Below the pieces are notes generated by a model that was not told the origin of the DNA, made no database searches, and saw nothing but the letters and a program-made list of their open reading frames with translations. Positions 1 to 64,000 of a DNA stretch of 64,000 bases are shown here, piece by piece. Within the stretch, counting starts at the first letter, position 1. Every line of letters begins with the position of its first letter. Source of the DNA: Eledone cirrhosa (taxonomy: Eukaryota); assembly GCA_964016885.1 (NCBI GenBank), contig OZ024741.1:400644001-400708000 (forward strand). Direction: 5' to 3'. The translations under genes were made by a program, and so were the position numbers.

Positions 1-85
1 GGAAGATCACTGATGAAGGACTAAATTTATTCATATGTAACCCATTGCAACCACGCAGCACGCCATGTTTTCATATTCAAACACA

Positions 86-88
<3 letters not shown>

Positions 89-160
<72 letters not shown>
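89..160. repeat. (AT)n microsatellite
   Basis: Near-perfect run of about 35 AT units; explains the spurious YIYI ORF 45..230. Confidence 0.97.
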
Positions 161-161
<1 letters not shown>

Positions 162-543
162 TTGGTAAAAGGAAAAGAAAATGCTGACAAATTGTTCACA
201 GTGAAAAATAGTTTAATTAGGAATAAGTAAAAATTAGTAATAGTATTGGTTAGTATTCAGTTTTGGTTTTAAGTTTTACCGTTTGCGCATTTCTAATGCT
301 TTTCAAAAATAATTTTGAGATAGAGCGTCCGTGATGTTTGCTCTAATCAGATTAGTTTTGGAAATTCTACCTGTTTTATATAAAACAAGGTGGCTCCAGA
401 TGTATGAAAAAATTCTGTTGGTCAAAACAATTTTGATTGGTCGGTAGAGGTCATGTGAATGTTAAAAATTGATTTTGCGCCAAATGTAGGTTTGTCTCGG
501 CTGATTGAGAAGTCACTGAAAAATAAGTCTTTCAAGACAAATA

Positions 544-659
544 TGTGTGTCTGTGTGTGTGTGTAGTAGTAGTAGTAAAGAGGTTCGTTGTTGTGATAAT
601 GGTCAGCAGGGATGTGTGTGCGAACCGCAGCCTGCTGACAGTTCAAATGCCTATTAAGA

Positions 660-660
<1 letters not shown>
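544..660 (-). mobile_element. Possible 3' end of a non-LTR retroelement (structured 3' UTR with (TAC)n tail) between (CA)n tracts
   Basis: (GTA)n at ~563-577 reads as a (TAC)n tail on the minus strand. Complementary blocks at 582-587/621-626 and 602-610/631-639. Confidence 0.3.
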
Positions 661-662
<2 letters not shown>

Positions 663-707
<45 letters not shown>

Positions 708-780
708 TTTGTATGTTAATGTACGCGTGGGTATGTGTGTGTGTGTATATATGTGTGTGTGTGTGTATGTGTGTGTGTGG
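663..780. repeat. (GT)n microsatellite, perfect then degenerate
   Basis: Perfect GT run 663-706, interrupted GT/GTAT run to ~780; source of the CVCV/THTH ORFs. Confidence 0.95.
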
Positions 781-789
781 GGGGGGGAC

Positions 790-2881
790 CAGTATTTTTG
801 TGATACTGATAAAAATGGTGTACATTATTCGATATTTTCAGTAAAAACGATTCTCTCAATAGAACATCAAAAACCTTAATAATAAAAGGTGTGAAATGAT
901 ATATAATATTGGTATAATACCAAGGTGTGTGTGAGTGTCCAGATTGTACGTACTGCAAGGGGAATCCATTAGGCCTTGCCGTATTGGAATACTTGTGTAC
1001 AAATATGTATGTGCCCATCAGTGTGCAATGGATGCGTGCGTATATGTATGTGTGTGTGTCGGCACGTTTATATCTATAGACATCAAAAGGTATGCAAATT
1101 TGTGTATATTTGTGTTGCACCATAGAACATGTGTGTTTACGTATGTCATTGTGTTTATATGTGGATAGAGATGTATGCTGATGTAGGTATGTATGTTGAC
1201 GTGTGTATGTTGTGGGTTCGTCTTAGGGAGAAGTGTTTAGACGGGGTCCGTATTTGTTAATAAAGTGAGATTCCTTTCTGATGCGCTGGGTGTGGGTGGC
1301 ATTATCTTTAAATTTGTAGAGGGGAAAGATTCTGAAGTTGGGATGATTTGGGGCGGCACAGGTATCAATGTGTTCATTCAGTGGTATTTTCCTGTATTCC
1401 CGTATTTTAATTTGGGATCTATGGACAGTCATGCGTTGGCGGAGGCTGTTTTTGGTCTGGTCTATGTATTGTTAATACATATATTAGATTTTCTGATGAG
1501 CATGTGAAATTGTGTTTTACTATAAAACGTTGTCCTTCTTTGAAATAGAATTCCGAACCCTCTATTAGGTTGATGCATATGCCACAGTTGGGTCTATCGC
1601 ATTTTTTTACTGTGGGTTTCGTTGTTGTGGTTGGCAGTACTTAGCATGTGTTAGGATGTTTTTCATTGACTTAGATTGTCTTTTGCTCTTTATGATATCG
1701 TGTGTTCGTAGGATTTGGTTCATTCTATGGTCTTTTTTCAACACAGGGATGTTCTGGGGGATGATGTCAAAGGCCTCATTGTTGAGGGGGTTGTGTGTGG
1801 AGATGTATGGAAGAGCTTTTAGTTTCGGTTGATTTACTTTAGGGTGTCTAAGGTCCTGGGTACTGAATTTTAGGGCACGTTGGATTCCATTGTCAATTAG
1901 TGATGCAGGGTAGTCCCTGCCTATGAGTGTGTCCTTTAGTTCTTGTAGCCGTAAGTAACAGGTGTTTTTATTGGAGACTATAGTACAGATTCTCTTGGCT
2001 AAGTTGTAGGGAATATTAATTTTAACGTGTCAATGGGGGGCAAGAGTTGAAAGGAAGATATTGCTTGGAGTCTGTGGGCTTGTAGTATATGTCTGTTTCT
2101 ATTTTTTTGTTATGAATCTTAATGAGGATGTCGAGGAAGGGGAGTTGTTGATGGCTGTATTCCATCGTGAAGTTAATATTCGTGTTGAGCCCATTTATAA
2201 GGGTGTGAAATTCTTTAAGTTTCTCGATGTTTTCGTGCCAAAGGATGAAGCAGTCATCTAGATATCGCTTCCAGTTCCTTTCTATGTGTAAGTGGAGAGT
2301 GTTTCCAAATGTGTTTAGTACTTTAGTGTAGAGGGTGATTTCCAGGTATCCCATGACTAGGTTGGCATAAGTGGGGGCTGTTTTCGTTCCCATAGGGTCC
2401 CATATTTCTGCCTGTAGGGTTTGTTATTGAAAACGAAGTAATTGTTCTCCAAGATAAATTTGAGTCCCTCTATCACGAATTCTTTTTTGATGCGTTGTGG
2501 GAGTTCATTGTGGTAATTATCCAGCCAGAATTGGATAGCTTCTATTCCTAGGTTGTGGGGGATGTTGGAGTATAGGTTGACTACATCGAACGTCACTAGT
2601 AGGGTTTGTTCAGAAAAGGGCATATTAGGGAGGTGATTGAGCATATCTAGGTCGTCCCTTATATAGCTTTTGATGTGTTTGAGAAAAGGCTTGAGAAGGG
2701 TATCGATGAAGTTGCTAAGGCGGTGGGTTTCGCAAGCGGGGCCTGCTATTATAGGTCTTAATTTGAGATCATTGGGTGAGGGAACATTGATGACTATGTC
2801 TGTGGCTTCCTTGCATGGCTTACTTATTAATTCGCTTTTATGTACTTTAGGGATACTGTAGAAAAGGGATACCGTAGAAAA
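790..2881 (-). mobile_element. Penelope-like retroelement (Neptune-type), 5'-truncated and degenerate, with probable 3' non-coding part ~790-1222
   Basis: Minus-strand translation gives FYxIPKVHK (start), RPIIAGP, LLVTFDVVNLYSNIP, MGTKTAPTYANL, WKRYLDDCF, LPFLDILI, TDIYYKPTDSKQYL, a Cys-rich linker CDRPNCGIC...FTCSSENLIY, and a GIY-YIG end YIDQT...RMTVH...EHI...E..FI......LN. The 3' boundary is approximate. Confidence 0.9.
1223..2881 (-). pseudogene. Frameshifted PLE reverse transcriptase / GIY-YIG endonuclease ORF
   Basis: ORF-track pieces 2357..2644, 2022..2393 and 1223..1432 are consecutive parts of one protein. Frameshifts near 2395, 2035 and 1470; small deletion between the LIY and YI(G/D) motifs. 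Confidence 0.9.
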
Positions 2882-3037
2882 CTATATATATATAGCTAGG
2901 GAAGCAGAAAATTGCTTATTGTAATCTAGTTCGTGGATAATAATTGTTGTTCACCTCCAAATTTTCAAAATAGTGAATAAGTTACTCTTAAAAGGTTCTT
3001 AATATATAGAAAAACATTTTTTTGGAATTGTATTTAC

Positions 3038-3154
3038 TAGTATAGAGAGAGAGGAAGGAGGACAAAAGGAATTAGAAAGTAGATTGACAAACGGAGTAGT
3101 ATAGAGACAGAGAGGAAGGGGTAGAAGAATTAGGAAGTAGAGTGACAAATGGAG
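3038..3154. repeat. Diverged ~58-60 bp tandem duplication, purine-rich
   Basis: TAGTATAGAGA..GAGGAAGG..GAATTAG.AAGTAGA.TGACAAA.GGAG occurs twice in succession. Confidence 0.8.
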
Positions 3155-3287
3155 ATGGGGTAAAGGTAAAAGGATTCCTCAGTCAGTTTTGATTCGTAGA
3201 CTTCATGTCGTCGATTTACAGTGTAGGGAGTTAAAGAGAATTAAATTGTTTATAGTGGGGGAGAGAGGGGGGAGGGGGGGTAACCAT

Positions 3288-3484
3288 CAATACACCTTGA
3301 AGAGGAAAAAAATATCTAACGCACCCCCATATCGGAGTGGTATGAGAAGCTGTCGATTATGTGACCTTGAACTGTTCCACATTTTGAGTTTGAAGAATAA
3401 GTTACTCAACAATAAAATCAACTCAAATGTAACCATAGACTCAAAGAAAAGTTTTCGCACTACAAGTGCAAATCGAACCCTTAA
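3288..3484 (+). mobile_element. Penelope-like element fragment: C-terminus of a CxLC-type GIY-YIG endonuclease
   Basis: YTLKRKKISNAPPYRSGMRSCRLCDLELFHIL...LLN, then after a frameshift KCNHRLK...stop at 3484. Matches the Y...CxLCxxE...LLN...KCxH pattern also seen at 5155-5517. Confidence 0.7.
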
Positions 3485-3579
3485 CCTCTTACTACCACCT
3501 GACAAACTGCATTTACTTAGACTTTCTACCCTCTTATTGTATCTAACCCCTTTAATTACCCACAATAACCAATACCTAT

Positions 3580-3755
3580 ATCCCTCCCTCCTCCTTCACT
3601 CCTTTTCTCTTTTTTTTTCGTTTTCTTCCTTTCCTCTTTCCCTTTTTTGTTATCTTTTCTCCCCCCCCCCCACCCTTCTTTATTTTTATTTTTATTTATA
3701 TATATATTTAGCTCTCTATCCCCCTCCTCTCTCTCTCTCCCTCTCTCTCTCTCCA
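3580..3755. repeat. Pyrimidine-rich low-complexity tract ((CT)n, poly-T, poly-C)
   Basis: Directly visible. Confidence 0.85.
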
Positions 3756-4146
3756 TTACTATAGTTATTATAGTCACATTTTCTACAGAGCTTCACATAA
3801 ATGTTTTCTTCAAGCATACTATTGGCAAATACCAGCTTTTGTTGTCATTTTATAACCATGAGAAACATTAGACGTCCACCCTATCAGTCGGGTTGACTGA
3901 AATTTGCTTTTAGATATTTTAAAAGCTGTTTCAAGATGTTTTTTTTTATATTGCTAAATGTTTAAATTGATAAAAATGTTTCACTTAGAAGTGACAGGTA
4001 AAGATGCTTACAACAGTAAGAGCCAGAGCTGAACTTTCATCTGCTGAGGCCCTAAGCTATATGAAATTTGAGGACCCTCTCAAAAATAATATAATTATTT
4101 TTTATATTAATGTTAATGATAAAAATTAAATTATATGTATATATAT

Positions 4147-4291
4147 ATATTGTTATATTTGGGGAGGGTCATATTGTTATAATATTGCCAGAAATAATAA
4201 CAGAACACTCTCACTGTTTGGTTTTGAGTGTGTTCTGTTATTATTTCTGGCAATATTATAACAATATGACCCTCCCCAAGTATAACAATAT
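4147..4291. repeat. Long inverted repeat: 62-bp arms (4147-4208, 4230-4291), 21-bp spacer
   Basis: The arms are reverse complements with a single mismatch. Confidence 0.93.
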
Positions 4292-4342
4292 TTGTTTCGA
4301 CACACGATTTCATATCAAAAACCTTGCAAAACAAATATATAT

Positions 4343-4380
4343 ACACACACACACACACACACATATCTATATATATATAT

Positions 4381-4466
<86 letters not shown>

Positions 4467-4525
4467 ATATATATAATGTATATATATATATATATATATA
4501 ATGTATATATATATATATATATATA

Positions 4526-4566
<41 letters not shown>
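4343..4566. repeat. Compound (CA)n/(TA)n microsatellite, ~220 bp
   Basis: Directly visible; includes three TAATGTA interruptions at ~26 bp spacing. Confidence 0.97.
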
Positions 4567-4569
<3 letters not shown>

Positions 4570-5010
4570 GAAAGAAATTGAAAATGCAACTGTAGTTTAT
4601 GTTTAAACTCTCCATCTCAATTTTACTTTTTAAAATCATAAGAACTGTGAAACCGGTAAAGTATATTCTTAAAAAACTCCAGTTGCATTTTTAATTTCTT
4701 TTCATTATATCTTTACCTGTGTGGGACATTTAAAAAAATCCCTTACTTTCTTATATATATATAATTTTTCATGATTTAGTTTTAAAGAATAAAAGCGGGA
4801 GGGTGTGGCCCTCAATTATAGCTTATTTAGTTTATAGTTAAGTCCTGCACTGGTAACTAACGTAATCAAGTAGAACTCAAAACTGTTTAATTAAACACAC
4901 ACAGATTTAGTCACTTATATACAGTGGCATAGATTGAGTTTGTGCCACACCTGGACAGCCTTTTACTTCACCACCCACATATATACAGGTTTATACAACA
5001 CACCCAAAAT

Positions 5011-5158
5011 TGTGCATGGACTAGTGGTAAGTGTATTGGACTTACAATCACAGTGTCGTGGGTTTGATTCCTGGACTGGGTTGTGTGTTGTGTTCTTGAG
5101 CAAAATACTTCATTTCTAGTTGCTCCAGTATACTCAGCTGAAAATGAGTATCAGCAAT
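5011..5158 (+). mobile_element. tRNA-derived SINE, family 1 (3'-truncated)
   Basis: Pol III A box TGGACTAGTGG and B box GGTTTGATTCC, then GTGTTCTTGAGCAAAATACTT...TGCTCCAGTATACTCAGCTG. Homologous to the inverted copy at 9744-10022. Confidence 0.85.
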
Positions 5159-5517
5159 ATAGTATGGTGGAAGATCGGTTTAAACAAGGTTTTTACTCGC
5201 ATCTCCACTCCTTCAGGAATCCTGATATTAGAACCACTACAGGCCTGGCAAAATAGGTCTGACAATTAAAGGAGAAAGGAATCCCACATAAGATTACTTG
5301 GAAGACACTTGAAAGATCAAGTTCTTACACCAATGGTACTAAGAGATGTCGTCTCTGTCTTTGTGAGAAATTTAGAATATTACAAGGTTTATCATCTCCA
5401 AACAATAATTACTTGAACTCAAAGAACGAAATTTTTAGAGGATGCCTCCATCTCAAACCCCAACTGCTTGCTAAGTGGAAATACTTAACAAATTCAGCTG
5501 GTTTTCAACCACCTTAA
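5155..5517 (+). mobile_element. Penelope-like element fragment: GIY-YIG endonuclease C-terminal half (CxLC type, Naiad/Nematis-like; clade tentative)
   Basis: Frame +1: SMVEDRFKQGFYSHLHSFRNPDIRTTTGLAK*V*QLKEKGIPHKITWKTLERSSSYTNGTKRCRLCLCEKFRIL...YLNSKNEIFRGCLH...stop at 5517. Two in-frame stops. Confidence 0.85.
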
Positions 5518-5609
5518 TTTGATTTACACATTTATATCTTTTCTCTCTCTTTCCACACTTCCATAACAAAATACACTTTATAAACTACTCTACTCCATAT
5601 AATAAATAT

Positions 5610-6013
5610 CACTGCAGAAGATATTGAACGGCTGGAGAGAAATAAAGCAAGCATGCTCCGTTGGATGTGCAATGTCAATGTGCGTGAACGACCAAGCATA
5701 GATGAGTTGAGAGAGAAACTGTGTTTAAGAGGGATAAGTTGTAGTGTGTGGGAGAGAAGACTGCAATGGTATGGACATGTGATGCACATGGAGGATGACC
5801 GCTGGGTAAAGAAGTGCCAAGAAATCCCAGTAGATGGAAGACGCAGTAGAGGAAGACTACGAAAAACATGGGCGGAGGTGGTGAGATCAGACCTCAGATT
5901 GCTGAAGCCCACGGAGGAGATGACGAAGTGGGGAGATGCTGTGCTGAATAGGACCCGTCCCACCCTTGCAAGCAGGGAAAAGCGGATGTAAAATGAGGAT
6001 GATGATGATGATG
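5610..6013 (+). mobile_element. RTE-clade LINE 3' fragment with (GAT)n tail
   Basis: MLRWMCNV...ERRLQWYGHVMHMEDDRWVKKC...GRRSRGRLRKTW is the typical RTE C-terminus; ends in a GATGAT tail. Confidence 0.92.
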
Positions 6014-6319
6014 ACCATCTCTATATTACATTCCCCCACGAAATACTATACTTCAACTATAGCCTACCAACACTAACACGTGTATGATCTTGCTTTTCAA
6101 ATTTACATCTTGGAGTTATTACCCTTTATTATAATACATTTTTCGTAAACTAACGTTTTTAGCACACATTACTTTTTAGCAGTATATTATAACCTCTTAT
6201 AAGCCCCTTAAGATTAGATCACAACTTTGATCCCTCTTACATTATGGAAACATGGATAATATTTGGCCTTGAAACCATAGGTGGCGCTTTTGTTCTGTGT
6301 ATGAACATAAATAAATAAT

Positions 6320-6507
6320 TGTTTCTACTTTTGGCACAAGGCCAGCAATTATCCCGGTGTATTACTGGTACTTTATTTTATCAACACTGTAAGGATGAAA
6401 GGCAAAGTTAACCTCTGTGGGATTTGAACTCAGAAAGTAAAGAGCCATAACGCTATGCTGCAAAGCATAGTGTCTGACACTCTACCGATGCTGCCAATCG
6501 ACCGCCC
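6320..6507 (-). mobile_element. tRNA-related SINE, family 2
   Basis: Contains AGGATGAAAGGCAAAGTTAACCTC..GGATTTGAACTCAG; 12-bp TSD TAAATAAATAAT (6308-6319, 6508-6519); homologous to 9082-9270. Confidence 0.85.
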
Positions 6508-6722
6508 TAAATAAATAATATAGTTAAAGAAGAAAACTCAAATCATTCATTTGTTTTATCTTGGACTGTTTCAGCTTCGCATTTGAAAAGAGAGTAATAA
6601 CCCTGAAATATCACGGCATAATATCCTGGGTAAAACATTACTTTGTTTCATTTACCATCGTTTGCCCTTCGTATTTTCTACCACATTGTACCGGCTTTTA
6701 AAAAACGTATTGGTCATTTACT

Positions 6723-6777
<55 letters not shown>
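6723..6777. repeat. (CA)n(TA)n microsatellite
   Basis: Directly visible. Confidence 0.95.
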
Positions 6778-6779
<2 letters not shown>

Positions 6780-7100
6780 ATGGCTACCCCCCTCGTTAAC
6801 GAGTATGGCCATTGCATGATATAACATTATTAATAATTATCAATTAATGCTATCGTGCAATGCCTGTGCGTGAAGATTTTTTTTAAATGAGGAAAGACTG
6901 TGCACTGAGCTAATCCCACTCTCCTAGCAACAGTAGCTATAACCCGAAAAATTTGGTAACTACTGAGCCGCAGGTTTTATGTCGGAGTTATCCCGGTTTC
7001 CTGGGTTGCCTTCTCCGAGAAGAATGCTCTGACAAAAGCTAAGGGTCCTTCACTCCCAGTGGTTTAACCCCGCAATCGGATATCCAGCCCGATTATTTCT
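6778..7100 (-). mobile_element. Short non-coding interspersed element A (RTE 5'-UTR-like)
   Basis: Its reverse complement shares ordered blocks with 7410-7817: GACCC.TTAGC.TTTGTCA, GGAGAAGG, AACTC.GA.ATAA.ACCTGC, GAGAGTGGGA, CTTCAC(G)GCACAGGCATTGC, and the terminal CTCG-N4-CGAG hairpin. Confidence 0.7.
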
Positions 7101-7109
7101 ATGTCCCTG

Positions 7110-7208
7110 CACATATACATACATATGCATACACATGTACATATATACACATGTACATATACATACATATGTACATGTGTACATATATACACATGTACAT
7201 ATACATAT
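7110..7208. repeat. TACA/CATG-based low-complexity minisatellite
   Basis: Repeats of TACATATATACACATGTACATATACATA. Confidence 0.85.
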
Positions 7209-7817
7209 GTCAGGTCACCAGTTGGTGCTACTGGTAACATGTATCTCAGTACAACCTGTCTCATGGTCGGGTTGTTGGCGACTAAACTGGCAACCCCACC
7301 AAGGTTTCTTGGTGAGGAGGGTGACTTTCGACATCCTGCAGGACTAAAAACAAAACCTGTCAAAGGGCAAAGGAGCTCTTAAGAGTCAATGTCCATCCAA
7401 AATCACCGGGAGAGATGACCCCTTAGCCTTTGTCAAGGCAGAATTCTAGGAGAAGGAAAACTCTGATATAACACCTGCAACCCTGATGGTATCCAATGAT
7501 GTTGACTTGTTCTTCTTTTTGGTAAATATCATCTTGGTTAAGAGAGTGGGACTGGCTTTGTGCAGTGCCTTTGCTCACTATAAAAGCTTCACGGCACAGG
7601 CATTGCTTTATATCTGGAGATCTCTCTGCACTTGTCATCACATAGTACCATGGGCCCAGCACTATGTGTCAATAATTGTCACAGGTGTAGTGTTTGTACC
7701 AGAGTTTTCAAGTCGCTGGCTGGACTAAAAAGTCACACTCGTTCAGCGCATCGGTAGGGGTTCTCCTACATGGATATAAAGTAGTGGCCGTACTCGAAAA
7801 CGAGTTGGCAGCCACCA
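7208..7817 (+). mobile_element. Short non-coding interspersed element B (RTE 5'-UTR-like, longest copy)
   Basis: Contains TCTAGGAGAAGGAAAACTCTGA, a motif I recall from RTE 5' UTRs. The 5' ~200 bp match 7861-8058 inverted and the 3' part matches 6778-7100 inverted. No credible ORF. Confidence 0.7.
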
Positions 7818-7860
7818 CATATACATACATATGGTCATGTGTATATACATATTTACACAT

Positions 7861-8058
7861 TTAGGATGGCCGTTGACTCTTATGAGTTCTTCCGCCCTTT
7901 GTCAGGTTTTGTTTTTTTTGTCCTGCAGGGTGCCCAAAATCACCCACCTCACCAAGTAAACTTAGTGGGGTTGAAGGTTTAGTTGCCGACGACCCAACCA
8001 TGTGACAGGTTGTACTGGGTTACATGTGTTACCAATAGCACTCAAGAGTGACCCGACA
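7861..8058 (-). mobile_element. Element C: 5' fragment of the same family as B
   Basis: Reverse complement aligns to 7208-7402 (CAGTACAACCTGTC, CTTGGTGAGG, CCTGCAGGAC, AAACAAAACCTG, TAAGAGTCAA). Confidence 0.8.
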
Positions 8059-8074
8059 AAGTATATATATATAT

Positions 8075-8902
8075 ATCATCATCATCATCATCATCATCAT
8101 TTTACGTCCGCTTTTCCCTGCTTGCAAGGGTGAGACGGGTCCTATCAGCACAGCATCTCTCCACTTGTCACAGTCCTTTGTCATCTCCACCATGAGCTTC
8201 AGCAATCTGAGGTCTGCTCTCACCACCTCCGCCCATGTTTCTTGTGGTCTAGCTCTACTGCGTCTTCCTTCAACTGACATTTCTTGGCACTTCTTTACCC
8301 AGCGGTCATCCTTCATACGCATCACATGTCCATACCATCTCAGTCTCCTCTCCCGCACACTACAACTTATCCCTCTTAAACACAGTTTCTCTCTCAATAC
8401 ATCCATGCTCGGTCGTTCACGCACATTGACATTGCACATCCAACGGAGCATGCTTGCCTCATTTCTCTCCAGCCGTCGCATGTCCTCTGCAGTTGCTGCC
8501 CATGTCTCACTACCATGCAGCTTCGCGCACCTCACACAGGCATCATATAACTGGCCTTTCGTATGCAGGGAGAAACCCTTCTTCGTCAGCAGAGGAAGCA
8601 GCTCCCTAAACTTCTTCCAGCCCGTCCTTATCCTAGATACTATGGCCTCGGAACCCCACCCCCTCCTCCCATACTAATCTGATCACCTAGGTACCGGAAG
8701 CTATCAACCACTTCTATAGCACCCGCCTGCATTTGAAAAATGTGTCTATCAATGCGACTTCTACTGTCAAATTTCCCTGTACATCTACTGCATACGTATT
8801 TTTCCCTACCTGTTAGTTTGCCTGCTATCCCGCTACATCTCTTGTCTACCCAAGATCTGCATTGTGTACATTTTATAGAATTTATGCCAGTTCCTTTTCT
8901 AT
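8075..8902 (-). mobile_element. RTE-clade LINE 3' fragment (~830 bp) with (GAT)n tail, inserted in (TA)n
   Basis: RKGTGINSIKCTQC..WVDKRC...C..C Cys-rich region, EVVDSFRYLGDQI, frameshift near 8660, then LHGSETW...MLRWMC...RRLRWYGHVMRM. (CAT)n at 8075-8100. Same family as 5610-6013. Confidence 0.93.
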
Positions 8903-9081
8903 ATATATTATATAAATATAATTGCACAGATGTAAATATGTACATCACCATGTGTATTGTTTTTTAAGTACAAATATGTATTTGCACCACCCTGGAAATA
9001 TTTGTGCGTCTGTGTATACATAAATGTATATTCTCACATATTTTTTATAACACATTCTCGTATTAATTTACAAGCTTCCTC

Positions 9082-9270
9082 AAGGGCGGTGGATTGGCAG
9101 TATCGTTAGAGGGTCGGACGCCATGCTTTGACGCATAGAGTTGCGGCCCTTTACGTCTTGTGTTAAAATCCCACCGAGGTTAACTTTGCCTTTCATCTTT
9201 ATGGGGTTGATAAAATAACGTACCAGTAATACACTGGGTAATTGCTGGCCTTGTACCAAAAGTAGAAACG
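9082..9270 (+). mobile_element. tRNA-related SINE, family 2, full length
   Basis: Perfect 20-bp TSD ATTAATTTACAAGCTTCCTC (9062-9081, 9271-9290); core GAGGTTAACTTTGCCTTTCATC..GGGGTTGATAAAATAA.GTACCAG. Confidence 0.9.
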
Positions 9271-9360
9271 ATTAATTTACAAGCTTCCTCCCATTGTATA
9301 ATTATTGTTGTTGAATAATCTGACAAAGCTGTATTTTTCCTTTATTTCTTTACAGTAACT

Positions 9361-9436
9361 ATGTATAAGTTGATGCCATCAATTCTCCTCTTCTTCTTCT
9401 TCTTCTTCTGTTTATCACTAACAGTCACCAATGGAG
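9361..9436 (+). CDS. First coding exon of a secreted or membrane protein: signal peptide MYKLMPSILLFFFFFFCLSLTVTNG (exon 9356-9436, phase-1 donor)
   Basis: Strong acceptor TTTTTCCTTTATTTCTTTACAG ending at 9355; ATG at 9361 with A at -3; basic n-region, hydrophobic core, T-N-G fitting the -3/-1 cleavage rule; donor GAG|GTAAGA at 9437. Lies in non-repeat sequence. Confidence 0.72.
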
Positions 9437-9480
9437 GTAAGAACAATGTTTTCTTCCAAGAAAAATTAATAATTTCTTCT

Positions 9481-9709
9481 TTAACCCTTTAACATTTAAA
9501 CCTGCCGTATCCGGCCAGAATTCTCTCACTTCTTTCTGTTCAAACCGGCTGTAACTGGCCACTCATACTTATGTCAAGGTATTGTTCTCAAAATAAATAA
9601 TATCAAAATCTCATAGATTTGATATTATGTGAGATAATTATGAGAGATAAAGTTTTTACTCTAAAAATACAATGGTAGATATATAGAAATGTAAATGTTA
9701 TAGGATTAA
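9481..9709. mobile_element. piggyBac-type MITE 1
   Basis: TTAA-CCCTTTAACATTT ... AAATGTTATAGGA-TTAA (15/17 inverted match including the TTAA sites). Confidence 0.75.
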
Positions 9710-10211
9710 CCCTTTAGTTACCAACCTGGTTAAAACTGACCCTAGAGTCTGCCTTGAGCCCTGAGACTCATCAGGCCAGCACTTATCCTGGTTTCCATGG
9801 CATGAATCAACTGAGAGTACATGACTCCCTCCCTGAACAGAATGCCAGTCCATCACAGGATTAAACCCCCCAGCTATTGCTGGTACACATTTTTAGCTGA
9901 GTATACTGGAGCAATTTGAAATGAAGTGTTTTGCTCAAGAAAACAACACACCTCAGCCTAGGAATCGAACCCTCAACACTATGATTGTAAGTCCAATACC
10001 CATACCACTAGGATACATGCCTGGTTCTTTAGAATAAAACCACACATTTTAATGGTTTCCAAGAAAAATTAAAATCTTTCAACATCATTTTATATAAGAA
10101 CCTTATATTTAAGTAATGAAATAATTAATAATTTTATTAAATCTCTCAAAATTCTTTAATAATTAATTGAAACACTGTTTTTCATTAGAAATGTGGTTAT
10201 GAAAGGGTTAA
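9706..10211. mobile_element. piggyBac-type MITE 2, interrupted by a SINE
   Basis: TTAA-CCCTTTAGTTACCA ... TGGTTATGAAAGGG-TTAA; shares TTAA 9706-9709 with MITE 1. Confidence 0.78.
9744..10022 (-). mobile_element. tRNA-derived SINE, family 1, near full length
   Basis: Minus strand: A-box-like TATCCTAGTGG, B box GGTTCGATTCC, central GATGGACTGGCATTCTGTTCAGGG block. Homologous to 5011-5158. Confidence 0.88.
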
Positions 10212-10285
10212 TATGAATTTAGTTCAATATTGAATCACCAATCAGTTGACTCTCCAGAAGTTAGTTGCTGATTTACTTTATTAAA

Positions 10286-10420
10286 CTGGACTGGAAAGCA
10301 AGTCACTATGAGAGATTGATAGATGTAGAGAATGAATGGAAGGAAGGGAAACTACTCCTAACTTACCCAGAGGAAAGAGCAGCTATTGAAATTGACAGTT
10401 TTAGGGTGCAAGATATGACC
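10286..10420 (+). mobile_element. RTE-clade LINE internal fragment (endonuclease-RT linker) running into the satellite
   Basis: Translation from 10292: WKASHYERLIDVENEWKEGKLLLTYPEERAAIEIDSFRVQDM. Resembles the RTE linker pattern W..HYERLLN.EN.W...L....P.EGPAI.ID...V..AI..MK (recalled, not searched). Confidence 0.7.
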
Positions 10421-13400
10421 AGCTATTGAAGTTGACAGTTTTAGGGTGCAAGATATGACGAGCTATTGAAGTTGACAGTTTTAGGGTGCAAGATATGACC
10501 AGCTATTGAAGTTGACAGTTTTAGAGTAAAGGATATGACCAGCTATTGAAGTTGACAGTTTTAGGGTGCAAGATAACCAGCTATTGAAGTTGACAGTTTT
10601 AGTGTGAAAGATATGATCAGCTATTGAAGTTGACAGTTTTAGGGTGCAAGATATGACGAGCTATTGAAGTTGACAGTTTTAGGGTGCAAGATATGACAAT
10701 CTATTGAAGTTGACAGTTTTAGCGGGCAAGATATGACCAGCTATTGAAGTTGACAGTTTCAGGCTGCAAGATATGACCAGCTATTGAAGTTGACAGTTTT
10801 AGGGTGAAAGATATGACCAGCTATTGAGGTTGACAGGTTTAGGGTGCAAGATATGGCCAGCTATTGAAGTTGACAGTTTTAGGGTGCAAGATATGACCAG
10901 CTATTGAAGTTGACAGTTTTAGCGTGCAAGACATGACCAGCTATTGAAGTTGACAGTTTCAGGGTGCAAGATATGACCAGCTATTAAAGTTGACAGATTT
11001 AGCGTGCAAGATAGGACAGCTATTGAAGATGACAGTTTTAGGGTGAAGATAACCAGCTATTGAAGCTGACAGTTTTAGGGTGCAAGATATGACGAGCTAT
11101 TGAAGTTGACAGTTTTAGGGTGCAAGATATGACCAGCTATTGAAGTTGACAGTTTTAGCGGGCAAGATATGACCAGCTATTGAAGTTGACAGTTTCAGGG
11201 TGCAAGATATGACCAGCTATTGAAGTTGACAGGTTTAAGGTGCAAGATATGGCCGGCTATTGAAGTTGACAGTTTAAGCCTGCAAGATATGACCAGCTAT
11301 TGAAGTTGACAGTTTTAGGGTGCAAGATATGACCAGCTATTGAAATTGACCGTTTTAGTGTGAAAGATATGTCGAGCTATTGAAGTTGACAGTTTTAGGG
11401 TGCAAGATCTGACCAGCTATTGAAGTTGACAGATTTAGTGTGAAAGATATGACCAGCTATTGAAGTGGACAGTTGTAGGGTGCAAGATATGACCAGTTAT
11501 TGAAGTTGACAGTTTTAGCGTGAAAGATATGACAGCTATTGAAGTTGACAGTTTTAGGGTGCAAGATAACCAGCTATTGAAGTTGACAGTTTTAGTGTGA
11601 AAGATATGATCAACTATTGAAGTTGACAGTTTTAGGGTGCAAGATATAAACCGCTATTGAAGTTGACAGTTTCGGGGTGCAAGATATGACCAGCTATTGA
11701 AGTTGACAGTTTTAGCGTGCAAGATATGACCAGCTATTGAAGTTGACAGTTTCAGGCTGCAAGATATGACCAGCTATTGAAGTTGACAGTTTTAGGGTGA
11801 AAGATATGACCAGCTATTGAAGTTGACAGATTTAGGGTGCAAGATATGACGAGCTATTGAAGTTGACAGTTTTAGGGTGCAAGATATGACGAGCTATTGA
11901 AGTTGACAGTTTTAGGGTGCAAGATATGACCAGCTATAGAGCTTGACAGGTTTAGGGTGCAAGATATAAACCGCTATTGAAGTTGACAGTTTCAGGGTGC
12001 AAGATATGACTAGCTATTGAAATTGACACTTTTAGGTGCAAGATATGACCATCTATTGAGGTTGACAGTTTTAGAGTAAAGGATATGACCAGCTATTGAT
12101 GTTGACAGTTTTAGGGTGCAAGGTATGACCAGCTATTGAAGTTAACAGTTTTAGGGTGGAAGATATAACCAGCTATTGAAGTTGACAGTTTTAGAGTAAA
12201 GGATATGACCAGCTATTGAAGTTCACAGTTTTAGAATAAAGGATATGACCAGCTATTGAAGTTGACAGTTTAGGGTGCAAGATATGACTAGCTATTGAAG
12301 TTGACAGTTTTAGGGTGAAAGATATAACCAGCTATTGAAGTTGACATTTTAGTGGGAAAGATATGACGAGCTATTGAAGTTGACAGTTTTAGGGTGCAAG
12401 TTATGACCAGCTATTGAAGTTGACAGTTTTAGTGTGAAAGATATGACCAGCTATTGAAGTGGACAGTTTTAGGGTGCAAGATATGACGAGCTATTGAAGT
12501 TGACAGATTTAGGGTGCAAGATATGACCAGCTATTGAAGTTGACAGTTTTAGGGTGCAAGATAACCAGCTATTGAAGTTGACAGTTTTAGTGTGAAAGAT
12601 ATGACCAGCTATTGAAGTTGACAATTTTAGGGTGCAAGATATAACCAGCTATTGAAGTTGACAATTTTAGGGTGCAAGATATGACTAGCTATTGAAGTTG
12701 ACAATTTTAGGGTGAAAGATATGACCATCTATTGAAGTTGACAGTTTTAGAGTAAAGGATATGACCAGCTATTGAAGTTGACAGTTTTAGGGTGCAAGAT
12801 AACCAGCTATTGAAGTTGACAGTTTTAGTGTGAAAGATATGATCAGCTATTGAAGTTGACAGTTTTAGGGTGCAAGATATGACGAGCTATTGACGTTGAC
12901 AGTTTTAGGGTGCAAGATATGACCAGCTATTGAAGTTGACAGTTTTAGCGTGCAAGACATGACCAGCTATTGAAGTTGACAGTTTCAGGGTGCAAGATAT
13001 GACCAGCTATTGAAGTTGACAGTTTTAGGGTGCAAGATATGACCAGCTATTGAGGTTGACAGGTTTAGGGTGCAAGATATGACCAGCTATTGAAGTTGAC
13101 AGTTTTAGCGTGCAAGACATGACCAGCTATTGAGGTTGACAGTTTCAGGGTGCAAGATATGACCAGCTATTAAAGTTGACAGATTTAGCGTGCAAGATAG
13201 GACAGCTATTGAAGTTGACAGTTTTAGGGTGAAGATAACCAGCTATTGAAGCTGACAGTGTTAGGGTGCAAGATATGACGAGCTATTGAAGTTGACAGTT
13301 TTAGGGTGCCAAATATGACCAGCTATTGAAGTTGACAGTTTTAGCGGGCAAGATATGACCAGTTATTGAAGTTGACAGTTTCAGGGTGCAAGATATGACC

Positions 13401-16400
13401 AGCTATTGAAGTTGACAGGTTTAAGGTGCAAGATATGGCCGGCTATTGAAGTTGACAGTTTAAGCCTGCAAGATATGACCAGCTATTGAAGTTGACAGTT
13501 TTAGGGTGCAAGATCTGACCAGCTATTGAAGTTGACAGATTTAGCGTGCAAGATATGACAGCTATTGAAGTTGACAGTTTTAGGGTGCAAGATAACCAGC
13601 TATTGAATTTGACTGTTTTAGTGTGAAAGATATGATCAGCTATTGAAGTTGACAGATTTAGGGTGCAAGATATGACGAGCTATTGAAGTTGACAGTTTTA
13701 GGGTGCAAGATATGACCAGCTATTGAAGTTGACAGTTTTAGCGTGCAAGATATGACCAGCTATTGAAGTTGACAGTTTCAGGCTGCAAGATATGACCAGC
13801 TATTGAAGTTGACAGTTTCAGGGTGAAAGATATGACCAGCTATTGAAGTTGACAGTTTTAGGGTGCAAGATATAAACCGCTATTGAAGTTGACAGTTTCA
13901 GGGTGCAAGATATGACTAGCTATTGAAATTGACACTTTTAGGTGCAAGATATGACCATCTATTGAAGTTGACAGTTTTAGAGTAAAGGATATGACCAGCT
14001 ATTGATGTTGACGGTTTTAGGGTGCAAGGTATGACCAGCTATTGAAGTTGACAGTTTTAGGGTGGAAGATATAACCAGCTATTGAAGTTGACAGTTTTAG
14101 AGTAAAGGATATGACCAGCTATTGAAGTTCACAGTTTTAGAATAAAGGATATGACCAGCTATTGAAGTTGACAGTTTTAGGGTGCAAGATATGACTAGCT
14201 ATTGAAGTTGACAGTTTTAGGGTGAAAGATATAACCAGCTATTGAAGTTGACGTTTTAGTGGGAAAGATATGACGAGCTATTGAAGTTGACAGTTTTAGG
14301 GTGCAAGATATGACCAGCTATTGAAGTTGACAGTTTTAGTGTGAAAGATATGACCAGCTATTGAAGTGGACAGTTTTAGGGTGCAAGATATGACCAGCTA
14401 TTAAAGTTGACAGTTTTAGCGTGAAATATATGACCAGCTATTGAAGTTGACAGTTTTATGGTGCAAGGTATGACGAGCTATTGACGTTGTCAGTTTTAGG
14501 GTTCAAGATATGACCAGCTATTGAAGTTGACAGTTTTAGAGTAAAGGATATGACCAGCTATCGAAGTTCACAGTTTTAGAATAAAGGATATGACCAGCTA
14601 TTGAAGTTGACAGTTTTAGGGTGCAAGATATGACCAGCTATTGAAGTTGACAATTTTAGGGTGCAAGATATAACCAGCTATTGAAGTTGACAGTTTCAGG
14701 GTGCAAGATATGACTAGCTATTGAAGTTGACAATTTTAGGGTGCAAGATATAAACAGCTATTGAAGTTGACAGTTTCAGGGTGCAAGATATGACCAGTTA
14801 TTGAAGTTGACAGTTTCAGGCTGCAAGATATGACCAGCTATTGAAGTTGACAGTTTTAGGGTGCAAGATATGACCAGCTATTGAGGTTGACAGGTTTAGG
14901 GTGCAAGATATGGCCAGCTATTGAAGTTGACAGTTTTAGGGTGCAAGATATGACCAGCTATTGAAGTTGACAGTTTCAGGGTGCAAGATATGACCAGCTA
15001 TTAAAGTTGAGAGATTTAGCGTGCAAGATAGGACAGCTATTGAAGTTGACGGTTTTAGGGTGAAGATAACCAGCTATTGAAGCTGACAGTTTTAGGGTGC
15101 AAGATATGACGAGCTATTGAAGTTGACAGTTTTAGGGTGCAAGATATGACCAGCTATTGAAGTTGACAATTTTAGCGGGCAAGATATGACCAGCTATTGA
15201 AGTTGACAGTTTCAGGGTGCAAGATATGACCAGCTATTGAAGTTGACAGGTTTAAGGTGCAAGATATGGCCGGCTATTGAAGTTGACAGTTTAAGCCTGC
15301 AAGATATGACCAGCTATTGAAGTTGACAGTTTTAGGGTGCAAGATATGACCAGCTATTGAAGTTGACCGTTTTAGTGTGAAAGATATGTCGAGCTATTGA
15401 AGTTGACAGTTTTAGGGTTCAAGATCTGACCAGCTATTGAAGTTGACAGATTTAGTGTGAAAGATATGACCAGCTATTGAAGTGGACAGTTTTAGGGTGC
15501 AAGATATGACGAGCTATTGAAGTTGACAATGTTAGGGTGCAAGATATGACCAGCTATTGAAGTTGAAATTTTTTGGGTGCAAGATAACCAGCTATTGAAG
15601 TTGACAGTTTTAGTGTGAAAGATATGATCGGCTATTGAAGTTGACAGTTTTAGGGTGCAAGATATGACGAGCTATTGAAGTTGACAGTTTGAGGGGTCAA
15701 GATATGACAATCTATTGAATTTGACAGTTTTAGCGGGCAAGATATGACCAGCTATTGAAGTTGACAGTTTCAGGCTGCAAGATATGACCAGCTATTGAAG
15801 TTGACAGTTTTAGGGTGCAAGATATAATCAGCTATTGAGGTTGACAGGTTTAGGGTGCAAGATATGGCCAGCTATTGAAGTTGACATTTCTAGGGTGCAA
15901 GATATGACCAGCTATTGAAATGGACAGTTTTAGCGTGCAAGATATGACCAGCTATTGAAGTTGACAGTTTTAGGGTGAAAGATATGACCAGCTATTGAAG
16001 TTGAAGTTTTAGGGTGCAAGATATAACCACCTATTGAAGTTGACAGTTTCAGGGTGCAAGATATGACTAGCTATTGAAGTTGACACTTTTAGGTGCAAGA
16101 TATGACCATCTATTGAAGTTGACAGTTTTAGAGTAAAGAATATGACCAGCTATTTAAGTGGACAGTTTTAGGGTGCAAGATATGACGAGCTATTGAAGTT
16201 AACAAATTTAGGGTGAAAGATATGACGAGCTATTGAAGTTGACAGTTTTAGGGTGCAAGATATGACGAGCTATTGAAGTTGACAGTTTTAGGGTGCAAGA
16301 TATGACCAGCTATTGAAGTTGACAGATTTAGCGTGCAAGATAGGACAGCTATTGAAGTTGACAGTTTTAGGGTGAAAGATAACCAGCTATTGAGTTACAG

Positions 16401-19400
16401 TTTTAGGGTGCAAGATATGACGAGCAATTGAAGTTGACGGTTTTAGGGTGCAAGATATGACCAGCTATTGAAGTTGACAGTTTTAGCGTGCAAGATATGA
16501 CCAGCTATTGAAGTTGACAGTTTCAGGGTGCAAGATATAACGAGTTATTGAAGTTGACAGGTTTAAGGTGCAAGATACGGCCGGCTATTGAAGTTGACAG
16601 TTTAAGCCTGCAAGATATGACCAGCTATTGAAGTTGACAGTTTTAGGGTGCAAGATATAACCAGCTATTGAAGTTGACAATTTCAGGTTGCAAGATATGA
16701 CTAGCTATTGAAGTTGACAGTTTTAGGGTGAAAGATATGACCATCTATTGAAATTGACAGTTTTAGAGTAAAGGATATGACCAGCTATTGAAGTTGACAG
16801 TTTTAGTGGGAAAGATATGACGAGCTATTGAAGTTGAGAGTTTTAGGGTGCAAGGTATGAACAGCTATTGAAGTTGAGAGTTTTAGGGTGCAAGATATGA
16901 ACAGCTATTGAAGTTGAGAGTTTTAGGGTGCAAGATATGAACAGCTATTGAAGTGGACAGTTTTAGCGTGCAAGATATGACAGCTATTGAAGTTGACAGT
17001 TTTAGGGTGCAAGATAACCAGCTATTGAAGTTGACAGTTTTAGTGTGAAAGATATAATCAGCTATTGAAGTTGATAGATTTAGGGTGCAAGATATGACGA
17101 GCTATTGAAGTTGACAGTTTTAGCGTGCAAGATATGACCAGCTATTGAAGTTGACAGTTTCAGGGTGCAAGATATGACCAGCTATTAAATTTGACAGATT
17201 TAGCGTGCAAGATAGGAGAGCTATTGAAGTTGACAGTTTTAGGGTGAAGATAAACAGCTATTGAAGCTGACAGTTTTAGTGTGCAAGATATGACGAGCTA
17301 TTGAAGTTGGCAGTTTCAGGGTGCAAGATATGACCAGCTATTGAAGCTGACAGTTTTAGTGTGCAAGATATGACGAGCTATTGAAGTTGGCAGTTTCAGG
17401 GTGCAAGATATGACCAGCTATTGAAGTTGACAGTTTTAGCGGGCAAGATATGACCAGCTATTGAAGTTGACAGTTTTAGGGTGCAAGGTCTGACCAGCTA
17501 TTGAATTTGACAGATCTAGTGTGAAAGATATGACCAGCTATTGAAGTGGACAGTTTTAGGGTGCAAGATATGACGAGCTATTGAAGTTGACAGTTTTAGG
17601 GTGCAAGATATGACCAGCTATTGAAGTTGACAGTTTTTGGGTGCAAGATAACCAGCTATTGAAGTTGACAGTTTTAGTGAGAAAGATATGATCGGCTATT
17701 GAAGTTGACAGTTTTAGCGTGCAAGATATGACTAGCTATTGAAGTTGACAGTTTCATGGTGCAAGATATGACCAGCTATTGAATTTGACAGTTTTAGCAG
17801 GCAAGATATGACCAGCTATTGAAGTTGACAGTTTCAGGTTGCAAGATATGACCAGCTATTGAAGTTGACAGTTTTAGGGTGCAAGATATGACTAGCTATT
17901 GAAGTTGACAGTTTTAGGATGAAAGATATGACCAGCTATTGAAGTTGACAGTTTTAGGGTGCAAGATATAACCACCTATTGAAGTTGACAGTTTCAGGGT
18001 GCAAGATATGACTAGCTATTGAAGTTGACACTTTTAGGTGCAAGATATGACCATCTATTGAAGTTGACAGTTTCAGAGTAAAGGATATGACCAGCTATTT
18101 AAGTGGACAGTTTTAGGGTGCAAGATATGACGAGCCATTGAAGTTAACAAATTTAGGGTGAAAGATATGACCAGCTATTGAAGTTGACAGCTTTAGGGTG
18201 CAAGATATGACCAGCTATTGAAGTTGACAGTTTTAGTGTGAAAGATATGTCGAGCTACTGAAGTTGACAGTTTTAGGGTGCAAGATATGACGAGCTATTG
18301 AAGTTGACAGTTTTAGGGTGCAAGATATGACCAGCTATTGAAGTTGACAGATTTAGCGTGCAAGATAGGACAGCTTTTGAAGTTGACAGTTTTAGGGTGA
18401 AAGATAACGAGCTATTGAAGTTACAGTTTTAGGGTACAAGATATGACGAGCTATTGAAGTTGACGGGTTTAAGGTGCAAGATATGGCCGGCTATTGAAGT
18501 TGACAGTTTAAGCCTGCAAGATATGACCAGCTATTGAAGTTGACAGTTTTAGGGTGCAAGATATAACCAGCTATTGAAGTTGACAATTTCAGGGTGCAAG
18601 ATATGACTAGCTATTGAAGTTGACAGTTTTAGGGTGAAAGATATGACCATCTATTGAAGTTGACAGTTTTAGAGTAAAGGATATGACCAGCTATTGAAGT
18701 TGACAGTTTTAGTGGGAAAGATATGACGAGCTATTGAAGTTGAGAGTTTTAGGGTGCAAGATATGAACAGCTATTGAAGTGGACAGTTTTAGGGTGCAAG
18801 ATATGACGAGCTATTGAAGTTGACAATTTTAGGGTGCAAGATATGACCAGTTATTGAAGTTTACAGTTTTAGCGTGCAAGATATGACCAGCCATTGAAGT
18901 TGACAGTTTCAGGCTGCAAGATATGACCAGCTATTGAAGTTGACAGTTTTAGGGTGAAAGATATGACCAGCTATTGAAGTTGACAGTTTTAGGGTGCAAG
19001 ATATAAACAGCTATTGAAGTTGACAATTTCAGGGTGCAAGATATGACTAGCTATTGAAATTGACACTTTTAGGTGCAAGATATGACCATCTATTGAAGTT
19101 GACAGTTTTAGAGTAAGGGATATGACCAGCTATAGATGTTGACAGTTTTAGGGTGCAAGGTATGACCAGCTATTGAAGTTGACAGTTTTAGGGTGGAAGA
19201 TATAACCAGCTATTGAAGTTGACAGGTTTAGGGTGCAAGATATGAACAGCAATTGAAGTTGACAGTTTTAGTCTGAATGATATGACCAGCTATTGAAGTT
19301 GACAGTTTTAGGGTGGAAGATATTACTAGCTATTGAAGTTGACAGTTTTAGGGTGCAAGATATGACCAGCTATTGAAGTTGACAGTTTTAGAGTAAAGGA

Positions 19401-22400
19401 TATGACCAGCTATTGAAGTTCACAGTTTTAGAATAAAGGATATGACCAGCTATTGATGTTGACAATTTTAGGGTGCAAGATATAACCAGCTATTGAAGTT
19501 GACAGTTTCAGGGTGCAAGATATGACTAGCTATTGAAGTTGACAGTTTTAGAGGTGAAAGATATGACCATCTATTGAAGTTGACAGTTTTAGAGTAAAGG
19601 ATATGACCAGCTATTGAAGTTGACATTTTAGTGGGAAAGATATAACGAGCTATTGAAGTTGACAGTTTTAGGGTGCAAGATATGACCAGCTATTTAAGTT
19701 GACAGTTTTAGTGTGAAAGATATGACCAGCTATTGAGGTGGACAGTTTTAGGGTGCAAGATATGACGAGCTATTGAAGTTGACAGTTTTAGGGTGCAAGA
19801 TATGACAATCTATTGAAGTTGACAGTTTTAGCGGGCAATATATGACTAGCTATTGAATTTGACAGTTTCAGGCTTCAAGATATGACCAGCTATTGAAGTT
19901 GACAGTTTTAGGGTGCAAGATATGACCAGCTATTAAGGTTGACAGGTTTAGGGTGCAAGATATGACCAGCTATTGAAGTTGACAGTTTAGGGTGCAAGAT
20001 ATAACCAGCTATTGAAGTTGACAGGTTTAGGGTGCAAGATAAGACCAGCTATTGAAGTGGACAGTTTTAGGGTGCAAGATATGACGAGCTATTGAAGTTG
20101 ACAGTTTTAGGGTGCAAGATAACCCGCTATTGAAGTTGACAGTTTTAGTGTGAAAGATATGATCAACTATTGAAGTTGACAGATTTAGGGTGAAAGATAT
20201 GACCAACTATTGAAGTTGACAGTTTTAGAGTAAAGGATATGACCAGCTATTGAAGTTCACAGTTTTAGAATAAAGGATATGACCAGCTATTGAAGTTGAC
20301 AGTTTTAGGGTGCAAGATATGACTAGCTATTGAAGTTGACAGTTTTAGGGTGAAGGATATGACCAGCTATTGAAGTTGACAGTATTAGGGTGCAAGACAT
20401 AACCAGCTATTGAAGTTGACAGTTTCAGGGTGCAAGATATGACTAGCTATTGAAGTTGAGAGTTTTAGGGTGAAAGATATGACCATCTATTGAAGTTGAC
20501 AGTTTTAGTGTAAAGGATATGACCAGCTATTGAAGTTGACAGTTTTAGTGGGAAAGATATCACGAGCTATTGAAGTTGACAGTTTTAGGGTGCAAGATAT
20601 GAACAGCTATTGAAGTGGACAGTTTTAGGGTGCAAGATATGACGAGCTATTGAAGTTAACAGTTTTAGGGTGAAAGATATGACCAGCTATTGAAGTTGAC
20701 AGTTTTAGAGTAAAGGATATGACCAGCTATTGAAGTTCACAGTTTTAGAATAAAGGATATGACCAGCTATTGAAGTTGACAAATTTAGGGTGCAAGATAT
20801 AACCAGCTATTGAAGTTGACAGTTTCAGGGTGCAAGATATGACTAGCTATTGAAGTTGACAGTTTTAGGGTGAAAGATATGACCATCTATTGAAGTTGAC
20901 AGTTTTAGAGTAAAGGATATGACCAGTTATTGAAGTTGACATTTTAGTGGGAAAGATATGACGAGCTATTGAAGTTGACAGTTTTAGGGTGCAAGATATG
21001 ACCAGCTATTGAAGTTGACAGTATTAGGGTGCAAGATATAACCAGCTATTGAAGTTGACAGTTTCAGGGTGCAAGATATGACTAGCTATTGAAGTTGAGA
21101 GTTTTAGGGTGAAAGATATGACCATCTATTGAAGTTGACAGTTTTAGTGTAAAGGATATGACCAGCTATTGAAGTTGACAGTTTTAGTGGGAAAGATATC
21201 ACGAGCTATTGAAGTTGACAGTTTTAGGGTGCAAGATATGAACAGCTATTGAAGTGGACAGTTTTAGGGTGCAAGATATGACGAGCTATTGAAGTTAACA
21301 GTTTTAGGGTGAAAGATATGACCAGCTATTGAAGTTGACAGTTTTAGGGTGCAAGATATGACCAGCTATTGAAGTTGACAGTTTTAGTGTGAAAGATATG
21401 TCGAGCTATTGAAGTTGACAGTTTTGGGGTGCAAGATAAGACCAGCTATTGAAGTTGACAGTTTTAGTGTGAAAGATATGACCAGCTATTGAAGTGGACA
21501 GTTTTAGGGTGCAAGATATGACGAGCTATTGAAGTTGACAGATTTAGGGTGCAAGATATGACCAGCTATTGAAGTTGACAGTTTTGGGGTGCAAGATAAC
21601 CAGCTATTGAAGTTGACAGTTTTAGTGTGAAATATATGATCAGCTATTGAATTTGACAGTTTTAGGGTGCAAGATATAACGAGCTATTGAAGTTGGCAGT
21701 TTTAGAGTAAAGGATATGACCAGTTATTGAAGTTGACATTTTAGTGGGAAAGATATGACTAGGTATTGAAGTTGACAGTTTTAGGGTGAAGGATATGACC
21801 AGCTATTGAAGTTGACAGTATTAGGGTGCAAGATATAACCAGCTATTGAAGTTGACAGTTTCAGGGTGCAAGATATGACTAGCTATTGAAGTTGAGAGTT
21901 TTAGGGTGAAAGATATGACCATCTATTGAAGTTGACAGTTTTAGTGTAAAGGATATGACCAGCTATTGAAGTTGACAGTTTTAGTGGGAAAGATATCACG
22001 AGCTATTGAAGTTGACAGTTTTAGGGTGCAAGATATGACCAGCTATTGAAGTTGACAGTATTAGGGTGCAAGATATAACCAGCTATTGAAGTTGACAGTT
22101 TCAGGGTGCAAGATATGACTAGCTATTGAAGTTGAGAGTTTTAGGGTGAAAGATATGACCATCTATTGAAGTTGACAGTTTTAGTGTAAAGGATATGACC
22201 AGCTATTGAAGTTGACAGTTTTAGTGGGAAAGATATCACGAGCTATTGAAGTTGACAGTTTTAGGGTGCAAGATATGAACAGCTATTGAAGTGGACAGTT
22301 TTAGGGTGCAAGATATGACGAGCTATTGAAGTTAACAGTTTTAGGGTGAAAGATATGACCAGCTATTGAAGTTGACAGTTTTAGGGTGCAAGATATGACC

Positions 22401-22799
22401 ATCTATTGAAGTTGACAGTTTTAGTGTGAAAGATATGTCGAGCTATTGAAGTTGACAGTTTTAGGGTGCAAGATATGACCAGCTATTGAAGTTGACAGTT
22501 TTAGTGTGAAAGATATGACCAGCTATTGAAGTGGACAGTTTTAGGGTGCAAGATATGACGAGCTATTGAAGTTGACAGATTTAGGGTGCAAGATATGACC
22601 AGCTATTGAAGTTGACAGTTTTGGGGTGCAAGATAACCAGCTATTGAAGTTGACAGTTTTAGTGTGAAATATATGATCAGCTATTGAAGTTGACAGTTTT
22701 AGCGTGCAAGATATGATGAGCTATTGAAGTTGGCAGTTTTAGGGTGCAAGATATGATAATCCATTGAAGTTGACAGTTTTAGCGGGCAAGATATGACCA

Positions 22800-25700
22800 G
22801 CTATTGAATTTGACAGTTTCAGGCTTCAAGATATGACCAGCTATTGAAGTTGACAGTGTTAGGGTGCAAGATATGACCAGCTATTGAAGTTGACAGTTTT
22901 AGCGTGCAAGATATGACCAGCTATTGACGTTGACAGTTTCAGGGTGCAAGATATGACCAGCTATTGAAGTTGACAGTTTTAGTGTGAAATATATGACCAG
23001 CTGTTGAAGTTGACAGTTTTAGCGTGCAAGATATGACCAGCTATTGAAGTTGACAGTTTCAGGGTGCAAGATATGACCAGCTATTGAAGTTAACAGTTTA
23101 GGGTGCAAGATATAACCAGCTATTGAAGTTGACAGGTTTAGGGTGCAAGATATGACCAGCTATTGAAGTTGACAGTTTTAGTGTGCAAGATATGACCAGC
23201 TATTGAAGTTGACAGTTTTAGAGTAAAGGATATGACCAGCTATTGAAGTTCACAGTTTTAGAATAAAGGATATGACCAGCTATTGAAGTTGACAAATTTA
23301 GGGTGCAAGATATAACCAGCTATTGAAGTTGACAGTTTCAGGGTGCAAGATATGACTACCTATTGAAGTTGACAGTTTTAGGGTGAAAGATATGACCATC
23401 TATTGAAGTTGACAGTTTTAGAGTAAAGGATATGACCAGTTATTGAAGTTGACATTTTAGTGGGAAAGATATGACCAGCTATTGAAGTTGACAGTTTTAG
23501 GGTGCAAGATATGACCATCTATTGAAGTTGACAGTTTTAGAGTAAAGGATATGACCAGCTATTGAAGTTGACATTTTAGTGGGAAAGATATGACGAGCTA
23601 TTGAAGTTGACAGTTTTAGGGTGCAAGATATGACCAGCTATTGAAGTTGACAGTTTTAGCGGGCAAGATATGACCAGCTATTGAATTTGACAGTTTCAGG
23701 CTTCAAGATATGACCAGCTATTGAAGTTGACAGTTTTAGGGTGCAAGATATGACCAGCTATTGAGGTTGACAGGTTTAGGGTGCAAGATATGACCAGCTA
23801 TTGAAGTTGACAGTTTTAGGGTGCAAGATATGACGAGCTATTGAAGTTGACAGTTTTAGGGTGCAAGATAACCAGCTATTGAAGTTGACCGTTTTAGTGT
23901 GAAAGATATGATCAACTATTGAAGTTGACAGATTTAGGGTGAAAGATATGACCAGCTATTGAAGTTGACAGTTTTAGAGTAAAGGATATGACCAGCTATT
24001 GAAGTTCACAGTTTTAGAATAAAGGATATGACCAGCTATTGAAGTTGACAGTTTTAGGGTGCAAGATATGACTAGCTATTGAAATTGACACTTTTAGGTG
24101 CAAGATATGACCATCTATTGAAGTTGACAGTTTTAGAGTAAAGGATATGACCAGCTATTGATGTTGACAGTTTTAGGGTGCAAGGTATGACCAGCTATTG
24201 AAGTTGACAGTTTTAGGGTGGAAGATATAACCAGCTATTGAAGTTGACAGGTTTAGGGTGCAAGATATGACCAGCTATTGAAGTTGACAGTTTTAGTGTG
24301 AAAGATATGACCAGCTATTGAAGTTGACAGTTTTAGGGTGGAAGATATGACCAGCTATTGAAGTTGACAGTTTTAGTGTGAAAGATATGACCAGCTATTG
24401 AAGTTGACAGTTTAAGGGTACAAGATATGACGAGCTATTGATTTTGTCAGTTTTAGGGTGCAAGATATGACCAGCTATTGAAGTTGACAGTTTTAGAATA
24501 AAGGATATGACCAGATATTGAAGTTGACAGTTTTAGGGTGCAAGATATGACTAGCTATTGAAGTTGACAGTTTTAGGGTGAAAGGTATGACCAGCTATTG
24601 AAGTTGACAGTATTAGGGTGCAAGATATAACCAGCTATTGAAGTTGACAGTTTCAGGGTGCAAGATATGACTAGCTATTGAAGTTGAGAGTTTTAGGGTG
24701 AAAGATATGACCATCTATTGAAGTTGACAGTTTTAGTGTAAAGGATATGACCAGCTATTGAAGTTGACAGTTTTAGTGGGAAAGATATGACGAGCTATTG
24801 AAGTTGACAGTTTTAGGGTGCAAGATATGAACAGCTATTGAAGTGGACAGTTTTAGGGTGCAAGATATGACGAGCTATTGAAGTTAAAAGTTTTAGGGTG
24901 AAAGATATGACCAGCTATTGAAGTTGACAGTTTTAGGGTGCATGATATGACCAGCTATTGAAGTTGACGGTTTTAGTGTGAAAGATATGTCGAGCTATTG
25001 AAGCTGACAGTTTTAGGGTGCAAGATATGACCAGCTATTGAAGTTGACAGTTTTAGTGTGAAAGATATGACCAGCTATTGAAGTGGACAGTTTTAGGGTG
25101 CAAGATATGACGAGCTATTGAAGTTGACAGATTTAGGGTGCAAGATATGACCAGCTATTGAAGTTGACAGTTTTTGGGTGCAACATAACCAGCTATTGAA
25201 GTTGACAGTTTTAGTGTGAAATATATGATCAGCTATTGAAGTTGACAGTTTTAGGGTGCAAGATATGACGAGCTATTGAAGTTGGCAGTTTTAGGGTGCA
25301 AGATATGATAATCTATTGAAGTTGACAGTTTTAGCGGGCAAGATATGACCAGCTATTGAAGTTGACAGTTTTAGCGGGCAAGATATGACCAGCTATTGAA
25401 TTTGACAGTTTCAGGCTTCAAGATATGACCAGCTATTGAAGTTGACAGTTTTAGGGTGCAAGATATGACCAGCTATTGAGGTTGACAGGTTTAGGGTGCA
25501 AGATATGACCAGCTATTGAAGTTGACAGTTTTAGGGAGCAAGATATGACGAGCTATTGAAGTGGACAGTTTTAGGGTGCAAGATAACCAGCTATTGAAGT
25601 TGACCGTTTTAGTGTGAAAGATATGATCAACTATTGAAGTTGACAGATTTAGGGTGAAAGATATGACCATCTATTGAAGTTGACAGTTTTAGAGTAAAGG

Positions 25701-28700
25701 ATATGACCAGCTATTGAAGTTCACAGTTTTAGAATAAAGGATATGACCAGCTATTGAAGTTGACAGTTTTAGGGTGCAAGATATGACTAGCTATTGAAAT
25801 TGACACTTTTAGGTGCAAGATATGACCATCTATTGAAGTTGACAGTTTTAGAGTAAAGGATATGACCAGCTATTGATGTTGACAGTTTTAGGGTGCAAGG
25901 TATGACCAGCTATTGAATTTGACAGTTTCAGGCTTCAAGATATGACCAGCTATTGAAGTTGACAGTGTTAGGGTGCAAGATATGACCAGCTATTGAAGTT
26001 GACAGTTTTAGCGTGCAAGATATGACCAGCTATTGACGTTGACAGTTTCAGGGTGCAAGATATGACCAGCTATTGAAGTTGACAGTTTTAGTGTGAAATA
26101 TATGACCAGCTGTTGAAGTTGACAGTTTTAGCGTGCAAGATATGACCAGCTATTGAAGTTGACAGTTTCAGGGTGCAAGATATGACCAGCTATTGAAGTT
26201 AACAGTTTAGGGTGCAAGATATAACCAGCTATTGAAGTTGACAGGTTTAGGGTGCAAGATATGACCAGCTATTGAAGTTGACAGTTTTAGTGTGCAAGAT
26301 ATGACCAGCTATTGAAGTTGACAGTTTTAGAGTAAAGGATATGACCAGCTATTGAAGTTCACAGTTTTAGAATAAAGGATATGACCAGCTATTGAAGTTG
26401 ACAAATTTAGGGTGCAAGATATAACCAGCTATTGAAGTTGACAGTTTCAGGGTGCAAGATATGACTACCTATTGAAGTTGACAGTTTTAGGGTGAAAGAT
26501 ATGACCATCTATTGAAGTTGACAGTTTTAGAGTAAAGGATATGACCAGTTATTGAAGTTGACATTTTAGTGGGAAAGATATGACCAGCTATTGAAGTTGA
26601 CAGTTTTAGGGTGCAAGATATGACCATCTATTGAAGTTGACAGTTTTAGAGTAAAGGATATGACCAGCTATTGAAGTTGACATTTTAGTGGGAAAGATAT
26701 GACGAGCTATTGAAGTTGACAGTTTTAGGGTGCAAGATATGACCAGCTATTGAAGTTGACAGTTTTAGCGGGCAAGATATGACCAGCTATTGAATTTGAC
26801 AGTTTCAGGCTTCAAGATATGACCAGCTATTGAAGTTGACAGTTTTAGGGTGCAAGATATGACCAGCTATTGAGGTTGACAGGTTTAGGGTGCAAGATAT
26901 GACCAGCTATTGAAGTTGACAGTTTTAGGGTGCAAGATATGACGAGCTATTGAAGTTGACAGTTTTAGGGTGCAAGATAACCAGCTATTGAAGTTGACCG
27001 TTTTAGTGTGAAAGATATGATCAACTATTGAAGTTGACAGATTTAGGGTGAAAGATATGACCAGCTATTGAAGTTGACAGTTTTAGAGTAAAGGATATGA
27101 CCAGCTATTGAAGTTCACAGTTTTAGAATAAAGGATATGACCAGCTATTGAAGTTGACAGTTTTAGGGTGCAAGATATGACTAGCTATTGAAATTGACAC
27201 TTTTAGGTGCAAGATATGACCATCTATTGAAGTTGACAGTTTTAGAGTAAAGGATATGACCAGCTATTGATGTTGACAGTTTTAGGGTGCAAGGTATGAC
27301 CAGCTATTGAAGTTGACAGTTTTAGGGTGGAAGATATAACCAGCTATTGAAGTTGACAGGTTTAGGGTGCAAGATATGACCAGCTATTGAAGTTGACAGT
27401 TTTAGTGTGAAAGATATGACCAGCTATTGAAGTTGACAGTTTTAGGGTGGAAGATATGACCAGCTATTGAAGTTGACAGTTTTAGTGTGAAAGATATGAC
27501 CAGCTATTGAAGTTGACAGTTTAAGGGTACAAGATATGACGAGCTATTGATTTTGTCAGTTTTAGGGTGCAAGATATGACCAGCTATTGAAGTTGACAGT
27601 TTTAGAATAAAGGATATGACCAGATATTGAAGTTGACAGTTTTAGGGTGCAAGATATGACTAGCTATTGAAGTTGACAGTTTTAGGGTGAAAGGTATGAC
27701 CAGCTATTGAAGTTGACAGTATTAGGGTGCAAGATATAACCAGCTATTGAAGTTGACAGTTTCAGGGTGCAAGATATGACTAGCTATTGAAGTTGAGAGT
27801 TTTAGGGTGAAAGATATGACCATCTATTGAAGTTGACAGTTTTAGTGTAAAGGATATGACCAGCTATTGAAGTTGACAGTTTTAGTGGGAAAGATATGAC
27901 GAGCTATTGAAGTTGACAGTTTTAGGGTGCAAGATATGAACAGCTATTGAAGTGGACAGTTTTAGGGTGCAAGATATGACGAGCTATTGAAGTTAAAAGT
28001 TTTAGGGTGAAAGATATGACCAGCTATTGAAGTTGACAGTTTTAGGGTGCATGATATGACCAGCTATTGAAGTTGACGGTTTTAGTGTGAAAGATATGTC
28101 GAGCTATTGAAGCTGACAGTTTTAGGGTGCAAGATATGACCAGCTATTGAAGTTGACAGTTTTAGTGTGAAAGATATGACCAGCTATTGAAGTGGACAGT
28201 TTTAGGGTGCAAGATATGACGAGCTATTGAAGTTGACAGATTTAGGGTGCAAGATATGACCAGCTATTGAAGTTGACAGTTTTTGGGTGCAACATAACCA
28301 GCTATTGAAGTTGACAGTTTTAGTGTGAAATATATGATCAGCTATTGAAGTTGACAGTTTTAGGGTGCAAGATATGACGAGCTATTGAAGTTGGCAGTTT
28401 TAGGGTGCAAGATATGATAATCTATTGAAGTTGACAGTTTTAGCGGGCAAGATATGACCAGCTATTGAAGTTGACAGTTTTAGCGGGCAAGATATGACCA
28501 GCTATTGAATTTGACAGTTTCAGGCTTCAAGATATGACCAGCTATTGAAGTTGACAGTTTTAGGGTGCAAGATATGACCAGCTATTGAGGTTGACAGGTT
28601 TAGGGTGCAAGATATGACCAGCTATTGAAGTTGACAGTTTTAGGGAGCAAGATATGACGAGCTATTGAAGTGGACAGTTTTAGGGTGCAAGATAACCAGC

Positions 28701-29026
28701 TATTGAAGTTGACCGTTTTAGTGTGAAAGATATGATCAACTATTGAAGTTGACAGATTTAGGGTGAAAGATATGACCATCTATTGAAGTTGACAGTTTTA
28801 GAGTAAAGGATATGACCAGCTATTGAAGTTCACAGTTTTAGAATAAAGGATATGACCAGCTATTGAAGTTGACAGTTTTAGGGTGCAAGATATGACTAGC
28901 TATTGAAATTGACACTTTTAGGTGCAAGATATGACCATCTATTGAAGTTGACAGTTTTAGAGTAAAGGATATGACCAGCTATTGATGTTGACAGTTTTAG
29001 GGTGCAAGGTATGACCAGCTATTGAA
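22800..29026 (+). repeat. Higher-order tandem duplication, period 3,109 bp (~78 monomers), containing a 1,715-bp (~43 monomer) sub-period
   Basis: Rare variants recur at +3109: ACAGTGTTAG 22853/25962; GACCGTTTT 23887/26996 and 25602/28711; ATTTTGTCAG 24441/27550. At +1715: 23887/25602 and 27550/29265. Confidence 0.9.
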
Positions 29027-30589
29027 GTTGACAGTTTTAGGGTGGAAGATATAACCAGCTATTGAAGTTGACAGGTTTAGGGTGCAAGATATGACCAGCT
29101 ATTGAAGTTGACAGTTTTAGTGTGAAAGATATGACCAGCTATTGAAGTTGACAGTTTTAGGGTGGAAGATATGACCAGCTATTGAAGTTGACAGTTTTAG
29201 TGTGAAAGATATGACCACCTATTGAAGTTGACAGTTTTAGGGTGCAAGATATGACGAGCTATTGATTTTGTCAGTTTTAGGGTGCAAGATATGACCAGCT
29301 ATTGAAGTTGACAGTTTTAGAATAAAGGATATGACCAGATATTGAAGTTGACAGTTTTAGGGTGCAAGATATGACTAGCTATTGAAGTTGACAGTTTTAG
29401 GGTGAAAGGTATGACCAGCTATTGAAGTTGACAGTATTAGGGTGCAAGATATAACCAGCTATTGAAGTTGACAGTTTCAGAGTGCAAGATATGACTAGCT
29501 ATTGAAGTTGAGAGTTTTAGGGTGAAAGATATGACCATCTATTGAAGTTGACAGTTTTAGTGTAAAGGATATGACCAGCTATTGAAGTTGACAGTTTTAG
29601 TGGGAAAGATATGACGAGCTATTGAAGTTGACAGTTTTAGGGTGCAAGATATGAACAGCTATTGAAGTGGACAGTTTTAGGGTGCAAGATATGACGAGCT
29701 ATTGAAGTTAACAGTTTTAGGGTGAAAGATATGACCAGCTATTGAAGTTGACAGTTTTAGGGTGCATGATATGACCAGCTATTGAAGTTGACGGTTTTAG
29801 TGTGAAAGATATGTCGAGCTATTGAAGCTGACAGTTTTAGGGTGCAAGATATGACCAGCTATTGAAGTTGACAGTTTTAGTGTGAAAGATATGACCAGCT
29901 ATTGAAGTGGACAGTTTTAGGGTGCAAGAAGAGACGAGCTATTGAAGTTGACAGATTTAGGGTGCAAGATATGACCAGCTATTGAAGTTGACAGTTTTTG
30001 GGTGCAAGATAACCAGCTATTGAAGTTGACAGTTTTAGTGTGAAATATATGATCAGCTATTGAAGTTGACAGTTTTAGGGTGCAAGATATGACGAGCTAT
30101 TGAAGTTGGCAGTTTTAGGGTGCAAGATATGATAATCTATTGAAGTTGACAGTTTTAGCGGGCAAGATATGACCAGCTATTGAATTTGACAGTTTCAGGC
30201 TTCAAGATATGACCAGCTATTGAAGTTGACAGTTTTAGTGTGCAAGATATGACCAGCTATTGAAGTTGACAGTTTTAGCGTGCAAGATATGACCAGCTAT
30301 TGAAGTTGACAGTTTCAGGGTGCAAGATATGACCAGCTATTGAAGTTGACAGTTTTAGTGTGAAATATATGACCAGCTGTTGAAGTTGACAGTTTTAGCG
30401 TGCAAGATATGACCAGCTATTGAAGTTGACAGTTTCAGGGTGCAAGATATGACCAGCTATTGAAGTTAACAGTTTAGGGTGCAAGATATAACCAGCTATT
30501 GAAGTTGACAGGTTTAGGGTGCAAGATATGACCAGCTATTGAAGTTGACAGTTTTAGTGTGAAAGATATGACCAGCTATTGAAGTTGAC

Positions 30590-33500
30590 AGTTTTAGGGT
30601 GGAAGATATGACCAGCTATTGAAGTTGACAGTTTTAGTGTGAAAGATATGACCAGCTATTTAAGTTGACAGTTTTAGGGTGCAAGATATGACCACGTATG
30701 GAAGTTGACCGTTTTAGAGTGCAAGATATGACCAGCTATTGAAGTTCACAGTTTTAGAATAAAGGATATGACCAGCTATTGAAGTTGACAAATTTAGGGT
30801 GCAAAATATAACCAGCTATTGAAGTTGACAGTTTCAGGGTGAAAGATATGACCATCTATTGAAGTTGACAGTTTTAGAGTAAAGGATATGACCAGCTATT
30901 GAAGTTGACATTTTAGTGGGAAAGATATGACGAGCTATTGAAGTTGACAGTTTTATGGTGCAAGATATGACCAGCTATTAAAGTTGACAGTTTTAGTGTG
31001 AAAGATATGACCAGCTATTGAAGTGGACAGTTTTAGGGTGCAAGATATGACGAGCTATTGAAGTTGACAATTTTAGGGTGCAAGATATGACAATCTTTTG
31101 AAGTTGACAGTTTTAGCGGGCAAGATTTGACCAGCTATTGAATTTGACAGTTTCAAGCTTCAAGATATGACCAGCTATTGAAGTTGACAGTTTAGGGTGC
31201 AAGATATAACCAGCTATTGAAGTTGACAGGTTTAGGGTGCAAGATATGACCAGCTATTGAAGTTGACAGTTTTAGTGTGAAAGATATGACCACCTATTGA
31301 ATTTGACAGTTTTAGGGTGGAAGATATGACCAGCTATTGAAGTTGAGAGTTTTAGGGTGCAAGATATGAACAGCTATTGAAGTGGACAGTTTTAGGGTGC
31401 AAGATATGACCAGCTATTGAAGTGGACAGTTTTAGGGTGCAAGATATGACCAGCTATTGAAGTTGACAGTTTTATGGTGCAAGATATGACGAGCTATTGA
31501 AGTTGACAGTTTTAGGGTGCAAGATATGACAATCTATTGAAGTTGACAGTTTTAGCGGGCAAGATATGACCAGCTATTGAATTTGACAGTTTCAGGCTTC
31601 AAGATATGACCAGCTATTGAAGTTGACAGTTTTAGGGTGCAAGATATGACCAGCTATTGAGGTTGACAGGTTTAGGGTGCAAGATATGGCCAGCTATTGA
31701 AGTTGACAGTTTTAGGGTGCAAGATATGACCAGCTATTGAAGTTGACAGTTTTAGCGTGCAAGATATGACCAGCTATTGAAGTTGACAGTTTCAGGGTGC
31801 AAGATATGACCAGCTATTGAAGTTAACAGTTTTAGTGTGAAATATATGACCAGCTATTGAAGTTGACAGTTTTAGCGTGCAAGATATGACCAGCTATTGA
31901 AGTTGACAGTTTCAGGGTGCAAGATATGACCAGCTATTGAAGTTAACAGTTTAGGGTGCAAGATATGACCAGCTATTGAAGTTGACAGTTTTAGTGTGAA
32001 AGATATGACCAGCTATTGAAGTTGACAGTTTTAGGGTGGAAGATATGACCAGCTATTGAAGTTGACAGTTTTAGCGTGCAAGATATGAACAGCTATTGAA
32101 GTTGACAGTTTCAGGGTGCAAGATATGACCAGCTATTGAAGTTGACAGTTTTAGTGTGAAATATATGACCAGCTGTTGAAGTTGACAGTTTTAGCGTGCA
32201 AGATATGACCAGCTATTGAAGTTGACAGTTTCAGGGTGCAAGATATGACCAGCTATTGAAGTTAACAGTTTAGGGTGCAAGATATAACCAGCTATTGAAG
32301 TTGACAGGTTTAGGGTGCAAGATATGACCAGCTATTGAAGTTGACAGTTTTAGTGTGAAAGATATGACCAGCTATTGAAGTTGACAGTTTTAGGGTGGAA
32401 GATATGACCAGCTATTGAAGTTGACAGTTTTAGTGTGAAAGATATGACCAGCTATTTAAGTTGACAGTTTTAGGGTGCAAGATATGACGAGCTATTGAAG
32501 TTGACAGTTTTAGAGTAAAGGATATGACCAGCTATTGAAGTTCACAGTTTTAGAATAAAGGATATGACCAGCTATTGAAGTTGACAGTTTTAGGGTGCAA
32601 GATATGACTAGCTATTGAAGTTGACAGTTTCAGGGTGCAAGATATGACCAGCTATTGAAGTTGACAGTTTTAGAGTAAAGGATATGACCAGCTATTGAAG
32701 TTCACAGTTTTAGAATAAAGGATATGACCAGCTATTAAAGTTGACAAATTTAGGGTGCAAGATATAACCAGCTATTGAAGTTGACAGTTTCAGGGTGAAA
32801 GATATGACCATCTATTGAAGTTGACAGTTTTAGAGTAAAGGATATGACCAGCTATTGAAGTTGACATTTTAGTGGGAAAGATATGACGAGCTATTGAAGT
32901 TGACAGTTTTAGGGTGCAAGATATGACCAGCTATTGAAGTTGACAGTTTTAGTGTGAAAGATATGACCAGCTATTGAAGTGGACAGTTTTAGGGTGGAAG
33001 ATATGACCAGCTATTGAAGTTGACAGTTTTAGTGTGAAAGATATGACCAGCTATTTAAGTTGACAGTTTTAGGGTGCAAGATATGACCACGTATGGAAGT
33101 TGACCGTTTTAGAGTGCAAGATATGACCAGCTATTGAAGTTCACAGTTTTAGAATAAAGGATATGACCAGCTATTGAAGTTGACAAATTTAGGGTGCAAA
33201 ATATAACCAGCTATTGAAGTTGACAGTTTCAGGGTGAAAGATATGACCATCTATTGAAGTTGACAGTTTTAGAGTAAAGGATATGACCAGCTATTGAAGT
33301 TGACATTTTAGTGGGAAAGATATGACGAGCTATTGAAGTTGACAGTTTTATGGTGCAAGATATGACCAGCTATTAAAGTTGACAGTTTTAGTGTGAAAGA
33401 TATGACCAGCTATTGAAGTGGACAGTTCTAGGGTGCAAGATATGACGAGCTATTGAAGTTGACAGTTTTAGGGTGCAAGATATGACAATCTTTTGAAGTT

Positions 33501-35700
33501 GACAGTTTTAGCGGGCAAGATTTGACCAGCTATTGAATTTGACAGTTTCAGGCTTCAAGATATGACCAGCTATTGAAGTTGACAGTTTAGGGTGCAAGAT
33601 ATAACCAGCTATTGAAGTTGACAGGTTTAGGGTGCAAGATATGACCAGCTATTGAAGTTGACAGTTTTAGTGTGAAAGATATGACCACCTATTGAATTTG
33701 ACAGTTTTAGGGTGGAAGATATGACCAGCTATTGAAGTTGAGAGTTTTAGGGTGCAAGATATGAACAGCTATTGAAGTGGACAGTTTTAGGGTGCAAGAT
33801 ATGACCAGCTATTGAAGTGGACAGTTTTAGGGTGCAAGATATGACCAGCTATTGAAGTTGACAGTTTTATGGTGCAAGATATGACGAGCTATTGAAGTTG
33901 ACAGTTTTAGGGTGCAAGATATGACAATCTATTGAAGTTGACAGTTTTAGCGGGCAAGATATGACCAGCTATTGAATTTGACAGTTTCAGGCTTCAAGAT
34001 ATGACCAGCTATTGAAGTTGACAGTTTTAGGGTGCAAGATATGACCAGCTATTGAGGTTGACAGGTTTAGGGTGCAAGATATGGCCAGCTATTGAAGTTG
34101 ACAGTTTTAGGGTGCAAGATATGACCAGCTATTGAAGTTGACAGTTTTAGCGTGCAAGATATGACCAGCTATTGAAGTTGACAGTTTCAGGGTGCAAGAT
34201 ATGACCAGCTATTGAAGTTAACAGTTTTAGTGTGAAATATATGACCAGCTATTGAAGTTGACAGTTTTAGCGTGCAAGATATGACCAGCTATTGAAGTTG
34301 ACAGTTTCAGGGTGCAAGATATGACCAGCTATTGAAGTTAACAGTTTAGGGTGCAAGATATGACCAGCTATTGAAGTTGACAGTTTTAGTGTGAAAGATA
34401 TGACCAGCTATTGAAGTTGACAGTTTTAGGGTGGAAGATATGACCAGCTATTGAAGTTGACAGTTTTAGCGTGCAAGATATGAACAGCTATTGAAGTTGA
34501 CAGTTTCAGGGTGCAAGATATGACCAGCTATTGAAGTTGACAGTTTTAGTGTGAAATATATGACCAGCTGTTGAAGTTGACAGTTTTAGCGTGCAAGATA
34601 TGACCAGCTATTGAAGTTGACAGTTTCAGGGTGCAAGATATGACCAGCTATTGAAGTTGACAGTTTAGGGTGCAAGATATAACCAGCTATTGAAGTTGAC
34701 AGGTTTAGGGTGCAAGATATGACCAGCTATTGAAGTTGACAGTTTTAGTGTGAAAGATATGACCACCTATTGAATTTGACAGTTTTAGGGTGGAAGATAT
34801 GACCAGCTATTGAAGTTGAGAGTTTTAGGGTGCAAGATATGAACAGCTATTGAAGTGGACAGTTTTAGGGTGCAAGATATGACCAGCTATTGAAGTGGAC
34901 AGTTTTAGGGTGCAAGATATGACCAGCTATTGAAGTTGACAGTTTTATGGTGCAAGATATGACGAGCTATTGAAGTTGACAGTTTTAGGGTGCAAGATAT
35001 GACAATCTATTGAAGTTGACAGTTTTAGCGGGCAAGATATGACCAGCTATTGAATTTGACAGTTTCAGGCTTCAAGATATGACCAGCTATTGAAGTTGAC
35101 AGTTTTAGGGTGCAAGATATGACCAGCTATTGAGGTTGACAGGTTTAGGGTGCAAGATATGGCCAGCTATTGAAGTTGACAGTTTTAGGGTGCAAGATAT
35201 GACCAGCTATTGAAGTTGACAGTTTTAGCGTGCAAGATATGACCAGCTATTGAAGTTGACAGTTTCAGGGTGCAAGATATGACCAGCTATTGAAGTTAAC
35301 AGTTTTAGTGTGAAATATATGACCAGCTATTGAAGTTGACAGTTTTAGCGTGCAAGATATGACCAGCTATTGAAGTTGACAGTTTCAGGGTGCAAGATAT
35401 GACCAGCTATTGAAGTTAACAGTTTAGGGTGCAAGATATGACCAGCTATTGAAGTTGACAGTTTTAGTGTGAAAGATATGACCAGCTATTGAAGTTGACA
35501 GTTTTAGGGTGGAAGATATGACCAGCTATTGAAGTTGACAGTTTTAGCGTGCAAGATATGAACAGCTATTGAAGTTGACAGTTTCAGGGTGCAAGATATG
35601 ACCAGCTATTGAAGTTGACAGTTTTAGTGTGAAATATATGACCAGCTGTTGAAGTTGACAGTTTTAGCGTGCAAGATATGACCAGCTATTGAAGTTGACA
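30590..35700 (+). repeat. Higher-order duplications, periods 2,395 bp (~60 monomers) and 1,078 bp (~27 monomers)
   Basis: ACCACGTATGG at 30691/33086; GACCACCTATTGAATTT at 31288/33683/34761. Boundaries approximate. Confidence 0.85.
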
Positions 35701-37499
35701 GTTTCAGGGTGCAAGATATGACCAGCTATTGAAGTTAACAGTTTAGGGTGCAAGATATAACCAGCTATTGAAGTTGACAGGTTTAGGGTGCAAGATATGA
35801 CCAGCTATTGAAGTTGACAGTTTTAGTGTGAAAGATATGACCAGCTATTGAAGTTGACAGTTTTAGGGTGGAAGATATGACCAGCTATTGAAGTTGACAG
35901 TTTTAGTGTGAAAGATATGACCAGCTATTTAAGTTGACAGTTTTAGGGTGCAAGATATGACGAGCTATTGAAGTTGACAGTTTTAGAGTAAAGGATATGA
36001 CCAGCTATTGAAGTTCACAGTTTTAGAATAAAGGATATGACCAGCTATTGAAGTTGACAGTTTTAGGGTGCAAGATATGACTAGCTATTGAAGTTGACAG
36101 TTTCAGGGTGCAAGATATGACCAGCTATTGAAGTTGACAGTTTTAGAGTAAAGGATATGACCAGCTATTGAAGTTCACAGTTTTAGAATAAAGGATATGA
36201 CCAGCTATTAAAGTTGACAAATTTAGGGTGCAAGATATAACCAGCTATTGAAGTTGACAGTTTCAGGGTGAAAGATATGACCATCTATTGAAGTTGACAG
36301 TTTTAGAGTAAAGGATATGACCAGCTATTGAAGTTGACATTTTAGTGGGAAAGATATGACGAGCTATTGAAGTTGACAGTTTTAGGGTGCAAGATATGAC
36401 CAGCTATTGAAGTTGACAGTTTTAGTGTGAAAGATATGACCAGCTATTGAAGTGGACAGTTTTAGGGTGCAAGATATGACGAGCTATTGAAGTTGACAGT
36501 TTTAGGGTGCAAGATATGACAATCTTTTGAAGTTGACAGTTTTAGCGGGCAAGATATGACCAGCTATTGAATTTGACAGTTTCAGGCTTCAAGATATGAC
36601 CAGCTATTGAAGTCGACAGTTTAGGGTGCAAGATATAACCAGCTATTGAAGTTGACAGGTTTAGGGTGCAAGATATGACCAGCTATTGAGGTTGACAGTT
36701 TTAGTGTGAAAGATATGACCAGCTATTGAATTTGACAGTTTTAGGGTGGAAGATATGACCAGCTATTGAAGTTGAGAGTTTTAGGGTGCAAGATATGAAC
36801 AGCTATTGAAGTGGACAGTTTTAGGGTGCAAGATATGACCAGCTATTGAGGTTGACAGGTTTAGGGTGCAAGATATGGCCAGCTATTGAAGTTGACAGTT
36901 TTAGGGTGCAAGATATGACCAGCTATTGAAGTTGACAGTTTTATGGTGCAAGATATGACGAGCTATTGAAGTTGACAGTTTTAGGGTGCAAGATATGACA
37001 ATCTATTGAAGATGACAGTTTTAGCGGGCAAGATATGACCAGCTATTGAATTTGACAGTTTCAGGCTTCAAGATATGACCAGCTATTGAAGTTGACAGTT
37101 TTAGGGTGCAAGGTATGACCAGCTATTGAGGTTGACAGGTTTAGGGTGCAAGATATGGCCAGCTATTGAAGTTGACAGTTTTAGGGTGCAAGATATGACC
37201 AGCTATTGAAGTTGACAGTTTTAGCGTGCAAGATATGACCAGCTATTGAAGTTGACAGTTTCAGGGTGCAAGATATGACCAGCTATTGAAGTTAACAGTT
37301 TTAGTGTGAAATATATGACCAGCTATTGAAGTTGACAGTTTTAGCGTGCAAGATATGACCAGCTATTGAAGTTGACAGTTTCACGGTGCAAGATATGACC
37401 AGCTATTGAAGTTAACAGTTTAGGGTGCAAGATATGACCAGCTATTGAAGTTGACAGTTTTAGTGTGAAAGATATGACCAGCTATTGAAGTTGACAGTT

Positions 37500-40400
37500 T
37501 TAGGGTGCAAGATATAACCAGCTATTGAAGTTGACAGGTTTAGGGTGCAAGATATGACCAGCTATTGAAGTTGACAGTTTTAGTGTGAAAGATATGACCA
37601 GCTATTGAAGTTGACAGTTTTAGGGTGGAAGATATGACCAGCTATTGAAGTTGACAGTTTTAGTGTGAAAGATATGACCAGCTATTTAAGTTGACAGTTG
37701 TAGGGTTCAAGATATGACCACGTATGGAAGTTGACCGTTTTAGAGTGCAAGATATGACCAGCTATTGAAGTTCACAGTTTTAGAATAAAGGATATGACCA
37801 GCTATTGAAGTTGACAAATTTAGGGTGCAAGATATAACCAGCTATTGAAGTTGACAGTTTCAGGGTGAAAGATATGACCATCTATTGAAGTTGACAGTTT
37901 TAGAGTAAAGGATATGACCAGCTATTGAAGTTGACATTTTAGTGGGAAAGATATGACGAGCTATTGAAGTTGACAGTTTTATGGTGCAAGATATGACCAG
38001 CTATTAAAGTTGACAGTTTTAGTGTGAAAGATATGACCAGCTATTGAAGTGGACAGTTTTAGGGTGCAAGATATGACGAGCTATTGAAGTTGACAGTTTT
38101 AGGGTGCAAGATATGACAATCTTTTGAAGTTGACAGTTTTAGCGGGCAAGATTTGACCAGCTATTGAATTTGACAGTTTCAGGCTTCAAGATATGACCAG
38201 CTATTGAAGTTGACAGTTTAGGGTGCAAGATATAACCAGCTATTGAAGTTGACAGGTTTAGGGTGCAAGATATGACCAGCTATTGAAGTTGACAGTTTTA
38301 GTGTGAAACATATGACCACCTATTGAATTTGACAGTTTTAGGGTGGAAGATATGACCAGCTATTGAAGTTGAGAGTTTTAGGGTGCAAGATATGAACAGC
38401 TATTGAAGTGGACAGTTTTAGGGTGCAAGATATGACCAGCTATTGAAGTGGACAGTTTTAGGGTGCAAGATATGACCAGCTATTGAAGTTGACAGTTTTA
38501 TGGTGCAGGTTATGACGAGCTATTGAAGTTGACAGTTTTAGGGTGCAAGATATGACAATCTATTGAAGTTGACAGTTTTAGCGGGCAAGATATGACCAGC
38601 TATTGAATTTGACAGTTTCAGGCTTCAAGATATGACCAGCTATTGAAGTTGACAGTTTTAGGGTGCAAGATATGACCAGCTATTGAGGTTGACAGGTTTA
38701 GGGTGCAAGATATGGCCAGCTATTGAAGTTGACAGTTTTAGGGTGCAAGATATGACCAGCTATTGAAGTTGACAGTTTTAGCGTGCAAGATATGACCAGC
38801 TATTGAAGTTGACAGTTTCAGGGTGCAAGATATGACCAGCTATTGAAGTTAACAGTTTTAGTGTGAAATATATGACCAGCTATTGAAGTTGACAGTTTTA
38901 GCGTGCAAGATATGACCAGCTATTGAAGTTGACAGTTTCAGGGTGCAAGATATGACCAGCTATTGAAGTTAACAGTTTAGGGTGCAAGATATGACCAGCT
39001 ATTGAAGTTGACAGTTTTAGTGTGAAAGATATGACCAGCTATTGAAGTTGACAGTTTTAGGGTGGAAGATATGACCAGCTATTGAAGTTGACGGTTTTAG
39101 CGTGCAAGATATGAACAGCTATTGAAGTTGACAGTTTCAGGGTGCAGGATATGACCAGCTATTGAAGTTGACAGTTTTAGTGTGAAATATATGACCAGCT
39201 GTTGAAGTTGACAGTTTTAGCGTGCAAGATATGACCAGCTATTGAAGTTGACAGTTTCAGGGTGCAAGATATGACCAGCTATTGAAGTTAACAGTTTAGG
39301 GTGCAAGATATAACCAGCTATTGAAGTTGACAGGTTTAGGGTGCAAGATATGACCAGCTATTGAAGTTGACAGTTTTAGTGTGAAAGATATGACCAGCTA
39401 TTGAAGTTGACAGTTTTAGGGTGGAAGATATGACCAGCTATTGAAGTTGACAGTTTTAGTGTGAAAGATATGACCAGCTATTTAAGTTGACAGTTTTAGG
39501 GTGCAAGATATGACGAGCTATTGAAGTTGACAGTTTTAGAGTAAAGGATATGACCAGCTATTGAAGTTCACAGTTTTAGAATAAAGGATATGACCATCTA
39601 TTGAAGTTGACAGTTTTAGGGTGCAAGATATGACTAGCTATTGAAGTTGACAGTTTCAGGGTGCAAGATATGACCAGCTATTGAAGTTGACAGTTTTAGA
39701 GTAAAGGATATGACCAGCTATTGAAGTTCACAGTTTTAGAATAAAGGATATGACCAGCTATTAAAGTTGACAAATTTAGGGTGCAAGATATAACCAGCTA
39801 TTGAAGTTGACAGTTTCAGGGTGAAAGATATGACCATCTATTGAAGTTGACAGTTTTAGAGTAAAGGATATGACCAGCTATTGAAGTTGACATTTTAGTG
39901 GGAAAGATATGACGAGCTATTGAAGTTGACAGTTTTAGGGTGCAAGATATGACCAGCTATTGAAGTTGACAGTTTTAGTGTTTAAGATATGACCAGCTAT
40001 TGAAGTGGACAGTTTTAGGGTGCAAGATATGACGAGCTATTGAAGTTGACAGTTTTAGGGTGCAAGATATGACAATCTTTTGAAGTTGACAGTTTTAGCG
40101 GGCAAGATATGACCAGCTATTGAATTTGACAGTTTCAGGCTTCAAGATATGACCAGCTATTGAAGTCGACAGTTTAGGGTGCAAGATATAACCAGCTATT
40201 GAAGTTGACAGGTTTAGGGTGCAAGATATGACCAGCTATTGAGGTTGACAGTTTTAGTGTGAAAGATATGACCAGCTATTGAATTTGACAGTTTTAGGGT
40301 GGAAGATATGACCAGCTATTGAAGTTGAGAGTTTTAGGGTGCAAGATATGAACAGCTATTGAAGTGGACAGTTTTAGGGTGCAAGATATGACCAGCTATT

Positions 40401-43400
40401 GAGGTTGACAGGTTTAGGGTGCAAGATATGGCCAGCTATTGAAGTTGACAGTTTTAGGGTGCAAGATATGACCAGCTATTGAAGTTGACAGTTTTATGGT
40501 GCAAGATATGACGAGCTATTGAAGTTGACAGTTTTAGGGTGCAAGATATGACAATCTATTGAAGTTGACAGTTTTAGCGGGCAAGATATGACCAGCTATT
40601 GAATTTGACAGTTTCAGGCTTCAAGATATGACCAGCTATTGAAGTTGACAGTTTTAGGGTGCAAGATATGACCAGCTATTGAGGTTGACAGGTTTAGGGT
40701 GCAAGATATGGCCAGCTATTGAAGTTGACAGTTTTAGGGTGCAAGATATGACCAGCTATTGAAGTTGACAGTTTTAGCGTGCAAGATATGACCAGCTATT
40801 GAAGTTGACAGTTTCAGGGTGCAAGATATGACCAGCTATTGAAGTTAACAGTTTTAGTGTGAAATATATGACCAGCTATTGAAGTTGACAGTTTTAGCGT
40901 GCAAGATATGACCAGCTATTGAAGTTGACAGTTTCACGGTGCAAGATATGACCAGCTATTGAAGTTAACAGTTTAGGGTGCAAGATATGACCAGCTATTG
41001 AAGTTGACAGTTTTAGTGTGAAAGATATGACCAGCTATTGAAGTTGACAGTTTTAGGGTGGAAGATATGAACAGCTATTGAAGTTGACAGTTTCAGGGTG
41101 CAAGATATGACCAGCTATTGAAGTTGACAGTTTTAGTGTGAAATATATGACCAACTGTTGAAGTTGACAGTTTTAGCGTGCAAGATATGACCAGCTATTA
41201 AAGTTGACAGTTTCAGGGTGCAAGATATGACCAGCTATTGAAGTTAACAGTTTAGGGTGCAAGATATAACCAGCTATTGAAGTTGACAGGTTTAGGGTGC
41301 AAGATATGACCAGCTATTGAAGTTGACAGTTTTAGTGTGAAAGATATGACCAGCTATTGAAGTTGACAGTTTTAGGGTGGAAGATATGACCAGCTATTGA
41401 AGTTGACAGTTTTAGTGTGAAAGATATGACCAGCTATTGAAGTTGACAGTTTTAGGGTGCAAGATATGACGAGCTATTGAAGTTGTCAGTTTTAGGGTGC
41501 ATAATATGACGAGCTATTAAAGTTCACAGTTTTAGAGTAAAGGATATGACCAGCTATTGAAGTTCACAGTTTTAGAATAAAGGATATGACCAGCTATTGA
41601 TGTTGACAGTTTTAGGGTGCAAGATATGACTAGCTATTGAAGTTGACAGTTTCAGGGTGCAAGATATGACCAGCTATTGAAGTTGACAGTTTTAGAGTAA
41701 AGGATATGACCAGCTATTGAAGTTCACAGTTTTAGAATAAAGGATATGACCAGCTATTGAAGTTGACAAATTTAGGGTGCAAGATATAACCAGCCATTGA
41801 AGTTGACAGTTTCAGGGTGCAAGATATGACTAGCTATTGAAGTTGACAGTTTTAGGGTGAAAGATATGACCATCTATTGAAGTTGACAGTTTTAGAGTAA
41901 GGGATATGACCAGCTATTGAAGTTGACATTTTAGTGGGAAAGATATGACGAGCTATTGAAGTTGACAGTTTTAGGGTGCAAGATATGACCAGCTATTGAA
42001 GTTGACAGTTTTAGGGTGCAAGATATAACCAGCTATTGAAGTTGACAGGTTTAGGGTGCAAGATATGACCAGCTATTGAAGTTGACAGTTTTAGTGTGAA
42101 AGATATGACCAGCTATTGAAGTTGACAATTTTAGGGTGGAAGATATGACCAGCTATTGAAGTTGACAGTTTTAGTGTGAAAGATATGACCAGCTCTTTAA
42201 GTTGACAGTTGTAGGGTTCAAGATATGACCACGTATGGAAGTTGACCGTTTTAGAGTGCAAGATATGACCAGCTATTGAAGTTCACAGTTTTAGAATAAA
42301 GGATATGACCAGCTATTGAAGTTGACAAATTTAGGGTGCAAGATATAACCAGCTATTGAAGTTGACAGTTTCAGGGTGAAAGATATGACCATCTATTGAA
42401 GTTGACAGTTTTAGAGTAAAGGATATGACCAGCTATTGAAGTTGACATTTTAGTGGGAAAGATATGACGAGCTATTGAAGTTGACAGTTTTATGGTGCAA
42501 GATATGACCAGCTATTAAAGTTGACAGTTTTAGTGTGAAAGATATGACCAGCTATTGAAGTGGACAGTTTTAGGGTGCAAGATATGACGAGCTATTGAAG
42601 TTGACAGTTTTAGGGTGCAAGATATGACAATCTTTTGAAGTTGACAGTTTTAGCGGGCAAGATTTGACCAGCTATTGAATTTGACAGTTTCAGGCTTCAA
42701 GATATGACCAGCTATTGAAGTTGACAGTTTAGGGTGCAAGATATAACCAGCTATTGAAGTTGACAGGTTTAGGGTGCAAGATATGACCAGCTATTGAAGT
42801 TGACAGTTTTAGTGTGAAACATATGACCACCTATTGAATTTGACAGTTTTAGGGTGGAAGATATGACCAGCTATTGAAGTTGAGAGTTTTAGGGTGCAAG
42901 ATATGAACAGCTATTGAAGTGGACAGTTTTAGGGTGCAAGATATGACCAGCTATTGAAGTGGACAGTTTTAGGGTGCAAGATATGACCAGCTATTGAAGT
43001 TGACAGTTTTATGGTGCAAGATATGACGAGCTATTGAAGTTGACAGTTTTAGGGTGCAAGATATGACAATCTATTGAAGTTGACAGTTTTAGCGGGCAAG
43101 ATATGACCAGCTATTGAATTTGACAGTTTCAGGCTTCAAGATATGACCAGCTATTGAAGTTGACAGTTTTAGGGTGCAAGATATGACCAGCTATTGAGGT
43201 TGACAGGTTTAGGGTGCAAGATATGGCCAGCTATTGAAGTTGACAGTTTTAGGGTGCAAGATATGACCAGCTATTGAAGTTGACAGTTTCAGGGTGCAAG
43301 ATATGACCAGCTATTGAAGTTAACAGTTTTAGTGTGAAATATATGACCAGCTATTGAAGTTGACAGTTTTAGCGTGCAAGATATGACCAGCTATTGAAGT

Positions 43401-46400
43401 TGACAGTTTCAGGGTGCAAGATATGACCAGCTATTGAAGTTAACAGTTTAGGGTGCAAGATATGACCAGCTATTGAAGTTGACAGTTTTAGTGTGAAAGA
43501 TATGACCAGCTATTGAAGTTGACAGTTTTAGGGTGGAAGATATGACCAGCTATTGAAGTTGACGGTTTTAGCGTGCAAGATATGAACAGCTATTGAAGTT
43601 GACAGTTTCAGGGTGCAGGATATGACCAGCTATTGAAGTTGACAGTTTTAGTGTGAAATATATGACCAGCTGTTGAAGTTGACAGTTTTAGCGTGCAAGA
43701 TATGACCAGCTATTGAAGTTGACAGTTTCAGGGTGCAAGATATGACCAGCTATTGAAGTTAACAGTTTAGGGTGCAAGATATAACCAGCTATTGAAGTTG
43801 ACAGGTTTAGGGTGCAAGATATGACCAGCTATTGAAGTTGACAGTTTTAGTGTGAAAGATATGACCAGCTATTGAAGTTGACAGTTTTAGGGTGGAAGAT
43901 ATGACCAGCTATTGAAGTTGACAGTTTTAGTGTGAAAGATATGACCAGCTATTTAAGTTGACAGTTTTAGGGTGCAAGATATGACGAGCTATTGAAGTTG
44001 ACAGTTTTAGAGTAAAGGATATGACCAGCTATTGAAGTTCACAGTTTTAGAATAAAGGATATGACCAGCTATTGAAGTTGACAGTTTTAGGGTGCAAGAT
44101 ATGACTAGCTATTGAAGTTGACAGTTTCAGGGTGCAAGATATGACCAGCTATTGAAGTTGACAGTTTTAGAGTAAAGGATATGACCAGCTATTGAAGTTC
44201 ACAGTTTTAGAATAAAGGATATGACCAGCTATTAAAGTTGACAAATTTAGGGTGCAAGATATAACCAGCTATTGAAGTTGACAGTTTCAGGGTGAAAGAT
44301 ATGACCATCTATTGAAGTTGACAGTTTTAGAGTAAAGGATATGACCAGCTATTGAAGTTGACATTTTAGTGGGAAAGATATGACGAGCTATTGAAGTTGA
44401 CAGTTTTAGGGTGCAAGATATGACCAGCTATTGAAGTTGACAGTTTTAGTGTGAAAGATATGACCAGCTATTGAAGTGGACAGTTTTAGGGTGCAAGATA
44501 TGACGAGCTATTGAAGTTGACAGTTTTAGGGTGCAAGATATGACAATCTTTTGAAGTTGACAGTTTTAGCGGGCAAGATATGACCAGCTATTGAATTTGA
44601 CAGTTTCAGGCTTCAAGATATGACCAGCTATTGAAGTCGACAGTTTAGGGTGCAAGATATAACCAGCTATTGAAGTTGACAGGTTTAGGGTGCAAGATAT
44701 GACCAGCTATTGAGGTTGACAGTTTTAGTGTGAAAGATATGACCAGCTATTGAATTTGACAGTTTTAGGGTGGAAGATATGACCAGCTATTGAAGTTGAG
44801 AGTTTTAGGGTGCAAGATATGAACAGCTATTGAAGTGGACAGTTTTAGGGTGCAAGATATGACCAGCTATTGAGGTTGACAGGTTTAGGGTGCAAGATAT
44901 GGCCAGCTATTGAAGTTGACAGTTTTAGGGTGCAAGATATGACCAGCTATTGAAGTTGACAGTTTTATGGTGCAAGATATGACGAGCTATTGAAGTTGAC
45001 AGTTTTAGGGTGCAAGATATGACAATCTATTGAAGTTGACAGTTTTAGCGGGCAAGATATGACCAGCTATTGAATTTGACAGTTTCAGGCTTCAAGATAT
45101 GACCAGCTATTGAAGTTGACAGTTTTAGGGTGCAAGATATGACCAGCTATTGAGGTTGACAGGTTTAGGGTGCAAGATATGGCCAGCTATTGAAGTTGAC
45201 AGTTTTAGGGTGCAAGATATGACCAGCTATTGAAGTTGACAGTTTTAGCGTGCAAGATATGACCAGCTATTGAAGTTGACAGTTTCAGGGTGCAAGATAT
45301 GACCAGCTATTGAAGTTAACAGTTTTAGTGTGAAATATATGACCAGCTATTGAAGTTGACAGTTTTAGCGTGCAAGATATGACCAGCTATTGAAGTTGAC
45401 AGTTTCACGGTGCAAGATATGACCAGCTATTGAAGTTAACAGTTTAGGGTGCAAGATATGACCAGCTATTGAAGTTGACAGTTTTAGTGTGAAAGATATG
45501 ACCAGCTATTGAAGTTGACAGTTTTAGGGTGGAAGATATGAACAGCTATTGAAGTTGACAGTTTCAGGGTGCAAGATATGACCAGCTATTGAAGTTGACA
45601 GTTTTAGTGTGAAATATATGACCAACTGTTGAAGTTGACAGTTTTAGCGTGCAAGATATGACCAGCTATTAAAGTTGACAGTTTCAGGGTGCAAGATATG
45701 ACCAGCTATTGAAGTTAACAGTTTAGGGTGCAAGATATAACCAGCTATTGAAGTTGACAGGTTTAGGGTGCAAGATATGACCAGCTATTGAAGTTGACAG
45801 TTTTAGTGTGAAAGATATGACCAGCTATTGAAGTTGACAGTTTTAGGGTGGAAGATATGACCAGCTATTGAAGTTGACAGTTTTAGTGTGAAAGATATGA
45901 CCAGCTATTGAAGTTGACAGTTTTAGGGTGCAAGATATGACGAGCTATTGAAGTTGTCAGTTTTAGGGTGCATAATATGACGAGCTATTAAAGTTCACAG
46001 TTTTAGAGTAAAGGATATGACCAGCTATTGAAGTTCACAGTTTTAGAATAAAGGATATGACCAGCTATTGATGTTGACAGTTTTAGGGTGCAAGATATGA
46101 CTAGCTATTGAAGTTGACAGTTTCAGGGTGCAAGATATGACCAGCTATTGAAGTTGACAGTTTTAGAGTAAAGGATATGACCAGCTATTGAAGTTCACAG
46201 TTTTAGAATAAAGGATATGACCAGCTATTGAAGTTGACAAATTTAGGGTGCAAGATATAACCAGCCATTGAAGTTGACAGTTTCAGGGTGCAAGATATGA
46301 CTAGCTATTGAAGTTGACAGTTTTAGGGTGAAAGATATGACCATCTATTGAAGTTGACAGTTTTAGAGTAAGGGATATGACCAGCTATTGAAGTTGACAT

Positions 46401-46460
46401 TTTAGTGGGAAAGATATGACGAGCTATTGAAGTTGACAGTTTTAGGGTGCAAGATATGAC
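37500..46460 (+). repeat. Higher-order tandem duplication, period 4,511/4,471 bp (113/112 monomers)
   Basis: ACCACGTATGG 37717/42228 (+4511); GAAGTCGAC 40162/44633 and CATAATATGA 41500/45971 (+4471, one monomer lost near 43.3 kb). Confidence 0.87.
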
Positions 46461-49400
46461 CAGCTATTGAAGTTGACAGTTTTAGTGTGAAAGATATGAC
46501 CAGCTATTGAAGTGGACAGTTTTAGGGTGCAAGATATAACCAGCTATTGAAGTTGACAGTTTTAGGGTGCAAGATATGACCAGCTATTGAGGTTGACAGG
46601 TTTAGGGTGCAAGATATGGCCAGCTATTGAAGTTGACAGTTTTAGGGTGCAAGATATGACCAGCTATTGAAGTTGACAGTTTTATGGTGCAAGATATGAC
46701 GAGCTATTGAAGTTGACAGTTTTAGGGTGCAAGATATGACAATCTATTGAAGTTGACAGTTTTAGCGGGCAAGATATGACCAGCTATTGAATTTGACAGT
46801 TTCAGGCTTCAAGATATGGCCAGCTATTGAAGTTGACAGTTTTAGGGTGCAAGATATGACCAGCTATTGAAGTTGACAGTTTTAGCGTGCAAGATATGAC
46901 CAGCTATTGAAGTTGACAGTTTTAGGGTGGAAAATATGACCAGCTATTGAAGTTGACAGTTTTAGGGTGCAAGATATGACGAGCTATTGAAGTTGTCAGT
47001 TTTAGGGTGCAAGATATGACCAGCTATTGAAGTTGACAGTTTTAGTGTGAAATATATGACCAGCTGTTGAAGTTGACAGTTTTAGCGTGCAAGATATGAC
47101 CAGCTATTGAAGTTGACAGTTTCAGGGTGCAAGATATGACCAGCTATTGAAGTTAACAGTTTAGGGTGCAAGATATAACCAGCTATTGAAGTTGACAGGT
47201 TTAGGGTGCAAGATATGACCAGCTATTGAAGTTGACAGTTTTAGTGTGAAAGATATGACCAGCTATTGAAGTTGACAGTTTTAGGGTGGAAGATATGACC
47301 AGCTATTGAAGTTGACAGTTTTAGTGTGAAAGATATGACCAGCTATTTAAGTTGACAGTTTTAGGGTGCAAGATATGACGAGCTATTGAAGTTGACAGTT
47401 TTAGAGTAAAGGATATGACCAGCTATTGAAGTTCACAGTTTTAGAATAAAGGATATGACCAGCTATTGAAGTTGACAGTTTTAGGGTGCAAGATATGACT
47501 AGCTATTGAAGTTGACAGTTTTAGGGTGCAAGATATGACCAGCTATTGAAGTTGACAGTTTTAGAGTAAAGGATATGACCAGCTATTGAAGTTCACAGTT
47601 TTAGAATAAAGGATATGACCAGCTATTGAAGTTGACAAATTTAAGGTGCAAGATATAACCAGCTATTGAAGTTGACAGTTTCAGGGTGAAAGATATGACC
47701 ATCTATTGAAGTTGACAGTTTTAGAGTAAAGGATATGACCAGCTATTGAAGTTGACATTTTAGTGGGAAAGATATGACGAGCTATTGAAGTTGACAGTTT
47801 TAGGGTGCAAGATATGACAATCTATTGAAGTTGACAGTTTTAGCGGGCAAGATATGACCAGCTATTGAATTTGACAGTTTCAGGCTTCAAGATATGACCA
47901 GCTATTGAAGTTGACAGTTTTAGGGTGCAAGATATGACCAGCTATTGAGGTTGACAGGTTTAGGGTGCAAGATATGGCCAGCTATTGAAGTTGACAGTTT
48001 TAGGGTGCAAGATATGACCAGCTATTGAAGTTGACAGTTTTAGCGTGCAAGATATGACCAGCTATTGAAGTTGACAGTTTCAGGGTGCAAGATATGACCA
48101 GCTATTGAAGTTAACAGTTTTAGTGTGAAATATATGACCAGCTATTGAAGTTGACAGTTTTAGCGTGCAAGATATGACCAGCTATTGAAGTTGACAGTTT
48201 CACGGTGCAAGATATGACCAGCTATTGAAGTTAACAGTTTAGGGTGCAAGATATGACCAGCTATTGAAGTTGACAGTTTTAGTGTGAAAGATATGACCAG
48301 CTATTGAAGTTGACAGTTTTAGGGTGGAAGATATGAACAGCTATTGAAGTTGACAGTTTCAGGGTGCAAGATATGACCAGCTATTGAAGTTGACAGTTTT
48401 AGTGTGAAATATATGACCAACTGTTGAAGTTGACAGTTTTAGCGTGCAAGATATGACCAGCTATTAAAGTTGACAGTTTCAGGGTGCAAGATATGACCAG
48501 CTATTGAAGTTAACAGTTTAGGGTGCAAGATATAACCAGCTATTGAAGTTGACAGGTTTAGGGTGCAAGATATGACCAGCTATTGAAGTTGACAGTTTTA
48601 GTGTGAAAGATATGACCAGCTATTGAAGTTGACAGTTTTAGGGTGGAAGATATGACCAGCTATTGAAGTTGACAGTTTTAGTGTGAAAGATATGACCAGC
48701 TATTGAAGTTGACAGTTTTAGGGTGCAAGATATGACGAGCTATTGAAGTTGTCAGTTTTAGGGTGCATAATATGACGAGCTATTAAAGTTCACAGTTTTA
48801 GAGTAAAGGATATGACCAGCTATTGAAGTTCACAGTTTTAGAATAAAGGATATGACCAGCTATTGATGTTGACAGTTTTAGGGTGCAAGATATGACTAGC
48901 TATTGAAGTTGACAGTTTCAGGGTGCAAGATATGACCAGCTATTGAAGTTGACAGTTTTAGAGTAAAGGATATGACCAGCTATTGAAGTTCACAGTTTTA
49001 GAATAAAGGATATGACCAGCTATTGAAGTTGACAAATTTAGGGTGCAAGATATAACCAGCCATTGAAGTTGACAGTTTCAGGGTGCAAGATATGACTAGC
49101 TATTGAAGTTGACAGTTTTAGGGTGAAAGATATGACCATCTATTGAAGTTGACAGTTTTAGAGTAAGGGATATGACCAGCTATTGAAGTTGACATTTTAG
49201 TGGGAAAGATATGACGAGCTATTGAAGTTGACAGTTTTAGGGTGCAAGATATGACCAGCTATTGAAGTTGACAGTTTTAGTGTGAAAGATATGACCAGCT
49301 ATTGAAGTGGACAGTTTTAGGGTGCAAGATATAACCAGCTATTGAAGTTGACAGTTTTAGGGTGCAAGATATGACCAGCTATTGAGGTTGACAGGTTTAG

Positions 49401-50600
49401 GGTGCAAGATATGGCCAGCTATTGAAGTTGACAGTTTTAGGGTGCAAGATATGACCAGCTATTGAAGTTGACAGTTTTATGGTGCAAGATATGACGAGCT
49501 ATTGAAGTTGACAGTTTTAGGGTGCAAGATATGACAATCTATTGAAGTTGACAGTTTTAGCGGGCAAGATATGACCAGCTATTGAATTTGACAGTTTCAG
49601 GCTTCAAGATATGGCCAGCTATTGAAGTTGACAGTTTTAGGGTGCAAGATATGACCAGCTATTGAAGTTGACAGTTTTAGCGTGCAAGATATGACCAGCT
49701 ATTGAAGTTTACAGTTTTAGGGTGGAAAATATGACCAGCTATTGAAGTTGACAGTTTTAGGGTGCAAGATATGACGAGCTATTGAAGTTGTCAGTTTTAG
49801 GGTGCAAGATATGACCAGCTGTTGAAGTTGACAGTTTTAGTGTGAAATATATGACCAGCTGTTGAAGTTGACAGTTTTAGCGTGCAAGATATGACCAGCT
49901 ATTGAAGTTGACAGTTTCAGGGTGCAAGATATGACCAGCTATTGAAGTTAACAGTTTAGGGTGCAAGATATAACCAGCTATTGAAGTTGACAGGTTTAGG
50001 GTGCAAGATATGACCAGCTATTGAAGTTGACAGTTTTAGTGTGAAAGATATGACCAGCTATTGAAGTTGACAGTTTTAGGGTGGAAGATATGACCAGCTA
50101 TTGAAGTTGACAGTTTTAGTGTGAAAGATATGACCAGCTATTTAAGTTGACAGTTTTAGGGTGCAAGATATGACGAGCTATTGAAGTTGACAGTTTTAGA
50201 GTAAAGGATATGACCAGCTATTGAAGTTCACAGTTTTAGAATAAAGGATATGACCAGCTATTGAAGTTGACAGTTTTAGGGTGCAAGATATGACTAGCTA
50301 TTGAAGTTGACAGTTTTAGGGTGCAAGATATGACCAGCTATTGAAGTTGACAGTTTTAGAGTAAAGGATATGACCAGCTATTGAAGTTCACAGTTTTAGA
50401 ATAAAGGATATGACCAGCTATTGAAGTTGACAAATTTAAGGTGCAAGATATAACCAGCTATTGAAGTTGACAGTTTCAGGGTGAAAGATATGACCATCTA
50501 TTGAAGTTGACAGTTTTAGAGTAAAGGATATGACCAGCTATTGAAGTTGACATTTTAGTGGGAAAGATATGACGAGCTATTGAAGTTGACAGTTTTAGGG
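44990..50600 (+). repeat. Higher-order tandem duplication, period 2,795 bp (~70 monomers)
   Basis: CATAATATGA 45971/48766; GGAAAATATG and AAATTTAAGG variants recur at the same offset. Boundaries approximate. Confidence 0.82.
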
Positions 50601-53600
50601 TGCAAGATATGACCAGCTATTGAAGTTGACAGTTTTAGTGTGAAAGATATGACCAGCTATTGAAGTGGACAGTTTTAGGGTGCAAGATATGACGAGCTAT
50701 TGAAGTTGACAGTTTTAGGGTGCAAGATATGACAATCTTTTGAAGTTGACAGTTTTAGCGGGCAAGATATGACCAGCTATTGAATTTGACAGTTTCAGGC
50801 TTCAAGATATGACCAGCTATTGAAGTCGACAGTTTAGGGTGCAAGATATAACCAGTTATTGAAGTTGACAGGTTTAGGGTGCAAGATATGACCAGCTATT
50901 GAAGTTGACAGTTTTAGTGTGAAAGATATGACCAGCTATTGAATTTGACAGTTTTAGGGTGGAAGATATGACCAGCTATTGAAGTTGAGAGTTTTAGGGT
51001 GCAAGATATGAACAGCTATTGAAGTGGACAGTTTTAGGGTGCAAGATATGACCAGCTATTGAGGTTGACAGGTTTAGGGTGCAAGATATGGCCAGCTATT
51101 GAAGTTGACAGTTTTAGGGTGCAAGATATGACCAGCTATTGAAGTTGACAGTTTTATGGTGCAAGATATGACGAGCTATTGAAGTTGACAGTTTTAGGGT
51201 GCAAGATATGACAATCTATTGAAGTTGACAGTTTTAGCCGGCAAGATATGACCAGCTATTGAATTTGACAGTTTCAGGCTTCAAGATATGACCAGCTATT
51301 GAAGTTGACAGTTTTAGGGTGCAAGATATGACCAGCTATTGAGGTTGACAGGTTTAGGGTGCAAGATATGGCCAGCTATTGAAGTTGACAGTTTTAGGGT
51401 GCAAGATATGACCAGCTATTGAAGTTGACAGTTTTAGCGTGCAAGATATGACCAGCTATTGAAGTTGACAGTTTCAGGGTGCAAGATATGACCAGCTATT
51501 GAAGTTGACAGTTTTAGTGTGAAATATATGACCAGCTATTGAAGTTGACAGTTTTAGCGTGCAAGATATGACCAGCTATTGAAGTTGACAGTTTCACGGT
51601 GCAAGATATGACCAGCTATTGAAGTTAACAGTTTAGGGTGCATGATATGACCAGCTATTGAAGTTGACAGTTTTAGTGTGAAAGATATGACCAGCTATTG
51701 AAGTTGACAGTTTTAGGGTGGAAGATATGAACAGCTATTGAAGTTGACAGTTTTAGTGTGAAATATATGACTAGCTGTTGAAGTTGACAGTTTTAGCGTG
51801 CAAGATATGACCAGCTATTGAAGTTGACAGTTTCAGGGTGCAAGATATGACCAGCTATTGAAGTTAACAGTTTAGGGTGCAAGATATAACCAGCTATTGA
51901 AGTTGACAGGTTTAGTGTGAAAGATATGACCAGCTATTGAAGTTGACAGTTTTAGGGTGGAAGATATGACCAGCTATTGATGTTGACAGTTTTAGTGTGA
52001 AAGATATGACCAGCTATTGAAGTTGACAGTTTTAGGGTGCAAGATATGACGAGCTATTGAAGTTGTCAATTTTAGGGTGCAAGATATGACGAGCTAATGA
52101 AGTTGACAGTTTTAGAGTAAAGGATATGACCAGCTATTGAAGTTCACAGTTTTAGAATAAAGGATATGACCAGCTATTGAAGTTGACAGTTTTAGGGTGC
52201 AAGATATGACTAGCTATTGAAGTTGACAGTTTTAGGGTGCAAGATATGACCAGCTATTGAAGTTGACAGTTTTAGAGTAAAGGATATGACCAGCTATTGA
52301 AGTTCACAGTTTTAGAATAAAGGATATGACCAGCTATTGAAGTTCACAGTTTTAGAATAAAGGATATGACCAGCTATTGAAGTTGACAGTTTTAGGGTGC
52401 AAGATATGACTAGCTATTGAAGTTGACAGTTTCAGGGTGCAAGATATGACCAGCTATTGAAGTTGACAGTTTTAGAGTAAAGGATATGACCAGCTATTGA
52501 AGTTCACAATTTTAGAATAAAGGATATGACCAGCTATTGAAGTTGACAGATTTAGGGTGCAAGATATATCCAGCTATTGAAGTTGACAGTTTCAGGGTGC
52601 AAGATATGACTAGCTATTGAAGTTGACAGTTTTAGGGTGAAAGATATGACCATCTATTGAAGTTGACAGTTTTAGAGTAAAGGATATGACCAGCTATTGA
52701 AGTTGACATTTTAGTGGGAAAGATATGACGAGCTATTGAAGTTGACAGTTTTAGGGTGCAAGATATGACCAGCTATTGAAGTTGACAGTTTTAGTGTGAA
52801 AGATATGACCAGCTATTGAAGTGGACAGTTTTAGGGTGCAAGATATAACCAGCTATTGAAGTTGACAGTTTTAGGGTGCAAGATATGACCAGCTATTGAG
52901 GTTGACAGGTTTAGGGTGCAAGATATGGCCTGCTATTGAAGTTGACAGTTTTAGGGTGCAAGATATGACCAGCTATTGAAGTTAACAGTTTTATGGTGCA
53001 AGATATGACGAGCTATTGAAGTTGACAGTTTTAGCGGGCAAGATATGACCAGCTATTGAATTTGACAGTTTCAGGCTTCAAGATATGACCAGCTATTGAA
53101 GTTGACAGTTTTAGGGTGCAAGATATGACCAGCTATTGAGGTTGACAGGTTTAGGGTGCAAGATATGGCCAGCTATTGAAGTTGACAGTTTTAGGGTGCA
53201 AGATATGACCAGCTATTGAAGCTGACAGTTTTAGCGTGCAAGATATGACCAGCTATTGAAGTTGACAGTTTTAGGGTGGAAGATATGACCAGCTATTGAA
53301 GTTGACAGTTTTAGTGTGAAAGATATGACCAGCTATTGAAGTTGACAGTTTTAGGGTGCAAGATATGACGAGCTATTGAAGTTGTCAGTTTTAGGGTGCA
53401 AGATATGACGAGCTATTGAAGTTGACAGTTTTAGAGTAAAGGATATGACCAGCTATTGAAGTTGACAAATTTAGGGTGCAAGATATAACCAGCTATTGAA
53501 GTTGACAGTTTCAGGGTGCAAGATATGACAAGCTATTGAAGTTGACAGTTTTAGGGTGCAAGATATGACCAGCTATTGAAGTTGACAGTTTTAGAGAAAA

Positions 53601-56600
53601 GGATATGACCAGCTATTGAAGTTCACAGTTTTAGAATAAAGGATATGACCAGCTATTGAAGTTGACAAATTTAGGGTGCAAGATATAACCAGCTATTGAA
53701 GTTGACAGTTTCAGGGTGCAAGATATGACTAGCTATTGAAGTTGACAGTTTTAGGGTGCAAGATATGACCAGCTATTGAAGTTGACAGTTTTAGTGTGAA
53801 AGATATGACCAGCTATTGAAGTGGACAGTTTTAGGGTGCAAGATATGACGAGCTATTGAAGTTGACAGTTTTAGGGTGCAAGATATGACAATCTATTGAA
53901 GTTGACAGTTTTAGCGGGCAAGATATGACCAGCTATTGAATTTGACAGTTTCAGGCTTCAAGATATGACCATCTATTGAAGTTGACAGTTTTAGTGTAAA
54001 GGATATGACCAGCTATTGAAGTTGACAGTTTTAGTGGGAAAGATATGACGAGCTATTGAAGTTGACAGTTTTAGGGTGCAAGATATGAACAGCTATTGAA
54101 GTGGACAGTTTTAGGGTGCAAGATATGACGAGGTATTGAAGTTAACAGTTTTAGGGTGAATGATATGACCAGCTATTGAAGTTGTCAGTTTTAGGGTGCA
54201 AGATATGAGCAACTATTGGAGTGGACAGTTTTAGGGTGCAAGATATGACCAGTTATTGAAGTTTACAGTTTTAGCGTGCAAGATATGACAGCTATTGAAG
54301 TTGACAGTTTTAGGGTGCAAGATAACCAGCTATTGAAGTTGACCGTTTTAGTGTGCAAGATATGACCAGCTATTGAAGTTGACAGTTTCAGGCTGCAAGA
54401 TATGACCAGCTATTGAAGTTGACAGTTTTGGGGTGAAAGATATGACCAGCTATTGAAGTTGACAGTTTTAGAGTAAAGGATATGACCAGCTATTGAAGTT
54501 CACAGTTTTAGAATAAAGGATATGACCAGCTATTGAAGTTGACAGTTTTAGGGTGCAAGATATGACTAGCTATTGAAGTTGACAGTTTCAGGGTGCAAGA
54601 TATGACCAGCTATTGAAGTTGACAGTTTTAGAGTAAAGGATATGACCAGCTATTGAAGTTCACAGTTTTAGAATAAAGGATATGACCAGCTATTGAAGTT
54701 GACAAATTTAGTGTGCAAGATATAACCAGCTATTGAAGTTGACAGTTTCAGGGTGCAAGATATGACTAGCTATTGAAGTTGACAGTTTTAGGGTGAAAGA
54801 TATGACCATCTATTGAAGTTGACAGTTTTAGAGTAAGGGATATAACCAGCTATTGAAGTTGACAGGTTTAGGGTGCAAGATATGACCAGCTATTGAAGTT
54901 GACAGTTTTAGTGTGAAAGATATGTCGAGCTATTGAAGTTGGCAGTTTTAGGGTACAAGATATGACCAGCTATTGAAGTTGACAGTTTTAGTGTGAAAGA
55001 TATGACCAGCTATTGAAGTGGACAGTTTTAGGGTGCAACATATGACGAGCTATTGAAGTTGACAGATTTAGGGTGCAAGATATGACCTGCTATTGAAGTT
55101 GACAGTTTTAGGGTGCAAGATAACCAGCTATTGAAGTTGACAGTTTTAGCGGGCAAGATATGACCAGCTATTGAATTTGACAGTTTCAGGCTTCAAGATA
55201 TGACCAACTATTGAAGTTGACAGTTTTAGAGTAAAGGATATGACCAGCTATTGAAGTTCACAGTTTTAGAATAAAGGATATGACCAGCTATTGAAGTTGA
55301 CAATTTTAGGGTGCAAGATATAACCAGCTATTGAAGTTGACAGTTTCAGGGTGCAGGATATGACTAGCTATTGAAGTTGACAGTTTTAGGGTGAAAGATA
55401 TGACCATCTATTGAAGTTGATAGTTTTAGTGTAAAGGATATGACCAGCTATTGAAGTTGACAGTTTTAGTGGGAAAGATATGACGAGCTATTGAAGTTGA
55501 CAGTTTTAGGGTGCAAGATATGAACAGCTATTGAAGTGGACAGTTTTAGGGTGCAAGATATGACGAGCTATTGAAGTTAACAGTTTTAGGGTGAAAGATA
55601 TGAACAGCTATTGAAGTTGACAGTTTTAGGGTGCAAGATATGACCCGCTATTGAAGTTGACAGTTTCAGTGTGAAAGATATGTCGAGCTATTGAAGTTGA
55701 CAGTTTTAGGGTGCAAGATATGAACAGCTATTGAGGTTGACAGGTTTAGGGTGCAAGATATGGCCAGCTATTGAAGTTGACAGTTTTAGGGTGCAAGATA
55801 TGACCAGCTATTGAAGTTGACAGTTTCAGGGTGCAAGATATGACCAGCTATTGAAGTTGACAGATTTAGTGTGAAATATATGACCAGCTATTGAAGTTGA
55901 CAGTTTTGGCGTGCAAGATATGACCAGCTATTGAAGTTGACAGTTTTAGTGTGAAGGATATGACCAGCTATTGAAGTTGACAGTTTTAGGGTGGAAGATA
56001 TGACCAGCTATTGAAATTGACAGTTTTAGTGTGAAAGATATGACCAGCTATTGAAATTGACAGTTTTAGCCTGCAAGATATGACCAGCTATTGAAGTTGA
56101 CAGTTTTAGGCTGCAAGATATGACCAGCTAATGAAGTTGACAGTTTTAGAGTAAAGGATATGACCAGCTATTGAAGTTGACAGTTTTAGAATAAAGGATA
56201 TGACCAGCTATTGAAGTTGACAGTTTTAGGGTGCAAGATATGACTAGCTATTGAAATTGACACTTTTAGGTGCAAGATATGACCATCTATTGAAGTTGAC
56301 AGTTTTAGAGTAAAGGATATGACCAGCTATTGATGTTGACAGTTTTAGGGTGCAAGGTATGACCAGCTATTGAAGTTGAAAGTATTAGGGTGGAAGATAT
56401 AACCAGCTATTGAAGTTGACAGGTTTAGTGTGCAAGATATGACCAGCTATTGAAGTTGACAGTTTTAGTGTGAAAGATATGACCAACTATTGAAGTTGAC
56501 AGTTTTAGGGTGGAAGATATGACCAGCTATTGAAGTTGACAGATTTAGTGTGAAAGATATGACCACCTATTGAAGTTGACAGTTTTAGGGTGCAAGATAT

Positions 56601-58239
56601 GACGAGCTATTGATGTTGTCAGTTTTAGGGTGCAAGATATGACCAGCTATTGAAGTTGACAGTTTTAGAGTAAAGGATATGACCAGCTATTGAAGTTCAC
56701 AGTTTTAGAATAAAGGATATGACCAGCTATTGAACTTGACAGTTTTAGGGTGCAAGATATGACTAGCTATTGAAGTTGACAGTTTTAGGGTGAAAGATAT
56801 GACCAGCTATTGAAGTTGACAGTATTAGGGTGCAAGATATAACCAGCTATTGGAGTTGACAGTTTCAGGGTGCAAGATATGACTAGCTATTGAAGTTGAG
56901 AGTTTTAGGGTGCAAGATATGACGAGCTATTGAAGTTAACAGTTTTAGGGTGAAAGATATGACCAGCTATTGAAGTTGACAGTTTTAGGGTGCAAGATAT
57001 GACCAGCTATTGAAGTTGACAGTTTTAGTGTGAAAGATATGTCGAGCTATTGAAGTTGACAGTTTTAGGTTGCAAGATATGACCAGCTATTGAAGTTGAC
57101 AGTTTTAGTGTGAAAGATATGACCAGCTATTGAAGTGGACAGTTTTAGGGTGCAAGATATGACGAGCTATTGAAGTTGACAGATTTAGGGTGCAATATAT
57201 GACCAGCTATTGAAGTTAACAGTTTTTGGGTGCAAGATAACCAGCTATTGAAGTTGACAGTTTTAGTGTGAAATATATGATCAGCTATTGAAGTTGACAG
57301 TTTTAGGGTGCAAGATATGACGAGCTATTGAAGTTGACAGTTTTAGGGTGCAAGATATGACAATCTATTGAGGTTGACAGTTTTAGGGTGCAAGATATGA
57401 CCAGCTATTGAATTTGACAGTTTCAGGCTTCAAGATATGACCAGCTATTGAAGTTGACAGTTTTAGGGTGCAAGATATGACCAGCTATTGATGTTGACAG
57501 GTTTAGGGTGCAAGATATGACCAGCTATTGAAGTTGACAGTTTTAGGGTGCAAGATATGACCAGCTATTGAAGTTGACAGTTTTAGCGTGCAAGATATGA
57601 CCAGCTATTGAAGTTGACAGTTTCAGGGTGCAAGATATGACCAGCTATTGAAGTTGTCAATTTTAGTGTGAAATATATGACCAGCTATTGAAGTTGACAG
57701 TTTTAGCGTGCAAGATATGACCAGCTATTGAAGTTGACAGTTTCAGGGTGCAAGATATGACCAGGTATTGAAGTTAACAGTTTAGGGTGCAAGATATAAC
57801 CAGCTATTGAAGTTGACAGGTTTAGGGTGCAAGATATGACCAGCTATTGAAGTTGACAGTTTTAGTGTGAAAGATATGACCAGCTATTGAAGTTGACAGT
57901 TTTAGGGTGGAAGATATGACCAGCTATTGAAGTTGACAGTTTTAGTGTGAAAGATATGACCAGCTATTGAAGTTGACAGTTTTAGGGTGCAAGATATGAC
58001 GAGCTATTGAAGTTGTCAGTTTTAGGGTGCAAGATATGACCAGCTATTGAAGTTGCCAGTTTTAGAGTAAAGGATATGACCAGCTATTGAAGTGGACAGT
58101 TTTAGGGTGCAAGATATGACTAGCTATTGAAGTTGACAGTTTCAGGGTGCAAGATATGACCAGCTATTGAAGTTGACTGTTTTAGGGTAAAGGATATGAC
58201 CAGCTATTGAAGTTCACAGTTTTAGAATAAAGGATATGA

Positions 58240-61200
58240 CCAGCTATTGAAGTTGACATTTTAGTGGGAAAGATATGACGAGCTATTGAAGTTGACAGTT
58301 TTAGGGTGCAAGATATGACCAGCTATTGAAGTTGACAGTTTTAGTGTGAAAGATATGACCAGCTATTGAAGTGGACAGTTTTAGGGTGCAAGATATGACG
58401 AGCTATTGAATTTGACAGTTTTAGCGGGCAAGATATGACCAGCTATTGAATTTGACAGTTTCAGGCTTCAAGATATGACCAGCTATTGAAGTTGACAGTT
58501 TAGGGTGCAAGATATAACCAGCTATTGAAGTTGACAGGTTTAGGGTGAAAGATATGAGCAGCTATTGAAGTTGACACTTTTAGTGTGAAAGATATGACCA
58601 GCTATTGAAGTTGACAGTTTTAGGGTGGAAGATATGACCAGCTATTGAAGTTGAGAGTTTTAGTGTGCAAGATATGAACAGCTATTGAAGTGGACAGTTT
58701 TAGGGTGCAAGATATGACGAGCTATTGAAGTTAACAGTTTTAGGGTGAAAGATATGACCAGCTATTGAAGTTGACAGTTTTAGGGTGCAAGGTATGACCA
58801 GCTATTGAAGTGGACAGTTTTAGGGTGCAAGATATGACGAGCTATTGAAGTTGACAGTTTTAGGGTGCAAGATATGACCAGTGATTGAAGTTTACAGTTT
58901 TAGCGTGCAAGATATGACAGCTATTGAAGTTGACAGTTTTAGGGTGCAAGATAACCAGCTATTGAAGTTGACAGTTTTAGTGTGCAAGATATGACCAGCT
59001 ATTGAAGTTGACAGTTTCAGGCTGCAAGATATGACCAGCTATTGAAGTTGACAGTTTTAGGGTGAAAGATATGACCAGCTATTGAAGTTGACAGTTTTAG
59101 AGTAAAGGATATGACCAGCTATTGATGTTGACAGATTTAGGGTGCAAGGTATGGCCAGCTATTGAAGTTGACAGTTTTAGGGTGGAAGATATAACCAGCT
59201 ATTGAAGTTGACAGGTTTAGGGTGCAAGATATGACCAGCTATTGAAGTTGACGGTTTTAGTGTGAAAGATATGACCAGCTATTGAAGTTGACAGTTTTAG
59301 GGTGGAAGATATGACCAGCTATTGAAGTTGACAGTTTTAGTGTGAAAGATATGACCAGCTATTGAAGTTGACAGTTTTAGGGTGCAAGATATGACGAGCT
59401 ATTGAAGTTGTCAGTTTTAGGGTGCAAGATATGACCAGCTATTGAAGTTGACAGTTTTAGAGTAAAGGATATGACCAGCTATTGAAGTTCACAGTTTTAG
59501 AATAAAGGATATGACCAGCTATTGAAGTTGACAGTTTTAGGGTGCAAGATATGACTAGCTATTGAAGTTGACAGTTTTAGGGTGAAAGATATGACCAGCT
59601 ATTGAAGTTGACAGTATTAGGGTGCAAGATATAACCAGCTAGTGAAGTTGACAGTTTCAGGGTGCAAGATATGACTAGCTATTGAAGTTGACAGTTTTAG
59701 GGTGAAAGATATGACCATCTATTGAAGTTGACAGTTTTAGTGTAAAGGATATGACCAGCTATTGAAGTTGACAGGTTTAGGGTGCAAGATATGACCAGCT
59801 ATTGAAGTTGACGGTTTTAGTGTGAAAGATATGACCAGCTATTGAAGTTGACAGTTTTAGGGTGGAAGATATGACCAGCTATTGAAGTTGACAGTTTTAG
59901 TGTGAAAGATATGACCAGCTATTGAAGTTGACAGTTTTAGGGTGCAAGATATGACGAGCTATTGAAGTTGTCAGTTTTAGGGTGCAAGATATGACCAGCT
60001 ATTAAAGTTGACAGTTTTAGAGTAAAGGATATGACCAGCTATTGAAGTTCACAGTTTTAGAATAAAGGATGTGACCAGCTATTGAAGTTGACAGATTTAG
60101 GGTGCAAGATATGACTAGCTATTGAAGTTTACAGTTTTAGGCTGCAAGATATGACCAGCTATTGAAGTTGACAGTATTAGGGTGCAAGATATAACCAGCT
60201 AGTGAAGTTGACAGTTTCAGGGTGCAAGATATGACTAGCTATTGAAGTTGACAGTTTTAGGGTGAAAGATATGACCATCTATTGAAGTTGACAGTTTTAG
60301 TGTAAAGGATATGACCAGCTATTGAAGTTGACAATTTTAGTTTTAAAGTTATGACGAGCTATTGAAGTTGACAGTTTTAGGGTGCAAGATATGACGAGCT
60401 ATTGAAGTTAACAGTTTTAGGGTGAAAGATATGACCAGCTATTGAAGTTGACAGTTTTAGGGTGCAAGATATGACCAGCTATTGACGTTGACAGTTTCAG
60501 TGTGAAAGATATGTCGATCTATTGAAGTTGACAGTTTTAAGGTGCAAGATATGACCAGCTATTGAAGTTGACAGTTTTAGTGTGAAAGATATGACCAGCT
60601 ATTGAAGTGTACAGTTTTAGGGTGCAACATATGACGAGCTATTGAAGTTGACAGATTTAGGGTGCAAGATATGACCAGCTATTGAAGTTGACAAATTTAG
60701 GGTGCAAGATATAACCAGCTATTGAAGTTGACAGTTTCAGGGTGCAAGATATGACTAGCTATTGAAGTTGACAGTTTTAGGGTGAAAGATATGACCATCT
60801 ATTGAAGTTGACAGTTTTAGAGTAAAGGATATGACCAGCTATTAAAGTTGACATTTTAGTGGGAAAGATATGACGAGCTATTGAAGTTGACAGTTTTAGG
60901 GTGCAAGATATGACCAGCTATTGAAGTTGACAGTTTTAGTGTGAAAGATATGACCAGCTATTGAAGTGGACAGTTTTAGGGTGCAAGATATGACGAGCTA
61001 TTGAAATTGACAGTTTTAGCGGGCAAGATATGACCAGCTATTGAATTTGACAATTTCAGGCTTCAAGATATGACCAGCTATTGAAGTTGACAGTTTAGGG
61101 TGCAAGATATAACCAGCTATTGAAGTTGACAGGTTTAGGGTGAAAGATATGAGCAGCTATTGAAGTTGACACTTTTAGTGGTGTGAAAGATATGACCAGC

Positions 61201-63230
61201 TATTGAAGTTGACAGTTTTAGGGTGGAAGATATGACCAGCTATTGAAGTTGAGAGTTTTAGTGTGCAAGATATGAACAGCTATTGAAGTGGACAGTTTTA
61301 GGGTGCAAGATATGACGAGCTATTGAAGTTAACAGTTTTAGGGTGAAAGATATGACCAGCTATTGAAGTTGACAGTTTTAGGGTGCAAGGTATGACCAGC
61401 TATTGAAGTGGACAGTTTTAGGGTGCAAGATATGACGAGCTATTGAAGTTGACAGTTTTAGGGTGCAAGATATGACCAGTGATTGAAGTTTACAGTTTTA
61501 GCGTGCAAGATCTGACAGCTATTGAAGTTGACAGTTTTAGGGTGCAAGATAACCAGCTATTGAAGTTGACAGTTTTAGTGTGCAAGATATGACCAGCTAT
61601 TGAAGTTGACAGTTTCAGGCTGCAAGATATGACCAGCTATTGAAGTTGACAGTTTTAGGGTGAAAGATATGACCATCTATTGAAGTTGACAGTTTTAGTG
61701 TAAAGGATATGACCAGCTATTGAAGTTGACAATTTTAGGGTGCAAGGTATGGCCAGCTATTGAAGTTGACAGTTTTAGGGTGGAAGATATAACCAGCTAT
61801 TGAAGTTGACAGGTTTAGGGTGCAAGATATGACCAGCTATTGAAATTGACAGTTTTAGGGTGCAAGATATGACGAGCTATTGAAGTTGTCAGTTTTAGGG
61901 TGCAAGATATGACCAGCTATTGAAGTTGACAGTTTTAGAGTAAAGGATATGACCAGCTATTGAAGTTCACAGTTTTAGAATAAAGGATATGACCAGCTAT
62001 TGAAGTTGACAGTTTTAGGGTGCAAGATATGACTAGCTATTGAAGTTGACAGTTTTAGGGTGAAAGATATGACCAGCTATTGAAGTTGACAGTATTAGGG
62101 TGCAAGATATAACCAGCTAGTGAAGTTGACAGTTTCAGGGTGCAAGATATGACTAGCTATTGAAGTTGACAGTTTTAGAGTAAAGGATATGACCAGCTAT
62201 TGAAGTTCACAGTTTTAGAATAAAGGATATGACCAGCTATTGAAGTTGACAGTTTTAGGGTGCAAGATATGACCATCTATTGAAGTTGACAGTTTTAGTG
62301 TAAAGGAGATGACCAGCTATTGAAGTTGACAGGTTTAGGGTGCAAGATATGACCAGCTATTGAAGTTGACGGTTTTAGTGTGAAAGATATGACCAGCTAT
62401 TGAAGTTGACAGTTTTAGGGTGGAAGATATGACCAGCTATTGAAGTTGACAGTTTTAGTGTGAAAGATATGACCAGCTATTGAAGTTGACAGTTTTAGGG
62501 TGCAAGATATGACGAGCTATTGAAGTTGTCAGTTTTAGGGTGCAAGATATGACCAGCTATTGAAGTTGACAGTTTTAGAGTAAAGGATATGACCAGCTAT
62601 TGAAGTTCACAGTTTTAGAATAAAGGATATGACCAGCTATTGAAGTTGACAGAGTTAGGGTGCAAGATATGACTAGCTATTGAAGTTTACAGTTTTAGGG
62701 TGAAAGATATGACCAGCTATTGAGGTTGACAGTATTAGGGTGCAAGATATAACCAGCTAGTGAAGTTGACAGTTTCAGGGTGCAAGATATGACTAGCTAT
62801 TGAAGTTGACAGTTTTAGGGTGAAAGATATGACCATCTATTGAAGTTGACAGTTTTAGTGTAAAGGATATGACCAGCTATTGAAGTTGACAATTTTAGTG
62901 GGAAAGTTATGACGAGCTATTGAAGTTGACAGTTTTAGGGTGCAAGATATGACGAGCTATTGAAGTTAACAGTTTTAGGGTGAAAGATATGACCAGCTAT
63001 TGAAGTTGACAGTTTTAGGGTGCAAGATATGACCAGCTATTGACGTTGATAGTTTCAGTGTGAAAGATATGTCGATCTATTGAAGTTGACAGTTTTAAGG
63101 TGCAAGATATGACCAGCTATTGAAGTTGACAGTTTTAGTGTGAAAGATATGACCAGCTATTGAAGTGTACAGTTTTAGGGTGCAACATATGACGAGCTAT
63201 TGAAGTTGACAGATTTAGGGTGCAAGATAT
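58240..63230 (+). repeat. More diverged higher-order duplication, period ~2.6 kb (~65 monomers)
   Basis: GATATGAGCAGCT 58551/61146; CCAGTGATTGAAGTTTAC 58878/61476; paired AGCTAGTGAAG variants near 59.6/60.2 kb and 62.1/62.8 kb. Confidence 0.78.
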
Positions 63231-64000
63231 GACCAGCTATTGAAGTTGACAGTTTTAGGGTGCAAGATAACCAGCTATTGAAGTTGACAGTTTTAGTGTG
63301 AAGATATGATCAGCTATTGAAGTTGACAGTTTTAGGGTGCAAGATATGACGAGCTATTGAATTTGACAGTTTTAGGGTGCAAGATATGACAATCTATTGA
63401 AGTTGACAGTTTTAGCGGGCAAGATATGACCAGCTATTGAATTTGACTGTTTCAGGCTTCAAGATATGACCAACTATTGAAGTTGACAGTTTTAGAGTAA
63501 AGGATATGACCAGCTATTGAAGTTCAAAGTTTTAGAATAAAGGATATGACCAGCTATTGAAGTTGACAATTTTAGGGTGCAAGATATAACCAGCTATTGA
63601 AGTTGACAGTTTCAGGGTGCAAGATATGACTAGCTATTGAAGTTGACAGTTTTAGGGTGAAAGATAGGACCATCTATTGAAGTTGACAGTTTTAGAGTAA
63701 AGGATATGACCAGCTATTGAAGTTGACAGTTTTAGTGGGAAAGATATGACGAGCTATTGAAGTTGACAGTTTTAGGGTGCAAGATATGAACAGCTATTGA
63801 AGTGGACAGTTTTAGGGTGCAAGATATGACCAGCTATTGAAGTTGACAGTTTCAGTGTGAAAGATATGTCGAGCTATTGAAGTTGACAGTTTTAGGGTGC
63901 AAGATATGACCAGCTATTGAGGTTGACAGGTTTAGAGTGCAAGATATGGCCAGCTATTGAAGTTGACAGTTTTAGGGTGCAAGATATGACCAGCTATGGA

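Follow-up and report, generated by a model that had tools for sequence, protein, structure and literature searches.

A predicted signal-peptide exon and a 40-bp satellite of likely RTE-LINE origin at one locus of the octopus Eledone cirrhosa

We asked whether a short exon-like sequence in Eledone cirrhosa could begin a gene whose next intron contains a neighboring satellite array, and where that array came from. The window, meaning the whole stretch of DNA analyzed, comprises 64,000 nucleotides of contig OZ024741.1 (assembly GCA_964016885.1, positions 400,644,001 to 400,708,000 of the forward strand). An earlier note had described an 81-nt exon carrying a strong acceptor, an ATG, a signal peptide with an F6 core, and a phase-1 GTAAGA donor, followed by a satellite of >53 kb that would lie inside the downstream intron, in analogy with Drosophila Y-loop genes. 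The exon and its splice sites are as follows.

9331 to 9355, plus strand: polypyrimidine tract and AG acceptor, 0.89 pyrimidines, without an upstream AG
9356 to 9436, plus strand: predicted 81-nt exon with a 25-residue predicted signal peptide and a phase 1 end
9437 to 9442, plus strand: 5′ splice donor GTAAGA (GAG/GTAAGA)

The acceptor AG occupies 9354 to 9355, and the 19 nt upstream are free of AG. Among 520 YAG sites on both strands of positions 1 to 10379 it shares the top pyrimidine fraction with one site in a CT microsatellite (3036, minus strand). The same scope contains 31 GTRAG sites, and of these the donor at 9437 alone has an AG before it. One frame is open through the exon, while the other two carry stops; its translation is MYKLMPSILLFFFFFFCLSLTVTNG plus one base, giving phase 1, and the ATG at 9361 has an A at −3. 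The peptide has a lysine at position 3 in its n-region and a hydrophobic core with a peak hydropathy of 3.2 (11-residue window), and its F6 stretch is a (TTC)n microsatellite. Small residues at −3 and −1 were judged by the von Heijne rule, with T at −3 and G at −1 assigned by eye, and the predicted cleavage site coincides exactly with the phase-1 donor. The combination of canonical strong splice sites, a single open frame, a basic n-region, a hydrophobic h-region, and small residues before the cleavage site (read by eye) suggests that 9356 to 9436 likely forms an exon encoding the signal peptide of a secreted or membrane protein. A signal peptide on its own exon, with a phase-1 intron next, is a known molluscan layout, as the available part of the literature on the cone snail contryphan gene describes. 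Because the exon length is a multiple of three and the frame is open 5′ of the ATG, the sequence could alternatively be an internal phase 1-1 exon.

A protein search with the signal peptide gave 2 candidates, none at E ≤10 among proteins of 77 to 2000 aa; the peptide matched nothing in the Atlas and no family in Pfam, and two pieces of it had no match in a literature text search. A leafhopper repetitive protein at E 4e-4 was rejected as spurious, having no matched stretch. Exact DNA scans of metagenome contigs returned 0 matches for the exon and 0 for the 40-bp monomer, and an Rfam search of 1 to 10500 gave 24 matches, all under the gathering score and falling on AT/AC microsatellites or a palindrome at 4155 to 4285. 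Contigs of run X1 (a sequencing run with 24% of 21 words present) cover interspersed repeats in 9200 to 10379 and have no depth on 9320 to 9439, which says nothing on expression either way.

The exon lies among mobile-element sequences, which continue up to the array.

9062 to 9290: interspersed high-copy repeat (9082 to 9270) within a perfect 20-nt direct repeat, in the putative upstream intron
9481 to 9709: MITE-like element with TTAA-bounded inverted ends, matched by many X1 contigs at 88 to 95% identity
9705 to 10212: second TTAA-bounded MITE-like element, with a repeat nested at ~9760 to 10010, marked by X1 contig depth
10289 to 10414, plus strand: RTE-type LINE ORF2 remnant, from the segment between endonuclease and RT, running in frame into the first monomer

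Judged by its sequence, the region from 1 to 10379 is mostly transposon debris. The X1 contigs pile up on 9200 to 9279; we take the repeat at 9082 to 9270 to be a SINE, and its flanking direct repeat is likely a target-site duplication. The first MITE-like element is presumably of piggyBac type and the repeat nested in the second presumably a SINE, with X1 depth at 9840 to 9960 and 10040 to 10240. Farther upstream lies an RTE piece at 8146 to 8670; an Octopus bimaculoides entry is among its most identical relatives, at 71% across 43% of the query. Of the 943 bp that precede the array, about 829 (about 88%) derive from transposons, and this interval contains no good acceptor. A minus-strand exon starting from the donor-like site at 10366 was rejected as antisense LINE sequence lacking a partner acceptor.

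The sequence supports the earlier statement that no further exon is evident before the array: none of the 57 AGs at 9457 to 10380 exceeds a pyrimidine fraction of 0.68, and the longest continuation in phase 1, of 43 aa, reads the RTE remnant. Within the array, 6,441 AGs likewise reach at most 0.68, with continuations no longer than 40 aa, and an exon there was rejected on these weak tracts and short frames. Given no convincing acceptor before or in the array, the intron of an intact gene would therefore span at least 54.6 kb and enclose the array, a minimum that is bounded by the window, since the far array end lies beyond it. This length exceeds the O. vulgaris median (2,467 bp) about 22-fold, and tandem repeat makes up 98% of the sequence seen after the donor. 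Thus, of the proposal that the satellite sits inside the downstream intron, the absence of a convincing exon before or in the array stands, and the intronic placement is conditional on the gene being intact. The ratchet-point motif YAG/GTRAG occurs 0 times in 9437 to 64000, where 12 weak YAG/GTR sites all fall in variant monomers, and recursive-splicing points of the form (y)nncag/gtaagt are absent from this part of the putative intron.

The array itself runs uninterrupted from 10380 to 63997, reaching the window end as previously noted, with a period of 40 and 1,344 copies in three layers.

10380 to 21839, plus strand: older heterogeneous left layer, 99 array-wide singleton monomers among 288 units
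21840 to 52490, plus strand: young homogeneous core with multi-monomer duplications, 26 singletons among 768 units
52491 to 64000, plus strand: heterogeneous right layer, left-like, 74 singletons among 288 units, where the array exits the window

Every unit aligns to the consensus without insertion, at a mean of 6.1% from it, and none is reversed; the whole is a long head-to-tail array in one orientation, homogenized by block duplication. Exact duplicates of ≥400 bp account for 0 to 10% of the left layer and 54 to 97% per bin of the core; the longest exact copies measure 3,126 bp, and those of ≥1 kb make up 35% of the array. Fourteen monomer types are common to the left and right layers and absent from the core at 29.5 to 52.5 kb, against a mean of 7.5 and a maximum of 16 in a shuffle control. 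This layering, with old flanks around a young duplicated core, gives a hint that the array may end not far past 64 kb. A coding role was rejected, as the 40-bp unit cannot be divided into whole codons and the longest stop-free stretches are 41 codons on the plus strand and 78 on the minus strand. Donor-like GTRAG sites are sparse in the array (0.11 per kb versus 1.45 in the flank), with no GGTRAG donor among them, and AATAAA is no denser there (1.01 versus 0.96 per kb), with 54 hexamers on the sense strand.

The likely origin of the satellite in an RTE-LINE remnant is new here, being absent from the earlier note. The remnant at 10289 to 10414 matches a profile of 16 RTE proteins at E 2e-4 (16.9 bits), compared with ≤4.3 bits in 20 shuffles; these non-octopus proteins are 16 of 32 relatives of another RTE piece, chosen for a length covering the segment. 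A direct search with the remnant gave 5 candidates, none scoring. For the monomer part alone, 7 of 20,000 stop-free shuffles scored better, with offset 0 the best register among 25 offsets; the match rests on 13 residues and was reached by 88 of 20,000 amino-acid shuffles. The monomer is thus homologous to, and in register with, RTE ORF2, and elsewhere in 1 to 10340 it is absent (best 20 of 30 nt). Since the monomer continues the remnant in frame, a local origin of the array, from a decayed RTE-LINE fragment, is likely.

We therefore lean toward a secreted-protein gene with an intron enlarged by a tandem array that derives from a retrotransposon. A 40-bp LINE piece would have been duplicated via slippage or unequal exchange, after which multi-monomer blocks would have been amplified from the middle outward. 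RNA polymerase II would need about half an hour to read through the array, and splicing from 9436 to an exon past 64,000 would proceed through ordinary exon definition, aided by the strong donor and by an array without strong decoy sites. Most likely the array is cargo that the gene tolerates, perhaps at a small expression cost, and the intron most likely an ordinary large one enlarged by repeat growth, without sign of a special timing role. Several observations count against this reading: the intron size, the TTC-microsatellite core, the post hoc chance criteria, the short monomer match to RTE proteins from outside octopuses, the failure of protein searches with the peptide to find a homologue, the absence of a convincing downstream exon within the window, and the 54 sense-strand AATAAA hexamers and few donor-like sites, which could cause early 3′ ends.

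A T-rich stretch with a TTC microsatellite might imitate a signal peptide by chance. Strong acceptor-donor pairs by themselves arise often, in 237 of 500 shuffles, and adding an ATG and a hydrophobic open frame leaves 10 of 500; in 4,977 Markov simulations, trained without the exon and scored by criteria chosen after it was seen, loose criteria were reached in 125 sets, medium in 5, and strict in 0. The loose pattern thus arises in about 2 to 2.5% of shuffled or simulated 10-kb regions, near our rough prior for a real signal-peptide exon per 10 kb, which used 8.36 genes per Mb and a secreted share of 10 to 15%. However, the rarity of the medium and strict patterns and the cleavage site placed exactly at the donor set the exon signals far above chance, so that at the level of sequence the earlier description of the exon is confirmed, and we consider a look-alike rather improbable. 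The exon may instead be real but orphaned or truncated, as a pseudogene, a duplicated fragment, or the start of transcripts that end in transposons or satellite and give a short product. The surrounding transposon debris, AATAAA at 9592, at 10033, and 54 times in the array, and the lack of an upstream exon among the findings fit this idea, whereas the intact splice sites, ATG context, and frame argue against long decay, and read-through past the donor (43 aa, stop at 9492) or nearby acceptors yield only transposon-derived tails; we regard it as unlikely, yet deserving some weight.

Exact duplicates as long as those in the core could also betray a misjoin or repeated reads, making the exon-array link an assembly artefact or the array length wrong. 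At the left junction, however, the RTE remnant passes seamlessly and in frame into the array, which places the array start at this locus, and the many unique monomers in the flanks and the orderly layers make such an artefact very unlikely. Finally, satellite length in an intact gene might have been selected as a device for delaying or dimming expression, in the way proposed for Drosophila Y-loop genes. The geometry permits it, and in humans the number of copies in large tandem repeats can influence expression nearby (10.1101/2020.12.16.423078, in the portion available). At 45 min per 100 kb (PMC2773006, accessible section), however, array transit would take ~25 min rather than ~90 h, the array looks young and locus-born, ratchet motifs are missing after the donor, and the Y-loop paper, in the part at hand, calls the function of intron gigantism obscure (PMC6508621); we give this device scant credence. 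Hardly more probable is a live octopus secreted-protein gene with a single-locus, RTE-born satellite that is still expanding and fully transcribed, and whose length, varying between individuals, would set protein level or delay. If that were true, the locus would show intron gigantism at a young, autosomal-type stage, its birth junction still intact.

Should the gene prove intact, it would offer a clean case of the start of a giant repeat-filled intron, with parent retrotransposon, first monomer, and growth layers all at one locus, and a handy natural test of intronic array length against expression. It also warns that short signal-peptide exons severed by long arrays get missed or split in cephalopod annotations. 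The surprise is modest, because large introns, LINE-derived satellites, and satellites near genes are each already known.

In the accessible literature on octopus satellites, tandem repeats, and introns, this array is not described. The Y-loop introns of Drosophila, as far as the available text of PMC6508621 goes, consist of simple repeats extending over megabases, and their transcription takes about 90 h; in the kl-3 and kl-5 genes a small exon likewise precedes an intron composed almost entirely of tandem repeats. Those are Y-linked germline genes with 5-bp repeats and dedicated RNA-binding proteins, whereas here 53.6 kb is seen of a complex 40-bp unit, unlike short simple units such as AATAT or AAGAC, with a predicted secreted product; the analogy drawn earlier is accordingly weak, with tens of kilobases, as far as the window reaches, set against megabases and a LINE-derived unit against simple repeats. 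Introns of >50 kb are common in animals, numbering 209 in sea urchin, 199 in bee, 100 in beetle, 45 in fly, 853 in chicken, and 756 in zebrafish in the section of PMC2773006 available, and the present intron would belong to this size class; those are described as carrying interspersed repeats or ratchet points, while this one would hold a single homogeneous array and no consensus ratchet point. The Cast1-9 satellites of Tribolium castaneum similarly form long arrays, up to ~112 kb, in gene-rich regions, but they are dispersed multi-locus families, and the word "intron" is absent from the text available (10.1101/2023.04.24.538079). Closest in origin are the satellites tabulated in PMC9659126, PROsat and Pvc 20 from LINE-1 ORF2 and chicken HinfI from CR1, which likewise consist of tandem monomers from non-LTR retrotransposons, with the monomer drawn from the ORF2 region; the present array differs from them in its RTE-type parent, its 40-bp monomer, its cephalopod host, and the in-frame birth junction preserved beside it.

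The predicted 81-nt signal-peptide exon (9356 to 9436, plus strand) lies at the coordinates given in the earlier note, whose strong acceptor, ATG, signal peptide and phase-1 GTAAGA donor were borne out as sequence features. Its acceptor (0.89 pyrimidines, no upstream AG) ties for best among the 520 YAG sites that 1 to 10379 has on its two strands; in that region the donor, GAG/GTAAGA at 9437, is the sole AG-preceded site among 31 GTRAG. The second-best acceptor, at 7929, falls within pieces of one repeat present in both orientations (6960 to 7100 and 7210 to 8060), whose ends, by eye, are similar near 7230 to 7380 and 7880 to 8030 and suggest a larger inverted-repeat element. The exon has a single open frame, with an ATG at 9361 (A at -3) translating to MYKLMPSILLFFFFFFCLSLTVTNG plus one leftover base. 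The predicted signal peptide has a basic n-region and a hydropathy maximum of 3.2, and the small residues that signal peptides carry at -3 and -1 fall at the exon end. Protein searches gave no homologue of this peptide, and no transcript of the gene was found. Given the exon's 81-nt length and a frame open upstream of the ATG, it could alternatively lie inside a gene, as a phase 1-1 exon. A likely recent repeat insertion between perfect 20-nt direct repeats (9062 to 9290) lies 65 bp upstream of the acceptor, and an identical 16-mer occurs just past the donor (9454 to 9469) and within the second MITE-like element (10057 to 10072).

As the earlier note held, no exon is evident ahead of the array: none of the 57 AGs checked at 9457 to 10380 is a good acceptor (all ≤0.68 pyrimidines), and the most that any of them adds in phase 1 is 43 aa, translated from the LINE remnant. 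Read-through past the donor meets a stop at 9492. Only about 114 of the 943 bp between exon and array remain outside the transposon-derived stretches. Both TTAA-bounded elements drew a pile-up of contigs from an unrelated sequencing run and are therefore high-copy.

Transposon-derived features upstream of the array
About 1400-2900, minus: broken retroelement bearing RT (weak RVT_1 match, E 0.006)
3141-3500 and 5263-5517, plus: short fragments resembling the C-terminal endonuclease end of the 1400-2900 retroelement
5584-5991, plus: RTE-type LINE 3′ fragment, ending at an (ATC/GAT)n tail
8030-8960, minus: longer RTE-type LINE 3′ fragment, ending at an (ATC/GAT)n tail
9481-9709: element with TTAA-bounded inverted ends
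9705-10212: element with TTAA-bounded inverted ends and a nested repeat inside
10283-10379: LINE sequence

The window is repeat-rich animal DNA, with microsatellites in 1 to 9300. We take the 1400-2900 retroelement and its two fragments to be Penelope-like. The longer RTE fragment includes a weak PHD-like insert, present in related RTE proteins. Octopus bimaculoides entries are among the relatives of the RTE piece, and one of them has the top identity of the matches listed (71% over 43% of the query). Together with the appearance of the SINEs and MITEs, this points to an octopus as the likely origin of the DNA. An AT-rich segment (4140 to 4290) holds an almost perfect palindrome, about 130 bp long, that matched several miRNA models, all under gathering score, and is probably a MITE or foldback.

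The array, a 40-bp tandem repeat from 10380 to the window end, comprises 1,344 head-to-tail units (1,224 exactly 40 bp) that differ from the consensus by a mean of 6.1%; none aligns poorly, and there are no insertions or reversed monomers. Its longest stop-free stretches, 41 codons on the plus strand and 78 on the minus, agree with the absence of an ORF reported earlier. No exon-like acceptor was found among its 6,441 AGs (best, 0.68 pyrimidines and 40 aa), and its sense strand has no GGTRAG donor and 0.11 GTRAG per kb, versus 1.45 in the flank. Together with the absence of any YAG/GTRAG ratchet point in 9437 to 64000, these results indicate no plausible exon and few decoys in the array. AATAAA is as dense on its sense strand (1.01 per kb) as in the flank (0.96), and its 54 hexamers could produce early 3′ ends.

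An origin overlooked in the earlier note is that of the monomer, which continues in frame an RTE-LINE ORF2 remnant (10289 to 10419). The frame at 10265 to 10426 matches the segment between endonuclease and RT, and many RTE proteins show weak alignments to this position in this frame. Run against 3,837 frame pieces, a profile of 16 of 32 relatives, picked for length enough to include the segment, found the remnant with an E of 2e-4 and 16.9 bits, versus ≤4.3 in 20 shuffles. The match reaches 35 bp past the array start, and the first monomer carries a rare variant, seen in 15 of 1,344 units, that codes Ile at the junction. Taken alone, the 13 matched residues coded by the monomer score 6.9 at the flank-fixed offset, the best of 25; as high a score came from 7 of 20,000 nucleotide shuffles kept free of stops and from 88 of 20,000 shuffles of the residues. 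For the last four residues the best fit lies three columns later, which suggests that a little sequence was deleted relative to the parent LINE. From the in-frame match and the absence of the monomer elsewhere in 1 to 10340 (best, 20/30 nt), we infer that the array was born at this locus from this LINE copy.

The array is concentrically layered, with heterogeneous flanks around a young core of multi-monomer duplications (periods include 43, 70, 78, 89 and 112 monomers). Singleton monomers make up 99 of 288 units in the left 11.5 kb, 26 of 768 in the middle 30.6 kb and 74 of 288 in the right 11.5 kb. Exact duplicates of ≥400 bp (longest, 3,126 bp) cover 0 to 10% of the first three bins and 54 to 97% of the eight middle ones, and are absent (0%) from the final three. 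Fourteen monomer types are common to both flanks and absent from the 29.5- to 52.5-kb core, where shuffling gave a mean of 7.5 and a maximum of 16; left flank and core have only 7 in common (shuffle mean 22). Since this null takes no account of local duplication, the sharing lends modest support to expansion from the middle; by symmetry, the far end may lie close to 64 kb. Part of the duplication in the core may come from assembly errors.

On balance, we lean toward an intact gene that spans the array as passive cargo, and the proposed geometry, with the satellite inside the intron, is probably right. The exon might instead be a chance look-alike, which we consider improbable: a strong acceptor-donor pair by itself says little, as 237 of 500 shuffled sequences contained one, and the loose full pattern turned up in 10 of 500 such sequences and in 125 of 4,977 Markov simulations; against this reading, the medium pattern arose in 5 of 4,977 simulations and the strict pattern in none. 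Because these criteria were chosen once the exon had been seen, and its F6 run is a TTC microsatellite, we go only so far as to call the exon quite probably genuine. An orphaned or truncated exon is unlikely. We give little credence to an assembly artefact. That array length, which the earlier note thought could tune expression, is a selected tuning device seems very improbable.

In a cone snail, a gene has been described whose signal sequence occupies a separate exon with a phase-1 intron after it (10.1101/2022.08.05.502922). The minimum intron here, 54,564 bp, is about 22 times the Octopus vulgaris median of 2,467 bp (PMC10700109); introns of this size class number in the hundreds in several animals (PMC2773006), and at the rate given there, 45 min for every 100 kb, its transcription would take about 25 min. 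The analogy drawn earlier with Drosophila Y fertility genes is weak: Y-loop introns hold megabases of 5-bp repeats rather than at least 54,564 bp with 40-bp units, take about 90 h to transcribe, aided by Blanks and Heph, and have a function termed obscure (PMC6508621). Searches of the openly accessible literature for satellites and introns of octopus showed no description of this array. LINE ORF2-derived satellites are known (PROsat, Pvc 20 and HinfI, in a table of PMC9659126); the word RTE is absent from the available text of that review. In gene-rich regions of Tribolium, satellite arrays reach about 112 kb (10.1101/2023.04.24.538079). The locus belongs to a familiar class, that of arrays derived from transposons, here within an intron that is likely large, and is unusual in the clarity of its birth junction.

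Follow-up and report, generated by a model that had tools for sequence, protein, structure and literature searches.

The first step in the birth of a satellite is usually erased, and the present locus raises the question of whether it can still be read here: did a 40-bp satellite arise from the transposon remnant that adjoins its left end, and did it do so in place? The window, by which we mean the whole stretch of DNA that was analysed (64,000 nucleotides, G000:C2:400644001-400708000, in a 3.0-Gb animal assembly), had been read from its letters alone, and the original prediction held that a short piece of RTE-type LINE coding sequence had been amplified where it lay. We consider it very probable that this is a single-locus 134-kb satellite derived from the coding linker of an old RTE-like LINE, which was born in place beside a remnant of ~90 bp and was later enlarged by block duplication. 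The features on which this reading is built are collected in Table 1.

Table 1. Position, strand and basis of the arrays, duplications and LINE remnant (window positions unless a contig or locus is named)
Feature	Position	Strand	Basis
40-bp satellite array	10379..64000, on to G000:C2:400788445 (window-extended 144,445)	+	TRF, anchor and junction matches
Old RTE-like LINE remnant, endonuclease-RT linker	10288..10378	+	82-91% identity to dispersed copies
First monomer, continuous with LINE remnant	10377..10418	+	31/36 to subfamily majority
54-bp satellite array	G000:C1504:624197 to ~754150 (130 kb)		2,435 units, no N
98-bp linker duplication, 3 copies	L094:3449-3746 (G000:C9)	opposite to L095	
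98-bp linker duplication, 2 copies	L095:3580-3778 (G000:C9)	opposite to L094	

Within the window, TRF reported the 40-bp unit in 1,344 copies from 10380 to the last letter, and the array continues well past this edge to a length of 134 kb, with 3,350 anchor matches (~3,350 units) in one orientation and no N, so that the predicted extent of more than 53 kb was borne out. Genome-wide, a junction-spanning 31-mer has 410 exact matches and a 20-mer, with one mismatch allowed, 2,384, and every one of them (410/410 and 2,384/2,384) lies in this array; the junction motif was found nowhere in the genome on the reverse strand, and backwards controls gave 0. Because all genome-wide junction matches fall in the array, the satellite sits at one locus in the assembly, which is also the locus of the LINE remnant. 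Older arrays of the unit lacking this flank, which had been named as a possible argument against an origin at this site, were found nowhere else in the assembly. Moreover, the 3,349 monomers that were measured (3,192 of them of 40 bp) fall into 853 distinct types and differ from the majority by 5.7-7.6% on average per 10 kb; the array is thus long, head-to-tail and locally homogenised, as a satellite is. The variant AGAGTAAAGGATATG, which the original prediction called common, proved to be a minority, the two exact monomer types that carry it numbering 31 and 30 of 3,349, while the commoner variant G-AAAGAT (A at position 31, 36%) likewise reads RVKDM. As 40 is not divisible by three, the unit breaks the reading frame, which ends in the second unit, and the array is therefore non-coding.

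At the left junction, the frame from 10202 in the translated window reads ...KLDWKASHYERLIDVENEWKEGKLLLTYPEERAAIEIDSFRVQDM and then meets a stop, and the flank translation given earlier is therefore present. Dispersed copies of an old RTE-like LINE subfamily share 82-91% identity with the stretch 10288-10414, a match that is unbroken through the first monomer. With 10180-10420 as a DNA query, 42 matches besides the window itself were obtained (40 of 1,003 candidate regions scored) at E values of 3e-32 to 1e-22, so the flank does have LINE matches; the alignments of the dispersed copies start at window 10283-10311 and end at 10403-10416, within the first monomer, rather than at 10380, and nearly all of them stop 25-38 bases into it. 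These matches support the claims that the monomer is LINE coding-linker DNA and that flank and first monomer are collinear, since the homology crosses the junction in the dispersed copies, and on the left side the monomer is accordingly both homologous to and continuous with the attached element. The 46-aa translation of the fragment gave 17,922 candidates in the genome, and all 150 that were scored passed; against longer proteins it gave no match (4 candidates), the query being too short. The firm LINE match begins at ~10302-10305, and 10288-10301 aligns only with a 3-nt insertion (WKASHYE vs WKCYYE/WKCHYE). Beyond the point where the window turns into repeats, the dispersed copies continue as KDAIKEMKNGKAAGPS into the RT domain.

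For comparison of individual letters, 59 distinct copies of the subfamily were aligned, which remained from 81 loci after duplicates and loci without the segment had been taken away and which form a sample biased to close matches. Relative to the subfamily majority, 9 of 75 flank bases are changed (12% drift). Over the core positions the array majority agrees with the subfamily majority at 33 of 36 letters, compared with the lower count of the first monomer in Table 1. Positions 1 and 13 are changed in the first monomer alone, the array majority having the LINE letter there, and at 30-31 the first monomer has the derived letters of the array; this pattern would be expected of an edge unit whose outer half escapes homogenisation. 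A special sister relation between the flank and the copy L002, suggested by several common letters, need not follow, as G at position 1 occurs in 7/59 and A at position -2 in 10/59 copies.

Elements of the RTE clade have one long ORF with an APE-type endonuclease and RT and no ORF1, they lack an RNase H domain, and their 3′ end is a short tandem repeat. A younger full-length relative of the parent subfamily, L036, has an ORF of 1,025 aa with endonuclease, RT and PHD finger (common element span 1009-4560, ORF 1457-4534, leader of ~450 bp), and thus shows the single-ORF endonuclease/RT organisation of the clade. Its 4 Pfam matches include Exo_endo_phos and RVT_1 and no RNase H, and (GAT)n follows the stop codon in L036 and L037, in keeping with the other two features of RTE elements. 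The fragment corresponds to aa 436-475 of L036, between the endonuclease and RT domains, with 72% DNA identity, and the ORF features are those seen in L036, the younger relative. Hence the parent is an RTE-like LINE by architecture, and the RTE label of the original prediction fits in this sense, as an assignment by architecture and not by a tree. The best 120 protein matches carry no informative name, and among solved structures L1 ORF2p and R2 appear only as distant relatives. The younger LINE family has many near-identical intact ORFs, with the PHD finger right after the RT match (L036:1457-4534), and PHD-bearing relatives are common among its protein matches. RTE-2_OV of Octopus vulgaris, as described in the available part of PMC9115989, is like L036 in its single ORF of ~1,000-1,100 aa with endonuclease and RT, but is described with a C2H2 finger, whereas L036 has a PHD finger after the RT match; further RTE context is given in PMC13282606 (partial text).

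The statement that the rest of the progenitor is still attached was too strong: what remains on the left is ~90 bp, and on the right, where the LINE is not taken up again, no more than 9 nt. At the right end of the array, where a resumption of RTE sequence had been looked for, only a 9-nt gapped match was obtained (1.1% by chance). Collinear LINE sequence is absent within 20 kb to the left (5′ part) and within 39.6 kb to the right of the array, and an additional 10 kb to the left contains no LINE match. A LINE piece 3.4-4.9 kb to the right was rejected as the missing part of the progenitor because of its minus-strand orientation and its identity of only 74% to the closest relative, L002; the LINE pieces on the left were rejected also, being 3′ ends of the younger family that lie upstream or inverted. 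Two 3′ fragments of the younger LINE family are present in the window at 5611-6014 (+) and 8063-8909 (-), the latter ending in a triplet tail at 8075-8100.

Other features of the surroundings are given here for completeness. At 9706-10211, TTAA-CCCTT ... AAGGG-TTAA ends enclose a high-copy element with another repeat nested inside; we take these ends to resemble those of a piggyBac-type MITE, and the element ends 76 bp before the LINE remnant. A possible first coding exon, MYKLMPSILLFFFFFFCLSLTVTNG, signal-peptide-like in sequence, lies at 9361-9436 (+), with an AG acceptor-like site before it and a phase 1 GTAAG donor after it. The 134-kb array may be intronic if this exon is real, and the exon may also be a product of chance, its F run deriving from a TTC microsatellite. 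On the far side, ~100 kb past the right end, a 71-bp array resembling the head of a tRNA-derived SINE extends from G000:C2:400890160 to ~400902000 (L097, L047), and a 56-bp satellite appears in opposite orientations in two probes 100 kb apart, G000:C2:401000001-401002000 and 401100001-401102000 (L048, L049).

The manner of growth can be read from the monomers. Exact repeats of 81, 78, 50, 48 and 47 monomers occur at lags of 208, 78, 112, 70 and 129 units, respectively, and the dominant lag varies along the array, for which reason a fixed higher-order repeat or a single rolling-circle product was rejected. The fraction of rare monomer types common to neighbouring 250-unit bins is 0.10-0.57, compared with 0.00-0.03 between the two ends, and the variant set changes near 60-70 kb. 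Lags and variants of this kind are what repeated duplication of local blocks would give, and they do not fit a single fixed higher-order unit. Unequal exchange and template switching are established satellite biology, and we infer that they act here: the array would have grown by the copying of blocks of tens to ~200 monomers beside themselves, as by unequal exchange or replication template switching, and such copying would lead to local sharing of variants while the edge monomer drifts like unique DNA.

A second array derived from the same linker was found by searching for the core 14-mer repeated at 84-114 bp. Of the units of the array on C1504, 2,043 are of 54 bp and 382 of 50 bp, with a mean difference of 2.6%. 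Its 54-bp unit matches subfamily positions -38 to +15 at 45/54 letters and overlaps the 40-bp unit by 17 nt, and its junction and substitutions are its own. To its left is LINE sequence, broken by an insertion of ~290 bp, and to its right the LINE frame resumes at once (aa 449-550 and 646-865), so that here the element clearly continues beyond the array. This is an independent array from an overlapping piece of the same endonuclease-RT linker, and its birth site is cleaner than that of the window. The two 98-bp duplications of Table 1 lie on C9 in related LINE copies ~430 kb apart that are otherwise continuous LINE. Also on C9, a 47-bp unit in ~4 copies, from the 3′ part of the subfamily (ORF nt ~2657), was observed in L095:2186-2377 and in L223. 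The core 14-mer occurs 2,822 times forward (1,742 + 952 + 128) and 140 times in reverse, and the counts close (1,247 = 884 + 363; 358 = 356 + 2); from these closing counts, exactly two large arrays contain the core 14-mer, beside ~268 dispersed copies.

Taken together, the unit and the left flank are one continuous LINE piece, and birth in place would have begun with a small tandem duplication in a dead LINE copy, in which slippage or end-joining repair set two copies of a 40-nt window of decayed sequence head to tail, without deletion, and which was followed by repeated local block duplication; the remaining LINE copy would have been deleted on both sides, before or during this growth. The 98-bp duplications on C9 and the array on C1504 show this process at other stages within the same subfamily, which supports this reading. 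The head-to-tail joints of the unit are present in 9 raw reads with 4 start places from the RAD-seq run X7, from another sample and study. The site is one-sided, which stands against birth in place, as the gapped match of 9 nt is the only LINE continuation on the right. The best reading of the growth is a neutral, mutation-driven one.

The original prediction had included an internal deletion in the unit, removing '.KAI', and such a deletion is not needed. A contiguous 40-nt LINE window that starts two bases earlier agrees with the array majority at 35/40 letters, and two of the mismatched letters are at a decaying CpG (T at 36 in 14/59 copies, A at 37 in 15/59). Moreover, the right end favours continuation without a deletion: the 14 bases past the last unit score 5.0 in this case (a score that 1.1% of 4,000 random 14-mers from the flanks attain) and 1 with the deletion. 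Thus the unit probably came from the contiguous window. It is possible, although on balance unlikely, that birth in place took another course, namely duplication of 52 bp at a 2-nt GA microhomology, with the unit reduced to 40 bp by a 12-nt deletion (AIKE); any deletion would have removed AIKE and not the residues first named. The last four letters of the unit equal subfamily positions 49-52 exactly, GA stands at both ends of the 52-bp stretch, and TAT at unit positions 36-38, found in 0/59 dispersed copies, is explained more simply by this route. Gaps of at least 9 nt were counted 14 times in the 59 copies over 202 columns, some of them probably alignment-end effects. These points have to be set against the 35/40 match that the contiguous window already gives, the decay of the CpG and the low score of the right end. 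A different departure from the preferred reading is that the seed, a LINE scrap with a few units, was born elsewhere, was pasted here as a short templated insertion or a small circle, and was then expanded. The LINE piece is internal and lacks both ends of the element, a kind of fragment that retrotransposition does not produce by itself, and there is an 8-nt direct repeat at the right junction; a contig of the public run X2 with a different LINE flank also points this way. However, the junction has no other copy in the assembly, the 12% divergence of the flank from the subfamily majority is what an old resident copy would accumulate, and fragmentary LINE copies are common in the genome, and we regard a moved seed as improbable.

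That the junction or the length of the array is an artefact of assembly, with LINE joined to satellite via 31 identical letters, we judge to be highly improbable, and the public runs bear on this point. Of the nine runs listed, four contained part of the stretch and none contained half of it; the exact left junction is bridged by no listed contig in the five runs X1-X4 and X7, none of which covered the unique positions 10236-10274. The X2 contig mentioned above (181 nt, depth 50) joins LINE flank to ~1.75 monomers with 18/146 letters different, and it is absent from the listed contigs of X3 and X4, which come from the same sample; it may be a graph chimera or a different junction. Of these runs, those of organism B (X2-X4 and X7) have tandem joints listed and X1, of organism A, has none, in tables that are cut short and in which summed contig depth is no measure of copy number, and X2-X4 are one sample that may be the source of the assembly. 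Although the exact junction is thus unbridged in those runs, the left half of the first monomer has private letters and the right half array-specific ones, the 853 monomer types lie without N between unique sequence on both sides, and a chance join at an exactly homologous LINE cut would still require a LINE-derived unit. With birth in place retained, a further question is whether the linker is an intrinsic hotspot that favours duplication, or whose arrays are favoured, and so seeds satellites more than the rest of the LINE. The units of 40, 54 and 98 bp overlap in one 17-nt core, ~268 dispersed exact core 14-mers stand beside two arrays of more than 100 kb, and for three control 18-mers at other places of the ORF the forward and reverse counts are in balance (2773/2825, 5612/5616 and 223/176), which indicates no one-strand array of hundreds of copies at these controls. 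But the search motif was picked from the first array, so that only one large array is unascertained, and a hit at one of four positions has a chance of 0.25 if all are even; small duplications in the 59 copies also lie near nt 1094, 1318, 1434, 1832, 2634 and 2657 of the ORF, the controls would overlook diverged units, as well as arrays whose strand counts cancel out, and the 71-bp array past the right end, with its tRNA-like unit, is retroposon-like too. The control result is therefore suggestive only, three positions being too few to prove a hotspot, which we find doubtful. Equally doubtful is the claim that the linker is a recurrent seed, giving rise to the 40-bp and 54-bp arrays and the 98-bp duplication from a few hundred copies when other parts of the element do not. 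Most simply read, this is a genome in which any repeat tends to expand in tandem.

The locus is useful because its history can be followed from a known start: with hundreds of LINE copies in dispersed positions to represent the ancestor, and with the seed junctions and the two ends of each of two arrays still readable, one can measure the order of mutations, the drift at the edges and the growth by block duplication. Whether certain transposon segments are favoured as seeds becomes testable when two large arrays derive from overlapping stretches of a single linker, and if the hotspot were true, it would be local sequence that selects the parts of a transposon that turn into satellites, and one genome would offer three stages of growth from a known ancestor. 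In the literature search no paper was found on an RTE-ORF-derived satellite or on the 40-bp array, with thin coverage of subscription journals and supplements, and the word RTE has 0 occurrences in the available part of the review PMC9659126. That review, in the same part, reports that chicken HinfI (CR1) and Phodopus PROsat (L1) match LINE ORF2 and that the cetacean common satellite matches the 3′ part of L1. These satellites are like the present one in being homologous to a non-LTR retrotransposon, two of them to its ORF; the reviewed cases are wholly or partly similar to the element (PMC9659126), whereas here the whole unit is LINE-derived and the seed is attached. In Lathyrus sativus, short arrays within Ogre retrotransposons sometimes expand in place, as here, but in that case the short array belongs permanently to the element (PMC7004042, partial text), whereas most parent copies here lack a repeat at that place. 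A repeat at the linker position is present at 2 related loci among the 59 copies sampled, and because most parent copies lack it, each unit arose anew after insertion. The closest parallel is sSat of squamate reptiles (PMC10702118, of which part was available), in which tandem units likewise come from part of a retroposon, a longer terminal unit matches the parent on one side (commonest) or both, short internal duplications grade into arrays, and some primary duplications are favoured over others. The sSat parent is a SINE and its loci are many, whereas here the parent is a LINE coding region with one locus per unit type, and unit numbers are ~3,350 and 2,435 compared with up to 1,000 in sSat (PMC10702118). 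Retained seed ends are a common pattern of such SINE-derived satellites in the same source, and with the second, cleaner case on C1504 the earlier claim that an intact seed junction is rarely visible was overstated. LINE-ORF-derived satellites and retained seed ends are already known, and this is not a new kind of system; what is new is the independent 130-kb array on C1504 from the same linker, which makes the two arrays a clear double example of a known route of satellite birth.
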